This document shows positions 1 through 64,000 of a DNA stretch of 64,000 nt, piece by piece. This DNA is from an uncultured bacterium (GTDB lineage Bacteria > Babelota > Babeliae > Babelales > Babelaceae): the NCBI GenBank assembly GCA_963848965.1, contig CAWKFG010000001.1, positions 448,001-512,000 of the forward strand, read 5' to 3'. A model generated the notes under the pieces. That model ran no database searches, was not told where the DNA came from, and worked only from the letters and a program-made list of their open reading frames with translations. Both the position numbers and the translations under genes were made by a program. How positions within the stretch are numbered: position 1 is the first letter of the stretch; every line of letters begins with the position of its first letter.

Positions 1-358
1 GTTTGTCTTTAGGTCCATAAAAGAGTTCTAAATCTATGCAAGACCAAAGATCAAGAACGCCGCTGGTAAAATTTTTTTTAGCTAATAATTCAAAAGCTTG
101 TCTTCTTTTTTTACTGGGCAATGGATTAAGTTGTGCACAAAGTGATCGAGAATAAGAACCGTCAATTTCTTCTTCATTGAGTTTGCCTTCTGCTTTCTTC
201 TTTTCTTTTTCAGCGCGTAAAGCTTGTTCTTGTTTTAAATGATTGTCATCTTTTTCTTTTAACGATAGGCAGTTTTGCTTAGCTATTTCTTCATAAAATT
301 CTTGGCCATACAACAACGTTTGAAAACTGAGCATAAGAAAGAAAAAGTACTTTTTCAT
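1..358 (-). CDS. Exported protein, 3' end beyond the window edge; possibly MutS-related ATPase family
   Basis: Manual translation from ATG at 358: MKKYFFFLMLSFQTLLYGQEFYEEIAKQ...DLELFYGPKDK, open to position 1. Signal-peptide-like N-terminus. Family guess is weak and rests only on the DLELF motif. Confidence 0.6.
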   Translation of the reverse strand, partial: MKKYFFFLMLSFQTLLYGQEFYEEIAKQNCLSLKEKDDNHLKQEQALRAEKEKKKAEGKLNEEEIDGSYSRSLCAQLNPLPSKKRRQAFELLAKKNFTSGVLDLWSCIDLELFYGPKDK

Positions 359-409
359 TAAAAACTCCGTAAGCGCGGAAACTGGGCCTTTTAAGGGGCG
401 CTAGTTGAC
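359..409 (-). mobile_element. IS200/IS605-family (IscB/HEARO-type) terminal remnant
   Basis: Minus strand reads GTCAACTAGCGCCCCTTAAAAGGCCCAGTTTCCGCGCTTACGGAGTTTTTA then ATGA. This resembles the recalled left-end (GTCAACTA+hairpin) and right-end (hairpin+GTTTCCGCGC) patterns of these elements. Confidence 0.45.
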
Positions 410-460
410 AGTATCCTTAGTAAGAGTCGACATTAAATACTATAAAAATCTTTTAGTTAT

Positions 461-619
461 CTAGACCTTTTTGGCCCATTTAGGAAAGGCATTTGGTCGG
501 GCAAGCTCTGTAAATGTTCGATCGGGTGGGCCTAAAGTAAGCAAAACAGCACGACCTAGCCCTTTAATGGCCATTTTTTTGTTTATGCTTTTTTTATTCT
601 GGTTTTCTGTATTTAGCAT
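461..619 (-). CDS. 52-aa peptide, putative lasso peptide precursor
   Basis: MLNTENQNKKSINKKMAIKGLGRAVLLTL-GPPDRTFTELARPNAFPKWAKKV; AAGAGG RBS 5 nt upstream; GxxxxxTx leader motif followed by Gly1...Glu9 core. Below the ORF-track cutoff. Confidence 0.6.
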   Translation of the reverse strand: MLNTENQNKKSINKKMAIKGLGRAVLLTLGPPDRTFTELARPNAFPKWAKKV

Positions 620-770
620 AGTAACCTCTTTTGGTTAAAATTCAGAATCATCTTTAGTACTATTTTGAGCTATTTTGATTAGTAATTTATAACTTTTATT
701 TTATGATTGTATAGCCATAAAAAATTCTGTCAACGACATAAAGTCTTTATCCTGCTATCCATTTACTTCC

Positions 771-2012
771 TTACTTTTTTAATGCTATGTAAAGCTCTTG
801 TGTAGAGCTGTCGGTTAGTCTTTTTTGTTGTAACTGTGCTATAGTAGCAGGATACATATGCTCAATAAAGAGACATTTTATATCATTAGTGCTTGTATGA
901 TGCTCGCAAGCATATACTAAACTTTTACTTAGAAGCGTAAGAAGATGCTTACAATCATGTAAGGTTTCCAAGAGATGTGGTTGAAGCGTTTGCATAAAGC
1001 ATGCTGCTATTGCCATCATTACTTCATCAAACCTTAGAGATAAGAGTTCTTCCTTCCAGTTGGCAAGGCATGAGCATGCTGGTTGATTAGATACATTGCA
1101 ATTTACACAGCAAGTATGCCCACCTTTTTTTGAACCAGCAGGAAACAAGAAGTTACCAGGACATTGTTTTCGTATCTCGTTAAATTGCGTAAACATTTTA
1201 ACATCTTCTCGTGCGCTTGCAATAGTATCAATGACAATTATAGGCACGGAGGTATTAGCTGGTAACTGCATTGAGTCAATGGGCACAATCGAATTATCTT
1301 GCACCCAAAAAGTTATAACAGTTGTAGCATGATTACATATATGTTTAGCTCTTAGCACTACAGGTATGTTGTAGAGCTTATTGAGTGTAAGAAATAGAAG
1401 AACTCCAGGCAATTTAGGGTAAACAGTAATTTCTTCTTGGCTGCCTATTTGATCAGCTACCTTTTTGAGCTCTATAGCATCTGAATCAACATTTTCAAGT
1501 AAGGAACGTATATAGTGCATAGTCATATGTGCTAGTTCTTTTTTAGCTTGTAGAAGAAACTCTTCGTTGTTCCAAGAAAGAGTACTATTTTTAGAAATAA
1601 GCATCTGCACGCAATTTTTAGGTTTTACTATAGAGTTGCTTATCCCATTCGCAGTAGCTTTGAGTATATCTCTTATTCTGTATGCTAGATGAATTCTTTC
1701 TGGGTAAGAACTGAAAGCCGAGCACAGTAAAAGATTAAGCGCTAAATATCTTTTATTCTGTTCAAGAAGCGCATCATTCTTACTGATTAACCATTCTTGG
1801 TATATATGGCCTACAATAAGTGCATTGATGTGGCATTGATTGTTACCAGGCATACCATCAAAAAGATAAATATTGCCTTGTTTTATCTCATAGAGTGCTT
1901 GACGTTCTAGAAGAGTTAATACTGTATTCCATCGCTCTTCTACCATTGCTTGTAATAAAGTACTTATGCTCACAAGTACGATAAGTATCTTACTAATACT
2001 GTGTAATAACAT
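771..2012 (-). CDS. Hypothetical exported protein with a Cys-rich segment
   Basis: 413-aa ORF, signal peptide ending LQA-M, CCVNC...CSC cluster. Confidence 0.75.
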   Translation of the reverse strand: MLLHSISKILIVLVSISTLLQAMVEERWNTVLTLLERQALYEIKQGNIYLFDGMPGNNQCHINALIVGHIYQEWLISKNDALLEQNKRYLALNLLLCSAFSSYPERIHLAYRIRDILKATANGISNSIVKPKNCVQMLISKNSTLSWNNEEFLLQAKKELAHMTMHYIRSLLENVDSDAIELKKVADQIGSQEEITVYPKLPGVLLFLTLNKLYNIPVVLRAKHICNHATTVITFWVQDNSIVPIDSMQLPANTSVPIIVIDTIASAREDVKMFTQFNEIRKQCPGNFLFPAGSKKGGHTCCVNCNVSNQPACSCLANWKEELLSLRFDEVMMAIAACFMQTLQPHLLETLHDCKHLLTLLSKSLVYACEHHTSTNDIKCLFIEHMYPATIAQLQQKRLTDSSTQELYIALKK

Positions 2013-2400
2013 GATAATCCTAAAATCAGATAGAAATTAATTAAAATAATGCGAATAATAGTCCTTAAAACTTTCAAAGGACGTACTTATGGCGTTATTT
2101 AAAAAAAGATTGTTCTAAAATAAAGTGTATGGATAGTGTTAAAAATTGAAAAGATAATAGAAAGGTCGGTAAAAAGAAGAGAAAAGAAGCAAAGATATAA
2201 ATAAGTTTGTTGATCGACTCGTTATAGGTATAGATATGGGTATCATAGTATACTCCTTAGGATATGTTAAAAATAATTCAATTTAATAATAGCAAAAGAT
2301 ATAATAAAATCAACAAGGGTTCTTATCTGCAACTTTGACTAAAGATAGAGAAAAACATACAATTAGTAATTGTAAACCTGCAAGTATAAGGAGATATCTT

Positions 2401-4296
2401 TTGAAATTATTATTACTAGCTTTTACTTTTTCTGCTCTAAGCTTGTTTGGTATGGATACAAATGAGCGTAAGTTACTTACTCCTGAAGAGCAGTCTCTTT
2501 TAAATGCTCAATTAATTAATGAGATAGAATATTCTAATGCAAAGCTTACAAAAGTTGATGAATTGTTAAAACGTGGAGCTAATGTTAATGCTCGAGGAGT
2601 TAATAGAGCAATAACTGAAGGATGGACCGTTTTAATGTATGCTGTATATAAAGGCAACGAAGATATAGTTAAGTTACTAGTGGGGCATGGAGCAGACGTT
2701 AATGGTAAAGATACTACTTTTAAGGCCACTGTCTTAATGCATGCTATAGAAGGAAGAAATGTGGCACTAGTAAACTTACTGCTAGAGCTTGGAGCAGATA
2801 TTCATACTCTTGATAAGAGAAATAGCACCGTATTAATGTATGCTCTCTATGAGGGCAATGAAGCTATAATTAACCGACTGCTGGAACTTGGTGTTGATGT
2901 GAATGCACGAGCAGATGATAGTTATTTTGGTCGTGGTGATACAGCACTCCTCATTGCAGCAAAAAGAGGTAATGTTGCTGCCTTAACCAAGCTTGTAAGT
3001 CGTGGTGCTGACATTAATGCTAAAAATTGGCTTGGACAGACAGCCCTCATGTGTGAATTGCAATCAGGAAAAAACAAAGAAATGATTGATAGACTGCTAG
3101 AATTAAAAGCAGATATTCATGCTTGTGATGATAAGAAGCAAACTGTAATAATGTATGCGGCACAGGCAGGAGATGAAGAAATCTTTAAGAAACTTATAGA
3201 GCTTAAGGCTGATGTATATGCTCAAGATAATGGTGAGCGTTTACTACAGTATGCTGTAGAAGGAGGGAATTTAGCTATAGTTAATACTTTAGTAGATTTA
3301 AACTGTAGTATTACCCCAGGCCTCTTAGGAACTGCTGCATATTATGGACGTATACATTTACTAGATAGGTTACTAGAATTGGGCCAGGACATTCATGCTT
3401 GTGGTACTTTAGACAAAACAGTATTAATGTATGCAGTACATGGTAAAAGTCTGGCTTTTGTTAATAGACTCATAGAGCTTGGAGCTGATATCCACGCTAA
3501 AACATATTATGATGGTACAGTTTTAATGCAGGCAGCAGAAGTAGGAAGCGAAGAGATTTTTAATAGGCTATTAGATCTTGGTGTTGATAGTACTCATAAA
3601 GGTGCTTTCGATAAGACTTTATTATCGTGTGCTCTAAAAGGTAGAAAACTAGCTATTATTAATAAAGTAATGCAACTTACTAATACCTTTGCAGTAACAG
3701 CTCAAGAAAAAGAACAGATAATAGCTATTATTGGCCGAAAACTTGATAAAGAGTTTGGACCTTCAGACCTCAAGTTAGTTTGTACTGAGCATCATCAGAA
3801 GTATAAAGCTAACCTACAAGGCTATTTTTATAGAGATAAGTCGACAAAGCGAACATTTCTTACAATTGCTTCTATAATAGGATGTACAAAGAGTATGAAA
3901 ACTATATTAGATACTAATCCTCCTTGCTGGTATGTACAAGCACAAGATTATCTTGGAAGAACTGCTTTAATGTATGCTTATAACAAAGGAGATAAAGACT
4001 GTATAAGAATGCTTATTTCCTCTATTAGAGATGCTATTACAAGAGAGCCTGAATGGGCTGCTGTATGGAAGCGCTCTATGAACCTGAAAGATAAAGATGG
4101 TTTAACTTTACTTGATTATGCTTTAGACCGAGGTGATCTAGAATTTGCACGTGAATTTATTGGTCTAGGATGTAAATGCTTAGCAAGACATCTGCAGAAA
4201 GCTGATTCTATAGGATACAAAGCTATTGTCGCTCTATTATCTGCTGCGGGTAAAATTGTAGACCATACAGGAAAATCGCATTCTCTTTTTAAGTAA
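2401..4296 (+). CDS. Exported ankyrin repeat protein
   Basis: Many T-[AV]-LMYA...G...L...GAD repeats; probable TTG start at 2401 after AAGGAG; signal peptide. Confidence 0.92.
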   Translation: MKLLLLAFTFSALSLFGMDTNERKLLTPEEQSLLNAQLINEIEYSNAKLTKVDELLKRGANVNARGVNRAITEGWTVLMYAVYKGNEDIVKLLVGHGADVNGKDTTFKATVLMHAIEGRNVALVNLLLELGADIHTLDKRNSTVLMYALYEGNEAIINRLLELGVDVNARADDSYFGRGDTALLIAAKRGNVAALTKLVSRGADINAKNWLGQTALMCELQSGKNKEMIDRLLELKADIHACDDKKQTVIMYAAQAGDEEIFKKLIELKADVYAQDNGERLLQYAVEGGNLAIVNTLVDLNCSITPGLLGTAAYYGRIHLLDRLLELGQDIHACGTLDKTVLMYAVHGKSLAFVNRLIELGADIHAKTYYDGTVLMQAAEVGSEEIFNRLLDLGVDSTHKGAFDKTLLSCALKGRKLAIINKVMQLTNTFAVTAQEKEQIIAIIGRKLDKEFGPSDLKLVCTEHHQKYKANLQGYFYRDKSTKRTFLTIASIIGCTKSMKTILDTNPPCWYVQAQDYLGRTALMYAYNKGDKDCIRMLISSIRDAITREPEWAAVWKRSMNLKDKDGLTLLDYALDRGDLEFAREFIGLGCKCLARHLQKADSIGYKAIVALLSAAGKIVDHTGKSHSLFK

Positions 4297-4348
4297 AAAT
4301 AATAGTCTTCTAAAGCAAGAAATTTTGGAGCAAAGATGCCTTTCTTGT

Positions 4349-4411
4349 ACCAAATGTTAAGTGGACTTGACATTTGGTGTCACTAAATGTTAAATTGAGT
4401 TTGCATTTAGT
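4349..4411. promoter_or_regulatory. Two tandem related palindromes (putative operators)
   Basis: ACCAAATGTTAA-N6-TTGACATTTGGT (4349-4378) and ACTAAATGTTAA-N6-TTTGCATTTAGT (4382-4411), directly upstream of the AAA/DUF4143 gene. Confidence 0.55.
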
Positions 4412-4430
4412 AGCGCATGGTAGGAAAAAT

Positions 4431-5612
4431 ATGGTAGTAATTCGTTCTTTTTGGCAAGAACTTATAGAAAGAGCATGGCTCAAGAAAAGTATTATTTGGC
4501 TTATGGGGGTTAGAAGAATAGGTAAAACAAGCCTTTGTCAAAGCCTTCCAAATATAGAATATTTTGATTGTGAGAGTCCTCGTGTACGCCAGTTGTTTAT
4601 TGATCCAGAGGGATTTTTAGCAGGTAAAAGAAATAGACGTATTGTTCTTGATGAGATTCATCGTCTTGATAATCCATCTGAAATTTTAAAACTAGCAGCC
4701 GATCATTACCCAGACATAAAAGTGATTGCTACTGGCTCATCAACATTGGGAGCAAGTGCTAAGTTTAAAGATACATTAACAGGGCGTAAAAAAGAAATTT
4801 GGCTGACACCTCTCTTATTAGAAGAAATGACTAGTTTTGGCAATGAAGATCTGCGACACAGACTTTTGCTTGGGGGACTTCCTTCTTTTTTTGCCCAAGA
4901 TGAATTAATAGAAGAAGATTATCGAGAATGGCTCGATGCCTACTGGGCAAAAGATATACAGGAGTTATTTAGAGTGGGAAAACGATACTCATTTCAAAAA
5001 TTTGCAGATCTTTTGTTAGCTAATAGTGGAGGACTATTTGAAGCAACTAAATATGCTGCATTATGTGAAGTTACCAGACATACAATTGCTAATTATTTAG
5101 ATGTTCTTGAAGAGACCTTTATTGTGAATGTTGTACGGCCTTATTCAACGCACAAACCAACCGAAATTGTTATGGCTCCTAAAGTTTATGGTTTTGATAC
5201 GGGGTTTGTTGCTTATGCTAAAGGTTGGCACGAACTAAGGCAAGAGGATACTGGGCTGTTGTGGGAGCAGTGCGTCTTGAATGAGATAAATGCACACTTA
5301 CAGTCACGCGCTACACATTATTGGAGAGATAAGCGTGGTCATGAGGTTGACTTTGTACTATATAATAAAAAGAATAATTCGCTTACAGCTATAGAATGCA
5401 AATTTAATAGTTTGCAAGTAGATTCAAGTAAATCTGCAATAACTGCTCTTGTAAATAATATTGGAGCATTACGTTATCATTATCCTAAGGGAAAGAATTT
5501 TATTGTAGCAAGTGATATTGATACCTCTTTTGAAAGAAATTATTCTGGTTTAGATGTATCTTTTGTAAATACGAAAGATCTTATTAGAAACATTTTGGAG
5601 ATTGCATCGTAG
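4431..5612 (+). CDS. AAA_14 / DUF4143 family ATP-binding protein
   Basis: Walker A GVRRIGKT, Walker B IVLDEIH, ATGSS, LTGR, PKVYGFDTG, C-terminal EVDFV...IECK nuclease-like motif; ATG 4431 after AGGA. Confidence 0.9.
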   Translation: MVVIRSFWQELIERAWLKKSIIWLMGVRRIGKTSLCQSLPNIEYFDCESPRVRQLFIDPEGFLAGKRNRRIVLDEIHRLDNPSEILKLAADHYPDIKVIATGSSTLGASAKFKDTLTGRKKEIWLTPLLLEEMTSFGNEDLRHRLLLGGLPSFFAQDELIEEDYREWLDAYWAKDIQELFRVGKRYSFQKFADLLLANSGGLFEATKYAALCEVTRHTIANYLDVLEETFIVNVVRPYSTHKPTEIVMAPKVYGFDTGFVAYAKGWHELRQEDTGLLWEQCVLNEINAHLQSRATHYWRDKRGHEVDFVLYNKKNNSLTAIECKFNSLQVDSSKSAITALVNNIGALRYHYPKGKNFIVASDIDTSFERNYSGLDVSFVNTKDLIRNILEIAS

Positions 5613-5694
5613 TGTTGTTGATGCGATACTTCTTTCCTGACTTTTTCATTTATTCAATTTTGAAGAAGAGCTTTTTCAAATAGGAAGATTTTAT

Positions 5695-6402
5695 ATGGCT
5701 ACATTTTTACTCATTCACGGTGCTTTTTATGGTGGTTGGTGTTGGAAAAAAGTAAAAACAATTTTAGAAAGTAAGGGTCATAGCGTATATACTCCTACAC
5801 TATCTGGGCTAGGAGAACGCGCTCACTTAAATCATCCTTTAATTGTTGATACGCATATTCAAGACATTAAAAATGTTATTCTCTTTGAAGATTTACATGA
5901 TATTATTATAGTTGGTCATAGCTATGGAGGTTTGATAATAACTGGAATAGCATCCCTTATTCCAGAAAGAATTAAACAGCTGATATATCTTGATGCATTA
6001 GTGCCAAATGACGGTGATTCGTTATTAAATCTTGTTGATTCTGAAACAGCGCAGTTTTTTGTATCCCAAGCGCAAGAAAAAGGATTTGGCTGGTTAGTTC
6101 CTCCTCTAGTAATCACTGAAGATTATTTTGTTGATCCAGTAGATGTGAAATGGGTCAGCTCTCGCGTTATGCCTCAAACATTATTGAGTTTTTCTCAAGG
6201 AGTTACTTTTTCTGAAAAAGAATTGAGCCGGATTCCATCTTTTTTTATTCTTTGTAATCAAAATCCTCATCCAACGTTACCAAAGATGAAAGAAAGGGCT
6301 CAGTACAGGGGATGGGAATGTTTTGATATAAGCAGTAACCATTTTCCTATGATTGACTATCCAGAAAAGCTAAGCAATTTGTTAGTAAAAATTGCCCTCT
6401 AA
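5695..6402 (+). CDS. Alpha/beta hydrolase (esterase)
   Basis: LIHGAFYGGWCW, GHSYGG nucleophile elbow, C-terminal HFPM. Confidence 0.9.
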   Translation: MATFLLIHGAFYGGWCWKKVKTILESKGHSVYTPTLSGLGERAHLNHPLIVDTHIQDIKNVILFEDLHDIIIVGHSYGGLIITGIASLIPERIKQLIYLDALVPNDGDSLLNLVDSETAQFFVSQAQEKGFGWLVPPLVITEDYFVDPVDVKWVSSRVMPQTLLSFSQGVTFSEKELSRIPSFFILCNQNPHPTLPKMKERAQYRGWECFDISSNHFPMIDYPEKLSNLLVKIAL

Positions 6403-6454
6403 AGTATGGTGTTCTTCAATCGATTTGTGTTCCTGAAAGCTGAGAGGAGGTATA

Positions 6455-7267
6455 ATGCTAATAAAGTATTTTATAGTACTAGTTGTATATGTAACAAGTG
6501 CTCAAGTTATATGGTGTAATGATAACAAGAACAATTCTTCTGAGGATATAATAAAGCCTGCATTTGCTTTGCCAAAAATTATTTTTCGTGCCCAAACAAA
6601 GGAAGAAGCATTCAGTTTTGTTTTATATCTAAGTAAAAAGCTGCCTTGGTTTAAACAAAATGGATATAAAATACCTTTGCCTCAACACATAGCTTTTCAG
6701 AACCTCTATGAGCAAGGCCTCGTTGCTCAAGATGAGGAAATGAGATTGAGAGATATCTTTTATGATGAAATTTATACTGTTTCTGATTTTACAAAGGGGT
6801 TACGAATAACCTCTTCTATGGAAAACGCTATAAGCTGTCTTTTTGAACGACTTTACCCCTTGCATCGAAATTGGGGCTTTAAGTTGATGTCTTGCTATGA
6901 AATAATCTTAACGCTTTATGGTCCCGGTGGAAATTATTGGCCTCGTAAAGGCTATGTGATAGTAAGAGTTGATAAAAATGGCTCTTTTGGTAAAAAGTCT
7001 GTACTTGAATCAGTTATTCATGAACTTGTTCATATAGGTATAGAAGAAACTATTGTTGAAAAGTTTAGGCTTACTCATTGGGAAAAAGAGCGCTTAGTAG
7101 ATCTTATATGCGTTACCTGTTTTAAAGATGTAGTTCCAAACTATTGGATGCAAAAGATAGAAGATACCAAAATTGATATTTTTGCTACTCAAGATGCTAT
7201 TGAAAAGAACTTGCCAGAAGCAATTGAGAAGTTTGTTGAATCAAAATCTTCTGCAGTGAGTAAATGA
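6455..7267 (+). CDS. Exported hypothetical protein with HExxH motif (possible zincin)
   Basis: Signal peptide; IHELVHIGIE followed by a downstream Glu (WEKE). Confidence 0.65.
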   Translation: MLIKYFIVLVVYVTSAQVIWCNDNKNNSSEDIIKPAFALPKIIFRAQTKEEAFSFVLYLSKKLPWFKQNGYKIPLPQHIAFQNLYEQGLVAQDEEMRLRDIFYDEIYTVSDFTKGLRITSSMENAISCLFERLYPLHRNWGFKLMSCYEIILTLYGPGGNYWPRKGYVIVRVDKNGSFGKKSVLESVIHELVHIGIEETIVEKFRLTHWEKERLVDLICVTCFKDVVPNYWMQKIEDTKIDIFATQDAIEKNLPEAIEKFVESKSSAVSK

Positions 7268-7398
7268 TAATTCTTAACAAAAATGCTCAAAAGTAGGGTA
7301 TGCTCTTAGTAAGAGTAATGAGAATTTGCTTTTACTAAGCATTATGATAATATTAATGAATAATTGTATAATAATTTATTTGCCGATATGAGTTTTTT

Positions 7399-8961
7399 AT
7401 GAATTACTTTACTACAAGATCTTTAAGCGTAGCAGTTATATTTAATTTTTTCCTTATAAGTACATCAGTGGTCTTATGTATGGATGGAAAGGGTTTCATA
7501 GTGCGATCACCAGAGATGAGCCCCTATAGATACGAGCAAGGACTTTCTAATTATTCACATTATCTAATTCAGCGAGAATCTGTTGATTGGCGTTCTTTTT
7601 TTGGACACAGTGAACAACCTAAAAAAAAGATAGAAGCATATAATGGGCCTGACTGTATATCTCCTTTATCAAAAGATCTTGTTAAAAGTATCATTATTCA
7701 GTTACAGAACTCAAAGGACGTTGAAAGCTTTATTAAGTCTGTCAGAGCTTTAGCTAAAGTTAGTAAGCACTTTAATGTTCTTGTAAATAGTCCTGAAATG
7801 ACCACCTTTCTCATTAAGTTACTGAGTGAAAAAGAAAAGATTAAAGAAAGATATGCAGCTATACTCTTAGGAACAGCTGGATCTCTGAATTGGCTCCAAG
7901 AGCATTCTCCTTTTAAACCAGGGACAGAGCCAATAACAATAAAAGAAGCTGTTAAAATAATCATAAAAAGGTATGCAGAAAAATTTATTAGTCGATCAAC
8001 TATTCAAGAGCTTCTTCCTCGTTTTAAAGAAGATTATTATAACGTAGTATTTCCCACAAATGGTAAAACTGCTTTAATACTAGGTATAGAATATGCAATA
8101 GGAGCAATGGGTATTGACGAGGCTGAAGGAGGTATTAATACAATAAAGGCACTTTTGGCGCTTGGGGTAGATCCTAATAAGCCAGATAGGGATGGAAAAT
8201 TGCCTATAAGTTACACGTATATGTCTAAGTGTACTCCACTGTATGAAATACCACGTTTAAAAAAGATTCAAGAATTGCTTATTACAGCAGGAGCAACTAT
8301 ACCTAATGAAGCTTTGCTTTTTGATAATGCATGTGAGCAGTTAGAGCCCCAGCGTCTTTTAACAATAGCATGCTTTTTAGGATCTACAGATTTGCTCAAT
8401 AAAGCACTAGGTAAAGGTGCATCAGCTAATTCCCTTAATAGGTTTGATATATCAGATGTTATTGATGCACGAAACACAGATTTTTTAAAAATAATTGTGC
8501 AAGCGGGGTGTCCGTTAAAAAAGATTTTATCAAAGGATAAAGAAGATACCTATAACGCTTTTTGTAAAGCAGTTGGCTGTAAAGATACGCACATGCTAGA
8601 ATTTCTTATACTGATGGGCTTAGATGTTAATGTTCAAAAAAAAGATATATTTATGGGTACAAAAAGCACTCCACTGAAAGTAGCCGTACTTCTTAAAAAG
8701 CCAGAAATGATAAAATTGCTTCTTAAAGCTGGTGCTGAATTAGGCGATATTACAGATCAATGGGTTTTGGATAGTGCTAAAGAAATTAATCAAGAGCTTA
8801 TACCTCTTTGTCTTATTTGCCTTGATTATCTTGATAAGGCCTGCAATATAATAAAGACAGAATGCGACCATCGCTTTCATAAAGCATGTCTGCAAGACTG
8901 GCATCAAGTAAAAGCCGAATGTCCAGCATGTAGAAATGCTCTTCCTAAAAAGGCCATATAA
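7399..8961 (+). CDS. Exported ankyrin repeat protein with C-terminal RING-H2 finger
   Basis: Ankyrin-like repeats; CLIC-x14-CDHRFHKAC-x10-CPAC fits C3H2C3. Confidence 0.88.
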   Translation: MNYFTTRSLSVAVIFNFFLISTSVVLCMDGKGFIVRSPEMSPYRYEQGLSNYSHYLIQRESVDWRSFFGHSEQPKKKIEAYNGPDCISPLSKDLVKSIIIQLQNSKDVESFIKSVRALAKVSKHFNVLVNSPEMTTFLIKLLSEKEKIKERYAAILLGTAGSLNWLQEHSPFKPGTEPITIKEAVKIIIKRYAEKFISRSTIQELLPRFKEDYYNVVFPTNGKTALILGIEYAIGAMGIDEAEGGINTIKALLALGVDPNKPDRDGKLPISYTYMSKCTPLYEIPRLKKIQELLITAGATIPNEALLFDNACEQLEPQRLLTIACFLGSTDLLNKALGKGASANSLNRFDISDVIDARNTDFLKIIVQAGCPLKKILSKDKEDTYNAFCKAVGCKDTHMLEFLILMGLDVNVQKKDIFMGTKSTPLKVAVLLKKPEMIKLLLKAGAELGDITDQWVLDSAKEINQELIPLCLICLDYLDKACNIIKTECDHRFHKACLQDWHQVKAECPACRNALPKKAI

Positions 8962-8981
8962 CTTATAGCTACGAGTAATTA

Positions 8982-9857
8982 ATGAGTTCATTTGAGCAGA
9001 ATGTTATCAGATCATGGGGTGAGAAGGGTCGTACATGGTTAAAGGCTTTGCCAAAGACTACTGAGCACTTAGCACGATACTGGAATCTTACTGAGCTTAA
9101 ACCTGTTGAAAACCTTTCTTATAATTATGTTTTGAAGGGTTATCAAGATACTACTCCTATAGTTCTTAAGCTCTCCTGTGATACTAAAGAATTGAACAAT
9201 GAGCAAAGTGCTCTTACTGCATATAATGGTATTAGTTGTATACGCTTGCTTGCTAGTAACCCTGAATATAATGCTCTTTTGCTTGAACAGGCAATTCCAG
9301 GAACGACACTCGTACCTTTTTTTCCTTCTCGTGATGACGAAGCTCTTGAGCATACTGTTTCAATTATGAAACAATTACATAAAACTCCTCTGCCAGAACA
9401 TCTGCCATCATTAAAAGAGTGGTTCAGATGCTTATTTAACCCACACCCTGTATTACTAAATATCTATCATATTCGTAAAGCACAGGAATTAGTGCTAGAT
9501 TTATTAGCTACTCAGGAAAAAGTTGTTTTACTTCATGGTGATTTGCATCATGGCAATATTCTTTTAAGCAATCGAGGATGGCTTGCTATAGACCCTAAAG
9601 GCATCCTTGGTGATCCTGCATATGAACCTTGCTCATTTATGAAAAATCCCAATCCAGAAACTGTAAAGGACAAAAAGCTTATTCTTTACAGATTAGAGCG
9701 TTTTTCAGAATTGCTTTCTATTGATAAAGAGCGTTTATACCATTGGTTTTATGCTCAATCGGTACTTGATGCATGTTGGGCTTTCGAGGAAGGTGAGACT
9801 ACTATCCAGAGGGCTCTTGCTTCTGCAGAAATAATAAACTCTCTAAGAATTAAGTAA
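8982..9857 (+). CDS. Aminoglycoside/hydroxyurea phosphotransferase family (APH(6)/StrB-like) kinase
   Basis: VLKL, LLHGDLHHGNIL, WLAIDPKG.GDPAYE. Confidence 0.85.
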   Translation: MSSFEQNVIRSWGEKGRTWLKALPKTTEHLARYWNLTELKPVENLSYNYVLKGYQDTTPIVLKLSCDTKELNNEQSALTAYNGISCIRLLASNPEYNALLLEQAIPGTTLVPFFPSRDDEALEHTVSIMKQLHKTPLPEHLPSLKEWFRCLFNPHPVLLNIYHIRKAQELVLDLLATQEKVVLLHGDLHHGNILLSNRGWLAIDPKGILGDPAYEPCSFMKNPNPETVKDKKLILYRLERFSELLSIDKERLYHWFYAQSVLDACWAFEEGETTIQRALASAEIINSLRIK

Positions 9858-10016
9858 TAGTGCTTGATTAGAAGAGTTAGTAGTTTTATCTCTAATATTG
9901 AGTATAAGACATCAAATTTAACAAAAGTATTAAAAAGCTTTATAGTTGATAGCAGACTGGCTCTTTATAATAAAAGCGGCTAGAGCGTACTATTATCATT
10001 TTTCGAAAGGGTTTTT

Positions 10017-10442
10017 ATGGATTTCACTATGTTCTCACACGTCAATTATGGAGCAGTAGTTGTATCAGCAGTTATATTTTTTATACTTGGCTCTCTCTGG
10101 TATTCTGTACTGTTTCGCTCTAGCTGGTTACAGGAATTAAAACGGCACAATATTGTTATAAAAGAACCAACAAAAAATTCTTTGCTCATAAAAATGCTGC
10201 TTACATTTGGTGCAAATCTTCTTGCTTCATATGCTATGGCATGCTTGGTGATTATGACAGGCTCAACCACTGTACAATCAGGATTAATGCTTGGTATTAT
10301 TACTGCCCTTGGATTTGCGGCTACAGCTCTTGGCTTGGTTTTTATATGGGAAAGTCGATCATTAAGGCTCTTTTTAATTGATAGTGGTTACCCTGCTCTG
10401 GGCATTATCATAACAGCAGCGCTTCTATCTTTCTGGAAATAA
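10017..10442 (+). CDS. DUF1761-like membrane protein
   Basis: Four hydrophobic helices; LG.LWYS.LF...W motif; FLIDSGY. Confidence 0.75.
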   Translation: MDFTMFSHVNYGAVVVSAVIFFILGSLWYSVLFRSSWLQELKRHNIVIKEPTKNSLLIKMLLTFGANLLASYAMACLVIMTGSTTVQSGLMLGIITALGFAATALGLVFIWESRSLRLFLIDSGYPALGIIITAALLSFWK

Positions 10443-10602
10443 CTATCATACTGATGCTGTATGGCTTTAGTAGAAGCCTATGAAAGTGTCTTATAGTTAA
10501 TAATCTCAGCCAATCTGCATAGTAAAAACTAGAAATACTGCTATAATAATAGTATAAAACTATTGTAAACATGTGGTAGTAGTAAATAGAATTACTATCC
10601 AA

Positions 10603-10679
10603 GCGCCCGTAGCTCAGTAGGATAGAGCGACAGATTCCTAATCTGTAGGTCACAGGTTCAAATCCTGTCGGGCGCACCA
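10603..10679 (+). tRNA. tRNA-Arg(CCT)
   Basis: GCGCCCG acceptor stem, AGCTCAGTAGGATAGAGC D arm, ACAGA-TTCCTAA-TCTGT anticodon arm, GGTTCAAATCC T loop, encoded CCA. Confidence 0.97.
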
Positions 10680-10807
10680 GTCTTCGCTCTTCGAGCTATC
10701 AGCCTGTATTTTTGCAAAAAAGCAATTGAAGATCTTGATTTTTGATCTCTGTTTGTTATTATAAATTACAGATAGGTTTAAATCATATAATAATAAGGTG
10801 GATATTT

Positions 10808-11428
10808 GTGAATATATTTAAAATAGCAAGTTTGTCTTGCGCTTTTTTAATTTTAGGTACTCTATCTCCTGTAGTTGCGATGGAAATGGCTTATGAGTTT
10901 CCTCATTGTAATTGCTATTGGGTAGAAGAAGGGCGGATTCTCGCTGGTAAATACCCTTTAATTGGTAAAAAAGAGGAACAAGAAGAACAAATACGTAAGT
11001 TTTTAGATGCAGGGATTAACTACTTTGTTGATTTAACTGAAAGAAAAGAGTTAAAAACTAATGGTGGTAAACAGAATCCTTATGCAGAAGAGCTTAAAAA
11101 GGCAGCTCAAAAGCGTGGCATGAAGTTCCGCCATAAAAGAATGCCTATTAAGGATCACAAGGTAACAACCGCTGCACATATGGCAGAAATAGTGGCAAAG
11201 ATTCATAGAGCTGTCTCTAAAGGATATAAGGTTTATATTCATTGTGCAGCTGGTATTGGTCGTACAGGTACAGCCGTTGGCTGTTATTTAAGAAGCAAAG
11301 GGCTCACAGGCGAACAAGCTTTAGGGCTCATTAGTGAATTACGCAAAAAATGCAAAAAACCTATTTGTGATTCACCTCGATCTGACATTCAAAGAGATTT
11401 TGTAAAAAACTTTATTATTAAAGCATAA
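10808..11428 (+). CDS. Exported dual-specificity/PTP-fold phosphatase, copy 1
   Basis: HCAAGIGRTG (CX5R), PIKD acid loop, signal peptide; GTG start 10808 chosen by alignment with the paralogues. Confidence 0.9.
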   Translation: MNIFKIASLSCAFLILGTLSPVVAMEMAYEFPHCNCYWVEEGRILAGKYPLIGKKEEQEEQIRKFLDAGINYFVDLTERKELKTNGGKQNPYAEELKKAAQKRGMKFRHKRMPIKDHKVTTAAHMAEIVAKIHRAVSKGYKVYIHCAAGIGRTGTAVGCYLRSKGLTGEQALGLISELRKKCKKPICDSPRSDIQRDFVKNFIIKA

Positions 11429-11459
11429 TAAGGCTCTTTTACCTACCGTTAAACTTTTG

Positions 11460-11489
11460 AGGCTAGTGCGCTTATGTTCACTAGCCTTT
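11460..11489 (+). terminator. Intrinsic terminator, repeated after each phosphatase copy
   Basis: AGGCTAGTG...CACTAGCCT followed by Ts; near-identical copies at 12445-12473 and 13385-13420. Confidence 0.75.
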
Positions 11490-11789
11490 ACTTTTACTAC
11501 TATTTTCAGGTAGAACGGCTTTGGGTTTAAAGCAGAAGCTAAGCCCTGTTAGGGCTTAGCTTGAGAGGTATTCTTCAATAAGATGTAGTAATAGTGATCT
11601 CTGTAATTTTTGTAAAGATTAGTAGCGGTACTACTTGTTTATGTAAAGCTATAAAACATAGCCTATGGTTATAACGCTTAGTATTAGCTGGTTTTTGTTT
11701 AAAATTGTTTGAAAAAGTTGATTTTTACGAGCTTTTTGCTAGTATAGGTTTATAGTGATTTTAAAATATATAATAGAAGGTAATTGTTT

Positions 11790-12413
11790 ATGAATTTTCT
11801 CAAAATAACGAATTTGCTCTGTATACTTATAATTTCGGGCACTCTATCCCCTGTAATTGCAAAGAAAACTACGCATAATCTTCCTCATGGTAACTGTTAT
11901 TGGGTTGAGGAAGGACGTTTTCTTGCTGGGAAGTATCCTTTGGTTGGTAAAGAGAAGGAAAAACGTGAGCAACTACGTAAATTCTTGGATACTGGGATTA
12001 CTTACTTTATTGATTTAACTGAAAGAAAAGAGTTAAAGGCTAAAGGTGGTAAAAAAGATCCTTATGCAGAATTTATCAAGAAGGAAGCGCAAAAATGTGG
12101 TATGAAATTCCGTCATAAAAGAATGCCTATTAAGGATCACAAGGTGACAACGAAGGCTCATATGGCACAAATCGTGGCGACTATCCACAGGGCTCTTGCT
12201 AGAGGAGAAAAGGTGTATATCCACTGTGCGGCAGGTGTTGGACGTACAGGAACGGCAGTCGGCTGTTATTTGAAGAGCAAGGGGCTTACAGGGCAACAAG
12301 CTTTGGACCGCATTAACAAGTTACGTCAAAATAGAAAAAGACCTCGTAAAAATTCACCACGATCTAAATTACAAAGAAACTTCGTAAAAAGCTTTAACGT
12401 AAAGAGAAAATAA
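11790..12413 (+). CDS. Exported dual-specificity/PTP-fold phosphatase, copy 2
   Basis: HCAAGVGRTG; highly similar to neighbours. Confidence 0.9.
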   Translation: MNFLKITNLLCILIISGTLSPVIAKKTTHNLPHGNCYWVEEGRFLAGKYPLVGKEKEKREQLRKFLDTGITYFIDLTERKELKAKGGKKDPYAEFIKKEAQKCGMKFRHKRMPIKDHKVTTKAHMAQIVATIHRALARGEKVYIHCAAGVGRTGTAVGCYLKSKGLTGQQALDRINKLRQNRKRPRKNSPRSKLQRNFVKSFNVKRK

Positions 12414-12739
12414 GCTCTTTACGAAGTATAAGCTGCTTATTTTGAGGCTAGTGCGCTTTGCTCACTAGCCTTTATTACTAATGAAGCAAAAAATACTATA
12501 ACCAACATTGTATCAGCTTCTCAACCTCTCTCGATGGAACTCACCCCCTCTATTTTAGTAAAGATTATTGGTGTTATTAGTGTATTATATGGGCTTATTG
12601 AACATGTACTACAAGCATAATATTTATTGGCAGAGTATTTCTATTGAAAAATATTTAAAAAACTCTTGATTTTTGCTCAATATTTGCTATTATAAATTTA
12701 CTAAACATTATTAAAATACATAACAAAAGGTGATTATTT

Positions 12740-13351
12740 ATGAATTTTTTCAAAATGAAAACATTTTCTTGCGCTCTTTTAATCGCAGGTGTTCTGTCTC
12801 CTGTAATAGCAAAGCAGACTACGCATAATCTTCCTCATGGTAACTGCTATTGGGTAGAGCAAGGACGTTTCCTTGCTGGTAAGTATCCTTTAGTAGGTAA
12901 AAAGAAGGAAAGACGTGAGCAGGTCCGTAAGTTCATGGACGCAGGTATTAACTACTTTGTTGATTTAACTGAAAAAAGAGAGTTAAAAAAAAGAGGTTCT
13001 TATGCAGAAGAACTTAAAAAGGCAGCTCAAAAGCGAGGTATGAAGTTCCGTCACAAAAGAATGCCTATTAAGGATCATAAAGTGACAACTAAAGCTCATA
13101 TGGTACAAATTGTGCAAATGATTCATAGAGCGCTTGCTAAAGGACATAAAGTGTATATTCACTGTGCAGCGGGTAAAGGCCGTACAGGAACAGCAGTTGG
13201 TTGTTACTTGAAGAGCAAGGGCCTTACAACGCAACAAGCTTTTGATTTTATTGCTAAAGGGCGTAATAACAGAAAAAAACCTCGTAAACCATCACCAGAA
13301 AAGCCGATACAAAGAAACTTTGTAAAGGACTTTAACGTAAAGATAAAGTAA
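12740..13351 (+). CDS. Exported dual-specificity/PTP-fold phosphatase, copy 3
   Basis: HCAAGKGRTG; highly similar to neighbours. Confidence 0.9.
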   Translation: MNFFKMKTFSCALLIAGVLSPVIAKQTTHNLPHGNCYWVEQGRFLAGKYPLVGKKKERREQVRKFMDAGINYFVDLTEKRELKKRGSYAEELKKAAQKRGMKFRHKRMPIKDHKVTTKAHMVQIVQMIHRALAKGHKVYIHCAAGKGRTGTAVGCYLKSKGLTTQQAFDFIAKGRNNRKKPRKPSPEKPIQRNFVKDFNVKIK

Positions 13352-13605
13352 GCTTGTTTAATAAGCACAGGCTGCTTATTCCTTGGCTAGTGCGCTTTTG
13401 CTCACTAGCCTTTTCTTTTTCAATCGTTTTCTCTTCTTAGTTTTTACAAGCTCTTACGTCTTTTACCTCTTCTAAAAACTTCTCTACAAACTAAGATTAT
13501 AGATGAGCATGCTCATGAATATATACTCAAGTCTTATAGTTAGAACACTGTCTATCAAGAGAATGTTATGAGGTTTTGTTTACCAAAGCAATTTTAGAAT
13601 GCTCC

Positions 13606-13636
13606 TTGACTCTCGCGTAACGTCATACTTTATACT
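13606..13636 (+). promoter_or_regulatory. MerR-type promoter with 19-bp spacer and operator
   Basis: TTGACT-19 bp (CTCGCGTAACGTCATACTT)-TATACT upstream of the MerR/TipAS gene; a long spacer with an internal dyad is the MerR hallmark. Confidence 0.8.
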
Positions 13637-13666
13637 ACCTAAGGATAATTATTAATAGGGGTAACT

Positions 13667-14425
13667 ATGAATTATACAATAAACAAATTGGCAAGGTTAT
13701 CAGGAGTAAGTGTTAGAACCTTACGTTTCTATGATGAAATTGGGTTGCTTAAGCCTGCTTATGTTGCGGAAAATAGATACCGCTATTATCAAGAAGCACA
13801 ACTTTTGAGATTACAACAGATTCTTTTTTTTCGTGAATTAGGGTTTGAGCTTAAGCAAATTCAAGATATTCTCGAGCAAAGTGATTTTAATCGAATTCAT
13901 GTTTTGCGATCTCATAAAAAGGTATTACACAATGAGATTCAAAAAATGAAGAAATTACTCTGTACGATTGATAGGACTATTAACCATTTACAAGGGAATT
14001 ATAAAATGACAGAAAAAGAGATATTTTACGGCTTTTCTAAAGAAAAGCAAGCTGAATATGAACAGTATTTAGTTCAAAGATTAGGGGCTAATAGACCTGA
14101 ATTTGCTGAATGTGCAAGAAATGTCAAAAATTGGACAAAAGAGGATTGGCTCAAGCATCAAACAACTGGCGAAGAACTTAATAAAGCATTTGTTGAAGCT
14201 TTGGAAAAAGGGCTTAAGCCTGACAGTGTGGAGGTTCAAATGTTAGTACGTAAGCATTTTGAGCTTATTAAGTTATTTTGGACTCCAACTCAAGAAACCT
14301 ATAGAGACTTAGGGCAGCTGTATCTTGAACATCCAGATTTTAGAGTATACTATGCTGCTTATCATTCAGAGTTAGCACAGTTTCTTGCTGATGCGATGAA
14401 AGTTTTTGCTGAACGAGGGTTATAA
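13667..14425 (+). CDS. MerR family regulator with TipAS antibiotic-binding domain (Mta/TipA-like)
   Basis: GVSVRTLRFYDEIGLLKP HTH, YRYY...L.RLQQILFFRELGF, C-terminal LG.LY...P.F...Y. Confidence 0.92.
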   Translation: MNYTINKLARLSGVSVRTLRFYDEIGLLKPAYVAENRYRYYQEAQLLRLQQILFFRELGFELKQIQDILEQSDFNRIHVLRSHKKVLHNEIQKMKKLLCTIDRTINHLQGNYKMTEKEIFYGFSKEKQAEYEQYLVQRLGANRPEFAECARNVKNWTKEDWLKHQTTGEELNKAFVEALEKGLKPDSVEVQMLVRKHFELIKLFWTPTQETYRDLGQLYLEHPDFRVYYAAYHSELAQFLADAMKVFAERGL

Positions 14426-14436
14426 GCAGGTGCTCT

Positions 14437-15648
14437 ATGGTACTTATGATAAGGAGTGCGATGAGGAACGGTACGATAATAAAAATAGGATTTTTCACAA
14501 GTATAGGACTTTTTAGTATGAGTTATGGTGAATATATAAAGCCAACAGGTATGTATTCTGTTGGTACAGTGTCGTACCATATGGTCGATAAAGCAAGAAA
14601 AGAACAACGAGTGCATGACCAGATGCATAGAGAATTGATGGTTCAGGTGTGGTATCCTGCAGAGATCACAAAAGAAGATAAGCGTGTGCCGTATGTTTCT
14701 GCGCGTCTAGCAGACTTTATTGAAAAAAAAGCCAAAGAGAAAAAAGGATGGTTTTTTGGCTCTGGTTACATAGGAACTCAGATGATTACACATTCATATG
14801 CTCATGCAGCTGTTTCGTCAGAGCAAAGTTCATACCCTGTCATTATTTTTTCTCCTGGTTACGGGGTACCCTGCCATTCGTATACGTCTTTTTTTGAAGA
14901 ATTGGCAAGTCATGGATTTGTTGTTTTCGGTGTTAATCACACACATACTTCTGATCCGGTTGAGTTTCCAGATGGCAGAATAACCGAGTTGGCAGCAAAT
15001 GCTTTTTCTTTTGATGAAACAGAGATCCGATATCAAGATTTGTGCTTTGTGCTCAATGAAATTGAACAGATTAATAAGCAGGATATACAGGGCATTTTAA
15101 CTCATCGGCTTAATATGCAGCAGATAGGAGTAATGGGACATTCAATGGGAGCAACTGCTGCTCTTGAATTTTGCCAGAGATCTGAGCGTTGTAAGGCAGT
15201 AATTGCTCTTGATGGTATGCTAAAATCAACATTTATCACTCCTCATGCCTCTTTAGAATCTTATAACACACCATTAATGATTATGTATAACGTTGAACAA
15301 GGAACATTTTCTAAAGATGATAAGTATGCGCCAGCCTATGATCTAGAAACTATTTTGCGTAGCATGAAAGAGAAAGTTGGCCAATTACGTACATTATCAT
15401 TAAAAGATGTATATGAAGTGCAATGGAAGGCTCATCATATATCATTTAGTGATTATTTCTTAGTTACCTATTTAGCCGAAAATCATGAACAAGAGATGAG
15501 AAATCTTACAGATATAAAGTTTATGATAGTTACTTTTTTCAAGGTCTATGTAAAGGGCTATTCACATGAACCACTCATTAACTATTTGAACCACAGTACA
15601 AACCAAGCGTTTGTTTCAATACATCAAAAGATACAGAGCTGTTTATAG
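14437..15648 (+). CDS. PAF-acetylhydrolase-like alpha/beta hydrolase
   Basis: RELMVQVWYP, YPVIIFSPGYG, ELASHGFVV, GHSMG, H..FSD. Confidence 0.85.
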   Translation: MVLMIRSAMRNGTIIKIGFFTSIGLFSMSYGEYIKPTGMYSVGTVSYHMVDKARKEQRVHDQMHRELMVQVWYPAEITKEDKRVPYVSARLADFIEKKAKEKKGWFFGSGYIGTQMITHSYAHAAVSSEQSSYPVIIFSPGYGVPCHSYTSFFEELASHGFVVFGVNHTHTSDPVEFPDGRITELAANAFSFDETEIRYQDLCFVLNEIEQINKQDIQGILTHRLNMQQIGVMGHSMGATAALEFCQRSERCKAVIALDGMLKSTFITPHASLESYNTPLMIMYNVEQGTFSKDDKYAPAYDLETILRSMKEKVGQLRTLSLKDVYEVQWKAHHISFSDYFLVTYLAENHEQEMRNLTDIKFMIVTFFKVYVKGYSHEPLINYLNHSTNQAFVSIHQKIQSCL

Positions 15649-15822
15649 TGCTCATTATTAGTATAACAATTAAGGCCTGATAGAACAGCTCCCGGATCTC
15701 TTCTAGCGATAAAGTAGTATCTATTGAGCCGCATAGCAAAAATTGAAAATAATGTTATACTACTAATATAATAGCTTACTTGTATTACCTATGATTGTTA
15801 TAAAAAATTGCATTATCACTAT

Positions 15823-15855
15823 GCGCTTGTAGCTCAGTATGATTGAGCACAGATT
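15823..15855 (+). pseudogene. Degenerate 5' half of a tRNA-Arg-like gene
   Basis: GCGCTTGTAGCTCAGTATGATTGAGCACAGATT versus tRNA-Arg GCGCCCGTAGCTCAGTAGGATAGAGCGACAGATT. Confidence 0.65.
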
Positions 15856-15858
15856 ATT

Positions 15859-17046
15859 ATGGAAACTACCTACATTATTATTGGTGCATCAGCAGCAGGT
15901 CTAGCAGCATTTAACACTGTAGCTCGTCTTGAACCTTCATGTACTGTTATAGCTCTTACAAAAGAAGATACTCTTTATAACACATGCTTGCTTGCTTCAT
16001 ATCTTGCTGAAAATAAGCAGGAACAAGAGATACAACTTGTTGCTCATAAAAGCAAAAATACACATATTTTGTATAATACACAGGTTACTGCATTAGACAG
16101 GAAAGAAAAGCGCATTTGTTTAGCATCAGGGCAAAAGATAGCTTATGATAAGCTGCTTATAGCGACCGGTAGTGCTGCATATATACCAGATATGTTTAAA
16201 GAGTGGCAGAAGCAATTGAAGGGACTATTTTCGTTTTATACGCTTGAAGATGCTCGTGCTGTTAAAAACTATGTAGTACAAGAGAATGTGCACGAAGCTA
16301 TTGTTATAGGAGCAGGGTTTACTGGTCTTGAATGTGCAGACGCATTAGCGCAACAGGGAATAAACGTTAAAGTAGTGGAGCTGCGTGAAAGTATTCTGCC
16401 AGGACTATTAGCCCCTTTGAGTACAGCACTTCTTACTGATATACTTGCCAAGCAGGGGGTGCAGATATATACCCAAGAGACTGTACAGGAGATTATGCAT
16501 AAGAATAAAAAAATTATAGGTGTTAAACTCTCTTCAGGACCTATGTTGACTGCTTCTTTACTAGTGTATGCTCTTGGCTCTCGTCCTGCTCTTACATTGG
16601 CGGTTGATGCTGGTATTGCTGTTAAAGAGGGCATTGTTACAGACACTTCTTTAAGAACAAGCGATGAACATATATATGCTGCAGGCGATTGTGCATTAGT
16701 AGTTGATCGTATTACACAGCAGCATGTACTTAGCTCTACGTGGCCAGATGCGATAAGACAAGGAATAAGTGCTGCTCATGCTATGATAGGAAAGGATATT
16801 TCTTATGAAGGTGTGCTCAAAACATATGTGTCATGCATAGGAGCGTATCCAATCGTTATATGCGGAGCTACAAGTCCTTATAGTGAAGAGATAGTACAAA
16901 AAGATAAGTGTCAGGTCCTGTTTGTGGATAGGCAAGAAAAGCTTGTAGGTTTTATGCTTGCAGGAGATAAAGCGCTTGCAGGTTGTTTAAAAAAAGCTCT
17001 TGAGGAAAGGATGTCCTTGAGTGCGATAAAGGAAACACTCGTATGA
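15859..17046 (+). CDS. NAD(P)/FAD-dependent oxidoreductase (pyridine nucleotide-disulfide family)
   Basis: IIGASAAG, YDKLLIATGS, VIGAGFTGLE, IYAAGDCA. Confidence 0.9.
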   Translation: METTYIIIGASAAGLAAFNTVARLEPSCTVIALTKEDTLYNTCLLASYLAENKQEQEIQLVAHKSKNTHILYNTQVTALDRKEKRICLASGQKIAYDKLLIATGSAAYIPDMFKEWQKQLKGLFSFYTLEDARAVKNYVVQENVHEAIVIGAGFTGLECADALAQQGINVKVVELRESILPGLLAPLSTALLTDILAKQGVQIYTQETVQEIMHKNKKIIGVKLSSGPMLTASLLVYALGSRPALTLAVDAGIAVKEGIVTDTSLRTSDEHIYAAGDCALVVDRITQQHVLSSTWPDAIRQGISAAHAMIGKDISYEGVLKTYVSCIGAYPIVICGATSPYSEEIVQKDKCQVLFVDRQEKLVGFMLAGDKALAGCLKKALEERMSLSAIKETLV

Positions 17047-17687
17047 TAAAAAATAATCTTCTTTTTACCGAAGGCAAGTATATTCTTGTCATAAGTTTAC
17101 TCGCTACTGTACTAGGGTATTTTATTCATCCATTTATTACGCTTTTTGGTCTAGTATTTATTGCATTTAGCCTCTATTTTTTCCGTAATCCCGTAAGAAA
17201 CTGTTTAGAAGCAGAAGATGATGATTCAGTTATTGTGTCCCCTGCAGATGGCAGAGTAGTTGAGGTAAGTAAAGGAGAGTATGAAGGATTTGCTCAAAAA
17301 GTTTCTATATTTCTTTCGCCGCTTGATGTACATGTTAATTGGATACCAATGGATGGCGTGATTGAAGCGGTTACTTATAGGCCAGGAAAATTTTTGCTTG
17401 CGTTTACTCCCAAAAGCTCAGAGCTTAATGAAAGAAATGATGTACTTATAACGTCAGGAAAAAAGAAAGTGCTTGTACGACAGATTGCTGGCACTGTTGC
17501 TCGACGTATTGTGTGTTGGGCGCATCCTGGAAACTATAGTGCAACTAAAGATAAATATGGCATGATCAGATTTGGCTCTCGTGTTGATATTTTTATGCCT
17601 CAAGAAGTAGCAGTATCAGTAAAAAAGGGTGACTATGTCTATGGAGGACAAACGGTGCTCGGAAGATGGCACGAAGAAAGCGTATGA
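17043..17687 (+). CDS. psd: Phosphatidylserine decarboxylase proenzyme
   Basis: FFRNP.R, SPADG, IFLSPLDVHVN, RFGSRVD autocleavage motif. Confidence 0.95.
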   Translation: MIKNNLLFTEGKYILVISLLATVLGYFIHPFITLFGLVFIAFSLYFFRNPVRNCLEAEDDDSVIVSPADGRVVEVSKGEYEGFAQKVSIFLSPLDVHVNWIPMDGVIEAVTYRPGKFLLAFTPKSSELNERNDVLITSGKKKVLVRQIAGTVARRIVCWAHPGNYSATKDKYGMIRFGSRVDIFMPQEVAVSVKKGDYVYGGQTVLGRWHEESV

Positions 17688-17750
17688 AAAAGGGAAAAAA
17701 GTATGGTATTCTACTACTAGAATACAAGAGACAGGCATAAGGAGGTCTCT

Positions 17751-18500
17751 ATGTTAATACGATTAAAAAAATTTAAGAAAAAAGGGAAAAAATACGAACA
17801 CTCTCTTCGTATTGTTCCCTACATCTTTACATTCTTAAACGCTATTTTTGGCTTTTTATCAATTATTCGCTCTTTTGAGGGTAATTATAAAATTGCTGCC
17901 ACCTATATTGTTATAGCGGCAATCTTAGATGGTTTTGATGGAAGATTAGCACGAGCATTTGGTTCTTCAAGTTATTTCGGTATGGAGCTTGATTCATTGT
18001 GTGATGCTATTTCATTCTGCTTAGCTCCCGCTATTCTTATCTACTGTTGGGTTCCTATTGCTCTTGCAAAGGTTGTACTTGCTTTTTATGTGTGTGCAGG
18101 ACTTGCTCGGTTGGCACGGTTTAATACCTATGCTAGTGTACCAACAGAGTATTTTACTGGCCTTCCTACAACTCTTGCAGCATCGTTTATTGCTCTTCTG
18201 GTTTTTCATCATGCATGGCTAGAAAATCATGGGATTAATTTGATGGTACATACTTCGCTTTTACTTGTCATTGTAACTGCTCTCTCATTGTTAATGATCT
18301 CTCCTATTCGCTTTACCTCATTTAAGTATGTAAAGATACAAGAACCTCGTGACTATTATACGCTGGTTTTTCTTGCTTTTGTAGTCTTATGGCTTATAGC
18401 ACGTCGATATCCTGTATTTTTATGTATTATAACCGGCTATATCTTTGTAAATATAGCTCTCTATGTTTATCAGGAAACAATCGGTAAAATTCGTAGTTAA
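17751..18500 (+). CDS. pssA: CDP-diacylglycerol--serine O-phosphatidyltransferase
   Basis: DGFDGRLAR...GMELDSLCD CDP-alcohol motif, RLARFN, F.GLP; adjacent to psd. Confidence 0.93.
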   Translation: MLIRLKKFKKKGKKYEHSLRIVPYIFTFLNAIFGFLSIIRSFEGNYKIAATYIVIAAILDGFDGRLARAFGSSSYFGMELDSLCDAISFCLAPAILIYCWVPIALAKVVLAFYVCAGLARLARFNTYASVPTEYFTGLPTTLAASFIALLVFHHAWLENHGINLMVHTSLLLVIVTALSLLMISPIRFTSFKYVKIQEPRDYYTLVFLAFVVLWLIARRYPVFLCIITGYIFVNIALYVYQETIGKIRS

Positions 18501-18509
18501 GGAGTATAG

Positions 18510-19325
18510 CTAATTCTTAATAAGCTTTGCTGTTTTTATCCTAAGGAAGTTAAAAAATTTACTGCTTTTTTCAAATGTTCTCATACGATCAAAATAAGGA
18601 ATGACGTTAAAGTAAGGAGTAGTCGGTCGTTGAGAAAAGAGAAATAACGTTATAGTTGAGATTCCTTTGTTATAAAACACTTTTGAAGCGTTATTTTTAA
18701 TTGCACCGTTGAGGATCTGCGGTGGCACTTCTGCATATGCTGAGATTTGGCAAAGATAGTTAAAATATTCTTCATTATTCATAGGACGTGTACCAAGATG
18801 TACAGTGATAAGCCGTTGTAGTTGGTGTGCTGTAGTATGATTTGCTAATGTATAATGTTCTTCTGGTAAGTAGTCAAAATAGTGTCTTTCATAATATCTT
18901 ACTTGGATACATCTTATATGAATAATTTCATAAAGCTGTAATGCTTTTTTAAGACATTCTAGTAGAAACGGTTTCTCAATATCTTTCTGTACTACTACTC
19001 CTTCTATCCATAGTACGATATTGCGTAACTCTTGTAAGTAAGCATTCTTTTTTCTTGTAAAGGTATCTTGCTTTTTTTCATCAAGTGTAAGATTACTTAT
19101 ATATTCAACTCGTTTGACAATAGTTTTCCAAATACGAGAGATTGTTCTCTTAAGGCTATGTATAGTTCTTTCTTGTAGATGACCGTTTACTTCAATAAGT
19201 GATGGATGTGTTATATTATAATTTAATTGTGGAAAGTACAGTTCTGAATCAGACGCTTTTTCCATTGCAACAATGGTAGTGTTAGAAAGTAGTAAAAAAA
19301 TACAAGGAGCTGTAAGTATATTCAT
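18510..19325 (-). CDS. Hypothetical exported protein
   Basis: 271-aa ORF, signal peptide ending IVA-MEK. Confidence 0.7.
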   Translation of the reverse strand: MNILTAPCIFLLLSNTTIVAMEKASDSELYFPQLNYNITHPSLIEVNGHLQERTIHSLKRTISRIWKTIVKRVEYISNLTLDEKKQDTFTRKKNAYLQELRNIVLWIEGVVVQKDIEKPFLLECLKKALQLYEIIHIRCIQVRYYERHYFDYLPEEHYTLANHTTAHQLQRLITVHLGTRPMNNEEYFNYLCQISAYAEVPPQILNGAIKNNASKVFYNKGISTITLFLFSQRPTTPYFNVIPYFDRMRTFEKSSKFFNFLRIKTAKLIKN

Positions 19326-19326
19326 T

Positions 19327-19686
19327 CTAGAGCTCTGTGTATTTAGTGGCTCTTCCCTTGCTTTTTTCTATAGGATACTTTTGAGCATTAAGCATAAGCT
19401 TATTTTCTATTGCTTGAGCAAGATCTATGTTATAACGCATACAGAAGTTAAGTAACAAAATGCCAACATCTGCGAGCTCTTGTTCTACTGCATCTCTTTT
19501 TGTTTGTATAACTTCTTTTGACGCTTCACCTTCTACCCACAGAAAAAGCTCCATAAGCTCACTGGCTTCAACTGCAAGTGACATACTTAAGTTTTTTGGT
19601 GTATGGTACTGTTGCCAATCTCGCTCTTCTACAAACTGTTTAATTTTTTCTTTTATGACTGTAAGTGTGGTTGTAGTATCTGTCAT
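19327..19686 (-). CDS. MazG-like nucleotide pyrophosphohydrolase (dCTP pyrophosphatase-like)
   Basis: ERDWQQYHTPKNL...EASELMELF.W, ELADV, N..KYP. Confidence 0.9.
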   Translation of the reverse strand: MTDTTTTLTVIKEKIKQFVEERDWQQYHTPKNLSMSLAVEASELMELFLWVEGEASKEVIQTKRDAVEQELADVGILLLNFCMRYNIDLAQAIENKLMLNAQKYPIEKSKGRATKYTEL

Positions 19687-19883
19687 AGGTATCTCCATTA
19701 TGAATGAACTCTCTCCACTATAGCACGGCTATTTGTTTCTTGGTAGCAACAAATATGTTTGTTCTTTATTGGAGTAAGCAGAAAATTAGGTTGAGAGTGC
19801 TCATAGAAGAATTTGATCTTAGCCAGCCAATAAAGTGCTAAGACTAAATATGTTTGTTATGAAGAGTGAAGGCAGATACAAAT

Positions 19884-19916
19884 AAAAAAAGCTCAGGAAT
19901 AACCCTGAGCTTTTTT
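19884..19916. terminator. Intrinsic terminator (bidirectional shape)
   Basis: AAAAAAAGCTCAGG-AATAAC-CCTGAGCTTTTTT. Confidence 0.75.
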
Positions 19917-19928
19917 GTTGAGATCTCT

Positions 19929-20228
19929 TTAGAGTCCTAAGCGGAATCCAAAACCAATGAATGGAAGGTTAAGTGATGCACCAAATCCAAAGAGTGGTCT
20001 ACACATTGGTTGGATACAACCACATACCGCTTGTGGTATTGCCATTACAGGCGCTGCTACTGGCATAACGTATGCAGGTTGTGCATAATATGCAGCTCTT
20101 TGACAAGGAACAGCTCTTCTTGTATGGCATTGAACACATTGTTCTCCACGTACTGGTTGCATTGCAACTGCAGGAACTGCTGTAGCAAGGAGCGTATAGG
20201 CAAACATACCTAATAATAGTTTTTTCAT
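19929..20228 (-). CDS. Small exported Cys/Pro-rich protein
   Basis: Signal peptide AVA-MQ, AAGGA RBS, ends GFGFRLGL. Confidence 0.7.
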   Translation of the reverse strand: MKKLLLGMFAYTLLATAVPAVAMQPVRGEQCVQCHTRRAVPCQRAAYYAQPAYVMPVAAPVMAIPQAVCGCIQPMCRPLFGFGASLNLPFIGFGFRLGL

Positions 20229-20277
20229 AAGTAAATTCCTTCGTTAATAAAATCTAAGTATTCTAGAGTTTTTGTTT

Positions 20278-20577
20278 TTAGAAACCAAAATGAAAGTTAA
20301 CACTTGTATACGGACTTACCATTGGATTAAATGGCGCTACCGGTGCGGTAACAGGATATACATTATATACTGGAGCTACATAACCTGGATATACTACAGG
20401 ATATGACACTGGCATCATTGGCCATGAAGCTACAGGATACACAGATGGTGTATAATATACCGATCTACAAATATCATAGCTTCGTCTTGTTCTGTGCCTT
20501 TTTCTGCGCTTTGCAGATGCAGAGTCTGTTACTAAAAGCAGTGCTAATGCTGCTATTGTTAGACATACTTTGTTCAT
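20278..20577 (-). CDS. Small exported Tyr/Pro/Val-rich protein
   Basis: AGGAG RBS before ATG 20577, signal peptide, KRRKRHRTRR basic patch, ends VNFHFGF. Confidence 0.7.
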   Translation of the reverse strand: MNKVCLTIAALALLLVTDSASAKRRKRHRTRRSYDICRSVYYTPSVYPVASWPMMPVSYPVVYPGYVAPVYNVYPVTAPVAPFNPMVSPYTSVNFHFGF

Positions 20578-20803
20578 AAAGCAATCTCCTATTAAGTGAT
20601 TAAAGGACATTATTTTTGTAATTAGTATAATCTAGTTTACCAACAGAAATTTATTTGTCAAAGCTTCTCGTAAATTATGCTATAATGATGCTTTATGTAA
20701 GATAAGCAAATGATTTTACCGGTAAACAGTGACTATACTCATTTGTTTTATTTATAGTATATTGTTATAATGTATAATTATATTTGAAAACAAAATTAGT
20801 AGG

Positions 20804-22324
20804 ATGCTTTATATGGTACGTACAATTAAACAACTTTGTATTTTTATTTTTTTAAGCATGTGTGTAAGCACAGGAATTGAGCTTATGTGCTCAGGTGAAA
20901 AACGGTATAATGAGCAGGACATGAATAAACGAGCTTTAAAAAGCATGAAAGTTGATGATCTGCTAGCCCAGTGTCGTGCAGTAGATAGTGTACAAAAAAG
21001 CAATAGTACACATGAATTATACAATGGTGTTTCTGACTTAGGATCTTTGCCTGTGCAGATGTCTGGTGCTACATTAGCATTATACGAAAAAGTTCCTGTT
21101 AAAACATGTAGACTTTCTGATATATGTTCTCCTGCACCCTGTAGGCCAAGTGCTCTTTTTTATCATAATGAGAATGATCAGATAGTAGTTGGTTATCAGA
21201 ATGGGGTAATAGGTATTTATCAGACAGAACATCAAACAACTAAGCTATTTTTGGGGCACAATGCTCCTTTAAAAGCCTTGTATTGTAGCAAAGATCTTCT
21301 GATTTCTGCTGCACAAGATGGCGAAGTAAAGCTGTGGGATCTTTTTACGCAGTGTTGTGTTGCTACGTTTAAGCAAGAAGGAACCTATCCAACAAAACTC
21401 TATGTTCATGCTTTTAATACAGATGTGCTTGTTATTGGCAATAATGATGGAAGTATATCATTTTACCACATAAAACGACGAGAACTTATTGCTCATTGTG
21501 CTGGACATCAAAGAGCAGTTACATCGATTATAGCTGTATCGCCCCATCTTCTTTTGACTACTTCTTTAGACGGTTCATGTAAAATGTGGAATAGTAAATC
21601 TCAAGGATGTATTTATACGCTTGAGCTTCAAAAACCACTTTATGCTGTTACTACGCATCCAGAAAACAATAAGCAAGTTATACTATGGTTAGACTCTTCC
21701 ATTAGCATGTGCAAAAAGAAATCAGGTAAGCAGAGGGCACTCTGCAAAGAAAGTGGAAACCCATTGACTGTAGTTACTAACCGCAATGGTTATGAATTTG
21801 TAGGCGGATACTTTGATGGAACAATAGGCATATGGAACAATCGTACTGCTCTCTTTCATAAAATTCATGTACATACTTGTCCTATAAGCTATCTTGATGT
21901 TTATAATGATACTATTCTTATTGGGTGTATAGATGGTACGGTAAAGCTCGGTAACCTCACTAAAGAAGGACTTTTCAATACAGTAGCTGTTTTTAACTGT
22001 ATGCAGGTACCTTTTGGCAATCGTCAGGTACATCCGTCACAAAAACCTTTTTTAGAGATGCCAGTTAAGATCCCTCTTGCTATTCTTTCAGCAATAAAAA
22101 AATCTCCAAAGGTTCCTTTATGCCCTCAAAGTGAAGATAGTCTTGCAGTTCGCTATTATAAGCATCATAGAGATAAGATACCTATGTCTCTAAACTCTTC
22201 AGAAATGGTTGATACAGGTAATCTGCACGTGCCACTATCGGGTTCATTGAGCTTACCGGATATTCCGCGCCTATTTCAAGATGAAATTGCTGATATCACT
22301 GCTAAATCCTTCAGAGTCGACTAA
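20804..22324 (+). CDS. WD40 repeat protein, probably exported
   Basis: GH...SAAQDGEVKLWD, GH...SLDGSCKMWN, DGTIGIWN repeats. Confidence 0.85.
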   Translation: MLYMVRTIKQLCIFIFLSMCVSTGIELMCSGEKRYNEQDMNKRALKSMKVDDLLAQCRAVDSVQKSNSTHELYNGVSDLGSLPVQMSGATLALYEKVPVKTCRLSDICSPAPCRPSALFYHNENDQIVVGYQNGVIGIYQTEHQTTKLFLGHNAPLKALYCSKDLLISAAQDGEVKLWDLFTQCCVATFKQEGTYPTKLYVHAFNTDVLVIGNNDGSISFYHIKRRELIAHCAGHQRAVTSIIAVSPHLLLTTSLDGSCKMWNSKSQGCIYTLELQKPLYAVTTHPENNKQVILWLDSSISMCKKKSGKQRALCKESGNPLTVVTNRNGYEFVGGYFDGTIGIWNNRTALFHKIHVHTCPISYLDVYNDTILIGCIDGTVKLGNLTKEGLFNTVAVFNCMQVPFGNRQVHPSQKPFLEMPVKIPLAILSAIKKSPKVPLCPQSEDSLAVRYYKHHRDKIPMSLNSSEMVDTGNLHVPLSGSLSLPDIPRLFQDEIADITAKSFRVD

Positions 22325-22611
22325 AGAAATAAGACTAGGATCGAATTTAAACCAGACGATAGCATCTATGGTAAAGTTATTTCTGTGTAACATCAAGAAG
22401 AGCAAAATCTAAAATGTACAAACCTACTTCGGCTTCTACGGCAGATGATGTATGAGTTTGCTGTTCAAGTAAGTAGGGTATAAGTGCAGGTTTAGGATCT
22501 GTAGATACAAATGATGTAGTTGCTCGTAAAAGAAGGTATGTAAGGATACTTATAGTAACCAATACTCCATATATCTGAAAACGAGCTGTGTTAAATGTTA
22601 TGAAAAGGTCG

Positions 22612-23593
22612 TTAAGAGTATAGAGTTTCGTACTTCTTGGTCCTACGCTTTTTAAGATGTAAACAAGCAAACATCGTTTTTCGCACATGCACGTTTTTTG
22701 CTTGTTCATTAATAGTATTAACATGCTTCATAGCGTCACCTTCATTAACATAATCAACTGCTATAAAATTGGGTGACCTTTTTTCATAGAGTCCAGTATG
22801 ATCGAGCCCTTGAGAAATTTCGTGCATCAATCGGTCTAAATTAACTCCGTTGATAGTGCGATAAGCTCCACCAAGATTGAGCTTGAACGTAGAAAAGTAA
22901 TTAATAAGATAAACATATCTTTTATTGTCTCTCCATTGTTGTGACTCTTTTCTTTCTTTACAAGCATGTTTTGTAAGAGAGTATTCCAAACTGATTTTCA
23001 ACAACATGTTCCCATTCATTAAAAGTCAGATCTGTTTTATCAAGAGAGTTAAAGATTACTACGCGTTTATTTGTCTGTTGCATCCATGCAATTGTTGGCC
23101 ACCCACGTTTTTGCCGCGGATCCCAATGAGCAGGCGAAAGTATAAATGGCTCAATACCTGATGCTTTAAAGGCGTTGTCCAGCAAAGCTTTATTATCTAC
23201 GTAGTTTTCTAAGAAGATAGTGATAATTTCCTGTTTATTCTGTTCAAGAAATTCTTTAATAGTAGCAAGCGATTCTTGTAGGCTCATAGGAGTTTTACCA
23301 CCACGTAAGAAAGCGTTCCATCCCAACCCGCCGTGACATAATACGATATCTGTTTTTGTTTTATTATAATAAGTATCAAGCATAAGACCACGGACACCGT
23401 TTTCTAATTGCTCTTGCATAGTCCAGTACTGTTGCGCGTAAAAAAATCCGTGCTTTTTTGCTGCATACGAGTTATGCGTTGTTAAAAACGTTACTTGATT
23501 ATATTTAAGCTGTGGATCAGGTAAGCGCCAGGGACTTAATGCATAAAGCTGAACGCTTACTGTACCAATGAGTATACTACAAATCCTTTTCAT
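22612..23593 (-). pseudogene. PI-PLC X-domain-like phospholipase/phosphodiesterase, frameshifted near 22965-22980
   Basis: ORF 22958-23593 has THNSYA, QLENGVRGLMLD, LCHG, IFLENY; the continuation in ORF 22612-23019 has LINYF and PNFIAVDYV. Confidence 0.75.
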
Positions 23594-23837
23594 AGAAATC
23601 CCCCCTTTGCTTAATAATATATATCAATTTGTATTTATTTTTCAAGGGTGAGAGAGTAATTTGTGGAAACTTCATAAAAATATTTCTCTTTACAAGCTCT
23701 GCAAGCAATAAGCAGAACAGTTACTATGCTATCTTGGTGAGATGTTCTTTTGTCAGAAGATATAAAATTATTGACAGATATAAATTAAAAGGTCTACGCT
23801 AAAAGAAGAGACAGATTATGCTTGAAGGGGGAACTTT

Positions 23838-24977
23838 ATGAGAACGAGCTATCTTATTCTAGGAATACTGCTGTGTGGATACGATGCAGTATATGCAAAA
23901 GTGCCAGGAGAGCGGAATGAATTAAAGGAATTATCATACCATCAAGGTGAGCTTGTAGATACAATTGTCTGCCATTTTGAAGATAATCCTGCCTGTATTT
24001 ATGAACCAACTCCTACCTATAAAAAGCAGGAAGGAAAAAGTCAGGCAACATTTTTTTTGCCGTTTGCTTATTTAAATACTACACCACAGCGAGTTATTAA
24101 TCAGATTAATGCCGCAGGTAAAGAGGACTACACCATTATACTTGAACCGGTAACAAAGCCAATACGCGGATTACGCTTACGTATTGTCTATAATCCAGGA
24201 AAAATAGGTTGGGAATATGGGCCTTTAGATGTAGATAAGCATAGAGGGCTCATTTTTAAAATTTATAACAAAGATCTGTTACGCACTATTGGAGAAAAAA
24301 CAAGTCCACTAAGATGGTATGCACAAGCAAAGCATCAGCCCCGTATTGTTGTTGACGCAGCCTCCATAAGACAAAATACGGGGCACAAGGATAGTGCAGC
24401 CTCTATGGCTGCACATATAGCTTCTTTTTTACGTTCTCATGGCTGTGAAGTACTGCTGAGCAGTCATACAGACAGGAACGTATCTGCGAGCATACGAGCA
24501 AGTTATGCTAATCTCTCTGCTCGTGCCGATCTTTTGCTTTCTTTATCAACAAGTGCATACAACCATATGGAAGTATTTACGCTTTCTCCTGCTTTATTAA
24601 AAGTACGGCAAAGTACACTTACTGATGAAGAAAAAGCTCGTATTGGTGATATCACAAAGTGGGTTCATGTGCATAGTGCATTGCTTGAAACTGCTCTTGA
24701 TGAAAAATTGCAACCCTTTACAAAAAAGCAGGAGATCCCTTTAGCAAAAGGAGGAACTTACAATCGTTATAGTGAAGTACTTTTAGGAGCAGAAATGCCT
24801 GCGCTTTGTATTGAGTTAGGCACAGGAGAGAGCCCTAAAAGTGAGTACGATTATACTTCACTTGCTCAAGCAATCGGTTCCGGAATACTTCTGTATATTT
24901 CTGAAAAAAAGTTTTTAAAAACACTTTATAAAGACAAAAGATGTGGTAAATTAAAAGTTACCATGAACCAGACTTAA
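23838..24977 (+). CDS. N-acetylmuramoyl-L-alanine amidase (Amidase_3)-like protein, catalytic residues degenerate
   Basis: IVVDA, R..YAN..ADLLLSL, VL.GAEMPALCIELG, LAQAI..GI; Zn-binding His residues absent. Confidence 0.6.
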   Translation: MRTSYLILGILLCGYDAVYAKVPGERNELKELSYHQGELVDTIVCHFEDNPACIYEPTPTYKKQEGKSQATFFLPFAYLNTTPQRVINQINAAGKEDYTIILEPVTKPIRGLRLRIVYNPGKIGWEYGPLDVDKHRGLIFKIYNKDLLRTIGEKTSPLRWYAQAKHQPRIVVDAASIRQNTGHKDSAASMAAHIASFLRSHGCEVLLSSHTDRNVSASIRASYANLSARADLLLSLSTSAYNHMEVFTLSPALLKVRQSTLTDEEKARIGDITKWVHVHSALLETALDEKLQPFTKKQEIPLAKGGTYNRYSEVLLGAEMPALCIELGTGESPKSEYDYTSLAQAIGSGILLYISEKKFLKTLYKDKRCGKLKVTMNQT

Positions 24978-24998
24978 AACTTTTAACCTTATACGACC

Positions 24999-26411
24999 TT
25001 GAGTGTAGCTACCATTTGGCAAGAATTCTTAAAAATTGTAAATGAAGAAGTAGGAAGCCGTGTTGTTGAAACATGGTTTAAAGCTGTTTCTTTATTTCAA
25101 TGGGATGCCTATGGCAAAGTTGTCTATCTTAAGGCTCCTAATGCATTTGTTAAAGATTGGATTCAAGCTAATTACCAAGAGCTTTTGCGAATACACCTCT
25201 GCCGCTTACTCAATGAGCCACATATTACGATTATTTTACTTGATGAAAGCCAAGTGCATCCTGTAGCCCCCTCAAAATCAGAGACATTTCAACCAGCTCG
25301 TATATCTGGCGAAGACCTTTCTAAAAAAACGCTTATAGCTAAATCGTCACTGCCAATAAAACAGAGCGTTAATCATAATTATCAGTTTGAGACGTTTGTT
25401 GTTGGCCCTAATAATTCTCTTGCCTACGCTGCAGCACAAGCGGTTGCAGAAAAGCCAGGAGTACTGTATAATCCGCTCTTTTTGTATGGTTCTTCTGGAC
25501 TGGGTAAAACTCACTTATTGCATGCAGTTGGAAATCACCTTAAAGTACGTAATACTAAGTTACGTATTGTATACCAATCAGCAGATCGATTTGTAAATGA
25601 GTTTATTCATGCAATTCGATTTGATAAAGTAGCTGTTTTTCAACAGAAATATCGAGAACTTGATGTACTGCTTATAGATGATATACAATTTATTTCTCAT
25701 AAAGAGCAAACACAAGAGGCATTCTTTCATATTTTTAATACCCTCTATGAAGCGCGTAAGCAAATAGTATTTTCAAGTGACTCATTACCTGGTGATATTA
25801 AAGGGCTTGCAGAACGGCTGAGGTCCCGTCTTGATGGTGGTATGATTGCAGATATTCAGCCGCCTACAATAGAGACAAAGATTGCAATTTTACAAAAAAA
25901 GGCAGAAGTTCATAAAGAAAAGCTTACTGATGATGTTGCTTATTTTATTGCTTCTCGCGTCTCTTCAAATATTAGAGAGCTCGAAGGGCTTCTTATCCGT
26001 GTTCTTGCATTTGCGACGTTAACTCATCAAACAATCTCTTTAGACCTTGCTCATAAAGTATTAAATCGCTCACAAAGTGAAGTAAAACATGTTGCATTTG
26101 ATCTCTCGCAAATAGCCACATATGTTGCTAAATATTATAGCTATTCTCTTGCAGAGCTCAAATCGAGTAAACGGCATAAAGGACTCGTATCTACACGTCA
26201 TATAGCAATGTATTTTATGAAGCGGCTTACGACACACACGCTTGGTGAAATTGGTACATTCTGGTGTCGCAAAGACCATTCTACTGTTATTCATGCCTTG
26301 GAGAAAATAGAACAACAAAGAGCTGTAGATAAGCAGTTTGATCAAGAACTGCAAAAGTTAGAAACGCTTATTATGCAAAATGCTCGTATAGAGCATACAG
26401 GTACTCCATAA
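24999..26411 (+). CDS. dnaA: Chromosomal replication initiator DnaA
   Basis: YNPLFLYGSSGLGKTHLLHA, LLIDDIQF, TQEAFFHIFN, NIRELEG, KDHSTVIHA. Confidence 0.98.
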   Translation: MSVATIWQEFLKIVNEEVGSRVVETWFKAVSLFQWDAYGKVVYLKAPNAFVKDWIQANYQELLRIHLCRLLNEPHITIILLDESQVHPVAPSKSETFQPARISGEDLSKKTLIAKSSLPIKQSVNHNYQFETFVVGPNNSLAYAAAQAVAEKPGVLYNPLFLYGSSGLGKTHLLHAVGNHLKVRNTKLRIVYQSADRFVNEFIHAIRFDKVAVFQQKYRELDVLLIDDIQFISHKEQTQEAFFHIFNTLYEARKQIVFSSDSLPGDIKGLAERLRSRLDGGMIADIQPPTIETKIAILQKKAEVHKEKLTDDVAYFIASRVSSNIRELEGLLIRVLAFATLTHQTISLDLAHKVLNRSQSEVKHVAFDLSQIATYVAKYYSYSLAELKSSKRHKGLVSTRHIAMYFMKRLTTHTLGEIGTFWCRKDHSTVIHALEKIEQQRAVDKQFDQELQKLETLIMQNARIEHTGTP

Positions 26412-26546
26412 AAGATCGCCAAGGCGTAAAAATACTTCTTCAAGACCTCTCTAGTATTTACTTTTGTTTTTGTTTCTTTATACTGAACAAAGTATATAGT
26501 TATATTTTATGTTTGCATTTGTATTTGTGATAATAAGGGTAATGCA

Positions 26547-28703
26547 ATGTTATTACGTATTTTATTTTGTGCCATTATTTTTTCCGCTTCTTATTCGTTT
26601 AGTATGAAACGAGAAGCACCAGAGAAAGATAAAGGGCCGCAGAAAAAAGAAGCAAAGATTGCTGATGATAATAGAACTCAGTTAACTAACCGATTAATAG
26701 CTGCTGCTGAAATAGGGGATAGAGAGAAAATACAAAAGTGCTTAGAGCAAGGAGTGTCTGTCAATAGTTGTGACTCTGATGGTACTACTGCGCTTATGAG
26801 AGCCGTAGATACTGGTCGTTTGATGGCAATTCAGTTTTTGTGTGAGCATGGAGCTGATGTTAACGTGCAAAATCAAAAGGGATTTACCCCGTTAATCAAT
26901 GCCCTTATGAGAGGAGAGATAGACATAATACACTATTTGCTTGATAAAGGAGCTTGTTGTAATACACAGCGTAAAAAGCGAAAAGAAACTCCGCTTATGA
27001 TAGCTATCGAATTTGATTGTGATGAAAGTATACCACTACTTTTGCGTGCTGGTGCAGATGTTGACGCAAAAGATAAGAATGGTAATACTGCTTTAACGTA
27101 TGCTCTTATGAAAGGAGATGAAGAGACAGTCTCTCTTCTTTTAAAGCATAATACCTATGTTGATGCTCAAACGAATGAAGGAGATACTGCGCTTATGGTA
27201 GCAGCTAAATGTGGTTCTTATGCTTGTGTAAAACTTTTTATTGCAGCTGGTGCTTCAATTAATATGTGTAATAATAAGGGAATGAGTTCACTGATGATTG
27301 CTGCGCAAGAAGGACATAAGAATATAGTTGAGTTGCTTATAAGCCTAGGAGCTGATAGTGAGATATCTGATAATGGAGGGTATACTGCACTCATGATAGC
27401 TGTTACAAATGAACGAGAAGACATTGTACGATTGTTGCTTGCTCATAAGGCACATGTTAATAAAGCATCTTTGTCAGGAGAAACTGCTCTTTATATAGCA
27501 GTAGATCAAGACTATGTACCATTGATTGAACTGCTTATTGCTCATGGAGCACAAGTAAATACTGAAAGTCTGGTATGCAACCCTCTGCTTGCTGCAGTAG
27601 CGCGAGGAAATAAAACAATAGTACAATGTCTTTTAAATGCAGGTGCTGACGTTAATGTGCGCGATGAGCAGGGTAATACAGCATTATTATATGTAGTAAA
27701 GTCTAGCTCTACAGCTATTGCTTTACTTCTTATAGCAGCTCCTGCTATAGATCTTTCTCTTGCAAATAGTAGTGGAATAACCGCTTTTATTTTAGCTGTT
27801 TCTTTAGGCAGAGGTGAAATAGTAAAAGCTCTTCTTGCAAAAGGTGCATGTGATCTTTCTCAAAAAGAAGCACTGGAAACTGCATTTAAACATGCAATAG
27901 CAGGTGGTCATATAGATGTTATAGCACAGCTTATTGCATATGGAGTACCTTATAGTACGCGGGTTAATGATACTGAAGTTATGTATCCCTATAGAAGTGT
28001 TATACAAGAATGTATTGGGCACGCTCTCTTTGCAGATGCTTTTGATACAGAAGAAAAAGTAAGTGAAGAAGTAAAAAAGAACTATAAAGATGTACTGATA
28101 CTTTTAAAGCTTTTTGAACGAGCAGATCTTCAAGATTACCTTAAAGATGTGCAAACATTTAAGGAATCTGCACAGGGGTTTTCATTACTTACAAAGCTTA
28201 AAAGAAGCGATCTTCACCAGACAATGCTTATGTTTGCAGCTTTAGCTGGTCATGCTGAAGTGATTGAAAATCTTTTATCATTAAAATTGCCGTCATATTA
28301 TTGTAATGCACAGGACAAATCTGGCAGAACAGCATTGATGTATGCTCTTCTGTGTAATCATACTGATTGTATAAAAAAGCTTCTTGCATGGCATATACAA
28401 GAGGTAAACCGTATACAAATACAGTACAAAGATGATCCAGAAGCAGAACAAAAAGCTCTTGCTTGTTTAGGTATAAATTTAGCTGATAGAAATGACGATA
28501 CTGCTCTCTGTTATGCTGTAAAAAAGGGAAATCGTACTATAATACGAGATCTGCTTGCTGCTGGAGCACGCCCTACAGTACGCGCAGTAAAGTTAGCGGC
28601 AAATCTGGGTGACGTACACTTGACTATAGAGCTTCTTGCACGTATGAGTGGTTTTGCGCGAAATGCAACTCCCTTTAGCATGTTTCCTGGACTCTTTAAA
28701 TAA
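26547..28703 (+). CDS. Exported ankyrin repeat protein
   Basis: Numerous G.TALM.A repeats; signal peptide ending SFS-M. Confidence 0.93.
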   Translation: MLLRILFCAIIFSASYSFSMKREAPEKDKGPQKKEAKIADDNRTQLTNRLIAAAEIGDREKIQKCLEQGVSVNSCDSDGTTALMRAVDTGRLMAIQFLCEHGADVNVQNQKGFTPLINALMRGEIDIIHYLLDKGACCNTQRKKRKETPLMIAIEFDCDESIPLLLRAGADVDAKDKNGNTALTYALMKGDEETVSLLLKHNTYVDAQTNEGDTALMVAAKCGSYACVKLFIAAGASINMCNNKGMSSLMIAAQEGHKNIVELLISLGADSEISDNGGYTALMIAVTNEREDIVRLLLAHKAHVNKASLSGETALYIAVDQDYVPLIELLIAHGAQVNTESLVCNPLLAAVARGNKTIVQCLLNAGADVNVRDEQGNTALLYVVKSSSTAIALLLIAAPAIDLSLANSSGITAFILAVSLGRGEIVKALLAKGACDLSQKEALETAFKHAIAGGHIDVIAQLIAYGVPYSTRVNDTEVMYPYRSVIQECIGHALFADAFDTEEKVSEEVKKNYKDVLILLKLFERADLQDYLKDVQTFKESAQGFSLLTKLKRSDLHQTMLMFAALAGHAEVIENLLSLKLPSYYCNAQDKSGRTALMYALLCNHTDCIKKLLAWHIQEVNRIQIQYKDDPEAEQKALACLGINLADRNDDTALCYAVKKGNRTIIRDLLAAGARPTVRAVKLAANLGDVHLTIELLARMSGFARNATPFSMFPGLFK

Positions 28704-29775
28704 CGTTTTTTTGAGAATTACATGTGGTGTTATCATAAGAAAGTAAAGCAGGAGCTGGATTGACTTGCAGCTCGCGACGATACTTTCTATGATGGGTAAG
28801 TTTGTCAGTAAGACATTTCCATGCAAGTTGACAGTACCATGAAGAATAACTGTCGTATATAAGAGGCTTTTTGAGACCTACCATAGTAGGAAAGTGTTCT
28901 GTATCGATAAGCACTACCATAAGCGTTTTTTTCTCAACCATAAAATTGTCTGCATGTGCATCTATACTATTATCTAAATAATGAGCAAGTTGTAGTGCAA
29001 GCTCGCGCTCCTGTTTGTTAAAGATGCTGAGCGTTTTTTCACTTTCAATAGCATCTGCAATAATGCCATAAACTGATGGTAGAATCACTGTTTGCAGTGG
29101 TTTTGTGCCAATATTTTTGCCAGTAAGCTCAAACCAGCGACCATCTGTTGGAGTCCAAAACCATTTACGAGGTGTATCAACTCTGGTAGACCAATAAGGA
29201 CTTCGATCAATCTTTTGCTTAATAAGCTCAAGGTTTCTAATACGAGTAAATCCCGATAGATACCGATTAATACCTCCTCCCATAATGAAGAAGCATGAAG
29301 GAACCCATCCTTCAGAAAAGGGTTTTACGAAGGTTTCGGGAGTTTTGATAAAAAGTTTAAGAACAAAAGGATATTTTTTATATTTAAAGATAGCAGTACC
29401 TGAGACGGTACGCCCATTAAAGTCCTCATTTTTTAGTACCTTAAAATGCGTAAATGTTGTTTTTTTATCGGTAATCTCTTTTACCAGATGCTCTGCAAGC
29501 ATATGCAATCGTTTGCCGGATACTTTTTTGTTTTTGTCGTATCTGTAATAAATGGGCCCTTTTGGTAAGAGATGTTTAAAAAAGTAATCTTTATTAAATT
29601 TCGTAAATAGTGCTTGTTCTTCAAGATGGTAATCACGTAAATGATATGTTTTTGTTTCATCTGTCCAGCGTGTTATAATTTCGGGTATAAGAGGATCTTG
29701 TGGGCGTAAAACACTTCTTTGTGCTTGTAAAACGCTCCCTATTATAAGAAAAAAAAGTAAGGGTAAATACTTCAT
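28696..29775 (-). CDS. Exported hypothetical protein, possible atypical kinase fold
   Basis: Signal peptide; FVLKLF, DAHADN and LIDTE motifs. Confidence 0.6.
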   Translation of the reverse strand: MKYLPLLFFLIIGSVLQAQRSVLRPQDPLIPEIITRWTDETKTYHLRDYHLEEQALFTKFNKDYFFKHLLPKGPIYYRYDKNKKVSGKRLHMLAEHLVKEITDKKTTFTHFKVLKNEDFNGRTVSGTAIFKYKKYPFVLKLFIKTPETFVKPFSEGWVPSCFFIMGGGINRYLSGFTRIRNLELIKQKIDRSPYWSTRVDTPRKWFWTPTDGRWFELTGKNIGTKPLQTVILPSVYGIIADAIESEKTLSIFNKQERELALQLAHYLDNSIDAHADNFMVEKKTLMVVLIDTEHFPTMVGLKKPLIYDSYSSWYCQLAWKCLTDKLTHHRKYRRELQVNPAPALLSYDNTTCNSQKNVI

Positions 29776-29941
29776 AGTGCTCCTTTTTTGCTAGAGTATC
29801 ATGGGTTGCCTTAAGAGAGCAAGAGTGAAATGGGGTTGATTTTTTTTTTATTTGTCTGTTAATATGAGAGCTGAAAAAGGACATGCGGTTATTGTGCATG
29901 AAGTTGAAGGTATAACAGTTTTAAAGGATAGGGTGCTAGTT

Positions 29942-30466
29942 ATGGAGCGAAAAGATGTGTCCCCACGTTATCAAGAAATGCTTAAATGCTTTACTCATTT
30001 ACCACAAAAGATTTTATCTTTGCAGGGTATTGATAACATGACAGAATTTGTTCTTCATACGCTGTGTGATGAAGGATGTCTTAATTTGGTAAAAGCAGCT
30101 TACTTTATTGATAACCCCGATTTTAATTGCTTAAAAGGGGTTGCTGGATTTGATAAATCAGAAGAGTATCATACAAAAAATAACCTATCGGATCACACAT
30201 CTTTTAAAAGCCATCTTTCAAGTTGTGCCTTTAATCAACAAGTGCGAACCATTAATAAACCAAGTTTTAAACGACAAGAACATTCACAAGAAGAAGTAGT
30301 AAAAAGACTTGCTACTGAATTAGGTATGCGTAATCCTCTCTCTTACTCATGGACAATAAAACATGATAATTATGGGTTGCTTCTTTTTGAACGTACTTTT
30401 GAAGAAGAATCTCATGAAGAATTTCTTAATGGACTATCACTTCTTGGCTTTTGCCCTGTATGCTAA
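29942..30466 (+). CDS. Hypothetical protein (possibly GAF-like)
   Basis: Open frame 29852-30466; start uncertain; AAYFIDNPDFNCLKGVAG segment. Confidence 0.65.
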   Translation: MERKDVSPRYQEMLKCFTHLPQKILSLQGIDNMTEFVLHTLCDEGCLNLVKAAYFIDNPDFNCLKGVAGFDKSEEYHTKNNLSDHTSFKSHLSSCAFNQQVRTINKPSFKRQEHSQEEVVKRLATELGMRNPLSYSWTIKHDNYGLLLFERTFEEESHEEFLNGLSLLGFCPVC

Positions 30467-30711
30467 AAGTTAAGGCAAGGGCTCTTTTAAATATAATTCT
30501 ATACACGTAAAAGCTCATTGCTCAAGCCATTTTATAAGGTAAGACAATGAGCTTCATTACACTCCGAGTTTCAAACTGTTTTCTATCATGTATCGAGACT
30601 TTTGTTCTGTCTATCAAAGTTCTTTTCAGAACATAGGTAACAGACCATTAATTTTATTGCAATTAGAAATAAAAATTTGGTATGCTCAAAAATGAAGAGA
30701 AGGAGAGTGTA

Positions 30712-30834
30712 ATGAAGCAGAAGAAGAAGTCAAATTTTAAGCCTAAAAAGGTAAAAATAGTAAAGGTAAATAAAGCACAAGAGCCAACGATTCCTCGGGG
30801 AGAAAGATTTGGCAAGCGTTGGTTACCGTACTAA
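30712..30834 (+). CDS. Small basic 40-aa protein (unannotated)
   Basis: AAGGAG RBS, TTGCAA-18-TATGCT promoter-like sequence, MKQKKKSNFKPKKVKIVKVNKAQEPTIPRGERFGKRWLPY. Confidence 0.55.
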   Translation: MKQKKKSNFKPKKVKIVKVNKAQEPTIPRGERFGKRWLPY

Positions 30835-32000
30835 GATTGGAGAGCAAGAAGCCCTGGCAATTCTTTATGGCTTAAATATGCAAGTAAAGAACCTCCTCCA
30901 CTGGAGCAAAAACTTATGTCCTGTTCAAGGCCATAATGATATACTGCTGCAACCGACTCCCCCCCGCCAATCATACTATATGCAGTAGATTGTGCGATGG
31001 TTCGCAGCAGTATATGCATACTCTCAAGACTTACTGGTTGCTCTTCAATTCCCATACTCCCATTAAGAACAATGGTTCTTGCATGAGATATCTCTTGCGC
31101 GTAAAGTTCTAGCGTTTTTGGCCCTACACTGAGTCCAATACCATTTTCTGGAATAGCATCTGCAGCGACAATTTCTGTTGATCCTCCAAGAGTATTATGC
31201 GCTATAAGATAATCGAGAGGAAACAATAGTTTCACATGCAGTCTTTCTGCTTCTTTCATAATAGTATCTGCTTGTGTGATAAGAGAATCTTCAACAAGAG
31301 ATTGTCCTACAGGATAGCCTTGTGCTTTTAAAAAGGTAAATGACAGAGCGGGTCCTACTGCTAGTGTGTCAACAAAAGAAAGTAGTTCTTCTATAAGAGG
31401 AAGTTTATCTTTAACTTTGCCTCCTGCTAAAAATACAAGAAAGGGCTTGTGTCGATGTGTACGCAAATGCTCAAGGACAGAAAGCTCTTTTTCTACTAAA
31501 AGACCAATAGTTTTTCTCGTGCTTGGATAAAGTTGTGGTAATACTGTAATAGAGGTATCATTTCTGTGTAATAATCCAAAGGCATCATTTATATAATAGT
31601 CTGCTAAGCTAGCAAGGTCCTGTGCAAATGCATTTGTTGGTTGTTTTTCATGCGGCGAAAAGCGTAAATTCTCGAGCATAAGAAGTTCTCCAGGTTTGAG
31701 CTTTTGTGCGTAGCGCGCTGCTTCTTCTAATGTTGCAGCAAAAAAAACTGTATAAGCATGATCTTTAAACCATGGTATAAGATGTGCAGTAGAAAATCGC
31801 TCATCATAGCCAGTCGGACGATCTATATGAGTGCCAATAATAATACGAGCACCTTCGGCAATTAAAAGATCAAGCGTCGGTTGTACTGCTTTAAGACGAA
31901 AGTCATCTTCTATTCTGCCATTTTCTACAGGAACATTTAAATCTGCTCGTACAAACACGCGCTCGTTCTGAACAAACAGCAATGGAAGTTGAGAGTGCAT
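30831..32000 (-). CDS. pgk: Phosphoglycerate kinase
   Basis: VRADLNVP, LENLRF, YINDAFG..HR, GGKVKDKL, GGGES, SSGGG. Confidence 0.95.
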   Translation of the reverse strand: MHSQLPLLFVQNERVFVRADLNVPVENGRIEDDFRLKAVQPTLDLLIAEGARIIIGTHIDRPTGYDERFSTAHLIPWFKDHAYTVFFAATLEEAARYAQKLKPGELLMLENLRFSPHEKQPTNAFAQDLASLADYYINDAFGLLHRNDTSITVLPQLYPSTRKTIGLLVEKELSVLEHLRTHRHKPFLVFLAGGKVKDKLPLIEELLSFVDTLAVGPALSFTFLKAQGYPVGQSLVEDSLITQADTIMKEAERLHVKLLFPLDYLIAHNTLGGSTEIVAADAIPENGIGLSVGPKTLELYAQEISHARTIVLNGSMGIEEQPVSLESMHILLRTIAQSTAYSMIGGGESVAAVYHYGLEQDISFCSSGGGSLLAYLSHKELPGLLALQS

Positions 32001-32025
32001 AGGGTACCTCAAGAACTAATTTTTC

Positions 32026-33252
32026 TTAAGCTAACCCATTTTTAAGGACATGAGCAATAGTAATATGCTTAATTTTGTAAGCAGGCAGTAACGTTGCTAA
32101 AAAGCTCAGAATAACTGTTATACCAAGCACCAAAGCTATCATAGAAGTATCTATATAGATAGGTAAATGTGGTACATAGTAAATGTCAGGCAGCTGAATA
32201 AGTGGATAATTGCGTAAAAACCAACTAGCACCCAGAGCAAACAAAATGCCACAGGCAGATGCAGTTAGTGTAATGCAAAGGCCAACTATAACGAATATGC
32301 TCATAAGTGCTCTGTCTGCAATGCCCATACTTTTTAAAAGAGCAATATCTCCTTGTTTTTGAGTTACAAACATAAAAAGAAGAGAGACAATGTTCATGCT
32401 TGCTACTAATACTACTAGTGCAAGAATGATAAATAAGGCATATTTCTCAAGAGCAAGCGCAGATACGAGGGCAGGATAAAGATCTTTCCATGACGAAACT
32501 TCAAGAGGAAACCGCTGCCTAAGGAGCATAAGTGCTTTTTTCTCATCTGTGCTTGAAGAGAGTTTCACATTTACTTGCGAAATTCCTTGGGAAAATAATT
32601 CTGTAAAAAATGAGAGTGAACTTAAAATAACATATTCATCAAACTCATTAATACCAGTTTTAAAGAGAGCTGCAATACGAGCTTCTTGACTGTGAAGTGT
32701 TATTTTATTAGTAAGTATGTCGTCACCATATAAGAGTGTAAGAGAGTCTCCTACAGTAACGCCAAGTTGCTGAGCAAGCTTTTCTCCTATAAAGACACCT
32801 CTGTCTTGCAAAAGTATATCCCATGTTGAAGATGAGGTTGTTATCATGCTTTTAAGGGCACTTACCTGCGGTTCTAATACAGGATCTATGCCTTTAAGAA
32901 CACAGAGAGTGCTATTGTCTTTGTTTCCTTGAATAATTACTTGGGAAAGAGCGATAGGGCTTATACATGCTACGGGACCTTGAAATTCCGTATCGATAAC
33001 TTCTTTGAGTTTCTTAAAATCAATTGATTTTCCATGAGCAGTTATTATAACATCAGCATGAATACCTTTTAGTTTCTCATGAGTGGCATGCTCATAACCA
33101 TTCATGATTGCAGCAACAAGAGTAAGCGCAAAAGTGCTTAAAAGGATGCTTATAAAGCAGATTTTGATCATCACAGAAATGCTTTTTTCATCTTTTGAGC
33201 TTTTTAAAAAGCGCCAAGCAAGAAGTAAACTAATAGGCATATTTTTTCTCAC
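32026..33252 (-). CDS. LolC/LolE-type lipoprotein-releasing ABC transporter permease
   Basis: IMNGYE, periplasmic domain, SWKDLY..L..AL.LEK, LVASMNI, DIALLKSMG, IYYVPHLP. Confidence 0.85.
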   Translation of the reverse strand: MRKNMPISLLLAWRFLKSSKDEKSISVMIKICFISILLSTFALTLVAAIMNGYEHATHEKLKGIHADVIITAHGKSIDFKKLKEVIDTEFQGPVACISPIALSQVIIQGNKDNSTLCVLKGIDPVLEPQVSALKSMITTSSSTWDILLQDRGVFIGEKLAQQLGVTVGDSLTLLYGDDILTNKITLHSQEARIAALFKTGINEFDEYVILSSLSFFTELFSQGISQVNVKLSSSTDEKKALMLLRQRFPLEVSSWKDLYPALVSALALEKYALFIILALVVLVASMNIVSLLFMFVTQKQGDIALLKSMGIADRALMSIFVIVGLCITLTASACGILFALGASWFLRNYPLIQLPDIYYVPHLPIYIDTSMIALVLGITVILSFLATLLPAYKIKHITIAHVLKNGLA

Positions 33253-33308
33253 GCAATAGAGGATTTTAAATCAGTGTACTATAAAAAACAGATGAGAAAA
33301 AGGACGGT

Positions 33309-33776
33309 ATGGATATACGTATAGCTATCGGAGCAGATCACCGAGGATTTTTATTAAAAAGTTACCTTGTCTTGCAAAAGAAGATAGGTCCATTTTCTAT
33401 TGCTTGGGATGACGTAGGAACGTTTACTGAAGAACGAACAGATTACCCTCTTTTTTCACGTAAAGTAGTGCAACTTATACAGGATGGGTGGGTAGATCTT
33501 GGCATTATGGCATGTGGTAGTGGTATTGGTATGGCTATTGCAGCTAATCGCTTTCGTGGTATTTATGCAGGCCTTGTATGGAATGAAGAGGTTGCTCGTC
33601 AAGCTCGTCAAGATGATAATGTTAATGTTCTTGTACTACCTGCAGATTTTATCTCTTTAGAAGAAGGATATGCTATAGTACTTGCATGGCTTTCAAGCGA
33701 CTTTAAAGGTGGTCATTATCAAGAACGGCTTACACAACTTGATGATTTACAAAGAGAATCATGCTTATCACTGTGA
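33309..33776 (+). CDS. rpiB: Ribose-5-phosphate isomerase B
   Basis: IGADHRG, DYP, CGSGIGMAIAANR, F.GG....R. Confidence 0.93.
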   Translation: MDIRIAIGADHRGFLLKSYLVLQKKIGPFSIAWDDVGTFTEERTDYPLFSRKVVQLIQDGWVDLGIMACGSGIGMAIAANRFRGIYAGLVWNEEVARQARQDDNVNVLVLPADFISLEEGYAIVLAWLSSDFKGGHYQERLTQLDDLQRESCLSL

Positions 33777-33787
33777 TAACACTCTAT

Positions 33788-33818
33788 AAAAAAAGAGGGA
33801 AGCTTTTGCTTCCCTCTT
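33788..33818. terminator. Terminator between convergent rpiB and FtsH-like gene
   Basis: AAGAGGGAAGC-TTTT-GCTTCCCTCTT preceded by an A-run. Confidence 0.75.
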
Positions 33819-33826
33819 CTAGTAGT

Positions 33827-36430
33827 TTATCCAAGTAATTCTTGCATTTCTGAGGCGGTGATAACAAGTTTATCTTCAAGCTGTTGTGCTACAAGCTTAA
33901 GCTGATCTTTATGCTCTTCAAGAAGAGCAGCAGCTTTTTCTGTAAGCTGTTCAACATGTTGTTCAATTGTTATCTTTTTACGTTCACGAAGTTCTTTAGA
34001 AAATGCTTTCTCAGTAAGGCCTTCAAAAGCTATTTTATTAAGTTCTGTAATGACCACCTGTTTTGATGGTCTGCTCAGAGCTGGCGCTACAGAATTTAAC
34101 AGAATACGTTGTGCTTGAGCTCCTGCAAGCTCGATGATACACAATTTTTCTATATCTTTTTCTGTTGCATACGTTGCAAATGAAGGATCTTCATAACTAA
34201 TAAGAGCACCTTGGAAAGTTCCTTTTTTTCTATCTACTGGTAAGATAGTTGCTTTTAAGAGCTTTGTTTGTGGTGCAAGTAACAAATGTGCAAGTGCTTT
34301 ACCTGCATAATGAGCAGCTAATATATGTTTTTCTGTAACATTTTGTATCTGTTCTTGAGTACGAATACGATGTATGAGTTCGTTAATACTTTGCTCAATG
34401 TGAACCGGCTTTACTACTTCGCGGTTGGTATGGGCAGTATTTAACGCTCTATTGATAAGAGACCGCAACTGTGTATAGGTGCATCCCTCTGTCTCTTGAG
34501 CGATACTAGCAGTGTTAAATTGAGAGCGCTTAATGCACCGCTCATGAAGTTCTTTATCTATAAAGAGCTCACGATCTTCGAGTGTTGGCTTCTCGCATAC
34601 AATAACGGAGCCAAGGCGATCTGCGCTTTCTAGTACTCTGTCGATACTACGTCTTTCCTGGGCTGTTGCCACTACAAACACATCTTTTTTGCTTTTTGCA
34701 AGACCACTAAAAGCATTCTTTATTTTGTTCCACACTGTGGCATCAACACCATCTTGTTTGCAAAGCCAATCAAGTTCATGCACTAATACAACGCATGGTG
34801 CTACTTTTTCTGCGTCCTTGAGTATGTCTTTAAGGTCTTTTGTAAGAAGATCTGCAGCTGCTACATCATACACTTTACAAACTGTTCGTTTATTCTGTGC
34901 TTTAAAGGTATCGGAAACGTCTTTTGCTACTGCGTGAACTAAATCGCGTGCAGTATCAAGAGGCCCTACTATCACATAGCCACGTCCAAGAAGAGTACCT
35001 GATCGGTCAATCATCTCTTTTTCTTTAAAGTAGGTAGCTATTTTTGAAAGGTGTTTTTTAGCATCTTCATTACCGGTAATAGGAAAGATAACTTTTGCTT
35101 CTTTTGCAGGAGAACCATCATCAAAGGATTCGCCTTTAAGATAGGCAAACGTTCTACGTGTTTGCTTTGAACCCCATCCTCCAAGATTCACAAGGTCTTC
35201 TTTCACTCGTGGCCAAAAGAGACTTGCGATGCTTAAAGTCAGAAGTGGTGTTTCGGTTTCAAATTTAATAAGGTTCCCTAAATGGAATGCTATAGAACCT
35301 ATAATACCGCCCTTATTTTCATAGGCATCTGCTGTTGATGATTTAAATGAAGCTGCCATATTATCCATTTTTTTGCTGAGCGTCTCAAATTTATCATTGA
35401 GATCTTTAACGGTTGGCTCAGCTTTAGGAGCTGCTGCCTCTGGTTGTTTAGGCTCTGCTTTTGGTACTTCTTGAGCAGGTACTGATTCTGCGGGTTTTGC
35501 TGTTTCTTTGGTAGCTGCTGGAATAGTTACTTTTGGTTCAGATTCTGCAGGTTTTGCTGTTTCTTTTGCTGACTCTGTAGGAGCTGTGCTTGGTTTATCT
35601 GGCGCTTTATCTTTTTTAATCGCATCTTTAGCAGCTTCGTTTGAGGCAATATGACCTGAGGTATCTTGTTTTTTCTTTGGTCGTGAACCGATAAATGCTT
35701 TAAGCTTATCAAGCCATGGCATCTTGAGTGTTTTAAGGGTATCTTCATGAAGTAAATAGAGGGCATACGTGCCTACAGCAGCATAAGGTAAAGCTCGTTT
35801 TGCAGCATCAAACATATGCCATTGAGTACCTGCTGTATCTATATCTTTTGCTACTCGATTAACAGATGTTATTCCTATATCTTTTATATATGAGTGTAAG
35901 GTATCAAGTTGTACTTGGCAGCTATCAAGCTCTGCTTGAAGAATTTCACCGTTAACAGGCAAAGAGCTGCGCACATGGCGTACTGCATCTAGTTCATTAA
36001 ATTCGCTCGTTTCCTTAAATTCTTTCAGAACAAGCTCATTTGTTCGAGCAATAAGTGCTTTATCAAGCTCTACAAGAGAGCGTACATTTACTGGTGTTTG
36101 GCCAATTGATTTCGTTTTATGGTCGAGGCTTCTTTCTATAAGCTCACGTAAATAAAGAATTTGTTCTCGTGCTGCTTTCTTATCAGTAACTTTTGCAGCT
36201 CCTGAATAAACCACTTGTCCTAATTCTTCAAGTGCAAAATCGAGTTCTAATAATTGTTGGCGTGTCTTTGTAAGAAGCTCTCTGTTATCTTGAAAATTTT
36301 CAGTAAGTTCATCAAATGATTCTTGATGATCCGTTGCTAGCAAGGAAGAGAATCCTGCAGTGCTTAACAAGAGAGTAAGTGCAAACTTTTTGGAAGATTG
36401 TAAGGGTATCATACCTCGACCTTTCGTCAA
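33827..36430 (-). CDS. FtsH-like AAA+/M41-fold protein, degenerate in both ATPase and protease motifs
   Basis: Walker A replaced by GPLDTARD, Walker B LVHELD, A.ETEGCT lid, AAHYAGKAL in place of HEAGH, LAG..A..IL. Confidence 0.75.
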   Translation of the reverse strand: MTKGRGMIPLQSSKKFALTLLLSTAGFSSLLATDHQESFDELTENFQDNRELLTKTRQQLLELDFALEELGQVVYSGAAKVTDKKAAREQILYLRELIERSLDHKTKSIGQTPVNVRSLVELDKALIARTNELVLKEFKETSEFNELDAVRHVRSSLPVNGEILQAELDSCQVQLDTLHSYIKDIGITSVNRVAKDIDTAGTQWHMFDAAKRALPYAAVGTYALYLLHEDTLKTLKMPWLDKLKAFIGSRPKKKQDTSGHIASNEAAKDAIKKDKAPDKPSTAPTESAKETAKPAESEPKVTIPAATKETAKPAESVPAQEVPKAEPKQPEAAAPKAEPTVKDLNDKFETLSKKMDNMAASFKSSTADAYENKGGIIGSIAFHLGNLIKFETETPLLTLSIASLFWPRVKEDLVNLGGWGSKQTRRTFAYLKGESFDDGSPAKEAKVIFPITGNEDAKKHLSKIATYFKEKEMIDRSGTLLGRGYVIVGPLDTARDLVHAVAKDVSDTFKAQNKRTVCKVYDVAAADLLTKDLKDILKDAEKVAPCVVLVHELDWLCKQDGVDATVWNKIKNAFSGLAKSKKDVFVVATAQERRSIDRVLESADRLGSVIVCEKPTLEDRELFIDKELHERCIKRSQFNTASIAQETEGCTYTQLRSLINRALNTAHTNREVVKPVHIEQSINELIHRIRTQEQIQNVTEKHILAAHYAGKALAHLLLAPQTKLLKATILPVDRKKGTFQGALISYEDPSFATYATEKDIEKLCIIELAGAQAQRILLNSVAPALSRPSKQVVITELNKIAFEGLTEKAFSKELRERKKITIEQHVEQLTEKAAALLEEHKDQLKLVAQQLEDKLVITASEMQELLG

Positions 36431-36492
36431 TCAATCGGTTTTTCTACTGTATTTTAGTATACAGGAGCTTGAAGCCCCTGTATACTTCTAGA

Positions 36493-38949
36493 TCACTTAC
36501 GGTATTCTTGAACAAGTGCTTGCAACTCTGAAGCACGAAGATTTGTGTGTGTCTCTAGTTCTTGTGCTATTTTTTCAAGAAGCACTTTTTGTTGTGTAAG
36601 AAGTTCTCGTACTTCTTGTTCATACCGCTTTACAAGTTTATAGGCTTCTTGATGAAGCTCTTTTTGTACCGATTTTGGAAGGTCTTTTTCAAGCATTCCA
36701 TCAAAAGCAATCTCTTTTGCATATTTAAGCGCTTTTTGTTTGTCTTGAGGATGATAACTATACCCTGTTGATCCAAGGAGTATCTCTTCTGCAATCGATC
36801 CAGCAAGTGCAACTTTGCAGAGCATCTCCTTATGAGTCTTTGTTTCTACATTAAGAACTTCTGCATCATTATAGGTAAAGAGTTTACCATATTTGCTTTG
36901 CTCTTGTTTATACAGTAAGTGCTGCGATTTTTCCCAATAACGTATCTCTTTAATAGTATTCCAGCGTCCTCTAATAGTAACAAGTTCAACTTTTTCAGGA
37001 ATATCAAGAAGTACATGTAATAAAGCATGACCTGCTAAGTGAGCAGAGATAAGTTTTCTCTCTTCTATGCTTAATGGAAGAGCATTTTTGAGTCTATAAA
37101 CGTGTTGATCAATACGATTTTGTAAGTGCTCTTGTGATACTGAGCGAGCAAGTGTACGAGCAACAAAGCGAGCGTTCTTTACAATGGTTTCAAGATCACC
37201 ATACGAACATCCCTGTGTTTGACGTGCTAGGGCATCAATATCTAGAGAGCTTGTATCGATAACATTATATTTAAATATAATGTCAAAGTATTTTTTACGA
37301 TTATGATAGTTTGGTTTCTCAAATCGTATAATGGTACCAAAACGACCAGGTTGTAAAAGAGCCGTATCAAGCTTTTCTGGTTGATTTGTTGCTCCAAGTA
37401 ATATTACTTGGTGGCGTGCATCATTTTCACTGTTGATACCGCTCATACCAGTAAGGAACTGCGTAAGAACATTTCCTCCCTCTTTGGTTTGCAAAGGAAG
37501 ATTATGAATCTCATCTATAAAGACAACGCAAGGAGCATTAAATTTAGCTTCATCAATGACGCTTTTAAGCCCTTCGCTATCCCACACAATTTCACTCCAT
37601 TTTACTTCTTTAAAGCCATATTTAGTTCCTATGCCTTTGGCTTCTAATGCATCATTAATGGTATCTCGTAATGCTCGTGCTAAAAATGTTTTTCCGCACC
37701 GAGAAGGACCTACTAAAAGAATTCCCTTTTCTAAACTTGTATTAGTACGATCATACATCTCTGGATCGGTAACATAGCGTACAAGATTACGAAGTTCATC
37801 AATTTGACCATCAAGCCCAACAAGGCGTGGATCATCGAGGGTAATATGATCGTGAGAAGTAGAATCTCTCTGTTCTACTTCGTAACCTTTAAGTTTATTC
37901 CACTGATTTCTTAAGGTTTGCTTTGTTGCCATATAACCAGGTATAGATTCTTTCTTAAGAAGTAAAAGGGGTACTCCTACTTCTAAAATTGTTTTGAGTA
38001 ATTTTCGGTTATTTTCTACAAGCTTAACACCTTTGCTGTACCATCCTGTACGAGATTTATCTCGGTTAATTTGTGTATTAAGCTCAACTTCATCAAGATT
38101 GAGCCGGTCCATTCGCTCTTTAAATACTTGTTCGCCTACGTTCACTTTGTTATCGTTGAGTGCATCTTTCTTTGCTTTTATATCATCTAAGCGTTCTTTC
38201 GCAGATAGTGGGCTATTATCTGTCCAATGATCTCCTAGCCACTTTTTTACTGTTTTTATAACAGGAATATCTTTTAACCAATCTTTTGGAGTGAAGTAGA
38301 GAGCTCCTCCTGCAAGAGCAGTAACAAGTGGGATGTTTTCTACAATTGTTGTAATATGGTATTTATTATTAATGTCATCGAGTTTACGAGCGAATCGATT
38401 GAGGTCTGTGAGTCCTGCATCTTTTGCTCGTGCTCGCAATTCTGTTATAACTTGGTTATTACTTTGAGAAAACGCGTTTAGAGCATCTAATGATGGTGTT
38501 GTTGATGGCTCTTTTGTCACAGGAGGGATATCAAAATGAATGAGTGTTTCAGGTTTAAATTTTTCGTTAATTGTTTCGGTGATATGTATTGCAAGGAACT
38601 TAACGGTGACGAGTCCGTGTCTTAAAGAGACTTCAGTAGGGGGTTCAGTAGTACACTGTGTCTGAAGACCACTTACTAATTTCTGGTGCTGCCGAATCCA
38701 ATCGCGAGTGTTTTCAATATTACTTACTTTGATAGAACCTTTGTTAAGAGCCTGTCCAAGATACTGTAATGTAGAGTTAATTTCTTCAAGGTGTAAAAGC
38801 TCTTTTTCTAATATACTATTAAGTTTTGTAGCTCGTTGAATTTCTTCTAATTGAGGTTCTGATGAAGGAGCGTCTGGTGAGGTAGCTATAAGTGGAGATG
38901 CTAGGCTCCATACCATAAGTGGGGTGAAAAAGCGCAATCGAAATTTCAT
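36493..38949 (-). CDS. FtsH-like AAA+ ATPase with inactive M41 domain
   Basis: KGILLVGPSRCGKTFLARA, APCVVFIDEI, GATN.PEKLD.ALLQPGRF, SAHLAGHAL (catalytic Glu lost), LAGSIAEE. Confidence 0.85.
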   Translation of the reverse strand: MKFRLRFFTPLMVWSLASPLIATSPDAPSSEPQLEEIQRATKLNSILEKELLHLEEINSTLQYLGQALNKGSIKVSNIENTRDWIRQHQKLVSGLQTQCTTEPPTEVSLRHGLVTVKFLAIHITETINEKFKPETLIHFDIPPVTKEPSTTPSLDALNAFSQSNNQVITELRARAKDAGLTDLNRFARKLDDINNKYHITTIVENIPLVTALAGGALYFTPKDWLKDIPVIKTVKKWLGDHWTDNSPLSAKERLDDIKAKKDALNDNKVNVGEQVFKERMDRLNLDEVELNTQINRDKSRTGWYSKGVKLVENNRKLLKTILEVGVPLLLLKKESIPGYMATKQTLRNQWNKLKGYEVEQRDSTSHDHITLDDPRLVGLDGQIDELRNLVRYVTDPEMYDRTNTSLEKGILLVGPSRCGKTFLARALRDTINDALEAKGIGTKYGFKEVKWSEIVWDSEGLKSVIDEAKFNAPCVVFIDEIHNLPLQTKEGGNVLTQFLTGMSGINSENDARHQVILLGATNQPEKLDTALLQPGRFGTIIRFEKPNYHNRKKYFDIIFKYNVIDTSSLDIDALARQTQGCSYGDLETIVKNARFVARTLARSVSQEHLQNRIDQHVYRLKNALPLSIEERKLISAHLAGHALLHVLLDIPEKVELVTIRGRWNTIKEIRYWEKSQHLLYKQEQSKYGKLFTYNDAEVLNVETKTHKEMLCKVALAGSIAEEILLGSTGYSYHPQDKQKALKYAKEIAFDGMLEKDLPKSVQKELHQEAYKLVKRYEQEVRELLTQQKVLLEKIAQELETHTNLRASELQALVQEYRK

Positions 38950-39110
38950 AAATTTTTACCTTTCTCTAAAACCTATAGTATACTAAAATGTATGATAGTT
39001 TATATTTTTAGTGTAGAATGGACTAGTCGTTTCGTCAAAAGGTTCACAAAAGTGCGTTTTTCTTTGTATGCTGAAGAGCATATCTACACTGTGGTAAAAA
39101 TGAGGTATTT

Positions 39111-40607
39111 ATGAATCGTTTATTTTATATAATTGTGGTTATTAGTGCTTTGGGTGGCGCTGCTATGTATTGGTATCAAAAAAAAGAGGCTCGTGTTCAT
39201 GCAACATTTGACATGAAAAAGGCGCTCGAGAAGAAAAATATAGTCCCTGTAGCTGTTATTGGATCGGGGCCAGCTGGCTTAAGTGCAGCCCTCTATACTG
39301 CGCGGGCTTCCTTGTACACTGTGGTATTTCAAGGAAAGACGCCGGGAGGGCAACTAACAGGTACTACCTACGTTGAAAACTGGCCAGGAACACCAAAGTT
39401 GCTTGGATCACAGCTTATTGATATTAATAAAAAGCAGGCGGAAAAATTTGGAGCTCTTATGGTAAATGATACTATAGAGTCAGTCGATTTTTCTTCGTGG
39501 CCTTATGCACTTAAAACAGAAGATGGGCATGAGCTCTTTGCTCTTGCAGTTGTTATAGCTACAGGAGCAAATCCTCGATTGCTGAGTGATACTAAACCAG
39601 TACCTGGAGAAAAGGAGTACTGGGGTTATGGGGTAACTACCTGTGCTGTATGCGACGCTCCATTTTATAAAGGTAAAAAAGTTGTTGTTGTAGGAGGCGG
39701 TGATTCTGCAGTTGAAGAAGCTATGCTTCTTTCTACCTATGCAAATGAAGTAACTATGCTTGTACGTGGTGCATCGATGCGAGCGGCACCTGCCATGAAA
39801 GATAGATTAAAGGCAATAAATAAAATTAAGGTGATGTATAACACTGAGATTACTCAAATTATAGGGGAAGGTAAGGCAGTTACTGCGGTAGAATTGCTGA
39901 ATACTAAAGATAATACAAAATCTACCCTTGCTGTTGATGGAGTATTTTTAGCAATTGGGCATAAGCCAAATAGTGATATCTTTAAAAAGTACCTTAAGCT
40001 AGATCAGTTAGGATATATTGAGATGCATGATCGTTCACAAGCTACCTCATTACCAGGAGTATTCGCAGCAGGTGATGTTACTGATAAGGTATATAGACAG
40101 GCAGGGGTTGCAGCTGGTGATGGTATTAAAGCAGCACTTGATGCTAATGCGTTCTTACAACACAACGGATTTAATGAGACTGTTGCTCGTCAACTTGAAA
40201 AGAACTATTATGATCCACATCAGGATCTGCCTGCGGTAAAGCTTGAACATATTGTAACAAACAAGGATTTTGACGCACTTGCAAAACTCCCAGAGCCTCT
40301 CATTGTTGATGTCGGTGCAGATTATTGTCCAACATGTAAAGTACTACTTCCTGTAGTAGAAACTGTTGCTGCTCAAATGCAAGGAAAAGCACACTTTAGG
40401 CAAATAGATTTAGGTGATAATCCTACAGAGTTGGTAAAGCGGTTTGATCTAAAGGCTATACCTGCATTACTTATCTTTAAAAATGGGCAGCTTGTTTCCC
40501 GTTATGATCAGCAATTGTTTACTAAACGTGAGCTGTATAACCTTGTAAATCAACTTATTATGGGTGAAGAAGAGAAGAAAGAAGAGAAAAAGGCGGCATC
40601 ATTATGA
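39111..40607 (+). CDS. trxB: Thioredoxin reductase fused to C-terminal thioredoxin, with N-terminal hydrophobic anchor
   Basis: IGSGPAG, ENWPG, CAVCD, VGGGDSA.EEA, FAAGDV.D..YRQA; C-terminal A.YCPTC...IPALLIFKNG. Confidence 0.92.
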   Translation: MNRLFYIIVVISALGGAAMYWYQKKEARVHATFDMKKALEKKNIVPVAVIGSGPAGLSAALYTARASLYTVVFQGKTPGGQLTGTTYVENWPGTPKLLGSQLIDINKKQAEKFGALMVNDTIESVDFSSWPYALKTEDGHELFALAVVIATGANPRLLSDTKPVPGEKEYWGYGVTTCAVCDAPFYKGKKVVVVGGGDSAVEEAMLLSTYANEVTMLVRGASMRAAPAMKDRLKAINKIKVMYNTEITQIIGEGKAVTAVELLNTKDNTKSTLAVDGVFLAIGHKPNSDIFKKYLKLDQLGYIEMHDRSQATSLPGVFAAGDVTDKVYRQAGVAAGDGIKAALDANAFLQHNGFNETVARQLEKNYYDPHQDLPAVKLEHIVTNKDFDALAKLPEPLIVDVGADYCPTCKVLLPVVETVAAQMQGKAHFRQIDLGDNPTELVKRFDLKAIPALLIFKNGQLVSRYDQQLFTKRELYNLVNQLIMGEEEKKEEKKAASL

Positions 40608-40622
40608 TGCCGCCCTCATGTT

Positions 40623-43124
40623 CTATTGAAGTGCTGGTAAGCCCTGTTGTGCACGTGTAGCATTGATTTGCGATAAGTTTGGTACACTACCCATAGGTGG
40701 AGCTGGTAGTTTTAGGATGAGCCGCATTTGATTAAGAACATCCTGCGATATAGTTGGATATTGCGATACAATCGTGCCAAGAGCAAATAAGTTTACTGGA
40801 GTATACTTTGTTAAGTCCCTAGCTACAGGAACTGCTTCTATATAATAGAGAGCCTGCATTTGAGGATTATTGAAGTCTCGTCCTATAGAAGCTGCAAGGC
40901 TTCTTCTTACTATATCAAGAGCAGCATCAGAAAGTGTTGGATTAGCTGCTTTCATCTGCTTAATTTGAGCTTCTATAGCATTAGGCGTTAATTGTGGCCC
41001 AGCAACGAATTCGTCAATATCATTTGCTTTAGATGGTACTTTACCTTTACAGCGCGCAACTGCAGCGTCAAGTTTGGTTTTAGTAGCATTAAGACCACTA
41101 ATTTGCTGTTGTGCTTTGGTTATATTAGCTTTATTTTCTGTATCGAATGCTGCATCTTTTTTATCAATATCAGCAATCTTTTTATCAAGATCGGCTATTT
41201 GATTATTAAGAGATTCGACTTCCTTTTCACGTTTGTCAATCTCTTTATTGGCATCGATAAGCATCTGTTTTGCAGATTCTGTACAAGCTTTACCCCATTT
41301 CTCTAAAGCTGTTTGGGTTAGTTTTACATAGACACCATAGCTTGTATCTTGAGAAAGGTCTCCAGTAGCAGGTGCTGTTGTACCTGCCTTGAGAGCATCA
41401 GCAGCTGATTTAAGAGAATCTGAGGCTGCTTTTTGTGAAGCAGCTGCGGCTGCGCTAGGAGATACAGCACCGATTGCACTAATTCTTACGGTAGCAGAGA
41501 ACTCTTTAAAGATATCAACAGATACTTGGAAGCTTAACCCTTTTGTAGAAAGGTTAATAGTAGTTCCGGATTTGATACCGTCAAAGATATCGAGTTCTAC
41601 TGTTGCATCAATAAAGAGACTAGCAAGAAGCTTCTTAGGATCTACCTGAATTTGCACAACAGCACCATCATCGGCAGTACCAGCTTTTCTATCTGGGCCA
41701 GCGCCTGTTATAGACAGAGGTCCTATCTTGAATGCTTGGATATAACCAAGAGCGTTGATACCTTCTTCATCTACTCGTACAGCAAGGCCAACATCAGTTT
41801 TAAGAATATCGGCAACAACTTCAACTTCAATACCTTTTTTGTATATTTTATCTCCAAAGAAGGTATCTTTTGGCACAATATACACTTTGAATGTCTTGAA
41901 GCCGATATGAGGAAGATCTTTGGCAATGCCAGAGATATCTTTCTTTGTCACTCGTTTAATAATGTCTGCAGCAAAGGCAACAATATCACTTAAATAGAGA
42001 CCGCCTTCAAGGCTGCTGACAAGCATAAGGTCTGGTGAGGTAGAAAAGTCTATACAGCCAAGAACAGATAATGTTTTTTCACCAAAGCCGATAGCACCCT
42101 GTAAACAGAACCCTGAAAGGGCCAAGAGTCCACCTGATGCAGTAGCAGCAGCAAGGTCCATATCTGCACGAACACCAAATTGGCCAATACGAAGTCCATT
42201 AAGGCCAAAAGCATTTTCATAAAATCCTTGCATCCAGCCGGTAATATAAAGCTTTGGAGGAGCGGTTTTTGCTCGTATTTCACCAAAGAAGAGTAAAGGA
42301 GCAGTTTGAGTAGGAATTTTAATACTTAAGCCAGTTTTAATAGCAATGTCAAGTGTTGGAACACCAGGTGTTGCTTCTGTAATAGCCAACGTAAGAACGA
42401 GTCCTGTAGTTTCTCCTACTTTACCAAGGCTAATTTTACCAGGAAGCGTGATAGACAAGAATGAGCCACTTATTTGTGGATTAATAGTTCCTTGTACGAT
42501 AATTTCTGTCATATCTTTGCCGATGGCACGCAATAGTTTTTCAATTTCACCGCCTACTTTAACTCCAGCAACGAGCGTGAATCCTGGTTTTACTCGAATA
42601 TTCCAATCTGGATCCCAATAACCTTCATTAGAATCGTCTTTTGAGAAGATGAAGGCTGCTTTAGTAAGCTGCAATACATCAAGTGCTTTAAGTTTGCTGT
42701 CGATTTGAGAGAGTTTAAATCCTTGTCCAAGACCGACAATAACACTCAGTTTTTGTCCGCCACCCTGCAGGTTAACGATACGAACTTTTACATCAACAGT
42801 TACAGTTGCAATAGTTGCTTGTCCTGTAATGATAGTACCAAAGTCAGTAGGGCTTGTGGCTGATTCAGGATCTCGTTTAACCGGAACATTTTTTGTAATG
42901 GTAGGTTTAACGATAGATACCTTTTTCAAAAAGTTAGTAACACCACTTGGTAATGGAATCTTTTTAATAAAAGAAAGATCACCAATAACTATAGGCTTAC
43001 CCTGCGATGCAGTAGCAGTAATAGCAGCACCTTCATCAGATTCTGTCGTTTGGCTATAGAGTGGTGCTATAAGGAGGCTGCTTGTAAAAAGAAGGATAAG
43101 AATGAATTTATTTTGTATTTTCAT
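40623..43124 (-). CDS. Large exported beta-rich protein with coiled-coil region
   Basis: 833 aa, signal peptide, roughly 500 aa of alternating Gly/hydrophobic strands, then heptad repeats. Confidence 0.75.
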   Translation of the reverse strand: MKIQNKFILILLFTSSLLIAPLYSQTTESDEGAAITATASQGKPIVIGDLSFIKKIPLPSGVTNFLKKVSIVKPTITKNVPVKRDPESATSPTDFGTIITGQATIATVTVDVKVRIVNLQGGGQKLSVIVGLGQGFKLSQIDSKLKALDVLQLTKAAFIFSKDDSNEGYWDPDWNIRVKPGFTLVAGVKVGGEIEKLLRAIGKDMTEIIVQGTINPQISGSFLSITLPGKISLGKVGETTGLVLTLAITEATPGVPTLDIAIKTGLSIKIPTQTAPLLFFGEIRAKTAPPKLYITGWMQGFYENAFGLNGLRIGQFGVRADMDLAAATASGGLLALSGFCLQGAIGFGEKTLSVLGCIDFSTSPDLMLVSSLEGGLYLSDIVAFAADIIKRVTKKDISGIAKDLPHIGFKTFKVYIVPKDTFFGDKIYKKGIEVEVVADILKTDVGLAVRVDEEGINALGYIQAFKIGPLSITGAGPDRKAGTADDGAVVQIQVDPKKLLASLFIDATVELDIFDGIKSGTTINLSTKGLSFQVSVDIFKEFSATVRISAIGAVSPSAAAAASQKAASDSLKSAADALKAGTTAPATGDLSQDTSYGVYVKLTQTALEKWGKACTESAKQMLIDANKEIDKREKEVESLNNQIADLDKKIADIDKKDAAFDTENKANITKAQQQISGLNATKTKLDAAVARCKGKVPSKANDIDEFVAGPQLTPNAIEAQIKQMKAANPTLSDAALDIVRRSLAASIGRDFNNPQMQALYYIEAVPVARDLTKYTPVNLFALGTIVSQYPTISQDVLNQMRLILKLPAPPMGSVPNLSQINATRAQQGLPALQ

Positions 43125-43133
43125 GGTAGTCCT

Positions 43134-43796
43134 TTAAAGCTTAATATTTTTAGCAGCTGCTTCGATGATAGACTTGGCACTTCCAGCAATGTCTTTAAAG
43201 TTGATTTGAAGATCAAAATCGATCTTTTTACCTGCTATAATTGCAGTGAGACCAACTTTAGGAAGTTTACCTTTTTTAATATCAGCAAGATTCATATCAA
43301 ATTCCATACGCTGAATATCAAATCCGCCACTAATAGCTTTACCAACTACTTGACCAAGAACGCTGGTAGCAGTAGCCATACCACGAACAGCTTCAAGGCC
43401 AGCTTTACCGGTTTCTCGAGTAGCAACAAGACCTGCACGAGCAGCTACAAGTCCAGCTTTTTCTGTTTGTAGAGCAGTTCTACGAGGATCAAGGCGCTGC
43501 AGCTGCATAGCAGCATCTAGTACACCTTTTGCTACAGCATAGGCCGCTTTTTTTCCGGCCCATTCGGTACCTAATGGTACTACGTCAATGCACTCACCTA
43601 CTTTTTCAAAAGCTTTCTTTAAATCATTTGCTCGATCTTCAAACCAATTGCCAACTGTTTGAAAACCTTCTTTAATACCAGAACCGACTTTTTCAAAGCC
43701 ACTCTTAATATCATCAAAGACATTACTATAGAGCATGTGGTAACTAATACCAGCAGCAATACAGACTCCAAGTGCTATGAGTAGATGTTTTTTCAT
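43134..43796 (-). CDS. Exported amphipathic/coiled-coil protein, probably co-transcribed with the 833-aa gene
   Basis: 220 aa, signal peptide, 11-mer amphipathic repeats (GFEKVG..IK), 9-bp gap to next gene. Confidence 0.75.
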   Translation of the reverse strand: MKKHLLIALGVCIAAGISYHMLYSNVFDDIKSGFEKVGSGIKEGFQTVGNWFEDRANDLKKAFEKVGECIDVVPLGTEWAGKKAAYAVAKGVLDAAMQLQRLDPRRTALQTEKAGLVAARAGLVATRETGKAGLEAVRGMATATSVLGQVVGKAISGGFDIQRMEFDMNLADIKKGKLPKVGLTAIIAGKKIDFDLQINFKDIAGSAKSIIEAAAKNIKL

Positions 43797-44039
43797 TTTT
43801 TCTCCTTTTACCTGTGCTATTTTCGGCGCTTTATTTCAGTTTACTTGGTAATATTTTCAATTTGCAATAATTTACAAATAAAGCTTAAATTTTAAGGATA
43901 AAAAATTGATTAAAAAGTAAAAAAACAAGAATAAAGGACCGACTTTCTTTTTTCGTATTAAATTATTGCAATTAGCAATTTAGAATTGGTAGTATAAGAA
44001 TAAGTTTAACTGTAAGATGCTGAACAGGGGGAGTAAGCT

Positions 44040-45128
44040 ATGAAGCGAGTGAGTGGGGTGCTGCTCGCAGTCAGTGCCATGTGGGGAAGTAATTTGGCTG
44101 TTTCAAACAGTATTTTACAGAAGCATCATAAAACATTAAAGTATCTTTTTAATGCACATGAAGAAAAGGTCTCGTTTTATTCACGAGAAAGTGCGTACTC
44201 AGACAAGAAACTTCTTCGTAAAGGTATTCTTTTGCGACGTCCAGGAGCAAAAGCAACTGTTCTTATTTGTCATGGGTTTATGTGTGATAAGTTTGATGTT
44301 AGTTTCTTACATCTTATGTTTAAAGAATATAATAGTATGACATTCGACTTTAGAGGGCATGGAGAGGAGACAGAAGGGCAGTACTGTACGCTTGGCAGAG
44401 ATGAGTCATATGATGTTATAGCTGCGGCAGAGTTTATTAGAAAACACCCAGATTTGAAAGATAAGCCTCTTATTGTGTACGGATTTTCCATGGGTGCAGT
44501 AGCATCTATTCTTGCACAAGCTCAAGAAAGAACATTATTTGATGCTATGATTTTAGATTGTCCGTTTGATTCAACTGATAAACTTTTAGAGCGCGGTCTT
44601 GACCAACTTAAAATTAATCTTTTTGGGTATGAAATGGCATTACCAGGATCATCTCTTTTAAAAAGTTATGCCTATAGTCCTTTTGTACAATCGCTTCTTA
44701 AAGCAATTCTTAAAACATTTACTAAAATGGATTCAACACAGATTACTACCTGTATCTCCCCTGTATATGCAGAAGAGGCAAGTAAATATATCTCTATTCC
44801 GTGCCAAGTAATCGGATGTGCGCAAGATGATAAGGCTCCAGAGGAGGCCGTACTCTCTGTGTATAATGGGCTAACAGGCTTTAAGCGTCTTTGGATTACT
44901 GATGGTAGACGGCACTATGATTCAATTTTTTACCGAATGCATGAATATTTTTATCGCGTAAAACAGTTTATTAAAAAATATCTTGATGGATCTTTAGCAC
45001 GGAGGAAACAACACAAAATTAAAAAAGAGCATATAGCTGCAAAAATTCCACCTGCAGAAGTTACACAAGAAACATTATCTGATGTTGTTGCTGCAGAGTC
45101 TTTACAAAAGCTGCAAAATGCTCTATAG
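44040..45128 (+). CDS. Alpha/beta hydrolase
   Basis: LICHGF, FDFRGHG, GFSMG, D and H of catalytic triad. Confidence 0.88.
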   Translation: MKRVSGVLLAVSAMWGSNLAVSNSILQKHHKTLKYLFNAHEEKVSFYSRESAYSDKKLLRKGILLRRPGAKATVLICHGFMCDKFDVSFLHLMFKEYNSMTFDFRGHGEETEGQYCTLGRDESYDVIAAAEFIRKHPDLKDKPLIVYGFSMGAVASILAQAQERTLFDAMILDCPFDSTDKLLERGLDQLKINLFGYEMALPGSSLLKSYAYSPFVQSLLKAILKTFTKMDSTQITTCISPVYAEEASKYISIPCQVIGCAQDDKAPEEAVLSVYNGLTGFKRLWITDGRRHYDSIFYRMHEYFYRVKQFIKKYLDGSLARRKQHKIKKEHIAAKIPPAEVTQETLSDVVAAESLQKLQNAL

Positions 45129-45201
45129 ATTATCGCTTCCACTCCTCATAAGGCCTCACCTTGGGTGAGGCTTAAATGTTTTCTATGGTAATGAGAGATG
45201 C

Positions 45202-45864
45202 TTAGTTATGCACCCTAAGGTGGCACAGAGATGCAGGCCAGCGCTTACCACAGAGCTCATTGATCCACTTTTCAGTTCCAGGGTTTCTAAATCCATGCTC
45301 TCTAATTACAATACCAGGATGTATGCCGAAGTAGTTAAAGAGAACTGACATGAGCATACCAATAAATTGAAGATCATTGAAAAAGTGAGCATTGTCTTTT
45401 TGTTGAGTAATCTGATTTAAAGCTTTTACAGCTTTAGTAATGTCTTCAGCTGCATCGAATTCCTTCTTTATTGAAGGACCAATAGCAGGATAGAGAAATT
45501 CAAAGAACTCGTCCTCTTTGTTAATTACATCATATTGTTTGTGTAAAAGTTGTGCGAGATTATCAACAAATTGGCGATTAGAGAAAAATGGAGCATTTTC
45601 TTTTTGCCGTGCTAGCTCTTTTAGAGCGTTCATAGCTTCAGTATATCCTTCCTGGTATGTTGGATGTTGTTCTAGAATATTTTTTATCTGACTCTCAAGT
45701 CTATAAAGCTCTGACCCCGTTATTGTCTTCTCTAATTCCTTAAAAACGTCAGCAGGTAATAAACCTAACAAAGATCCTTCATAAGGACGCTGAGCTTCTG
45801 GTAAGTGTGCTGCAAAGCTTGTTGTTGCCATCGATAGCAAGAGAATTACATATATTTTTAGCAT
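45202..45864 (-). CDS. Exported hypothetical protein with F-box-like start and internal helical duplication
   Basis: LLPADVFKEL; two copies of A..AL....QK.NA.FF....F...L...L. Confidence 0.65.
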   Translation of the reverse strand: MLKIYVILLLSMATTSFAAHLPEAQRPYEGSLLGLLPADVFKELEKTITGSELYRLESQIKNILEQHPTYQEGYTEAMNALKELARQKENAPFFSNRQFVDNLAQLLHKQYDVINKEDEFFEFLYPAIGPSIKKEFDAAEDITKAVKALNQITQQKDNAHFFNDLQFIGMLMSVLFNYFGIHPGIVIREHGFRNPGTEKWINELCGKRWPASLCHLRVHN

Positions 45865-46131
45865 AATTTTCCTTAGTTAATATATTTTATTTCAATTATT
45901 TAATGTAAATAAATCAGACCATAAAAATCAACTTTTTTGTATATTGAAATAATTTATATAAAGAAATTTCTGGAAGGGTGCAACAGAAGGTAAGGGTAGT
46001 ATAAAAGACGAAATAATAGAGAGGAAGTCTCTAAGGTAGGCAGAATAAGGATCTTGGTTTTCTGCAGGTTTTTGTATAGACTAGTTCTTACTTTAAATCT
46101 TTTGCATAAAGCACTTTTTTAAGGAAACACC

Positions 46132-47647
46132 ATGATTACTGTTACGCTTGATACGCAGAAAATGCTTGATGTTCAAGTAGATGCATACGCCTATGTACTT
46201 GAGCATGAGTTTGATTTTGCTTGGCTCTCGGAAGTTTCAAAAAGATTGTATCCTCCGCTTGCAATGGCTGCAAAGCAACGTGGATTTACAGGAGCAGCAG
46301 GAGATTCACTTATTCTTACAGGAGTACGTGATGGCAAGGCTGTGTACATTATTTTGCTAGGTCTTGGAGATGTCTGTGGAGAACAATTAGATGTTGAATC
46401 GTATAGACGAGCTATTGGTAAATTAGTACGTATTGCTGAAACGCATAAACTAAATTCGTTTGGTATTGAACTACCAAACCCTGCACGATTGGGACTTTCT
46501 TATCAAAGACTCGCGCAAGAAACGACTGTTATTTTGCAAAAAGCTTCATACCATTTTGATGAATATATTACCAATCCAGATCGAAAATTTCATTGGGATA
46601 TGACAGCTCGTCTTTTTGTAGGACCTGAATTTCAAGAGGTTGCTCAAAAAGGTATAAATCATGGTCTCTCTATAGCTGATGCGATTAATACTGCTCGTTA
46701 TTGGTGTGATTTACCTCCGTCAAAGCTTACCCCACCAGTTTTTGCACAACAAGCTGAGGAGATAGCTCGTGAATATGGGCTTAAATCAACTGTTTTTGAT
46801 CGTAAGGCAATTGTAGAGATGGGCATGGGCGGTATTGAAGGGGTAGCAAGGGGTTCCATGCATGAGCCGCGCTTGGTTATTTTAGAGTATAAAGCGCCAC
46901 GTGAAGATGCACCAACGATTGCATTGGTTGGTAAAGGAATTACCTTTGATTCTGGTGGATTAAGTTTAAAACCATCAGAGAGTATGTTAACTATGAAAGA
47001 TGATATGGCAGGAGCTGGAGTAGTGCTTGCTACTATGAAAGTGCTTGCTCAGTTAAAGCCTGAGATTAATGTTGTGGCACTTGCTCCCCTTGCTGAAAAT
47101 ATGCCAAGTGGAACTGCTCATAAACCGGGTGATATTATACGATTCTATAATGGAAAGACAGCAGAGGTAAAAGATACTGATGCAGAAGGTCGCCTTATAC
47201 TCGCAGATGCACTTTCGTATGCAGTGAAGAATTATAAACTTGATGCTCTCATAGATGTTGCTACACTCACAGGAGCATGTTTAGTTGCGCTAGGACCATT
47301 CTACGCTGCACTACTTAAGTCAGCATAATAGTCTTGCTGAAAAGGTCTGTATAGCTTCAGAGCACTCTGGTGATAGAGTGTGGCGCTTGCCTATGGATAA
47401 TGACTATAAAGCAGCTATTCGCTCTGACGTTGCTGATATAGCTAATATTGGAAGTCCTGTCTATAAAGCAGGTACTATTACTGCATCATTCTTTTTACAA
47501 AACTTTGTAGATGATGTTCCGTGGGTACATTTAGATGTGGCTGGAACTGCATTTGGTGTTCCTGATATGAGTTACTTACGCCCAGGAGCTACGGGGTTTG
47601 GTATTCGTCTTTTTGTAGATCTTATTATGCATTGGCATAAAGATTAA
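46132..47647 (+). pseudogene. pepA: Leucyl aminopeptidase (M17), frameshifted near 47317
   Basis: VGKGITFDSGGLSLK, MKDDMAG, DTDAEGRL.LAD, ATLTGA; the C-terminal WRLP...WVHLDVAG is in another frame; removing one A in CTTAAGT restores LLSQHNS. Confidence 0.88.
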
Positions 47648-47657
47648 TAGCCTTTAA

Positions 47658-47689
47658 TATAAAGGGCGCGAATACTCGCGCCCTTTATA
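47658..47689 (+). terminator. Intrinsic terminator after pepA
   Basis: TATAAAGGGCGCGA-ATAC-TCGCGCCCTTTATA. Confidence 0.75.
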
Positions 47690-47886
47690 ATGCATTCTTA
47701 GTCTCCTGTAGTCTTTACTCGTTGAGGCTCTAGTAAAAGAATTACTGAGCGGTTCTCAGAGCGAGATTTATGCTGCATTCATTGCGTATATCTTTCTTTT
47801 CTATATGATTATTGACAAGCATATTTTGATAATTTTATAGTGTGAAGGTAGTAATGATGGTACCTTTAACAGGAATGGGGAGAGTT

Positions 47887-48567
47887 ATGAATAAAAAGAG
47901 AACGTCTTTGTTATTCTTATGTGCGCTTTCACTGAGTTATCAGACAAGTACTATAAAAGCGCTTGATACTGACAATAATCAAGAAAAAGAAGCACGAGAA
48001 CAATTAAATGAAGTACGAGAAAGGGTAGATAGGGATGAGAGAAATTCTAAGGCATTTATTACCCTTACGCTTACTATGGGAGCATGTTGGATTTTAAATG
48101 AATTAGGAAGTAATAAGAATGCTATTAAATTTGGTCAAGAAAGTGATGCGAGCGTTACTTATGGAGAGTTAAAGTTTGTGCTTGGTTTTTCAGGGTTGCT
48201 CTGGGCGCTCAGAAATTGGGGTATAGAGTGGGCAGGAGATATAGCTAAAAAGCTTCCTATTGCTGCAGCAAGTCTTAAATTGGTGAACTGGAACGCATTT
48301 CAATCAATTGTGAAAAAGCTTCCGGGTGGTATTGGTAAAGAAATTGGTTGTACTACTGATCAACGGGTATCTTCTGCAGATCCACGAGATATACGAGTAG
48401 ATAGAGAAGATCCGCTTATTGAAGAATCTCAATTTGCTCTCAGACGCGGTTTACAAACAATCTTTATTTATAACTTAGCTGACAGGCTTTTACCACTTGC
48501 GTATAAAAAAGCTTCACAATCAGTTTCAAACTTTTTCAGAAAGAAACAGATAGTCATACAGCCGTAA
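47887..48567 (+). CDS. Hypothetical exported/membrane protein
   Basis: Signal peptide plus internal hydrophobic segments. Confidence 0.7.
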   Translation: MNKKRTSLLFLCALSLSYQTSTIKALDTDNNQEKEAREQLNEVRERVDRDERNSKAFITLTLTMGACWILNELGSNKNAIKFGQESDASVTYGELKFVLGFSGLLWALRNWGIEWAGDIAKKLPIAAASLKLVNWNAFQSIVKKLPGGIGKEIGCTTDQRVSSADPRDIRVDREDPLIEESQFALRRGLQTIFIYNLADRLLPLAYKKASQSVSNFFRKKQIVIQP

Positions 48568-48574
48568 GGTACTG

Positions 48575-48603
48575 AAAGCCGGAGAATACCTCCGGCTTTT
48601 TTT
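48575..48603. terminator. Bidirectional terminator
   Basis: AAAGCCGGAG-AATAC-CTCCGGCTTT between convergent genes. Confidence 0.7.
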
Positions 48604-49702
48604 ATGTTTTTGAACGAGTAAAATTTATAATAATGCCAAGCATACACAGGTTAATAAGAAGAGCGGAGTTACCATAACTTATAAAAGGAAGCCCTAATCC
48701 TTTGGTAGGCATAAGCCCTGTAGCAACAAAAAGATTTACCAGTGCCTGAAGTGTTGTAAGAATAACAAAGCCTGCTGTAGCGTAAAAACAAAAAGGATCT
48801 TTCAAAAATCGTGCAACCTTGAGTCCTGTATAAAGAAAAAGAACGTATAACATAATAAGACAGCTTGATCCTAGAAAGCCGGTCTCTTCTGCAATAATTG
48901 AGAAAATAAAGTCGGTATGTTGCATAGGTAAATAAAAAAATTTTTGCTTTGACTGTGCAATGCCTACTCCTGAGATATCTCCTGAACCAATGGCAATAAG
49001 TGATTGAATGATTTGGAACCCTGCTCCCTGAGGATCATTCCATGGATTTAAGAACGTAAGGACTCTTTGGAGTCGGTAGGGCTTAATGCATATAAGAGCA
49101 ACTGCCACAGGGATCATACTCCCTACCGTAGCAACCAAATGCTTTGTATGGCATTCTGCAAGAAAAAACAACAGAAAAGAGGTTAAAGAAAGAGTAACCG
49201 TTTGGCCAAAATCTGGCTGTTTTAAAAGAACAAGCGCAGTGCAGCCAAGTACACACAGTAAGGGAATATAGCCATGAATAAGAGAGCCAAGTCTATGCTG
49301 CTTTTTTGCAAGTAAATAAGCTATATACATAATGAATGCCATTTTAAGAATCTCACTAGGCTGAAAGCCAAAGCCACCTAGCGATATCCAGCGATTAGAG
49401 CCATGCACTGCAAAGCCAAGGCCAGGAATAAGCGTGAAGGCAGTAAGGAGTAATGAAGCACAAAATACCCACGGAGTACAGCGCTTTATGACGTCAAGTG
49501 AAAGGAAACGAAAGAAAAGGAGTCCTATAAGACCAAGAAAAAGTCCTATAAGTTGCTTTTTTACAAAATAATGAGCAGAGCCAAACTTTTCTAAAGCAAA
49601 GACTGAACTTGATGAATAAATAAAAATAAGACCAAGTATTATAAAGATTCCACTTAATGCTATAAATGAAAAAAGAGCTTTTTGTTTTTGTGTATCTACC
49701 AT
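48602..49702 (-). CDS. ftsW: SEDS peptidoglycan polymerase FtsW
   Basis: RWI.LG...QPSE..K, QPDFG, FL.PW.DP.G.GFQ..QS, HTDFIFS..AEE.G, PTKGL.LPFISYG. Confidence 0.92.
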   Translation of the reverse strand: MVDTQKQKALFSFIALSGIFIILGLIFIYSSSSVFALEKFGSAHYFVKKQLIGLFLGLIGLLFFRFLSLDVIKRCTPWVFCASLLLTAFTLIPGLGFAVHGSNRWISLGGFGFQPSEILKMAFIMYIAYLLAKKQHRLGSLIHGYIPLLCVLGCTALVLLKQPDFGQTVTLSLTSFLLFFLAECHTKHLVATVGSMIPVAVALICIKPYRLQRVLTFLNPWNDPQGAGFQIIQSLIAIGSGDISGVGIAQSKQKFFYLPMQHTDFIFSIIAEETGFLGSSCLIMLYVLFLYTGLKVARFLKDPFCFYATAGFVILTTLQALVNLFVATGLMPTKGLGLPFISYGNSALLINLCMLGIIINFTRSKT

Positions 49703-50015
49703 AATATTCTCCTTTGCTTTATAGGGTACTATAGTATAACAAGTAAGAGCAATGGTCTTTGTGTACTGGAAAAAATGCGCTTAATGTTTCTAATGCTGCA
49801 AATTTTGCAAAGTTTGTAGCATCCTTGAAGAGCGTAGTAGCTTTAAAGGGCTTTTAAAAGATTTTGCTTTTCTTATTAAAGTAGATTCGATTAAGAAAAA
49901 TTATCTTGTTTGACAATTTTAAGGATAAACATTAAGCTAATTTCAATTGATAAATTATAGTGTGCGTACCGTTTGCGTACGTAAGAGTTCAGTTTCTTGC
50001 TTACTTGAGGTAGAC

Positions 50016-50897
50016 ATGAATAAAAGTATTTTTATGAGACTGTTTTTTGCTGGATTTCTTTCTTTTGCTTGTCTATCGCTTACTGCTATGGAGAGGCGGC
50101 CGGTAGTATATAAATATGATATAGAAGATTTTAAAAATAAATTTAAGCAAGCTTTAGAAAGTAACGACCTTTTAGCAGAAGCTCAACGGCTTATGCTTCT
50201 TTTGCCAATGCTTGAAAACCTTAAGGTATGGCAGGAGCTTACGCCAGCTATACAGGAGTATCCTATAACGTTCGAACTTTTAAAAAGAAAATTATCAAGG
50301 GCGGAGTTAAAAAAGTTACGAGATAATCTTTTGGCTAGCTGCCGTATGGTCTATGAATTGAAAGAGTATCTTCAGCGTTTTGAAGAATATGGCCGTCAGC
50401 ATATTAAAAGTCAACTCTTTCGTCCTTACTACGTTAAGCTTCTAGTTTTCTATGGTTTTTATATCTGTATTCTTTTTGTAATTAGATCTTATCTAGCTCA
50501 ATCACCTGTTGTTGAGTTAGAATGGGATTATAACGCAGGAATACAATCATTAATAGCGTCAGGACGTGCTCAAAAAGAAGATATCCCGTTATTGCAAGAA
50601 AAATATCAACAAGCATATCAACAACTTTTGCAAAGATTGAGTGATGAACAAGGTTCTCGTAATAATGCAGATTCTACTCTAGCCTTTACATCTGCATATA
50701 CGCAATTAGAAATCATAATTTTAGTGGTATTTAATGCGTTTGTGCACAGTGGCTATTTTAATGCTGCGTTTGCACCCCATGAGCAACGTTATAGGCAAAT
50801 TTATGACATTCTTGATACTGCAGTTAAGAAAGTAAAGAGTCTTGCTTATGATATAGAGGTTTATCTTAACATTGAAAGTGAAGATCTATATGAATAG
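50016..50897 (+). CDS. Hypothetical exported helical protein with two hydrophobic segments
   Basis: GAGG RBS before ATG 50016; signal peptide ending LTA-MER. Confidence 0.72.
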   Translation: MNKSIFMRLFFAGFLSFACLSLTAMERRPVVYKYDIEDFKNKFKQALESNDLLAEAQRLMLLLPMLENLKVWQELTPAIQEYPITFELLKRKLSRAELKKLRDNLLASCRMVYELKEYLQRFEEYGRQHIKSQLFRPYYVKLLVFYGFYICILFVIRSYLAQSPVVELEWDYNAGIQSLIASGRAQKEDIPLLQEKYQQAYQQLLQRLSDEQGSRNNADSTLAFTSAYTQLEIIILVVFNAFVHSGYFNAAFAPHEQRYRQIYDILDTAVKKVKSLAYDIEVYLNIESEDLYE

Positions 50898-51882
50898 TTT
50901 TATATACGCAGTATTACCACTTTTGCTTTTCGGTACCTTATCATATGGTATGGAACCTGATGTGTCTAATAATCAAAAAAGTTTTCCAGCGGGATTTCCT
51001 ATAGAGCTTAAGCACAACATTTTGAAAGCTCTGCCTGGTAATAGTCATATATTGAATACGCTTGTACGGTATGAAGAAGTAAAAATCACAGAGGAGCTTG
51101 CAGATAAAATAATTACAGCTTTTATATCTCATGCAAGAGATATTGCATCGATTCAGCAGTTTATTCGCTTCTTTACGACTGCTAAGTACAAAAAATTTAG
51201 TGAGGCTCTCGTTAATGCTTTTAAAAGGCTTAAAGCTAAAGGTAATCTTAAAATAGCTGTTTCAGATCCAAATCTTGCTCAATTTACAGCATTACTATCT
51301 ACCTGTGTTTATATCGATTTTAAGTACTTAAGTGAAAAATTAGGTCTAGATATATCGAGAGGAATACCAACTGTTCAACAGCTAAGTCCAGGAAATCAGG
51401 AAAAGCTTGCAAGAAGCATAACTCCTTATTGGTCTAATAAAGGGTTAGATATGTTAATTGCAACTCAAAAACAGTTGACTGAAGCTCTTACTTTGCTTAA
51501 CAGTCGTATTTCTTTGGACCAGACACTAGTAAGGCGTACTACGGTTAAATGGAAAGAAGATGTACGTCGTCATGTTATTGCGGCTAGCATCTGTTTAGCT
51601 CTCTATGCTTTTGAAACATTTCTATTACAGAGCAAGTACACAGGCCTTTCTGAAACTATGTGGTTAGTATTATCAGAAAACTTAGTAATGTTTTTTCGTC
51701 AGGGTACTCGGTTTGTATTTCTATTAAATGTGATTCCTTCTACTCCTGTAGCTTTCGACGCATCTGCTACTTATTATTCAAATGTAGCTGATGTACAACA
51801 AGCAATTGAGCTAGTAGAAAACTCACTTGAAAACTTAAGTAAGTTTATAAAGTTACTAAGTGATATCAAAAAAGTGGAATAA
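50890..51882 (+). CDS. Hypothetical exported helical protein with F-box-like start and hydrophobic segments
   Basis: Signal peptide SYG-MEP, FPIELKHNILKAL; start overlaps the upstream stop. Confidence 0.72.
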   Translation: MNSFIYAVLPLLLFGTLSYGMEPDVSNNQKSFPAGFPIELKHNILKALPGNSHILNTLVRYEEVKITEELADKIITAFISHARDIASIQQFIRFFTTAKYKKFSEALVNAFKRLKAKGNLKIAVSDPNLAQFTALLSTCVYIDFKYLSEKLGLDISRGIPTVQQLSPGNQEKLARSITPYWSNKGLDMLIATQKQLTEALTLLNSRISLDQTLVRRTTVKWKEDVRRHVIAASICLALYAFETFLLQSKYTGLSETMWLVLSENLVMFFRQGTRFVFLLNVIPSTPVAFDASATYYSNVADVQQAIELVENSLENLSKFIKLLSDIKKVE

Positions 51883-51976
51883 GAACAAAGGGTGCTCAGT
51901 TGCAATATTAACTTTGATTAATGTAGTATTTGGAAAAAGAGGACCATAGGTCCTCTTTCTGTATAGAGTAGTTTTT

Positions 51977-52405
51977 TTATGCAGGAACTTGTGTAACGTT
52001 TCCGGCAGAGTCAATAACAACGTTTATATTTGTACTTGCTGAAATTGGTCCACTGGTACTGTTAGTTAAAAAGCTTGAACGACCATCGTTAGTCAGTACA
52101 CTTGTTCTTACACCAGCTGATGTTGCAACGTCAATAGTTACTCCGGGACGTTCGTCTGAGTAACTAGGATTGATGGTTTGGAAATCTTCAGCTGGAGTTA
52201 CAGTTGTTTGTGGAGGAACAACAAACCATCCATGAATTCCTAATACAGAGTTTGTAAAAAATTTATTTACTTTAGATGCTGTGGTAGAAAATTTTGCATG
52301 ATAAGGGCTGTTGTTAATAATGTTTTTAATATGATTAGCTGCAGCTTCAACTTGACTAATCGCAAACAAAGATGCAATTGCTAGGAAAATGGTATATTTT
52401 TTCAT
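51977..52405 (-). CDS. Small exported beta-rich protein
   Basis: AAGGAG RBS, signal peptide ending VEA, downstream hairpin 51935-51958. Confidence 0.75.
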   Translation of the reverse strand: MKKYTIFLAIASLFAISQVEAAANHIKNIINNSPYHAKFSTTASKVNKFFTNSVLGIHGWFVVPPQTTVTPAEDFQTINPSYSDERPGVTIDVATSAGVRTSVLTNDGRSSFLTNSTSGPISASTNINVVIDSAGNVTQVPA

Positions 52406-52680
52406 GAAGTACTCCTTAATAGTTAGTATTATTCTTGTTTCTACATGAAATTATAACAGTATGCCGCTCTTTTTTTCAATAATAATTATATTAAAAATCT
52501 GTGGTCTAAAAGAATTATTAAAAAAGTTATAGCCTATAAAAAAGGTTAAGTAGGAGCTCTAAAAAATTATTCTTCCGTTTATAAGCAGGGAAAAAGTTGC
52601 AGGTAATTCTACAAGAATGCTTGAAGAATGAGTTCCTTTTGGTATATGCTGGCGATAATTTTACTAAGAGGGAGTAGTAT

Positions 52681-53616
52681 ATGTTTGAAGTTACTGTCAA
52701 TGAAAATGCATTACGAGACGTACGCACGTTAGAAGGATATATTCCTCTTTTCTTAAAATCACTTGATATACGCCAATCGTCGAAAAATACTTATGAACGG
52801 CAATTACAGGAGTTCTTTTTGTGGCTTAACCAGCAGCAGGTTTCATTTCCTGCTCGAGAAGATCTTCTTTCGTATAAAGAATACTTGAAAAATGAAAAAG
52901 AGCTGGCAGCATTTACTGTAAGTGGCTATTTGACGGCAGTACGAAGACTTTTTGAGTGGCTTGAAGCTACAAAGGTATATCCTAACATTGCCAAAGGTAT
53001 TAAGGGTCTCAAGCGTAGACGAGGATTCAAAAAAGATGCTCTTACGGTAGACCAAGTGAAACATCTCTTGCGTTCTATTGATCAAAGTACATTATCGGGC
53101 AAACGTGACTATGCAATACTCAATCTTATGATTAGAACTGGGTTGCGTACTATAGAAGTAGTGCGTGCAAATAGAGAAGATATTAGTCGTCAAGGTGGAG
53201 AAACAGTGCTTTTTATTCATGGCAAAGGGCGTGATGGTAAAGATGAGATAGTAGTACTTACAGAAAATACCTTACAGCCTATTAAAGCTTATATGCAAGC
53301 ACGAGGCAGAGTACGAGATGAAGATCCTCTTTTTGCTTCACATAGTACGAAAAACAAGGGAAAACGATTAACAACACGTTCTGTATCCCGTATTGTAAAG
53401 AATAGGTTAAGAGATATAGATCTTGATGATGGGCGACTAACAGCACATAGCTTGCGCCATACTGCAATAACGTTGAGCCTTCTTGCAGGAGCAACGCCAC
53501 AAGAAGCACGTGCAATGGCGCGCCACTCAGATATTAATACAACACTCGTGTATGCCCATAATATTAATCGAATTAAACAAGCTCCTGAGCGTAAAATAGA
53601 TTCATTCTTAGAGTAG
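52681..53616 (+). CDS. Tyrosine recombinase (XerC/D-integrase family)
   Basis: RDYA...TGLR..E, GKG, HSLRH, RHS...T.VY catalytic set; N-terminal SAM-like region. Confidence 0.93.
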   Translation: MFEVTVNENALRDVRTLEGYIPLFLKSLDIRQSSKNTYERQLQEFFLWLNQQQVSFPAREDLLSYKEYLKNEKELAAFTVSGYLTAVRRLFEWLEATKVYPNIAKGIKGLKRRRGFKKDALTVDQVKHLLRSIDQSTLSGKRDYAILNLMIRTGLRTIEVVRANREDISRQGGETVLFIHGKGRDGKDEIVVLTENTLQPIKAYMQARGRVRDEDPLFASHSTKNKGKRLTTRSVSRIVKNRLRDIDLDDGRLTAHSLRHTAITLSLLAGATPQEARAMARHSDINTTLVYAHNINRIKQAPERKIDSFLE

Positions 53617-53741
53617 AAAACGTAGATAGGTAAGGTATAGTTCACTTGCTAATTTTTCAAAAAAGCGTATAATAAATAAGGGGACATATCTCATCTTATC
53701 TAGAAAATAATATAATCTAATTTTTGTAGAAAGGCACTCTT

Positions 53742-54515
53742 ATGGCTACTGTTTCAAAAAGCAAACAGAGTAGTACTCTTGTGCAATGGGACGATATAAA
53801 CTTCTTAAGAAACACTGTTGCACAAGGAGCAACTGATGAAGAGCTTAAAATGCTCTTATATCTCTCTAAAGAATATGGTTTAGATCCTCTTAAAAAAGAG
53901 ATTTACTTTATTAAGTATGGCGGAAAATCAACTATTATTACCAGTAGAGATGGGTACCTCAAGATAGCTAATAGCAATCAAAACTTTGATGGTCTTGAAA
54001 GTGATGTAGTTTATCAAGGAGATAAGCTCTCTAAGCGTGAAGATGGAAGTATTCATATTGAATATTCAGAAGCACATCTTGCATTTGATAAATCAAAGTT
54101 AACTGGAGCATTTTGTAGTGTTTTTAGAAAAGATCGTGCTAAAGCAACGACGGTTTTTGTAAGTATCAAAGATTATTACAAAAAAAGTGCCCCTATTTGG
54201 GAGCAATATATTAATGCTATGATTCTTAAAGTAGCTGAAGCTATGGCACTCAAGCGTGCATTTGCTATTAGTGGATTAGTAACACGAGAAGAAATTGAAA
54301 AAGAAGGCTTTGAATTGGATGTAGAGGTTGATACTCTTGAAGAAAAGATGGCAACAGAAGCCCAACGCAAAGCAGTATTTAGTAGTGCTCACAGTAAGAA
54401 CGTCTCTGAAGATGCTCTTAAGCAGTTGTTGCTTAAGAATTTTAATAAAAGTACTACAAAAGAGCTTACGCAAGAAGAAGCTTCCCACCTTATTGCAATT
54501 CTTAATTCACTATAA
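53742..54515 (+). CDS. bet: Phage-type single-strand annealing protein (Bet/RecT family)
   Basis: AT..EL..L......GLDP.KKEIYFIK, DGYLKIA....FDG, W.....MI.KVAE..ALKRAF. Confidence 0.85.
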   Translation: MATVSKSKQSSTLVQWDDINFLRNTVAQGATDEELKMLLYLSKEYGLDPLKKEIYFIKYGGKSTIITSRDGYLKIANSNQNFDGLESDVVYQGDKLSKREDGSIHIEYSEAHLAFDKSKLTGAFCSVFRKDRAKATTVFVSIKDYYKKSAPIWEQYINAMILKVAEAMALKRAFAISGLVTREEIEKEGFELDVEVDTLEEKMATEAQRKAVFSSAHSKNVSEDALKQLLLKNFNKSTTKELTQEEASHLIAILNSL

Positions 54516-54603
54516 GTATCTGAGTCCCTCAATATGAGGGACTTTCTTATTTCTCTTGCTATTGTTGCCCAAATATTTTTATTTTAAAAGTAAGGGGGGA
54601 ACT

Positions 54604-55143
54604 ATGACAGAGTATGTAAGAGAGCTTTTTTTATCACTTTTAAAACCAACAACCGAGAGTTTGAGTATTGCACAAATGAGCTTGCGAGCAGCACTCATTT
54701 ATCTGCTTACACTCATTTTTATTCGCCTTGGCAAAAGGCGCTTTTTAGCTCGTCCTACCCCTTTTGATGTTATACTATGGCTTGTATTTGGCTCTGTTAT
54801 AAGTAGGTCTATCAATGGTAATGCTCCTTTACTCCCTACGATAGGAGCTGCTGCAATTCTTATTATATTGCATTTTATCTTTTCTATTCTTTCTTATTAT
54901 TCAAGCCGTATTGGGGCACTTGTCAAGGGGACTCCTGTAGTCCTTATTAGAGAAGGCGAAATACAATGGACTGCTATGAAAAAGCATGGTATTACAGAGC
55001 ACGATCTTTTGAGTGCTTTAAGACGTAATGCACAAATACTGAATCCTCGAGAGGTAGAGCTTGCTATGCTTGAGCGCAGCGGAGAAATAAGTGTTATCCC
55101 TTTCAAGAATACTAATTCGTGCGTTCATGTATGTAAAGATTAG
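54604..55143 (+). CDS. DUF421/YetF-family membrane protein
   Basis: R.GK.R......FD, G.P..LI..G.I, DL..ALR, A.LE.SG.ISV. Confidence 0.88.
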   Translation: MTEYVRELFLSLLKPTTESLSIAQMSLRAALIYLLTLIFIRLGKRRFLARPTPFDVILWLVFGSVISRSINGNAPLLPTIGAAAILIILHFIFSILSYYSSRIGALVKGTPVVLIREGEIQWTAMKKHGITEHDLLSALRRNAQILNPREVELAMLERSGEISVIPFKNTNSCVHVCKD

Positions 55144-56444
55144 CTTTGTGCTTCATAACAAAGCATGACAGGAAGTTGTTCCTTATCTGTCCCATAGCCT
55201 CTTTTTGCAATTGCTTTTATCTCTTCAATTGGTATGGGTTTTATCTGGGTATCGTTGCAGAAATACCATTGATTATTATGAAGGACATAAGAAGTATAGT
55301 GACCTCCTTCTGCGCTTCCTGAGTGAATAAGAATTGCTTTAAGCCTATAGAGGGGAAAATGCATACTTTTATCACTGTATTTAGCGAGATCTAAATCTTG
55401 CCAAGGAAATGAAATAGGCCTTAAAATTCGTTTATAACTTTTAGAAGTAAGATCGTATACTTTTCTTTTAAGTCCAATAAAAAAATAATGCCCGGTTTTA
55501 TGCAATACTGTAACGCGAGGCTGTGTTTCAGATTCATATTCTACTTCTTCGAGTTCAAAGAAAGTATCAAGACAATCAGTTAGATGGTTGCAGTCTTGTA
55601 TGGTAAGACTAAGCATCAGGTGTTCTTCTGGTTGAAACTTGTGTCCTATACGTTGAGGATGAAGCTCAATAGAGAATAACGACTTTACTTCTAGATGTTC
55701 TTTGTCTTTTGTTTTTTCTCGGTTGATATCTTCAGTAATAATACAATCGAGAAGCATTTGAATAAATTCAACAGCATCTTGTTGTGAACCTGAAGGCCGT
55801 TGTAAATTTTTCCATCCTATAAGGCACAGCGGTAACAGGTCTACATAAGGTTCTGATGATCGTGTAATAAGACGAATAAACTGTATATAAAGATCTGCGA
55901 TACTTAACGGTTTGTAATAATTAGTATCCTCTTTTTTTAAAAGAGCCTCGTTAAAGTGTGATAATACATACATACTTTGTAATGCTGCATTCATAAAACA
56001 GCGATTGCCGGACTCTTTTGAACTAGGATTCAAAAAACCGCGTAGGGCTGCTGGACGTGCTATTTTTCCCACGCGTTCAATGTCCTTTAGCAGTTCTTCT
56101 AGCATCATGTTTCCAAATTGCTCAAGAGAAAGTTCTCCATACAGAGGGCTAATAATCTTTTCTTTTTTATATTCTTTATCTCGAGTAAATGCTTTAATGT
56201 ACTCAAGTTGTTGTAGTATTTGTTTGAGATCCTCTGAGTTTTTGGAGGAAGCTAAAAGGTCTTGGATACCCATAAGGAATCCTCGAGTGAGAGTTATGCC
56301 TTCAGTTTTTTGAGGTAAATTATGTATAAGATTTTCTATATGGGATCTAAGCTCTTGGTATGGTTCTACATTCATACTATAGAGAGGTATATATCCCAGA
56401 AAGACTGTTACGAGAAAGGATTTTAGCAAAGTTGTTATGTTCAT
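55140..56444 (-). CDS. Exported ubiquitin-specific protease (USP, peptidase C19)
   Basis: Cys box GNRCFMNAALQ, QQDAVEF, LKR, His box YRLKAILIHSG...GGHY...WYFCND; signal peptide. Confidence 0.92.
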   Translation of the reverse strand: MNITTLLKSFLVTVFLGYIPLYSMNVEPYQELRSHIENLIHNLPQKTEGITLTRGFLMGIQDLLASSKNSEDLKQILQQLEYIKAFTRDKEYKKEKIISPLYGELSLEQFGNMMLEELLKDIERVGKIARPAALRGFLNPSSKESGNRCFMNAALQSMYVLSHFNEALLKKEDTNYYKPLSIADLYIQFIRLITRSSEPYVDLLPLCLIGWKNLQRPSGSQQDAVEFIQMLLDCIITEDINREKTKDKEHLEVKSLFSIELHPQRIGHKFQPEEHLMLSLTIQDCNHLTDCLDTFFELEEVEYESETQPRVTVLHKTGHYFFIGLKRKVYDLTSKSYKRILRPISFPWQDLDLAKYSDKSMHFPLYRLKAILIHSGSAEGGHYTSYVLHNNQWYFCNDTQIKPIPIEEIKAIAKRGYGTDKEQLPVMLCYEAQS

Positions 56445-56536
56445 ATATTTTCTCCCCACCATCTGTTAACTTTTTTGTTTATTTGTAATTATAATATAAA
56501 ATGGAATGAATAGCAAGGCAAGTAAAGGATTGTAAA

Positions 56537-56812
56537 ATGGTAAAAAATAAGAAAAGCTGGGTACAACATATTCAAGAAACTTCGAATGCTATGGATATTC
56601 CGGTAGGGCTCTTTACTCGTTCAGCAAAAGATGTTGCTTTAGGATTACAAAGAGCAGTACTCGAAAGTAATCGTACAAAGGGAACAAAGTTTCAATCGGC
56701 TATGTCTATGCTTAATTTTTATATTAACAGAGCAGGAAGAAGTTTACCTGATAAAGTTAAAAAACAACTTGAACAGGCTAAAAAGGAGCTCAGAAAGCTC
56801 TTTGGCAAATGA
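56537..56812 (+). CDS. DUF3175-family small protein
   Basis: ETSNA.D...G.FT, FQSAMSMLNFYINRAG, LEQAK.ELR.LF. Confidence 0.85.
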   Translation: MVKNKKSWVQHIQETSNAMDIPVGLFTRSAKDVALGLQRAVLESNRTKGTKFQSAMSMLNFYINRAGRSLPDKVKKQLEQAKKELRKLFGK

Positions 56813-56951
56813 GAGCTAGGGCATCTCTCGTGGCATAATTATTTGGTGAAGTTAAAATTTAATAGAAATCATTGATTTTATAACGTGTTTTACAATAAAA
56901 TTTCTATAATGAATAATCTAATTGATATAACATTATATTTAAGGAGATGCT

Positions 56952-57570
56952 ATGAAATTAAGAAATCTTATTGTACTAGCGATCGTCCTTCTCGGAGGAG
57001 CTTTAGAATTAGAAGCTCGTAACGGTAGAGGCGGACGTGGCGGTGGAGGTCGTGGTTTCCATGGAGGTGGACGCGGTTTCAGGTGGCGGAGGACGTTTCC
57101 ATGGCGGAGGACGTTTCCATGGTGGAGGACGCTTCCATGGGAGAGGTTTCCACGGTGGACGCTGGGGCGGCAGATGGGGTCATGGACGCTGGGGCGGTCG
57201 AGGCGGACGCTGGGGTGGCTTTTATCCAGGCTACTACAGCAGCTACTATCCAAGCTATTATACTGCCGATTATTATCCAACTACAACATATGTAGCAGAA
57301 GATTATTATCCATCAGATGAATACTATACAACTTCTTATGCATATCCATCTTATTATAGTTCATATTACTATCCATCATACGGCTACTATCCAGGATACT
57401 ATGGAAGCTGGGGCCGTTGGGGTGGCAGATGGGGTGGCGGACGCTGGGGCCACGGTAGATGGGGTCATGGACGCTGGGGCGGTCGAGGCGGACGCTGGGG
57501 TGGCAGAGGACACTTCGGTGGTCGCGGTGGATTCCGTGGTGGATTCCGCGGTGGTCGTGGCAGACGATAA
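56952..57570 (+). CDS. Exported Gly/Arg-rich and Tyr/Ser-rich low-complexity protein, frameshift near 57081
   Basis: AAGGAG RBS and signal peptide in frame 56952; GGGRFH/GRWGG repeats and the Tyr-rich core continue in frame 57037; terminator hairpin 57582-57607. Confidence 0.75.
57050..57560 (+). repeat. Short tandem GC-rich coding repeats
   Basis: 18-nt unit GG(T/C)GGAGGACG(T/C)TTCCAT x3; block AGATGGGGTCATGGACGCTGGGGCGGTCGAGGCGGACGCTGGGGTGGC duplicated (about 57172 and 57457). Confidence 0.8.
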
Positions 57571-57645
57571 CAACAAATAAAGTAAGAGCCTCATGCGAGG
57601 CTCTTATTAGTTTTTGACAGTACTGCTGATTAGGTCAGTGGTACT

Positions 57646-57963
57646 TTACTTTTTTAAAGACTGTGTAACAAATTGAAAATAGGGCTCGTAAGCTTGTGTG
57701 CTGAAAGCAGTAATACACGGTACTGTATATGGATGCAAATTTTTTACCTCTGCCTGTACTTGTTTATACAACAATGGTGTAGTTTTTACGAGGAAAGCTG
57801 TTTCTGTAGCTGATTCGATTTTGTTTTCCCACCAATAAAGACTTTTATGAGAAGCAAAAATATTGGCACATGCGATGAGATTCTTTTCAAGAAGGTGCTG
57901 TGCTAGAGAACGTGCATTCTCTTCTGAAGACGTTGTAATATACACAAAGAGTATCTCATTCAT
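57646..57963 (-). CDS. cutA: Divalent-cation tolerance protein CutA
   Basis: LIACANI, S.YWWE.KI, KT, HPY.VPCI. Confidence 0.92.
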   Translation of the reverse strand: MNEILFVYITTSSEENARSLAQHLLEKNLIACANIFASHKSLYWWENKIESATETAFLVKTTPLLYKQVQAEVKNLHPYTVPCITAFSTQAYEPYFQFVTQSLKK

Positions 57964-59300
57964 GAATGGTCCCTTTCAAATTCTTTAACGAGTGAAACAA
58001 ATCTTTCTCCTCGCTCTTCATAATGTGCAAAGAGGTCATAACTTGCTCCCGAAGGAGAAAAAAGTACAATATCATCTTTTTGTGCTTGTTGTATACATGC
58101 TTTAAATGACTCTTCAAGTGTTACATGCTTATAGGCAGGTATTTCTTGTGTAGCACATTCATTATACAGAGCCTGTGCTTCTGCGCCAAAACAGAATATA
58201 CGGACTACTTTGTTCTTAAGAGAAGTAATAAGACTTTTTCTATCAACGCCCTTGCTGATACCTCCTAAAAAGAGATTAATCGGTTTTCCTTGGCACTGCT
58301 GTACGGCTGCTTGTGTTGCTTGGGCAATTGTTGCTTTAGAATCGTTATAAAAAGTTATTCCTTTTATAGTTCCTAAGCAATGTAATCTATGCTGAGGAAG
58401 TGATAAAGCAGAAAAATAAGAGCATAGTTCTAGAGGTATGCCAAGTATATCGAGTGCAGCGCATATAATGAGCCAATTAACTGGATAAGAAAGAGCAGGA
58501 AGTTGGGTTGTAGCTATAAGATTGCTGGTTATACCATTTTTATAGACAGCAATATAACTGTCTTGAAAGAAATAAACAGGACTTGCTGTTTGTAAAAGTG
58601 GTCTTACTTCAGCAAAAAAGTACACCTGAGCCTTGTAATTCTTGTAAGATTCTATGTTTTCTTTCAGTTGCCAGGGTATTAATGCTTTTTGGTGGGTCTT
58701 CTGATGTTTAAGAAGATTGTATTTTGCTTTAAAATATTCTTCTAACGAGCCATGTCTATCAAGATGGTTAGGATAAAAGTTTGTCCAAATAGCAAGATCT
58801 GGAGCAAATGTTTTACATTTTTCTAATTGGAAGCTTGAGAGCTCTAAGAGAGCGCCCTGTACTATCTCTTGCGTAGGTAAAAGGTCGAGCATGCCAGTGC
58901 CTATATTGCCTCCAGTACTATATGCAAGGCCGAGAGATTCAAAAATTTTTGAAAGAAGATGAACAACAGATGTTTTTCCTATAGTTCCCGTAACTGCTAT
59001 AATTGGTTTTTTCCAATATTCATAGAAAATATCGAGCTCTGGTAGCCATTTATGTTCATATGCGTAGTAGTTTGTAAGATTGATACCAGGGCTTGGGACG
59101 ATACGCTCATTTCTTTCAAGAAAAGAAGAAAGTTCTTGTGGTGGGACAAAAGAAGCTTCATGATTTTCAAGAAAGAGAAGTTCTTCTTGTGTAGGCATCC
59201 GTTTATCAGTAACTTCAATCATATGTCCATAGTGGTGAAAGTGCCGAATAGCTGCTTTACCTACTACGCCGAGTCCCCAAACGCCAATTTTTTGTTTCAT
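57960..59300 (-). CDS. murD: UDP-N-acetylmuramoyl-L-alanine--D-glutamate ligase
   Basis: SPGI, VTGT.GKT, GGNIG, LELSSFQL, HLDRHG, NDSKAT, LFSP..ASYD.F..YEERG. Confidence 0.95.
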   Translation of the reverse strand: MKQKIGVWGLGVVGKAAIRHFHHYGHMIEVTDKRMPTQEELLFLENHEASFVPPQELSSFLERNERIVPSPGINLTNYYAYEHKWLPELDIFYEYWKKPIIAVTGTIGKTSVVHLLSKIFESLGLAYSTGGNIGTGMLDLLPTQEIVQGALLELSSFQLEKCKTFAPDLAIWTNFYPNHLDRHGSLEEYFKAKYNLLKHQKTHQKALIPWQLKENIESYKNYKAQVYFFAEVRPLLQTASPVYFFQDSYIAVYKNGITSNLIATTQLPALSYPVNWLIICAALDILGIPLELCSYFSALSLPQHRLHCLGTIKGITFYNDSKATIAQATQAAVQQCQGKPINLFLGGISKGVDRKSLITSLKNKVVRIFCFGAEAQALYNECATQEIPAYKHVTLEESFKACIQQAQKDDIVLFSPSGASYDLFAHYEERGERFVSLVKEFERDHS

Positions 59301-59563
59301 GTGATTTTTGATGCTAAAGTGAATCTAATCTGTATAAAGAAATCTTATAAGTATTTACCTATTTTAGAACAAGCCCTACAAATAGATGAAAACTTACAGC
59401 TCTTGTATCAGAATAGGCAAAATAAGGATTTTGTGCAAGAGGTATACTGCTTCTTCTCCTTATCAGAGAGATAAAATAAAAAGACAAAAACAACGCTTGC
59501 TATTTTTGTTCTTTTTGATGTACCTTCTTCAAGAATTGAGTATATCAAAAAGGAGTAGTGCAT

Positions 59564-60103
59564 ATGAGCATAAGGAATTATATAGGAGTGGTTATGTGTA
59601 GTGCCTCAGTGCTAGCGGGTGAAAGTGAGTTAAAAATTACTTCTTCTTCATTTAATCATGGCAGTTCTATTCCAATGACATTTTCATGTGAAGGAGCTAA
59701 TAAGCCTCCAGCGCTTTCGTGGACAGGAGTGCCCAAAGAGGCTAAGTCTCTTGTGCTTATTGTTGATGATCCTGATGCACCTCATCAACCACAACCATGG
59801 GTCCATTGGGTTGTATTTAATATACCTCCGTCAGTAAAAGGTTTTAGAGCTCCTTTAGATGATAGAGAAAAGCTTGCAGATGGTACCATGCAAGGGAAAA
59901 ACACTTCAAATAAGATTGGCTATGATGGACCATGTCCGCCACATGGCAACCCGCCTCATCGCTATTTTTTTAAGCTTTATGCGTTAGGTATAATGTTGCC
60001 TTTAAAGCCAGGAGCCACAAAAGAGGAAGTAGTAAAGGCAATGCAGGGCCATATTCTTGCTCAAGCAGAGCTTATGGGTACCTATCAACGTAGTAAGAAA
60101 TAA
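59564..60103 (+). CDS. YbhB/YbcL family (PEBP/RKIP-like) protein
   Basis: DDPDAP..PWVHWV, YDGPCPP...HRYFFKLYAL. Confidence 0.92.
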   Translation: MSIRNYIGVVMCSASVLAGESELKITSSSFNHGSSIPMTFSCEGANKPPALSWTGVPKEAKSLVLIVDDPDAPHQPQPWVHWVVFNIPPSVKGFRAPLDDREKLADGTMQGKNTSNKIGYDGPCPPHGNPPHRYFFKLYALGIMLPLKPGATKEEVVKAMQGHILAQAELMGTYQRSKK

Positions 60104-60113
60104 TTACGATAGC

Positions 60114-61505
60114 ATGATATGTAAGTATAGAATAAAAGGGCAGCTTCTGTGCGCTGCTTTGAGTATCTGTTCGTTAATTTTTGCACATAATAATTGGAGT
60201 AATTGGGGCAATACACAAACATGTACACCTTGCAAGATTTTGTATCCAGAAACACGAGAAGAAGTACAAGCACTTATCGTTGAAGCTGTTCGGCAAAAGG
60301 TTCCTCTACGAGCAGTAGGTTCTGGTCACTCGTGGAGTGATGTTGTATGTACTAATGGTTATCTTGTCACAACCGATAGATTGAATCGAATACTTTCAAT
60401 TGATACAAAAACATGTCAGGTAAAAGTAGAATGTGGTATTAAAATTAAAGACCTTGTTCTCGAGTTAGCAGCTGAAGGGCTTGCGTTAAGTAATCAAGGA
60501 TTTATTACTGAGCAAAGTATTGTAGGTGCCTTATCAACAGCAACGCACGGTAGTGGTCATACAGGAACGCTCTCAGATTTTATTGTAGAGATGGAGATTA
60601 TAGATGGGCGAGGAAGATTACAAACAGTTTCAGAAAGCTCTCATTCAGACTGGTTACCAGCTGTACGTGTAGGACTTGGAGCAACGGGTTTTGTCTATTC
60701 AGTTACTTTGCAATGTGAACCACTTTTTTGTCTTTCACATGAGCGGGTGATGATCCCTTTTGAGCAAATGCTTGAAACATATAAAGAATTGTATCAGAAT
60801 AACGATTTTTGCACATGTATGGTTCATCCGTCATCTCGTAAAACGCTTCTTTATCTGTGGAATAAAACTGCGAAACCCATAACACGTAATTTCTTAAAAG
60901 GACTCAAAAATGATGTACTATTTAATTATGCAATGAATTATACCATTGTTAAATCTATGTCTTACTTTCCAAGGCTTGGTAATAAGTGTTTTGAAAGCTT
61001 TCTTGATACTATGCAAGAAAGTAAGCATATTGAATATAGCTATAAATCGCTTTCGCCTTTAAAAGATCCGCTTGCTACTGATTGTTATATTGAAACTGAG
61101 TATGCTATTCCTTTTGAGAGCTTTGTAGAAGCATTGCAAAAAGTGCTTACTCTTTTTGATGATTATGAAAGAAAAGGCATTTATCTGTTTGGTATTGTAA
61201 CTTGTAGATTTGGGCCGGCTCAGACTCGTGCTTATATGAGCCCCAATTATGGGCGAGAAACTGCCTATATTAATATTAATATTTTTAATTGTTTTCCAGA
61301 GTATGAAGAGTTTTTCAAAGAATTTGAACAGATACTAGAAGTTTACGAAGGGCGGCCTCACTGGGGTAAATTCCATAGTTTAACAAAAGAGAAGTTAGCT
61401 ACTCTTTACAAAGATAACTTTAAAAAGTTTAATAATGTACGTAAGCAAATAGACCCGTATAATATCTTTGCTAACGAGTTTGTAACTCGTTGCTTTGGTG
61501 TATAA
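60114..61505 (+). CDS. FAD-linked oxidase, L-gulono/D-arabinono-1,4-lactone oxidase family
   Basis: NW, GSGHSWS, STATHGSG, E.EYAIP, GRPHWGK, DP.NIFAN. Confidence 0.88.
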   Translation: MICKYRIKGQLLCAALSICSLIFAHNNWSNWGNTQTCTPCKILYPETREEVQALIVEAVRQKVPLRAVGSGHSWSDVVCTNGYLVTTDRLNRILSIDTKTCQVKVECGIKIKDLVLELAAEGLALSNQGFITEQSIVGALSTATHGSGHTGTLSDFIVEMEIIDGRGRLQTVSESSHSDWLPAVRVGLGATGFVYSVTLQCEPLFCLSHERVMIPFEQMLETYKELYQNNDFCTCMVHPSSRKTLLYLWNKTAKPITRNFLKGLKNDVLFNYAMNYTIVKSMSYFPRLGNKCFESFLDTMQESKHIEYSYKSLSPLKDPLATDCYIETEYAIPFESFVEALQKVLTLFDDYERKGIYLFGIVTCRFGPAQTRAYMSPNYGRETAYININIFNCFPEYEEFFKEFEQILEVYEGRPHWGKFHSLTKEKLATLYKDNFKKFNNVRKQIDPYNIFANEFVTRCFGV

Positions 61506-61600
61506 GAGGTAATGCATAGTGTGCTCTCTTATGGTGTACATAAGAGGCACTATTTGTTATTGCTTATGAGAAAAGCACGTTTTATGTGCAGTTTTTTCTC

Positions 61601-63544
61601 TTATTCACTAAAGCACGCTGCTATTGTTGCTAGTGTATTCTGCCATTCTTGGGCTTCAGGCATATGGTTTGCAAGTGCTTGAAGCTGTTCATTATCTTTT
61701 ACAACAAGACCAAGAAGGCGAAGCATTATTCTTAGATATCCTGCTTCTTTAGCAAGAAGTACAAGGTCGATTGAGGGTTTTACACCAACTTTTAAAAGAG
61801 CGTTTACCAGTGTGAGGTTTCCCTTTTCTACTGCTAATCTTAAGAGGGATTCTCCTTCATTCTGTACCTTTTGAAGTAAAATTCCATAAGTATTAATTAA
61901 GAAAGCAGCACCATCAAGAAAGCCGTATTCTAGAGCATAGTCAAGTGCTGTATAACCATACTCATCTTTCAAATTTAAATAAAGAGGGGAGAGATTACGC
62001 TCTTTTAAAAAGTTAAGAACTTCTTGGTGACCAAATGTACATGCGAGGCAGGTAAGCATAAGTGTTGATTGGCTATGTTCAGGGTACGTATCTTTTTGCT
62101 CAAAGTTTAAGGATGCAAATGTTAAAGGATTTTGAAGATATTGTTTTACGTGTTCTTGTTTATACATCTCTAAAAGCCTCAATACAAAGGGATTGTGTGC
62201 TATCTTAAAAATGTTCTCTCCTTGGTCATTTTTGATCTGACAATCAGTTCCGTGCTTTAGCAAGCGTACTACAATATCTTGACGATCTTTTTCTACTGCT
62301 ATCATAAGAGCTGTTTGTTTGCTTTTCAATGACTGAGAATTAGTCCAAGCTTGATGCTTAAGGAGAAGCGATACAGTATTACAATGGCCATTTTGTACTG
62401 CAAACATAAGAGCAGTAAAATGATCAGAATCTTGATGGTCGATATCTGTATGTTTACTAAGTAAAGCTTCAATAGCCTCGTTATTTCCATATATAGCAGC
62501 ATACATAAGGGCAGTTCTACCCTTTTGATCTCGTTCATTAACATCTGAACCAGCTTCAAGAAGCTTAAAAAAGAGTGTTCTGTTGTTCAACTGTATTACT
62601 TTTATAAGAGGAGTTAAGCCATCAACGTCGCGAACGTTAAGATTGGCTTTTGCTGCTATAAGTTTGCTTGCTATAGCAGTATTATTTTTCTGTAAAGAGC
62701 ACGTTAAAGGAGAATAGCAATTTTTTGAAGGATCTATATGAGCAGGTAATGTTAACCCATTAAAAACATTATACAGCTGCATGCAGTTCACATCAGCTCC
62801 ATGTTCTAGTAAGAGTGCAACAAGAGCCTCGTTCTCTCTGTGAGCAGCGATGGTAAGCGCAGTCCAATTGCACATACCAGGTTCATTAATATCTGCCTTT
62901 GCTTCAAGTAATAGTTTCACGAGCTCTATTTTTTGGTGCCCTACTGCGATAGTAAGAGGCGTATTTCCATTCAAGCTCTTTTTATTAACATTAGCTCGAG
63001 CCTTAATAAGTATAGTTACTACTTCTTTATGTCCTTTTCTTACTGCTTTCATTAAGGCTGTTTCTCCTTCGTCATCTTGAGCATCAATCTGCGCGTTGTT
63101 TAGAAGAAGAAAAAGTACCATCTCTGGAAAACCTGCTTCTGCTGCAAGAGTTAGAGCTCTTCTGCCAGAACAGCCGGGTGCATTTATTTCTGCACCATTC
63201 TCTAAAAGAAGCTGTATAAGCTGAATCGACCGTGTAAAAACAGCTGAATGCAACGGTCTGTCTGTGCCCCATAAGGTACAATTTGCCTGAGCTCCTTTTT
63301 GTATAAGCATACGAGCAAGATCTGTATGTTTATAGCACACTGCAAGATTGAGTGCATTATTTAAAGACTCTTGTTTATTAGTACTTTTATCTATAAGAAG
63401 AAAGAGTGCTTTATGGTTGAAAGGAGTTTCACGAATAAGCTTTAGCAGCTGTTGGTAATTATCTTGCTCTTTTTCCATTGCTTGTAAAGAACTGGTGGCA
63501 ATAAGTACGCTAGAGAAAAAAAGAGAAAGCACTAATTTTTGCAT
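61601..63544 (-). CDS. Exported ankyrin repeat protein
   Basis: Many G.TALM.A repeats; signal peptide ending LQA-MEK. Confidence 0.93.
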   Translation of the reverse strand: MQKLVLSLFFSSVLIATSSLQAMEKEQDNYQQLLKLIRETPFNHKALFLLIDKSTNKQESLNNALNLAVCYKHTDLARMLIQKGAQANCTLWGTDRPLHSAVFTRSIQLIQLLLENGAEINAPGCSGRRALTLAAEAGFPEMVLFLLLNNAQIDAQDDEGETALMKAVRKGHKEVVTILIKARANVNKKSLNGNTPLTIAVGHQKIELVKLLLEAKADINEPGMCNWTALTIAAHRENEALVALLLEHGADVNCMQLYNVFNGLTLPAHIDPSKNCYSPLTCSLQKNNTAIASKLIAAKANLNVRDVDGLTPLIKVIQLNNRTLFFKLLEAGSDVNERDQKGRTALMYAAIYGNNEAIEALLSKHTDIDHQDSDHFTALMFAVQNGHCNTVSLLLKHQAWTNSQSLKSKQTALMIAVEKDRQDIVVRLLKHGTDCQIKNDQGENIFKIAHNPFVLRLLEMYKQEHVKQYLQNPLTFASLNFEQKDTYPEHSQSTLMLTCLACTFGHQEVLNFLKERNLSPLYLNLKDEYGYTALDYALEYGFLDGAAFLINTYGILLQKVQNEGESLLRLAVEKGNLTLVNALLKVGVKPSIDLVLLAKEAGYLRIMLRLLGLVVKDNEQLQALANHMPEAQEWQNTLATIAACFSE

Positions 63545-63842
63545 GATAAAGCCTTTTGATAATTATTTAGACCATTTGAAATCTCAATTATAAATATAAA
63601 TTATACTTTATCTAGTAGTTAAAATCAATAGAGATAACTGAAGTACAGTGTGCACATATTAAAAAGACGAGGTGCTTGTCTATAATCTAGCAAATCTATA
63701 GCTCCTTGTTGATTTTTCTTCTCCTAGATATTTTAATGCTAATGACCTTTTGTTGTAGTGTTTGTCTTGCTTTTGTGCTATAAATAAGATAGAGAAGCGG
63801 GACATTTTATCTTCTTATTGGTATGCTTAAAAGCGAGTTTCA

Positions 63843-64000
63843 ATGAAATTATTACCTATTGGCAGAAGTAACTTTAAAGAGATTATTGAAGAGAACTTTT
63901 ATTATATTGATAAAACTCTTCTAATTGATGAGATAACAAACAGTTCAGGTAAAGTACTGCTTATAACTCGTCCTCGCCGATTTGGTAAGACACTTAATCT
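63843..64000 (+). CDS. AAA-ATPase-like protein (usually fused to PD-(D/E)XK), truncated by window end
   Basis: MKLLPIGRSNFKEIIEENFYYIDKT...LITRPRRFGKTLN. Confidence 0.85.
   Translation, partial: MKLLPIGRSNFKEIIEENFYYIDKTLLIDEITNSSGKVLLITRPRRFGKTLN

Follow-up and report, generated by a model that had tools for sequence, protein, structure and literature searches.

Exported proteins of eukaryote-like or orphan type in this Babeliales genome carry a methionine at the predicted signal peptidase I site, directly behind an ordinary Sec-type leader and most often followed by glutamate. The junction is found on about 241 of 1478 open reading frames (ORFs), roughly one protein in six, it is maintained by selection on the protein, and it is unevenly spread within the order. 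We tentatively propose a class-specific rule of the signal peptidase I site in which Met-Glu would be a selected mark on host-directed cargo, a reading that we place first while holding it to be somewhat short of probable. The Dependentiae, a widespread group of obligate protist parasites, encode hundreds of eukaryote-like proteins, yet to our knowledge they have so far yielded no dedicated system for injecting effectors. A rule by which about 240 presumed host-directed proteins can be told apart from the resident envelope proteins would permit a direct, sequence-based listing of effectors for any Babeliales genome, orphan proteins included. It would also give a handle on how cargo is chosen in a bacterium that has two membranes and, for export, just Sec and a type II-like system, a long-standing problem of type II secretion.

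The junction in the window

The window is the whole stretch of 64,000 nucleotides that was analysed, and the eleven junctions between signal peptide and Met that the original prediction had listed are all present in its sequence as described. The domain assignments were likewise confirmed, with four ankyrin proteins, one of which also has a RING finger, and one ubiquitin carboxyl-terminal hydrolase (UCH/USP) among the eleven; the remainder are one dual-specificity phosphatase and five proteins without a Pfam family. No ankyrin-like protein lacking the junction was found in the window. In what follows, a slash marks the predicted cut.

The ankyrin proteins on the forward strand lie at 2401..4296 (signal peptide of 17 residues, LFG/MDTN, Met codon 2452-2454), at 7399..8961 (27 residues, VLC/MDGK, 7480-7482; the RING finger is C-terminal) and at 26547..28703 (718 residues in all, of which 19 form the signal peptide; SFS/MKRE, 26604-26606). 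The fourth is encoded on the reverse strand at 61601..63544 (647 residues; signal peptide 22, LQA/MEKE, Met codon 63476-63478), as is the UCH/USP at 55140..56444 (signal peptide 23, LYS/MNVE, 56373-56375). Three of the orphan proteins are also on the reverse strand, at 771..2012 (413 residues; signal peptide 22, LQA/MVEE, Met codon 1944-1946), 18510..19325 (271 residues; 20, IVA/MEKA, 19263-19265) and 19929..20228 (a small protein of 99 residues; 22, AVA/MQPV, 20160-20162). The other two are on the forward strand at 50016..50897 (24, LTA/MERR, 50088-50090) and 50890..51882 (20, SYG/MEPD, 50950-50952). The phosphatase occupies 10808..11428 on the forward strand (24, VVA/MEMA, Met codon 10880-10882) and offers a contrast, in that two tandem paralogues on the same strand (11784-12413 and 12740-13351) share its leader and have Lys after the cut site (VIA/KKTT and VIA/KQTT). 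The leader must therefore be translated, and Met is not obligatory in this family. The non-ATG starts assigned to two carriers appear credible, the TTG at 2401 because AAGGAG lies upstream and the GTG at 10808 because it aligns with the ATG starts of the two paralogues. One further match to the detection rule in the window, a membrane-anchored thioredoxin-reductase-like protein (39111-40607, GAA/MYWY), is probably a false positive.

Genome-wide scale, consensus and carriers

The genome comprises 1.73 Mb and is 88.7% complete; its 1478 ORFs form a crude gene set, consisting of the longest ORFs of at least 80 amino acids with the first ATG taken as the start. A strict detector, which involves no cleavage-site prediction, demands that the first charge behind the hydrophobic run be immediately preceded by Met and therefore under-counts: it missed 8 of the 11 window sites, as well as all five ankyrin proteins that were first filed as lacking the motif in a 400-kb sample. 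By this detector Met is the last residue before the first charge in 153 of 587 signal-peptide-like proteins (26%), against 0.7-4.6% at neighbouring positions and 1.74% overall. Cleavage sites were also predicted with a weight matrix covering positions -6 to -1, blind to +1 and trained on the same genome's own junctions, which placed Met at +1 in 192 of 511 signal peptides (38%), a 21.6-fold enrichment over background (binomial p about 1e-195); every other residue was enriched at most 1.4-fold.

The consensus consists of a Sec leader of 18-21 residues ending in [LIV]-[YFLQ]-[AGS], the cut, and Met-Glu(Gln/Lys)-[K/P/Q]. In the strict set, position -1 is A, G, S, C or T in 148 of 153 proteins and position -3 is L, I, V, A, S or T in 135, a pattern that puts the predicted cleavage immediately before Met; the possibility, raised in the original prediction, that the sites would fall elsewhere is not borne out. 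The start Met is most often followed by Lys, L, I and F abound from position -16 to -7, and the median charge of the n-region is +1, so that the carrier leaders, judged from these features, have the n-, h- and c-region architecture of Sec-type, signal peptidase I-style signals. They do not differ from other signal peptides in length, hydrophobicity or n-region charge, and a separate leader type for carriers was rejected on this basis. At +2, Glu occupies 120 of the 153 strict junctions (78%). Among 295 rule matches it is found 140 times, followed by Gln (37), Lys (27), Asp (8) and Asn (8), these five together accounting for 220 and S, A, G, P, T or V for 37, some of which are false positives. 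The information content is 5.85 bits at Met and at most 0.86 bits at +3 to +8, falling to 0.1-0.3 by +4 to +8. Many independent protein families carry the junction, 220 carriers being distributed over 79 BLAST clusters of which 66 are singletons.

The junction is specific to a class of proteins, namely eukaryote-like and orphan proteins and not the envelope housekeeping set. The 47 carriers of the 400-kb sample comprise 29 ankyrin proteins, one ADP-ribosylglycohydrolase, one PLA2_B protein and 16 without a family. Among 98 non-ankyrin carriers elsewhere in the genome, 61 are familyless and 2 are false positives; the others have WD40 (8), C2H2 (11), LRR (5), TPR (1), RING (1), DnaJ (1), AAA (5), MutS_V (1), FGase (1) or DUF6829 (1) domains. 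Ankyrin proteins make up 29 of 47 carriers against 5 of 85 non-carriers in the sample (Fisher p = 4e-12), a conservative value because the five in the latter group are those that the strict detector had missed; genome-wide, 122 of 164 ankyrin-like proteins carry the junction by rule and about 18 more by eye. The comparison between eukaryote-like and housekeeping proteins, suggested in the original prediction, came out as it had anticipated: the exported housekeeping proteins of the 400-kb sample (five solute-binding proteins, two secretins, Amidase_3, Peptidase_M23, NamZ and Trypsin_2) are all devoid of the Met. The carriers, nearly all eukaryote-like or orphan, are probably sent to the host. 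Exceptions exist in both directions. An exported, eukaryote-like WD40 protein (20804-22324) and the two phosphatase paralogues lack Met, and one thioredoxin-domain protein, possibly a periplasmic resident, has it.

Level of selection and conservation in Babeliales

The junction Met is an internal residue and not a start codon. A Shine-Dalgarno 4-mer lies ahead of 53% of 200 upstream starts and of only 2.5% of junction ATGs, the background being 10% for all 6616 in-frame internal ATGs; the question whether the internal ATG has a ribosome-binding site of its own, which accompanied the original prediction, is thereby answered in the negative. Real starts have Glu in second place in 7% of cases, as against the 78% observed after the strict-set junction Met. 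The Glu codons at +2 are divided between GAA and GAG as 93:47, compared with 67:33 genome-wide, and codon use at -1 is that of the genome. Synonymous codon use is therefore ordinary, and selection acts on the protein. The same codon use, together with the lack of conserved non-coding positions, led us to reject a motif at the DNA level, be it a recombination site or an embedded ribosome-binding site.

Conservation is evident among diverged homologues. A signal peptide followed by Met is present in 5 of 6 USP homologues in the database, and 7 of 9 signal-peptide-bearing DUF6829 homologues retain it; at 25-69% identity, +2, +3 and the leader vary while Met stays. Even USP homologues without the N-terminal helical region have Met directly at the cut site. 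Across 18 other Babeliales genomes the frequency of the rule ranges from 0 to 35%, and the +2 residue depends on the lineage, with Val or Ile in genomes G010 and G027, Pro in G062 and Asp in others. The ADP-ribosylglycohydrolase has matches in 4 of 31 genomes, the present one included, too few for statistics. Its two readable orthologues, in G021 and G010, have a signal peptide without Met, and export in other lineages therefore needs no Met.

Possible functions and comparison with known systems

We hypothesise that host-directed proteins are translated with ordinary Sec signal peptides and that Met comes right after their cut site, [LIV]-x-[AGS]; the residue behind it in this lineage is Glu or, less often, Gln or Lys. 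With cleavage by the single LepB at this site, the mature protein should therefore begin with Met-Glu. Resident envelope proteins would have the same kind of leader and a different N-terminus, and the Met-Glu N-terminus would be a selected mark that separates secreted cargo from periplasmic residents. The most likely reader would be a periplasmic component that serves a second step of export, by way of a type II-type secretin pathway or of vesicles. Among the interpretations put forward in the original prediction, a sorting signal for host delivery fits best, the junction being class-specific, conserved in diverged homologues and selected at the protein level; the sorting step itself is what we infer.

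The genome has one Peptidase_S26 (LepB) match (C1:323737-324447, 123 bits), and a dedicated second signal peptidase was rejected on account of this single match. Two T2SSE ATPases and two secretins are present, and VirB4, FHIPEP, VipB and a ClpS-type N-terminus binder, the last a candidate periplasmic reader, gave no match in the 88.7% complete genome. An exported RimJ/L-type acetyltransferase (C4:849042-849734) was found, with the query used, in 6 of 31 genomes, the present one (G000) included, and was rejected as the modifying enzyme, the same query giving no match in G002, G027 and G018, which follow the rule. Signals of the C-terminal kind (the C-terminal domain of T9SS, the type IV E-block) were also rejected: the 241 carriers share no C-terminal motif, with at most 0.33 bits at each of the last 12 positions, and in composition their last 30 residues closely resemble those of other proteins. 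A type IV prepilin leader was rejected in turn, given that the hydrophobic stretch precedes the cut, that the residues after Met are hydrophilic and that Glu is at +2 and not at +5.

Several considerations count against a mark. A tag of two residues holds little information, and type II secretion signals have so far been conformational and not linear. The +2 residue varies between lineages, some exported eukaryote-like proteins lack Met, and a candidate reader was not found. The more far-reaching proposition, that Met-Glu is a short, transplantable linear export signal by which about 240 unrelated proteins leave the periplasm through the outer membrane and reach the host, in a phylum where nothing beyond Sec and a type II-like system has been detected, is doubtful in our estimation; if true, bacteria would have their counterpart of PEXEL, and a type II-type pathway its first linear cargo signal.

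A role on the host side is nearly as likely as a sorting mark, which still leaves it on the unlikely side. Here Met-Glu would mimic the normal N-terminus of a eukaryotic cytosolic protein and shield the delivered protein from aminopeptidases and N-degron pathways, Met being retained because Glu, Gln or Lys follows, with acetylation possible. It is consistent with the eukaryote-type domains of the carriers, which must work in the host cytosol or nucleus, with the predominance of Met-retaining residues at +2 (220 against 37), and with the absence of a candidate reader, since no bacterial reader is required. NatB, however, works on nascent ribosomal chains and not on imported proteins, relatives have Met-Val, Met-Ile and Met-Pro, and Ala, Ser, Gly and Thr N-termini are stabilising as well in the Arg/N-degron pathway, so that Met is not required. 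The NatB mimicry suggested in the original prediction may be at work, but Asp and Asn, which are NatB substrates just as Glu and Gln are, occur rarely at +2 (8 each against 140 for Glu, with backgrounds of 4.5% for Asp and 6.3% for Glu), unlike what simple mimicry would predict.

It is improbable that Met-Glu is merely a processing optimum, which would speed or clean cleavage by LepB or passage through Sec, be selected on abundant, fast-turnover cargo and remain unread afterwards. The single LepB gene and the favourable effect of acidic residues early in the mature chain on Sec export agree with such a role, as does the higher median site score (-6 to -1) of carriers, 7.5 against 6.2 for other signal peptides, a gap that is weak as evidence because the matrix was trained on carriers. 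Envelope housekeeping proteins, equally in need of efficient processing, nevertheless do not use Met-Glu; positions +2 and +3 are often Lys or Arg (MKR, MEK), and the first charged residue of non-carriers is without a Glu preference (E 144, K 119, D 86, R 85).

We consider it very improbable that the junction is a functionless evolutionary relic, left when signal-peptide coding sequence was added upstream of complete genes with their old initiator Met. Signal-less DUF6829 homologues from fungi and other bacteria start 13-27 residues before a conserved YPE[ML] block, and in the Dependentiae copies the junction Met is about 27 residues ahead of the same block, for which reason grafting is possible as the origin of the junction. 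As a present-day explanation, as the original prediction had also entertained, it fails on the excess of Glu after Met relative to real starts, on the 21.6-fold enrichment restricted to one protein class, on the retention of Met between variable neighbours at about 50% identity, and on the USP homologues that lack the helical region and still have Met directly at the cut site. Hardly tenable is the idea that translation begins at the junction ATG, either as the real start, with the hydrophobic stretch left untranslated, or as an alternative one that yields a second, cytosolic isoform: although this ATG is the first in frame for two window genes (2452, 10880) and at least one database gene model (P0010) begins at the equivalent Met, the Shine-Dalgarno frequencies, the AAGGAG ahead of TTG 2401, the complete n-, h- and c-regions conserved as protein among paralogues and a +2 spectrum unlike that of real starts all argue against it. 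The model P0010 illustrates an annotation hazard, in that gene callers can choose the junction ATG and drop the signal peptide.

The proposed mark on host-directed cargo has parallels in several systems. Plasmodium PEXEL and oomycete RxLR are host-targeting motifs just behind the signal peptide, and the PEXEL-processed N-terminus, x-E/Q/D, resembles the Met-E/Q found here. As in these systems, and in the Y/F/WxC motif described for powdery-mildew effector candidates in the available part of PMC3582587, a short linear motif follows a classical signal peptide in hundreds of unrelated, fast-evolving effector candidates. The motif of PEXEL and RxLR is located 15-30 residues downstream, whereas here it lies exactly at the signal-peptidase site, and in a bacterium; no motif of the RxLxE/Q/D or RxLR type was found downstream of the cut, with at most 0.86 bits beyond +2, and nothing points to a second protease. 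The lipobox +2 rule and the surface-export signal of Bacteroidetes lipoproteins are a further likeness, in which residues at or after the cut set the destination of the exported protein. They differ in relying on Cys at +1 and signal peptidase II, where Met is found here; Cys occurs at +1 in 10 of 511 signal peptides (1.4-fold).

Within the same phylum, the passages available of the studies on Babela massiliensis (PMC4378268) and Chromulinavorax destructans (PMC6561590) describe ankyrin secretomes in which most ankyrin proteins have signal peptides, with type II as the only secretion system detected. Signal peptides are reported there on 44% of C. destructans CDS (PMC6561590); here 714 of 1478 ORFs are signal-peptide-like under a loose rule. 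Those passages mention no rule for the residues at the cut; "motif" as a word occurs twice, in other contexts, in the former and not at all in the latter. A search outside subscription journals and supplementary tables (for example Additional file 9 of PMC4378268, the Babela ankyrin list) found no published description of a +1 Met rule.

The closest published parallel is the Q-rule of Bacteroidetes. According to the accessible parts of PMC5837995 and PMC10653852, the +1 Gln of signal peptidase I substrates is cyclised to pyroglutamate and exported proteins are stabilised. The data of its authors speak, in the portion available, against a sorting role (PMC5837995), which counts against Met-Glu as a mark and gives the host-side role, which would be a class-restricted counterpart of the Q-rule, the precedent of a +1 rule that extends through a lineage for the sake of stability and not of sorting (PMC10653852, PMC5837995). 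The two have in common a lineage-specific +1 preference on the scale of the proteome, imposed on ordinary Sec/signal peptidase I signal peptides and fixing the mature N-terminus. They differ in the residue, Gln there and Met here, Gln being found at +1 in 20 of 511 signal peptides of this genome (0.9-fold). They also differ in cargo, since the Q-rule, as far as these sources extend, concerns the majority of signal peptidase I substrates and takes in periplasmic residents, whereas only eukaryote-like and orphan cargo is concerned here, and in that a +2 preference for Glu, Gln or Lys is part of the present motif. The Met rule is a second case, after the Q-rule, of a lineage rewriting position +1 at its signal-peptidase sites.

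Junctions in the window and across the genome

The original prediction of eleven proteins in which a signal peptide is followed directly by methionine withstood scrutiny: all 11 junctions in the window are present; for each, the codon of the Met, the start codon and the length of the leader were determined. The two leaders with non-ATG starts are credible, the TTG at 2401 because a correctly spaced AAGGAG lies upstream, and the GTG at 10808 because its leader lines up with those of the two tandem paralogues, which begin with ATG. The domains claimed, namely four ankyrin proteins, UCH/USP and phosphatase, were borne out by Pfam, and five window carriers have no Pfam family. Ankyrin, RING, USP and phosphatase genes are interspersed here (G000:C1:448001-512000, in the subject genome) with housekeeping genes (dnaA, pgk, ftsW, murD and similar). 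The three tandem dual-specificity phosphatase paralogues (10742-13351, + strand) have near-identical leaders, and Met-Glu follows the cut site only in the first, Lys-Lys and Lys-Gln occupying its place in the other two; sharing a leader and having Met-Glu in one member only, the trio is a natural contrast set. A WD40 beta-propeller protein (20804-22324, + strand), which has a signal-peptide-like N-terminus and no Met junction, is an exception to the class rule. Two neighbouring large proteins of 867 and 818 aa (33827-36430 and 36493-38949, both on the - strand) also lack the junction and resemble exported or anchored ATPases derived from FtsH. At 57037-57570 (+ strand), a putative ORF overlapping other short ORFs encodes a Gly/Arg/His-rich low-complexity repeat of GGGRFH units and then a Tyr/Pro-rich tail.

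The genome (1.73 Mb, five contigs, 37% G+C) was represented by a gene set of 1478 ORFs covering 87% of it. Its placement in Dependentiae is confirmed by DnaA, whose best 80 relatives in public genomes are labelled, for example, Candidatus Babeliales, Dependentiae or TM6. A hydrophobic N-terminus resembling a signal peptide or anchor was found in 714 of these (48%) by a loose rule that also takes in some normally cytoplasmic enzymes, a share of about the same order as the 44% of CDS reported, with 78% of ankyrin proteins, to have signal peptides in C. destructans in a passage of PMC6561590. A test that relies on no cleavage-site prediction looked at the residue just ahead of the first charge that follows the hydrophobic run: among 587 signal-peptide-like proteins it was Met in 153, against 0.7-4.6% Met at adjacent positions and 1.74% among all residues. 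Aligned, these junctions form a clear motif, with leaders mainly of 18-21 residues, L, I or V at -3, Y, F, L or Q at -2, A, G or S at -1, Met at +1, Glu at +2 in 120/153, and then K, P, Q or R. Of 511 signal peptides scored with a weight matrix that sees only positions -6 to -1 and was trained on the genome's own junctions, 192 have Met at the predicted +1; the enrichment over background is 21.6-fold, and every other residue stays at 1.4-fold or below. The first, strict detector was an undercount that missed 8 of the 11 predicted window sites; two stricter sets combined give 241 carrier ORFs, or 16% of the gene set. A looser scan, which includes some membrane-protein false positives, returned 295 junctions, with +2 being E in 140, Q in 37, K in 27, S in 15, and N, L and D in 8 each.

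Proteins carrying the junction

The composition of the class was examined in a contiguous 400 kb (C4:472001-872000). Ankyrin proteins account for 29 of its 47 carriers, 3 of them with zf-MYND; the remainder are one ADP-ribosylglycohydrolase, one PLA2_B and 16 that match no family. The 85 other signal-peptide-like proteins include 5 solute-binding proteins, 2 secretins, Amidase_3, Peptidase_M23, NamZ and Trypsin_2, together with several cytoplasmic enzymes miscaught by the loose rule; the proposed comparison of +1 Met with housekeeping exports places solute-binding proteins, secretins and wall enzymes among the non-carriers of this sample. Among the 85, 5 ankyrin proteins, one C2H2 protein and one thioredoxin-domain protein do in fact have the junction; a charged residue or a Pro in the c-region had hidden it from the detector. 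A further 98 non-ankyrin carriers include 8 WD40, 11 C2H2 zinc-finger, 5 LRR and 5 AAA proteins, one each of TPR, RING, DnaJ, MutS_V, FGase and DUF6829, 61 without family, and 2 that are clearly false hits, a permease and a subunit of DNA polymerase III. Among the 164 ankyrin-like proteins of the genome, the rule finds the junction in 122 and inspection by eye adds about 18; those lacking it are mostly N-terminally truncated fragments. Leader length, hydrophobicity and charge do not differ between carriers and non-carriers, and no C-terminal signal common to carriers was found. Carriers are moderately clustered on the chromosome (68 adjacent pairs observed, 39 expected). One tandem array (G000:C1:233097-241860) encodes at least 8 predicted exported C2H2 zinc-finger proteins with near-identical leaders ending YS/MQE or YT/MQE (the slash marks the predicted cut) and up to ten fingers per protein, that is, eukaryote-type DNA-binding domains behind a bacterial export signal. 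A 1011-aa protein with a Met junction (G000:C1:404295-407327), whose sole domain match is MutS domain V, is probably an exported MutS-like ATPase.

Selection, conservation and spread across Babeliales

It is well supported that selection works at the protein level: GAA and GAG at +2 stand at 93:47, the same ratio as the genome-wide 67:33, and the -1 codons are also as in the genome. Grouped by BLAST, the 220 core carriers form 79 clusters, of which 66 are singletons, and the motif therefore recurs among unrelated proteins. Within families, the USP has six homologues in the database (25-69% identity); in five of them a signal peptide leads into Met-Asn, Met-Glu or Met-Gln, and in two of these five, which are without the N-terminal helical region, Met lies directly ahead of the catalytic domain. 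In the DUF6829 family Met is kept in 7 of 9 signal-peptide-bearing homologues, with variable +2 and +3; one homologue, P0019, has Gln at the predicted +1 (IFA/QENV), in line with the Bacteroidetes Q-rule. The ADP-ribosylglycohydrolase orthologues of G021 and G010 have leaders without Met.

The same pipeline was applied to 100-200-kb samples from 18 other Babeliales genomes, and its figures are descriptive, with no test, because of the small sample sizes and the non-independence of related genomes. Met occupied the predicted +1 in 19/54 signal peptides in G002, 7/20 in G027, 11/33 in G032, 6/30 in G004, 8/43 in G010, 6/31 in G018, 3/16 in G044, 3/18 in G003, 4/29 in G006, 3/23 in G068, 3/24 in G062, 3/32 in G034, 2/22 in G019, 1/17 in G043, 1/28 in G029, 1/33 in G050, 1/36 in G011 and 0/17 in G061, the genomes with low frequencies serving as negative controls for the pipeline. 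The +2 residue depends on lineage, being Glu/Gln/Lys in the subject genome, G002, G006 and G018, Val/Ile in G010 and G027, and Pro in G062. The dnaA neighbourhoods of 80 other species yielded 407 signal peptides, of which 32 had Met at +1 (7.9% vs 1.9% background); these lie in 24 of the 80 loci.

Possible readings of the junction

There is good support for a residue rule at the signal-peptidase site that is under selection, works at the protein level and is specific to one class of proteins. We tentatively favour the hypothesis that the Met-Glu N-terminus would mark cargo and be recognised, once cleavage has exposed it, for an outer-membrane step, because the rule splits presumed secreted proteins from periplasmic residents with the same kind of leader, and because the lineage has to label a large, rapidly changing repertoire with a tag that is cheap and evolvable. 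The genome has a single Peptidase_S26 (lepB) gene, about 2 kb from one T2SSE-family ATPase gene (409 aa; G000:C1:323737-327401), and its secretion parts comprise two T2SSE ATPases and two secretins; a passage of PMC4776705 records gspD in two copies in all seven TM6 genomes studied. VirB4, FHIPEP, VipB and ClpS gave no match in this genome, which is rated 88.7% complete. A RimJ/RimL-type GNAT acetyltransferase (Acetyltransf_3; G000:C4:849042-849734) has a signal-peptide-like N-terminus (IMA/EIIV); this query retrieved it from 6 genomes out of 31 related ones, the subject included, and its presence does not follow the Met rule.

A role of the N-terminus on the host side, by analogy with the stabilising pyroglutamate of the Q-rule, is doubtful in itself and nearly as likely as the cargo mark, with which it is compatible. 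The mimicry of NatB substrates originally proposed is disfavoured in its generic form, since the strong preference for Glu/Gln/Lys over Asp/Asn at +2 points instead to a specific recognition pocket. Signal-peptide grafting may be the origin of such genes, and the junction as a pure relic of it is poorly supported and improbable. As to whether the internal ATG has its own ribosome-binding site, a Shine-Dalgarno 4-mer precedes only 2.5% of junction ATGs, below the 10% of all 6616 in-frame internal ATGs. The upstream starts have one (within -20 to -4) in 53% of 200 carriers, and so do the starts in 54% of 434 other signal-peptide genes and 34% of 570 non-signal genes. These figures, the second-residue spectrum of real starts (Lys 16-31%, Glu 7%) and the two window paralogues with the same leader and Lys instead of Met argue against the junction ATG as a start codon, and internal initiation of translation is poorly supported and very improbable.

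No description of the Met rule was found in the full-text literature searched, which did not extend to supplementary tables and subscription journals, and passages of the three main Dependentiae genome papers do not mention it. Its nearest published parallel is the Q-rule of Bacteroidetes (PMC5837995, PMC10653852).

Follow-up and report, generated by a model that had tools for sequence, protein, structure and literature searches.

Pseudo-protease relatives of FtsH are known chiefly from plastids, where they serve as a protein-import motor. A pairing of another kind is found in Torsin with LAP1/LULL1, in which a membrane-tethered ATPase works with a homologous partner that does not bind nucleotide and is able to supply an arginine. 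The accessible text of PMC8197885 defines FtsHi as an FtsH homologue whose zinc motif is mutated or missing and whose AAA+ domain is retained. The same text notes a single FtsH of Prochlorococcus marinus SS120 that is presumably inactive, as well as paralogous FtsH/FtsHi proteins of Firmicutes, so a bacterial FtsH without its protease site has precedent; these cases appear there as single mentions, with partner, N-domain and pore-loop loss undescribed. For the chloroplast Orf2971-FtsHi motor, the accessible part of 10.1101/2024.09.02.610899 describes an active threading ATPase that retains a conserved pore-loop aromatic residue.

We analyzed a pair of FtsH-like genes, A and B, in a window of 64,000 nucleotides (the whole stretch of DNA analyzed) from a Dependentiae genome. 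An ORF check placed both genes on the minus strand, adjacent and co-oriented, where a first-pass annotation of the sequence had put them. Gene A (P0001; 36493..38949) starts with ATG and encodes an FtsH-like AAA+ protein of 818 aa that has lost its protease site and keeps its ATPase motifs intact. Gene B (P0123; 33827..36412) encodes a protease-dead, pseudo-ATPase paralogue of A, 861 aa long from the ATG at 36412 that the public gene call uses; an alternative TTG start at 36430 (33827-36430) gives the 867 aa listed in the first-pass annotation.

When compared with bacterial FtsH (PF00004 + PF01434 + PF06480), A shared the classical AAA+ plus M41 fold, and the parts of both proteins are predicted to follow a like order: hydrophobic N-terminus, extracytoplasmic domain, span, AAA+ and M41. 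The two-span arrangement of FtsH is tentative for A and B, because their N-terminus resembles a signal peptide. However, both A and B lack HExxH and the canonical pore-1 loop, and A retains Walker A/B, sensor-1 and the arginine finger whereas B retains the arginine alone. FtsH_ext is replaced by a helical domain of ~170 aa and a juxtamembrane module of ~145 aa, and no match to FtsH_ext (PF06480) was found in A or B at E up to 1 (Pfam). The identification of A and B as true FtsH was rejected, since their TIGR01241 scores of 159.5 (A) and 87.3 (B) bits are at most about one quarter of the family cut-off of 600 (NCBIfam).

A and B fit the FtsHi definition as worded in the accessible text, with a mutated zinc motif and a retained AAA+ domain, and paralogous subunits of unequal activity are common to this locus and to plastid FtsHi/Ycf2 (Orf2971). 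Unlike the plastid motor, A and B have no TIC/TOC-like partner known or seen. As with Torsin and LAP1/LULL1, full-length B retains an arginine and A-B is predicted to be membrane-tethered, but A also has an arginine finger of its own, B is without any AAA module in many lineages, and no sequence relationship is known beyond AAA+.

Domain organization of gene A

A and B aligned by BLASTP at 25% identity across 477 aa (E 1e-40), and their N-terminal regions at 25% identity across 228 aa (E 7e-9). This similarity is far above chance, and by sequence A and B are paralogues along their entire length. The spacer between them holds an inverted repeat, read from the sequence (36456..36486, minus strand), with perfect 10-bp arms and an 11-nt loop and without a T-run after it; it received no terminator score.

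Pfam matched A to AAA (79 bits), AAA_lid_3 and Peptidase_M41 (27.2 bits, just under the cut-off of 29.9), and the AF2 model of A had a pLDDT of 85.1. The best Foldseek match of this model was FtsH 3kds (TM 0.81, E 2.9e-22), with the FtsHi chain 8xku_E at TM 0.72. VIA-align gave a Z of 22.0 for FtsH 7tdo_A (401 aligned) and of 21.5-22.3 for FtsHi chains (8xkv_B 21.5, 8xks_A 22.3), so that plastid chains are among the close structural matches of A. An AAA domain followed by an M41-like C-terminus had been proposed for both genes; Pfam matches in both and structural matches for A agree with this.

All parts of A lie on the minus strand. Residues 1-27 (38869..38949) form the h-region of a signal-peptide-like sequence or N-terminal anchor, modeled by AF2 as a helix at 2-17 with low confidence at 18-29. 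Residues 28-198 (38356..38868) form an all-helical, family-specific N-domain that is probably periplasmic (AF2 helices at 31-70, 78-101, 106-128, 154-176 and 182-197). A Pfam search found neither a Pfam nor an FtsH_ext match in this domain; a profile built on it (A3) matched solely at the N-terminus of FtsH-like proteins, and in this genome A and B alone carry the domain. Residues 199-219 (38293..38355; AF2 helix 199-219) are a moderately hydrophobic, predicted membrane span with a Kyte-Doolittle 19-residue mean (KD19) of 1.43 and a Lys-rich flank on the C-terminal side. This is followed by a helical juxtamembrane module absent in canonical FtsH (residues 220-365; 37855..38292; AF2 helices across 222-354), 70% identical to that of a close orthologue. 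The AAA+ domain and lid, placed by Pfam and conserved residues, occupy residues 366-617 (37099..37854). The remainder, residues 618-818 (36496..37098), is an M41-like pseudo-protease in which HLAGH replaces HExxH; the M41 match by Pfam is supported by VIA, which gave 2di4_B a Z of 18.7 across residues 626-818 besides the 8xks_A match.

A signal-peptide-like N-terminus was present in all members of the family, with an N-terminal h-region in 36/36 sequences of the A list. The internal span reached a KD19 of >=1.2 in 31/36 A sequences and 5/12 B sequences, with a value of ~1.0 in the B of this genome; because it is weakly hydrophobic there, the topology of B is uncertain. For A, the models suggest a signal-like N-terminus, an extracytoplasmic helical domain, a single span, the juxtamembrane module, and a cytoplasmic AAA+ domain and pseudo-protease. 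Of the N-terminal features predicted earlier for each copy, the signal-like sequence and the long helical region were confirmed by sequence and AF2; as for hydrophobic segments, the N-terminal h-region stood, whereas the internal segment proved just moderate.

The AAA+ motifs of A are Walker A GPSRCGKT (414-421), Walker B D479-E480, sensor-1 N522 and the arginine finger R536. K420, D479, E480, N522 and R536 were invariant in all 57 A-family sequences (alignment A2), and the AAA+ region was 96% identical to the closest orthologue compared with 85% for the whole protein. Judged by these residues, A has a complete ATPase set in a classical AAA+ module. The first-pass annotation had credited A with Walker A, Walker B and most of the SRH, and the motifs it quoted (GPSRCGKT, FIDE, ALLQPGRF and HLAGH) were all in the translation. 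Its report that HExxH is gone from both copies also proved right (HLAGH in A, HYAGK in B), and orthologues do not retain the motif: the HExxH glutamate was kept in 1/57 A-family sequences, and HExxH in 1/150 N-domain-carrying family representatives.

Degeneration and constraint in gene B

B matched AAA (38 bits) and Peptidase_M41 (30.4 bits) in Pfam, and its AF2 model had a pLDDT of 69.9. Residues 28-222 (35747..36331, minus strand, as are all parts of B) comprise an N-domain homologous to that of A by BLASTP and a weakly hydrophobic span at 201-222; AF2 gave this region the same helix pattern as in A, and identity to the orthologue was 84% in the N-domain and 91% in the span. Residues 223-435 (35108..35746) are a juxtamembrane region with a disordered linker rich in Pro/Ala/Glu/Lys (~268-334; AF2 pLDDT <50 over 239-334). 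Identity to the orthologue was 33% across the linker, where the alignment had 31 gaps, and 85% across residues 335-435. Residues 436-680 (34373..35107) are a degenerate AAA+ domain and lid, 78% identical to the orthologue, with a Walker A of GPLDTARD (no Lys), a Walker B of VHELD and a sensor-1 Gln. Residues 681-861 (33830..34372) are an M41-like pseudo-protease with HYAGK, 79% identical to the orthologue. The three B motifs quoted in the first-pass annotation were all found in the translation, and its view of B as an intact frame without Walker A and B was right: B is a pseudo-ATPase with a full-length ORF. An Arg aligned with the arginine finger of A is present in B (SADRLG), which had been overlooked.

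The folded domains of B were 78-91% identical to those of the close orthologue as against 33% in the disordered linker, and intact ORFs of 734-867 aa persist among B genes at 21-34% identity. These data argue that B is kept by selection, and neutral evolution of the degenerate copy was rejected; by sequence, B is a pseudo-ATPase under purifying selection. We defined B-type representatives as those in which Walker A and Walker B are both degenerate. Multiple representatives share the B-specific pseudo-motifs GPLDxxK, xELD/xDLD and HYAGK, the last recurring among them as in this genome, and the main B clade was monophyletic (FastTree 0.998; SH-aLRT 100). Patristic distances in the AAA region were 1.36-2.08 for B and 0.44-1.07 for A, which means that B evolves 1.6-4x faster. 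The Arg at the arginine-finger position was kept in 9 and lost in 6 B-type representatives with M41, and kept in 1 and lost in 9 of those without M41.

Distribution and linkage of the two genes

The A family is, by its sequences, specific to Dependentiae. The N-domain profile detected it in 165 of the 251 genomes sampled from the phylum, and the family comprises no fewer than 514 clusters when grouped at 50% identity. In trees built with sequences from Dependentiae genomes only, the clade of A and B was separated from the canonical FtsH of relatives with an SH-aLRT of 99.9; on these trees A and B arose inside Dependentiae, another point of difference from plastid FtsHi/Ycf2.

A B-like gene was found downstream of A in 14 of the 33 relatives with an A locus. 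In this genome and 13 relatives it is encoded in the same direction as A at a spacing of 29-122 nt, and in one further relative it is 2.35 kb downstream. The other 19 have no B-like neighbour (18 if the marginal G022 match counts as B-like), so A can evidently function without B. Reduced forms of B were seen in 10 of the 14, with M41 lost in 6 genomes, the AAA core in 2 and both in 2. The N-terminal module was the only part retained in every B form among the relatives examined, suggesting that it is the likely interaction core. Thus, the conservation expected of the pair held for A, which is widespread, but only in part for the partner beside it.

In 28/37 loci, a gene for a membrane-tethered thioredoxin-reductase/thioredoxin fusion lies head-to-head with A. 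The gene neighbourhood of A and B showed no evident translocon partner, and no link was found between A/B and the signal-peptide proteins of the window. An anti-phage AAA+ system was considered and rejected, the PADLOC matches of A being partial and generic (IetA 43.4 bits, TRIP13 17.4 bits) and B having none; an IteA identity was likewise rejected (NCBIfam score 37.1 bits, cut-off 510).

The pore-1 loop and the import-motor model

The canonical pore-1 loop is absent from both copies, a feature overlooked in the first-pass annotation. Where canonical FtsH has EVFVGVG, A has VWDSEG. The 36 A and 12 B sequences show no conservation in this stretch, which is shorter by 2-4 residues and devoid of aromatic-hydrophobic-Gly, and in the AF2 model of A it is reduced to a turn (457-460) between two helices. 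W456 stands one position ahead of the canonical pore aromatic, with Trp in 24/57 A-family members, and thus A may still grip a substrate in a non-canonical way. The MDGF-type stretch, which follows helix 3, has a putative role as an inter-subunit signal. Its Phe was present in 0/57 A-family sequences.

The first-pass annotation had suggested that A and B assemble into a heterohexameric unfoldase drawing proteins across a membrane; the model considered here also allows extraction from it, and makes the pair a bacterial analogue of the chloroplast Ycf2/Orf2971-FtsHi import motor. The domain logic fits, as AAA+ and M41-like pseudo-protease domains occur in subunits of which some are active and others degenerate; FtsHi chains rank with the best structural matches, the ATPase residues of A are invariant, and W456 lies near the pore-loop position. 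However, an unfoldase that pulls polypeptides needs a gripping pore loop. In A the canonical loop is shortened and not conserved, and B has none; the chloroplast motor, by contrast, retains its aromatic according to the accessible part of the report cited above. The missing MDGF-type Phe also speaks against this model, as do the losses of AAA or M41 modules from B, which a motor ring subunit should not tolerate, and the lack of an evident translocon partner nearby. Moreover, a cytoplasmic ring would pull inward and not export a secretome. We consider the import-motor model unlikely, and the sequences suggest that the A/B complex is probably no canonical threading machine.

A as a possible lone oligomer

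If A were a lone homo-oligomer, B could be a membrane protein that acts independently, or a duplicate in slow decay that adjoins A only because of tandem duplication. The many relatives without a B-like neighbour, the faster evolution of the B AAA region and the repeated truncation of B forms are consistent with this. Yet the contrast between folded domains and linker in B, the recurrence of its pseudo-motifs across representatives and the Arg kept at the arginine-finger position of full-length B all point the other way, as does the adjacency of A and B, which with spacers of 29-122 nt persists at divergence down to 17-34% identity. These observations make a lone A rather unlikely.

Canonical FtsH and a possible modulating role

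The first-pass annotation had asked whether a separate canonical ftsH exists. This genome has one such gene (TIGR01241 746.5 bits) with HEAGH, an FVGVG pore loop and FtsH_ext (PF06480, 46.6 bits); its TM2 is at 108-126 and its Walker A at 204. It lies on the same contig, ~178 kb from A and B, and a canonical FtsH co-occurs with A in every A-bearing genome examined. This co-occurrence, the ancestry and probable membrane location common to A/B and FtsH, and the retention of the M41-like plate and ATPase after loss of catalysis would suit proteins that modulate or scaffold canonical FtsH or other membrane quality control, for example as protease-dead holdases. But the periplasmic and juxtamembrane parts of A and B are unrelated to FtsH_ext, which makes mixed rings with FtsH unlikely; the genes are not linked to ftsH, and holdases normally still use pore loops. 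We therefore regard a modulating role as improbable.

It is very improbable that A and B are exported by Sec to act in the periplasm, vesicles or host: the signal-peptide-like N-termini, the weak internal segment (of B especially) and the M41 entry among the 'secreted proteinases' of Chromulinavorax destructans in the accessible text of Deeg et al. 2019 (PMC6561590), matched to A by its 'secreted M41 peptidase' label only, are outweighed by invariant catalytic residues that imply an ATPase needing ATP, by a layout mirroring FtsH (N-terminal hydrophobic segment, extracytoplasmic domain, span, AAA+), by the Lys-rich C-terminal flank of the span, and by the dead protease site, which means that A and B are no secreted peptidases.

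A proposed switch or scaffold

We tentatively favour a reading in which A and B are an FtsH-derived, protease-dead membrane ATPase and its pseudo-ATPase partner, acting as a switch or scaffold and not by threading. A and B are lineage-specific FtsH descendants in Dependentiae that have abandoned proteolysis. The data establish their ancestry and fold, the lost protease site, the conserved ATPase residues of A, the degeneration of B and the constraint upon it, and the linkage of the two genes; topology, ring formation, contact between A and B and non-threading action are inferred. A would be membrane-anchored and most likely still hydrolyses ATP, and by analogy with FtsH its ring may be held by the AAA+ and M41-like domains. 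B, an old duplicate of A, would have lost ATP binding and hydrolysis and been retained as A's partner. Full-length B could be a non-catalytic ring subunit whose Arg completes the ATP site of A, and in all lineages B may bind A by way of the module common to both, which comprises the N-terminal, membrane and juxtamembrane parts. Non-threading action is proposed because the canonical pore-1 loop is gone from both; ATP-driven movements of the ring might act as a switch or scaffold on its membrane and periplasmic portions, and could help, for instance, to assemble or maintain envelope proteins. The switch-or-scaffold idea is based on an absence, that of the pore loop, and appears the more likely one.

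A more elaborate version of this switch-or-scaffold reading, which we think has a small chance of being right, assigns A and B to an envelope machine specific to Dependentiae, as its engine in the cytoplasm and its regulatory subunit. In it, an FtsH-derived ring without pore loops would use ATP hydrolysis to move a hexameric tower of periplasmic helices, through mechanotransmission and not by threading, and the machine would serve a Sec-dependent secretome that is unusually large in these intracellular bacteria. Thiol-redox control may apply to such a machine, given the thioredoxin-reductase/thioredoxin fusion gene beside A.

Implications

On trees of Dependentiae sequences only, A and B would be a bacterial instance of a pseudo-protease FtsH that is independent of the plastid one and far older. 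Strict retention of the ATPase with loss of both the protease site and the gripping loop is an unusual combination for a classical-clade AAA+ protein, and this raises the question of what role an FtsH ring has that can neither cut nor, apparently, thread. B forms a natural series of stepwise reduction, from full length through forms without M41 and without AAA to the N-domain only. The database label 'ATP-dependent Zn protease' misleads, because A and B have no zinc site. Few tractable systems exist for Dependentiae, which are obligate intracellular parasites of protists, and a conserved, lineage-specific membrane ATPase offers a plausible handle on the biology of their envelope.

Relationship of A and B to FtsH

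The gene of A (P0001, 818 aa) occupies 36493-38949 on the minus strand, and B, its downstream paralogue, is read from the same strand at 33827-36430 (867 aa if a TTG start is used). In the public annotation B is P0123, called from an ATG at 36412 (861 aa), and the A-B spacer is 62-80 nt long. Right after the stop codon of A, the minus strand of the spacer carries an inverted repeat (36456-36486) with perfect 10-bp arms and an 11-nt loop. No T-run was found after the repeat and a terminator was not called; the repeat might act in processing or attenuation. The motifs quoted in the first-pass annotation were all found in the A and B translations. Pfam detected AAA (79 bits), AAA_lid_3 (27.7 bits) and a sub-threshold Peptidase_M41 (27.2 bits) in A, and AAA (38 bits) and M41 (30.4 bits) in B; the NCBIfam FtsH model scored A at 159.5 bits and B at 87.3 bits, against a cut-off of 600. 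The two proteins share 25% identity across 477 aa (E 1e-40) and, within the N-terminal region, 25% across 228 aa (E 7e-9); this alignment indicates that A and B are paralogues over their full length. The proposed FtsH ancestry is borne out by these AAA and M41 matches and by Foldseek, which ranked FtsH (3kds) first for A. A defence-system identity for A/B was rejected.

The source genome (1.73 Mb, 5 contigs, 88.7% complete) encodes a single canonical FtsH at C1:306097-307806 (746.5 bits), with GEPGNGKT, an FVGVG pore loop, HEAGH and an FtsH_ext domain, showing that a canonical ftsH separate from the pair is present. Within this genome, the family-specific N-terminal domain (N-domain) was carried by A and B only. 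The source genome (G000) also holds further AAA-containing ORFs of 508-824 aa and, outside the window at C4:140001-143531 (-) and C5:25681-28935 (+), ORFs of 1177 and 1085 aa, each with one AAA module near residues 550-780 and no explanation for the rest.

We found no paper describing the A/B family in the literature searched (Dependentiae with FtsH/AAA; Babeliales genome and secretion), and FtsH, AAA and M41 have 0 occurrences in the main text of Yeoh et al. (PMC4776705). HExxH-less FtsH homologues are known already from elsewhere, isolated cases in other bacteria being noted in the accessible part of a review (PMC8197885). In the accessible part of Deeg et al. 2019 (PMC6561590), an M41 is listed among the 'secreted proteinases' of one cultured member of Dependentiae; it may be a homologue whose annotation was accepted as it stood. 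Source records give homologues of A the names 'AAA family ATPase [Candidatus Dependentiae bacterium]' and 'ATP-dependent Zn protease'.

Distribution and residue conservation of the A family

A3, a profile of the N-terminal region alone, matched 165 of the 251 sampled genomes of the phylum. Matches were common in families f1 (36/39), f18 (70/75), f12 (16/16), f5 (13/14) and f10 (10/10), and none were found in f11 (0/33), f6 (0/12), f16 (0/7), f19 (0/5) or f3 (0/4). Against 1.84 billion representatives, A3 matched 514 clusters at E ≤1e-3, and the best 150 of these 514 were classed by hmmalign: HExxH was present in 1, about 33 were B-type and 5 had no AAA module. The HExxH Glu was seen in 1 of 57 aligned A proteins, while 42 retain the first His and 30 the second, confirming that proteolysis has been lost. 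The asymmetry between an active and an inactive partner was also upheld, since K420, D479, E480, N522 and R536 are invariant in the same alignment (57/57) and the Walker motifs of B are degenerate. A conserved Cys before Walker B (APC, 49/57) was dropped as a redox clue, as CDC48 has the same Cys.

The partner gene and its neighbourhood among relatives

We took 37 loci from 35 relatives, 33 of which have an A gene. The remaining two are G015, with a B-like gene only, on a 5.2-kb contig, and G026, which has no A and encodes a 510-aa FtsH-like paralogue instead. This protein (L060:6987-8519, +) has neither the N-domain nor obvious membrane spans but retains KYIG at the pore loop together with HEAGH (Pfam M41 103.6 bits), and so looks like a soluble, protease-competent relative of FtsH; its branch in the tree lies between those of canonical FtsH and of A/B. 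The first-pass interpretation was also upheld on conservation. The pair is not universal: the A3 region is widespread in the phylum, but 14 of the 33 relatives have a co-oriented B-like gene downstream of A (10 by BLASTP, 4 more by HMM). An additional B-like match in G022 was marginal (E 1.8e-3). Spacers from A to the B-like gene were 29-122 nt except in G020, where the B orthologue (L054:11620-13904, +) lies 2.35 kb from A as two overlapping ORFs of 493 and 279 aa; this split may be real or may stem from a frameshift or a sequencing error. Apart from this split member of the full-length class, B is full length in the source genome, G014, G002, G031 and G015, consists of N-domain and AAA without M41 in G024, G003, G009, G001, G021 and G032, of N-domain and an M41-like part without the AAA core in G004 and G011, and of the N-domain only in G012 and G017. 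The sole part constant across these architectures is the N-terminal module.

Trees were built with FastTree and with IQ-TREE (-fast, SH-aLRT). The A and B proteins were split from the relatives' canonical FtsH (FastTree 0.946, SH-aLRT 99.9), and nine B sequences formed one clade (0.998 and 100). The placement of this clade within the A radiation is weak, with the A of G035 as sister at a support of 72.1; the B-like genes of G031 and G032 were not part of the clade.

The genes neighbouring A/B are housekeeping genes in conserved order. RpiB (33309-33776, +) is kept in 25/37 loci and PGK (30831-32012, -) in 19/37, and a 408-aa MacB_PCD + FtsX permease of the FtsX/MacB type, LolC/E-like (32026-33252, -), lies within 8 kb of A in 26/37; no ABC ATPase gene was found beside this permease within the window. 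Divergent from A is a 498-aa thioredoxin-reductase/thioredoxin fusion (39111-40607, +) with CAVC in the reductase part, CPTC in the thioredoxin part and an N-terminal hydrophobic helix. The fusion is head-to-head with A, at a gap of 56-505 bp, in 28/37 loci across families, and gene order offers a lead that the two may be functionally linked. P0003, an 833-aa signal-peptide protein upstream of A with no Pfam family, is not conserved (homologues in 0/37 loci) and was thus placed outside the A/B unit. Many of the 51 non-overlapping window ORFs open with a signal-peptide-like hydrophobic N-terminus, for example 40623-43124, 43134-43796, 45202-45864 and 61601-63544 (all -), in agreement with the 44% of CDS with signal peptides given for a cultured relative in the accessible part of PMC6561590.

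Predicted structure and topology

The AF2 model of A, made from the 57-sequence alignment (pLDDT 85.1, pTM 0.77), comprises an N-terminal hydrophobic helix (residues 2-17), an all-helical domain (31-197), a helix spanning the hydrophobic segment (199-219), a helical juxtamembrane module (222-354), an AAA+ module (about 380-617) and an M41-like domain (628-817). B was modelled with the same order of parts (pLDDT 69.9) and a disordered Pro/Ala/Glu/Lys-rich linker, with pLDDT below 50 across 239-334. With the whole A model, Foldseek returned FtsH 3kds (TM 0.81, E 2.9e-22) followed by Ycf2-FtsHi, YME1 and AFG3L2. In VIA-align, the Orf2971-FtsHi chain 8xks_A (Z 22.3, 252 aligned), FtsH 7tdo_A (Z 22.0, 401 aligned) and Ycf2-FtsHi 8xkv_B (Z 21.5, 412 aligned) tied as best matches; all these whole-model matches cover the AAA+/M41 part of A, with the N-terminal third outside them. 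Residues 28-360 of A gave no usable match in the ESM Atlas, and a complex prediction of A 28-360 with B 28-435, run without controls, returned no answer (score 0.00).

An N-terminal h-region was present in 36/36 sequences of the A list and 12/12 B sequences. The KD19 value of an internal segment reached 1.2 or more in 31/36 A versus only 5/12 B sequences (1.43 in A and about 1.0 in B of the source genome), and membrane anchoring of B, judged on hydropathy alone, is doubtful. The parts are arranged as in FtsH, and the predicted membrane span has a Lys-rich flank after it; we therefore infer that the N-domain lies outside and the AAA+ module in the cytoplasm.

Selection on B

The first-pass annotation had asked whether the degenerate copy evolves neutrally. 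We compared A and B, domain by domain, with their closest orthologues (P0004 and P0124), using the disordered linker as a yardstick. The genome of P0004/P0124 is the only close relative and is known here as protein only, the next being too distant for dN/dS; a P0001 search of genome contigs for close-relative DNA found no relative. Overall identity was 85% for A and 77% for B. For A and B, respectively, identity was 86% and 84% in the N-domain, 86% and 91% in the membrane span, 70% and 85% (second part) in the juxtamembrane region, 96% and 78% in AAA+, and 88% and 79% in the M41-like domain. The linker of B, which has no counterpart value in A, was 33% identical with 31 gaps. Since the weakly constrained linker stands at 33% versus 78-91% for the folded parts, the latter are clearly held by constraint, and B is not decaying. 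At 21-34% identity between genomes, B is still found as full-length ORFs of 734-867 aa, and the B-type representatives share pseudo-motifs of their own (GPLDxxK, xELD/xDLD, HYAGK). In the AAA region, distances to four matched genomes were 1.36-2.08 in B, 0.44-1.07 in A and 0.23-0.43 in canonical FtsH, indicating that B evolves faster than A. A homologous-protein search with P0002 returned itself and one orthologue only, probably owing to the low-complexity linker.

B of the source genome retains an Arg at the position aligned with the Arg finger of A. Among B-type proteins with both Walker motifs degenerate, this Arg is kept in 9 and not in 6 of those with M41, and kept in 1 and not in 9 of those without it. 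This pattern fits a full-length B that would sit in the ring as a subunit, its Arg completing the ATP site of A.

Pore loop and mode of action

The first-pass annotation had proposed that A and B form a heterohexameric unfoldase pulling proteins across a membrane, like the chloroplast Ycf2/FtsHi import motor. Canonical FtsH has ...SGSDFIEVFVGVGAARVRD... between its Walker A and Walker B motifs; the corresponding ...KWSEIVWDSEGLKSVID... of A is shorter and lacks the aromatic-hydrophobic-Gly. The pore-1 stretch varies freely across the family (W456 in 24/57 and W451 in 23/57 A proteins), residues 457-460 of A are a short turn linking two helices in the AF2 model, and B has no aromatic residue at the pore-loop position. 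The G026 paralogue with HEAGH retains KYIG, and loss of the pore loop therefore tracks the A/B family. At the MDGF-like stretch, a putative signalling element, Phe was found in 0/57 A proteins, with Leu, Ile or Val instead.

In the Chlamydomonas Orf2971-FtsHi motor, as described in the accessible part of 10.1101/2024.09.02.610899, the pore loop keeps its conserved aromatic residue, which lines the central channel, whereas A and B have lost the canonical loop. Mainly because A/B lack this loop, a feature on which protein-pulling motors depend, the import-motor reading was not adopted. The best reading is that the pair comprises a protease-dead, FtsH-derived putative membrane ATPase and a selected pseudo-ATPase partner, whose mode of action would not be canonical threading.
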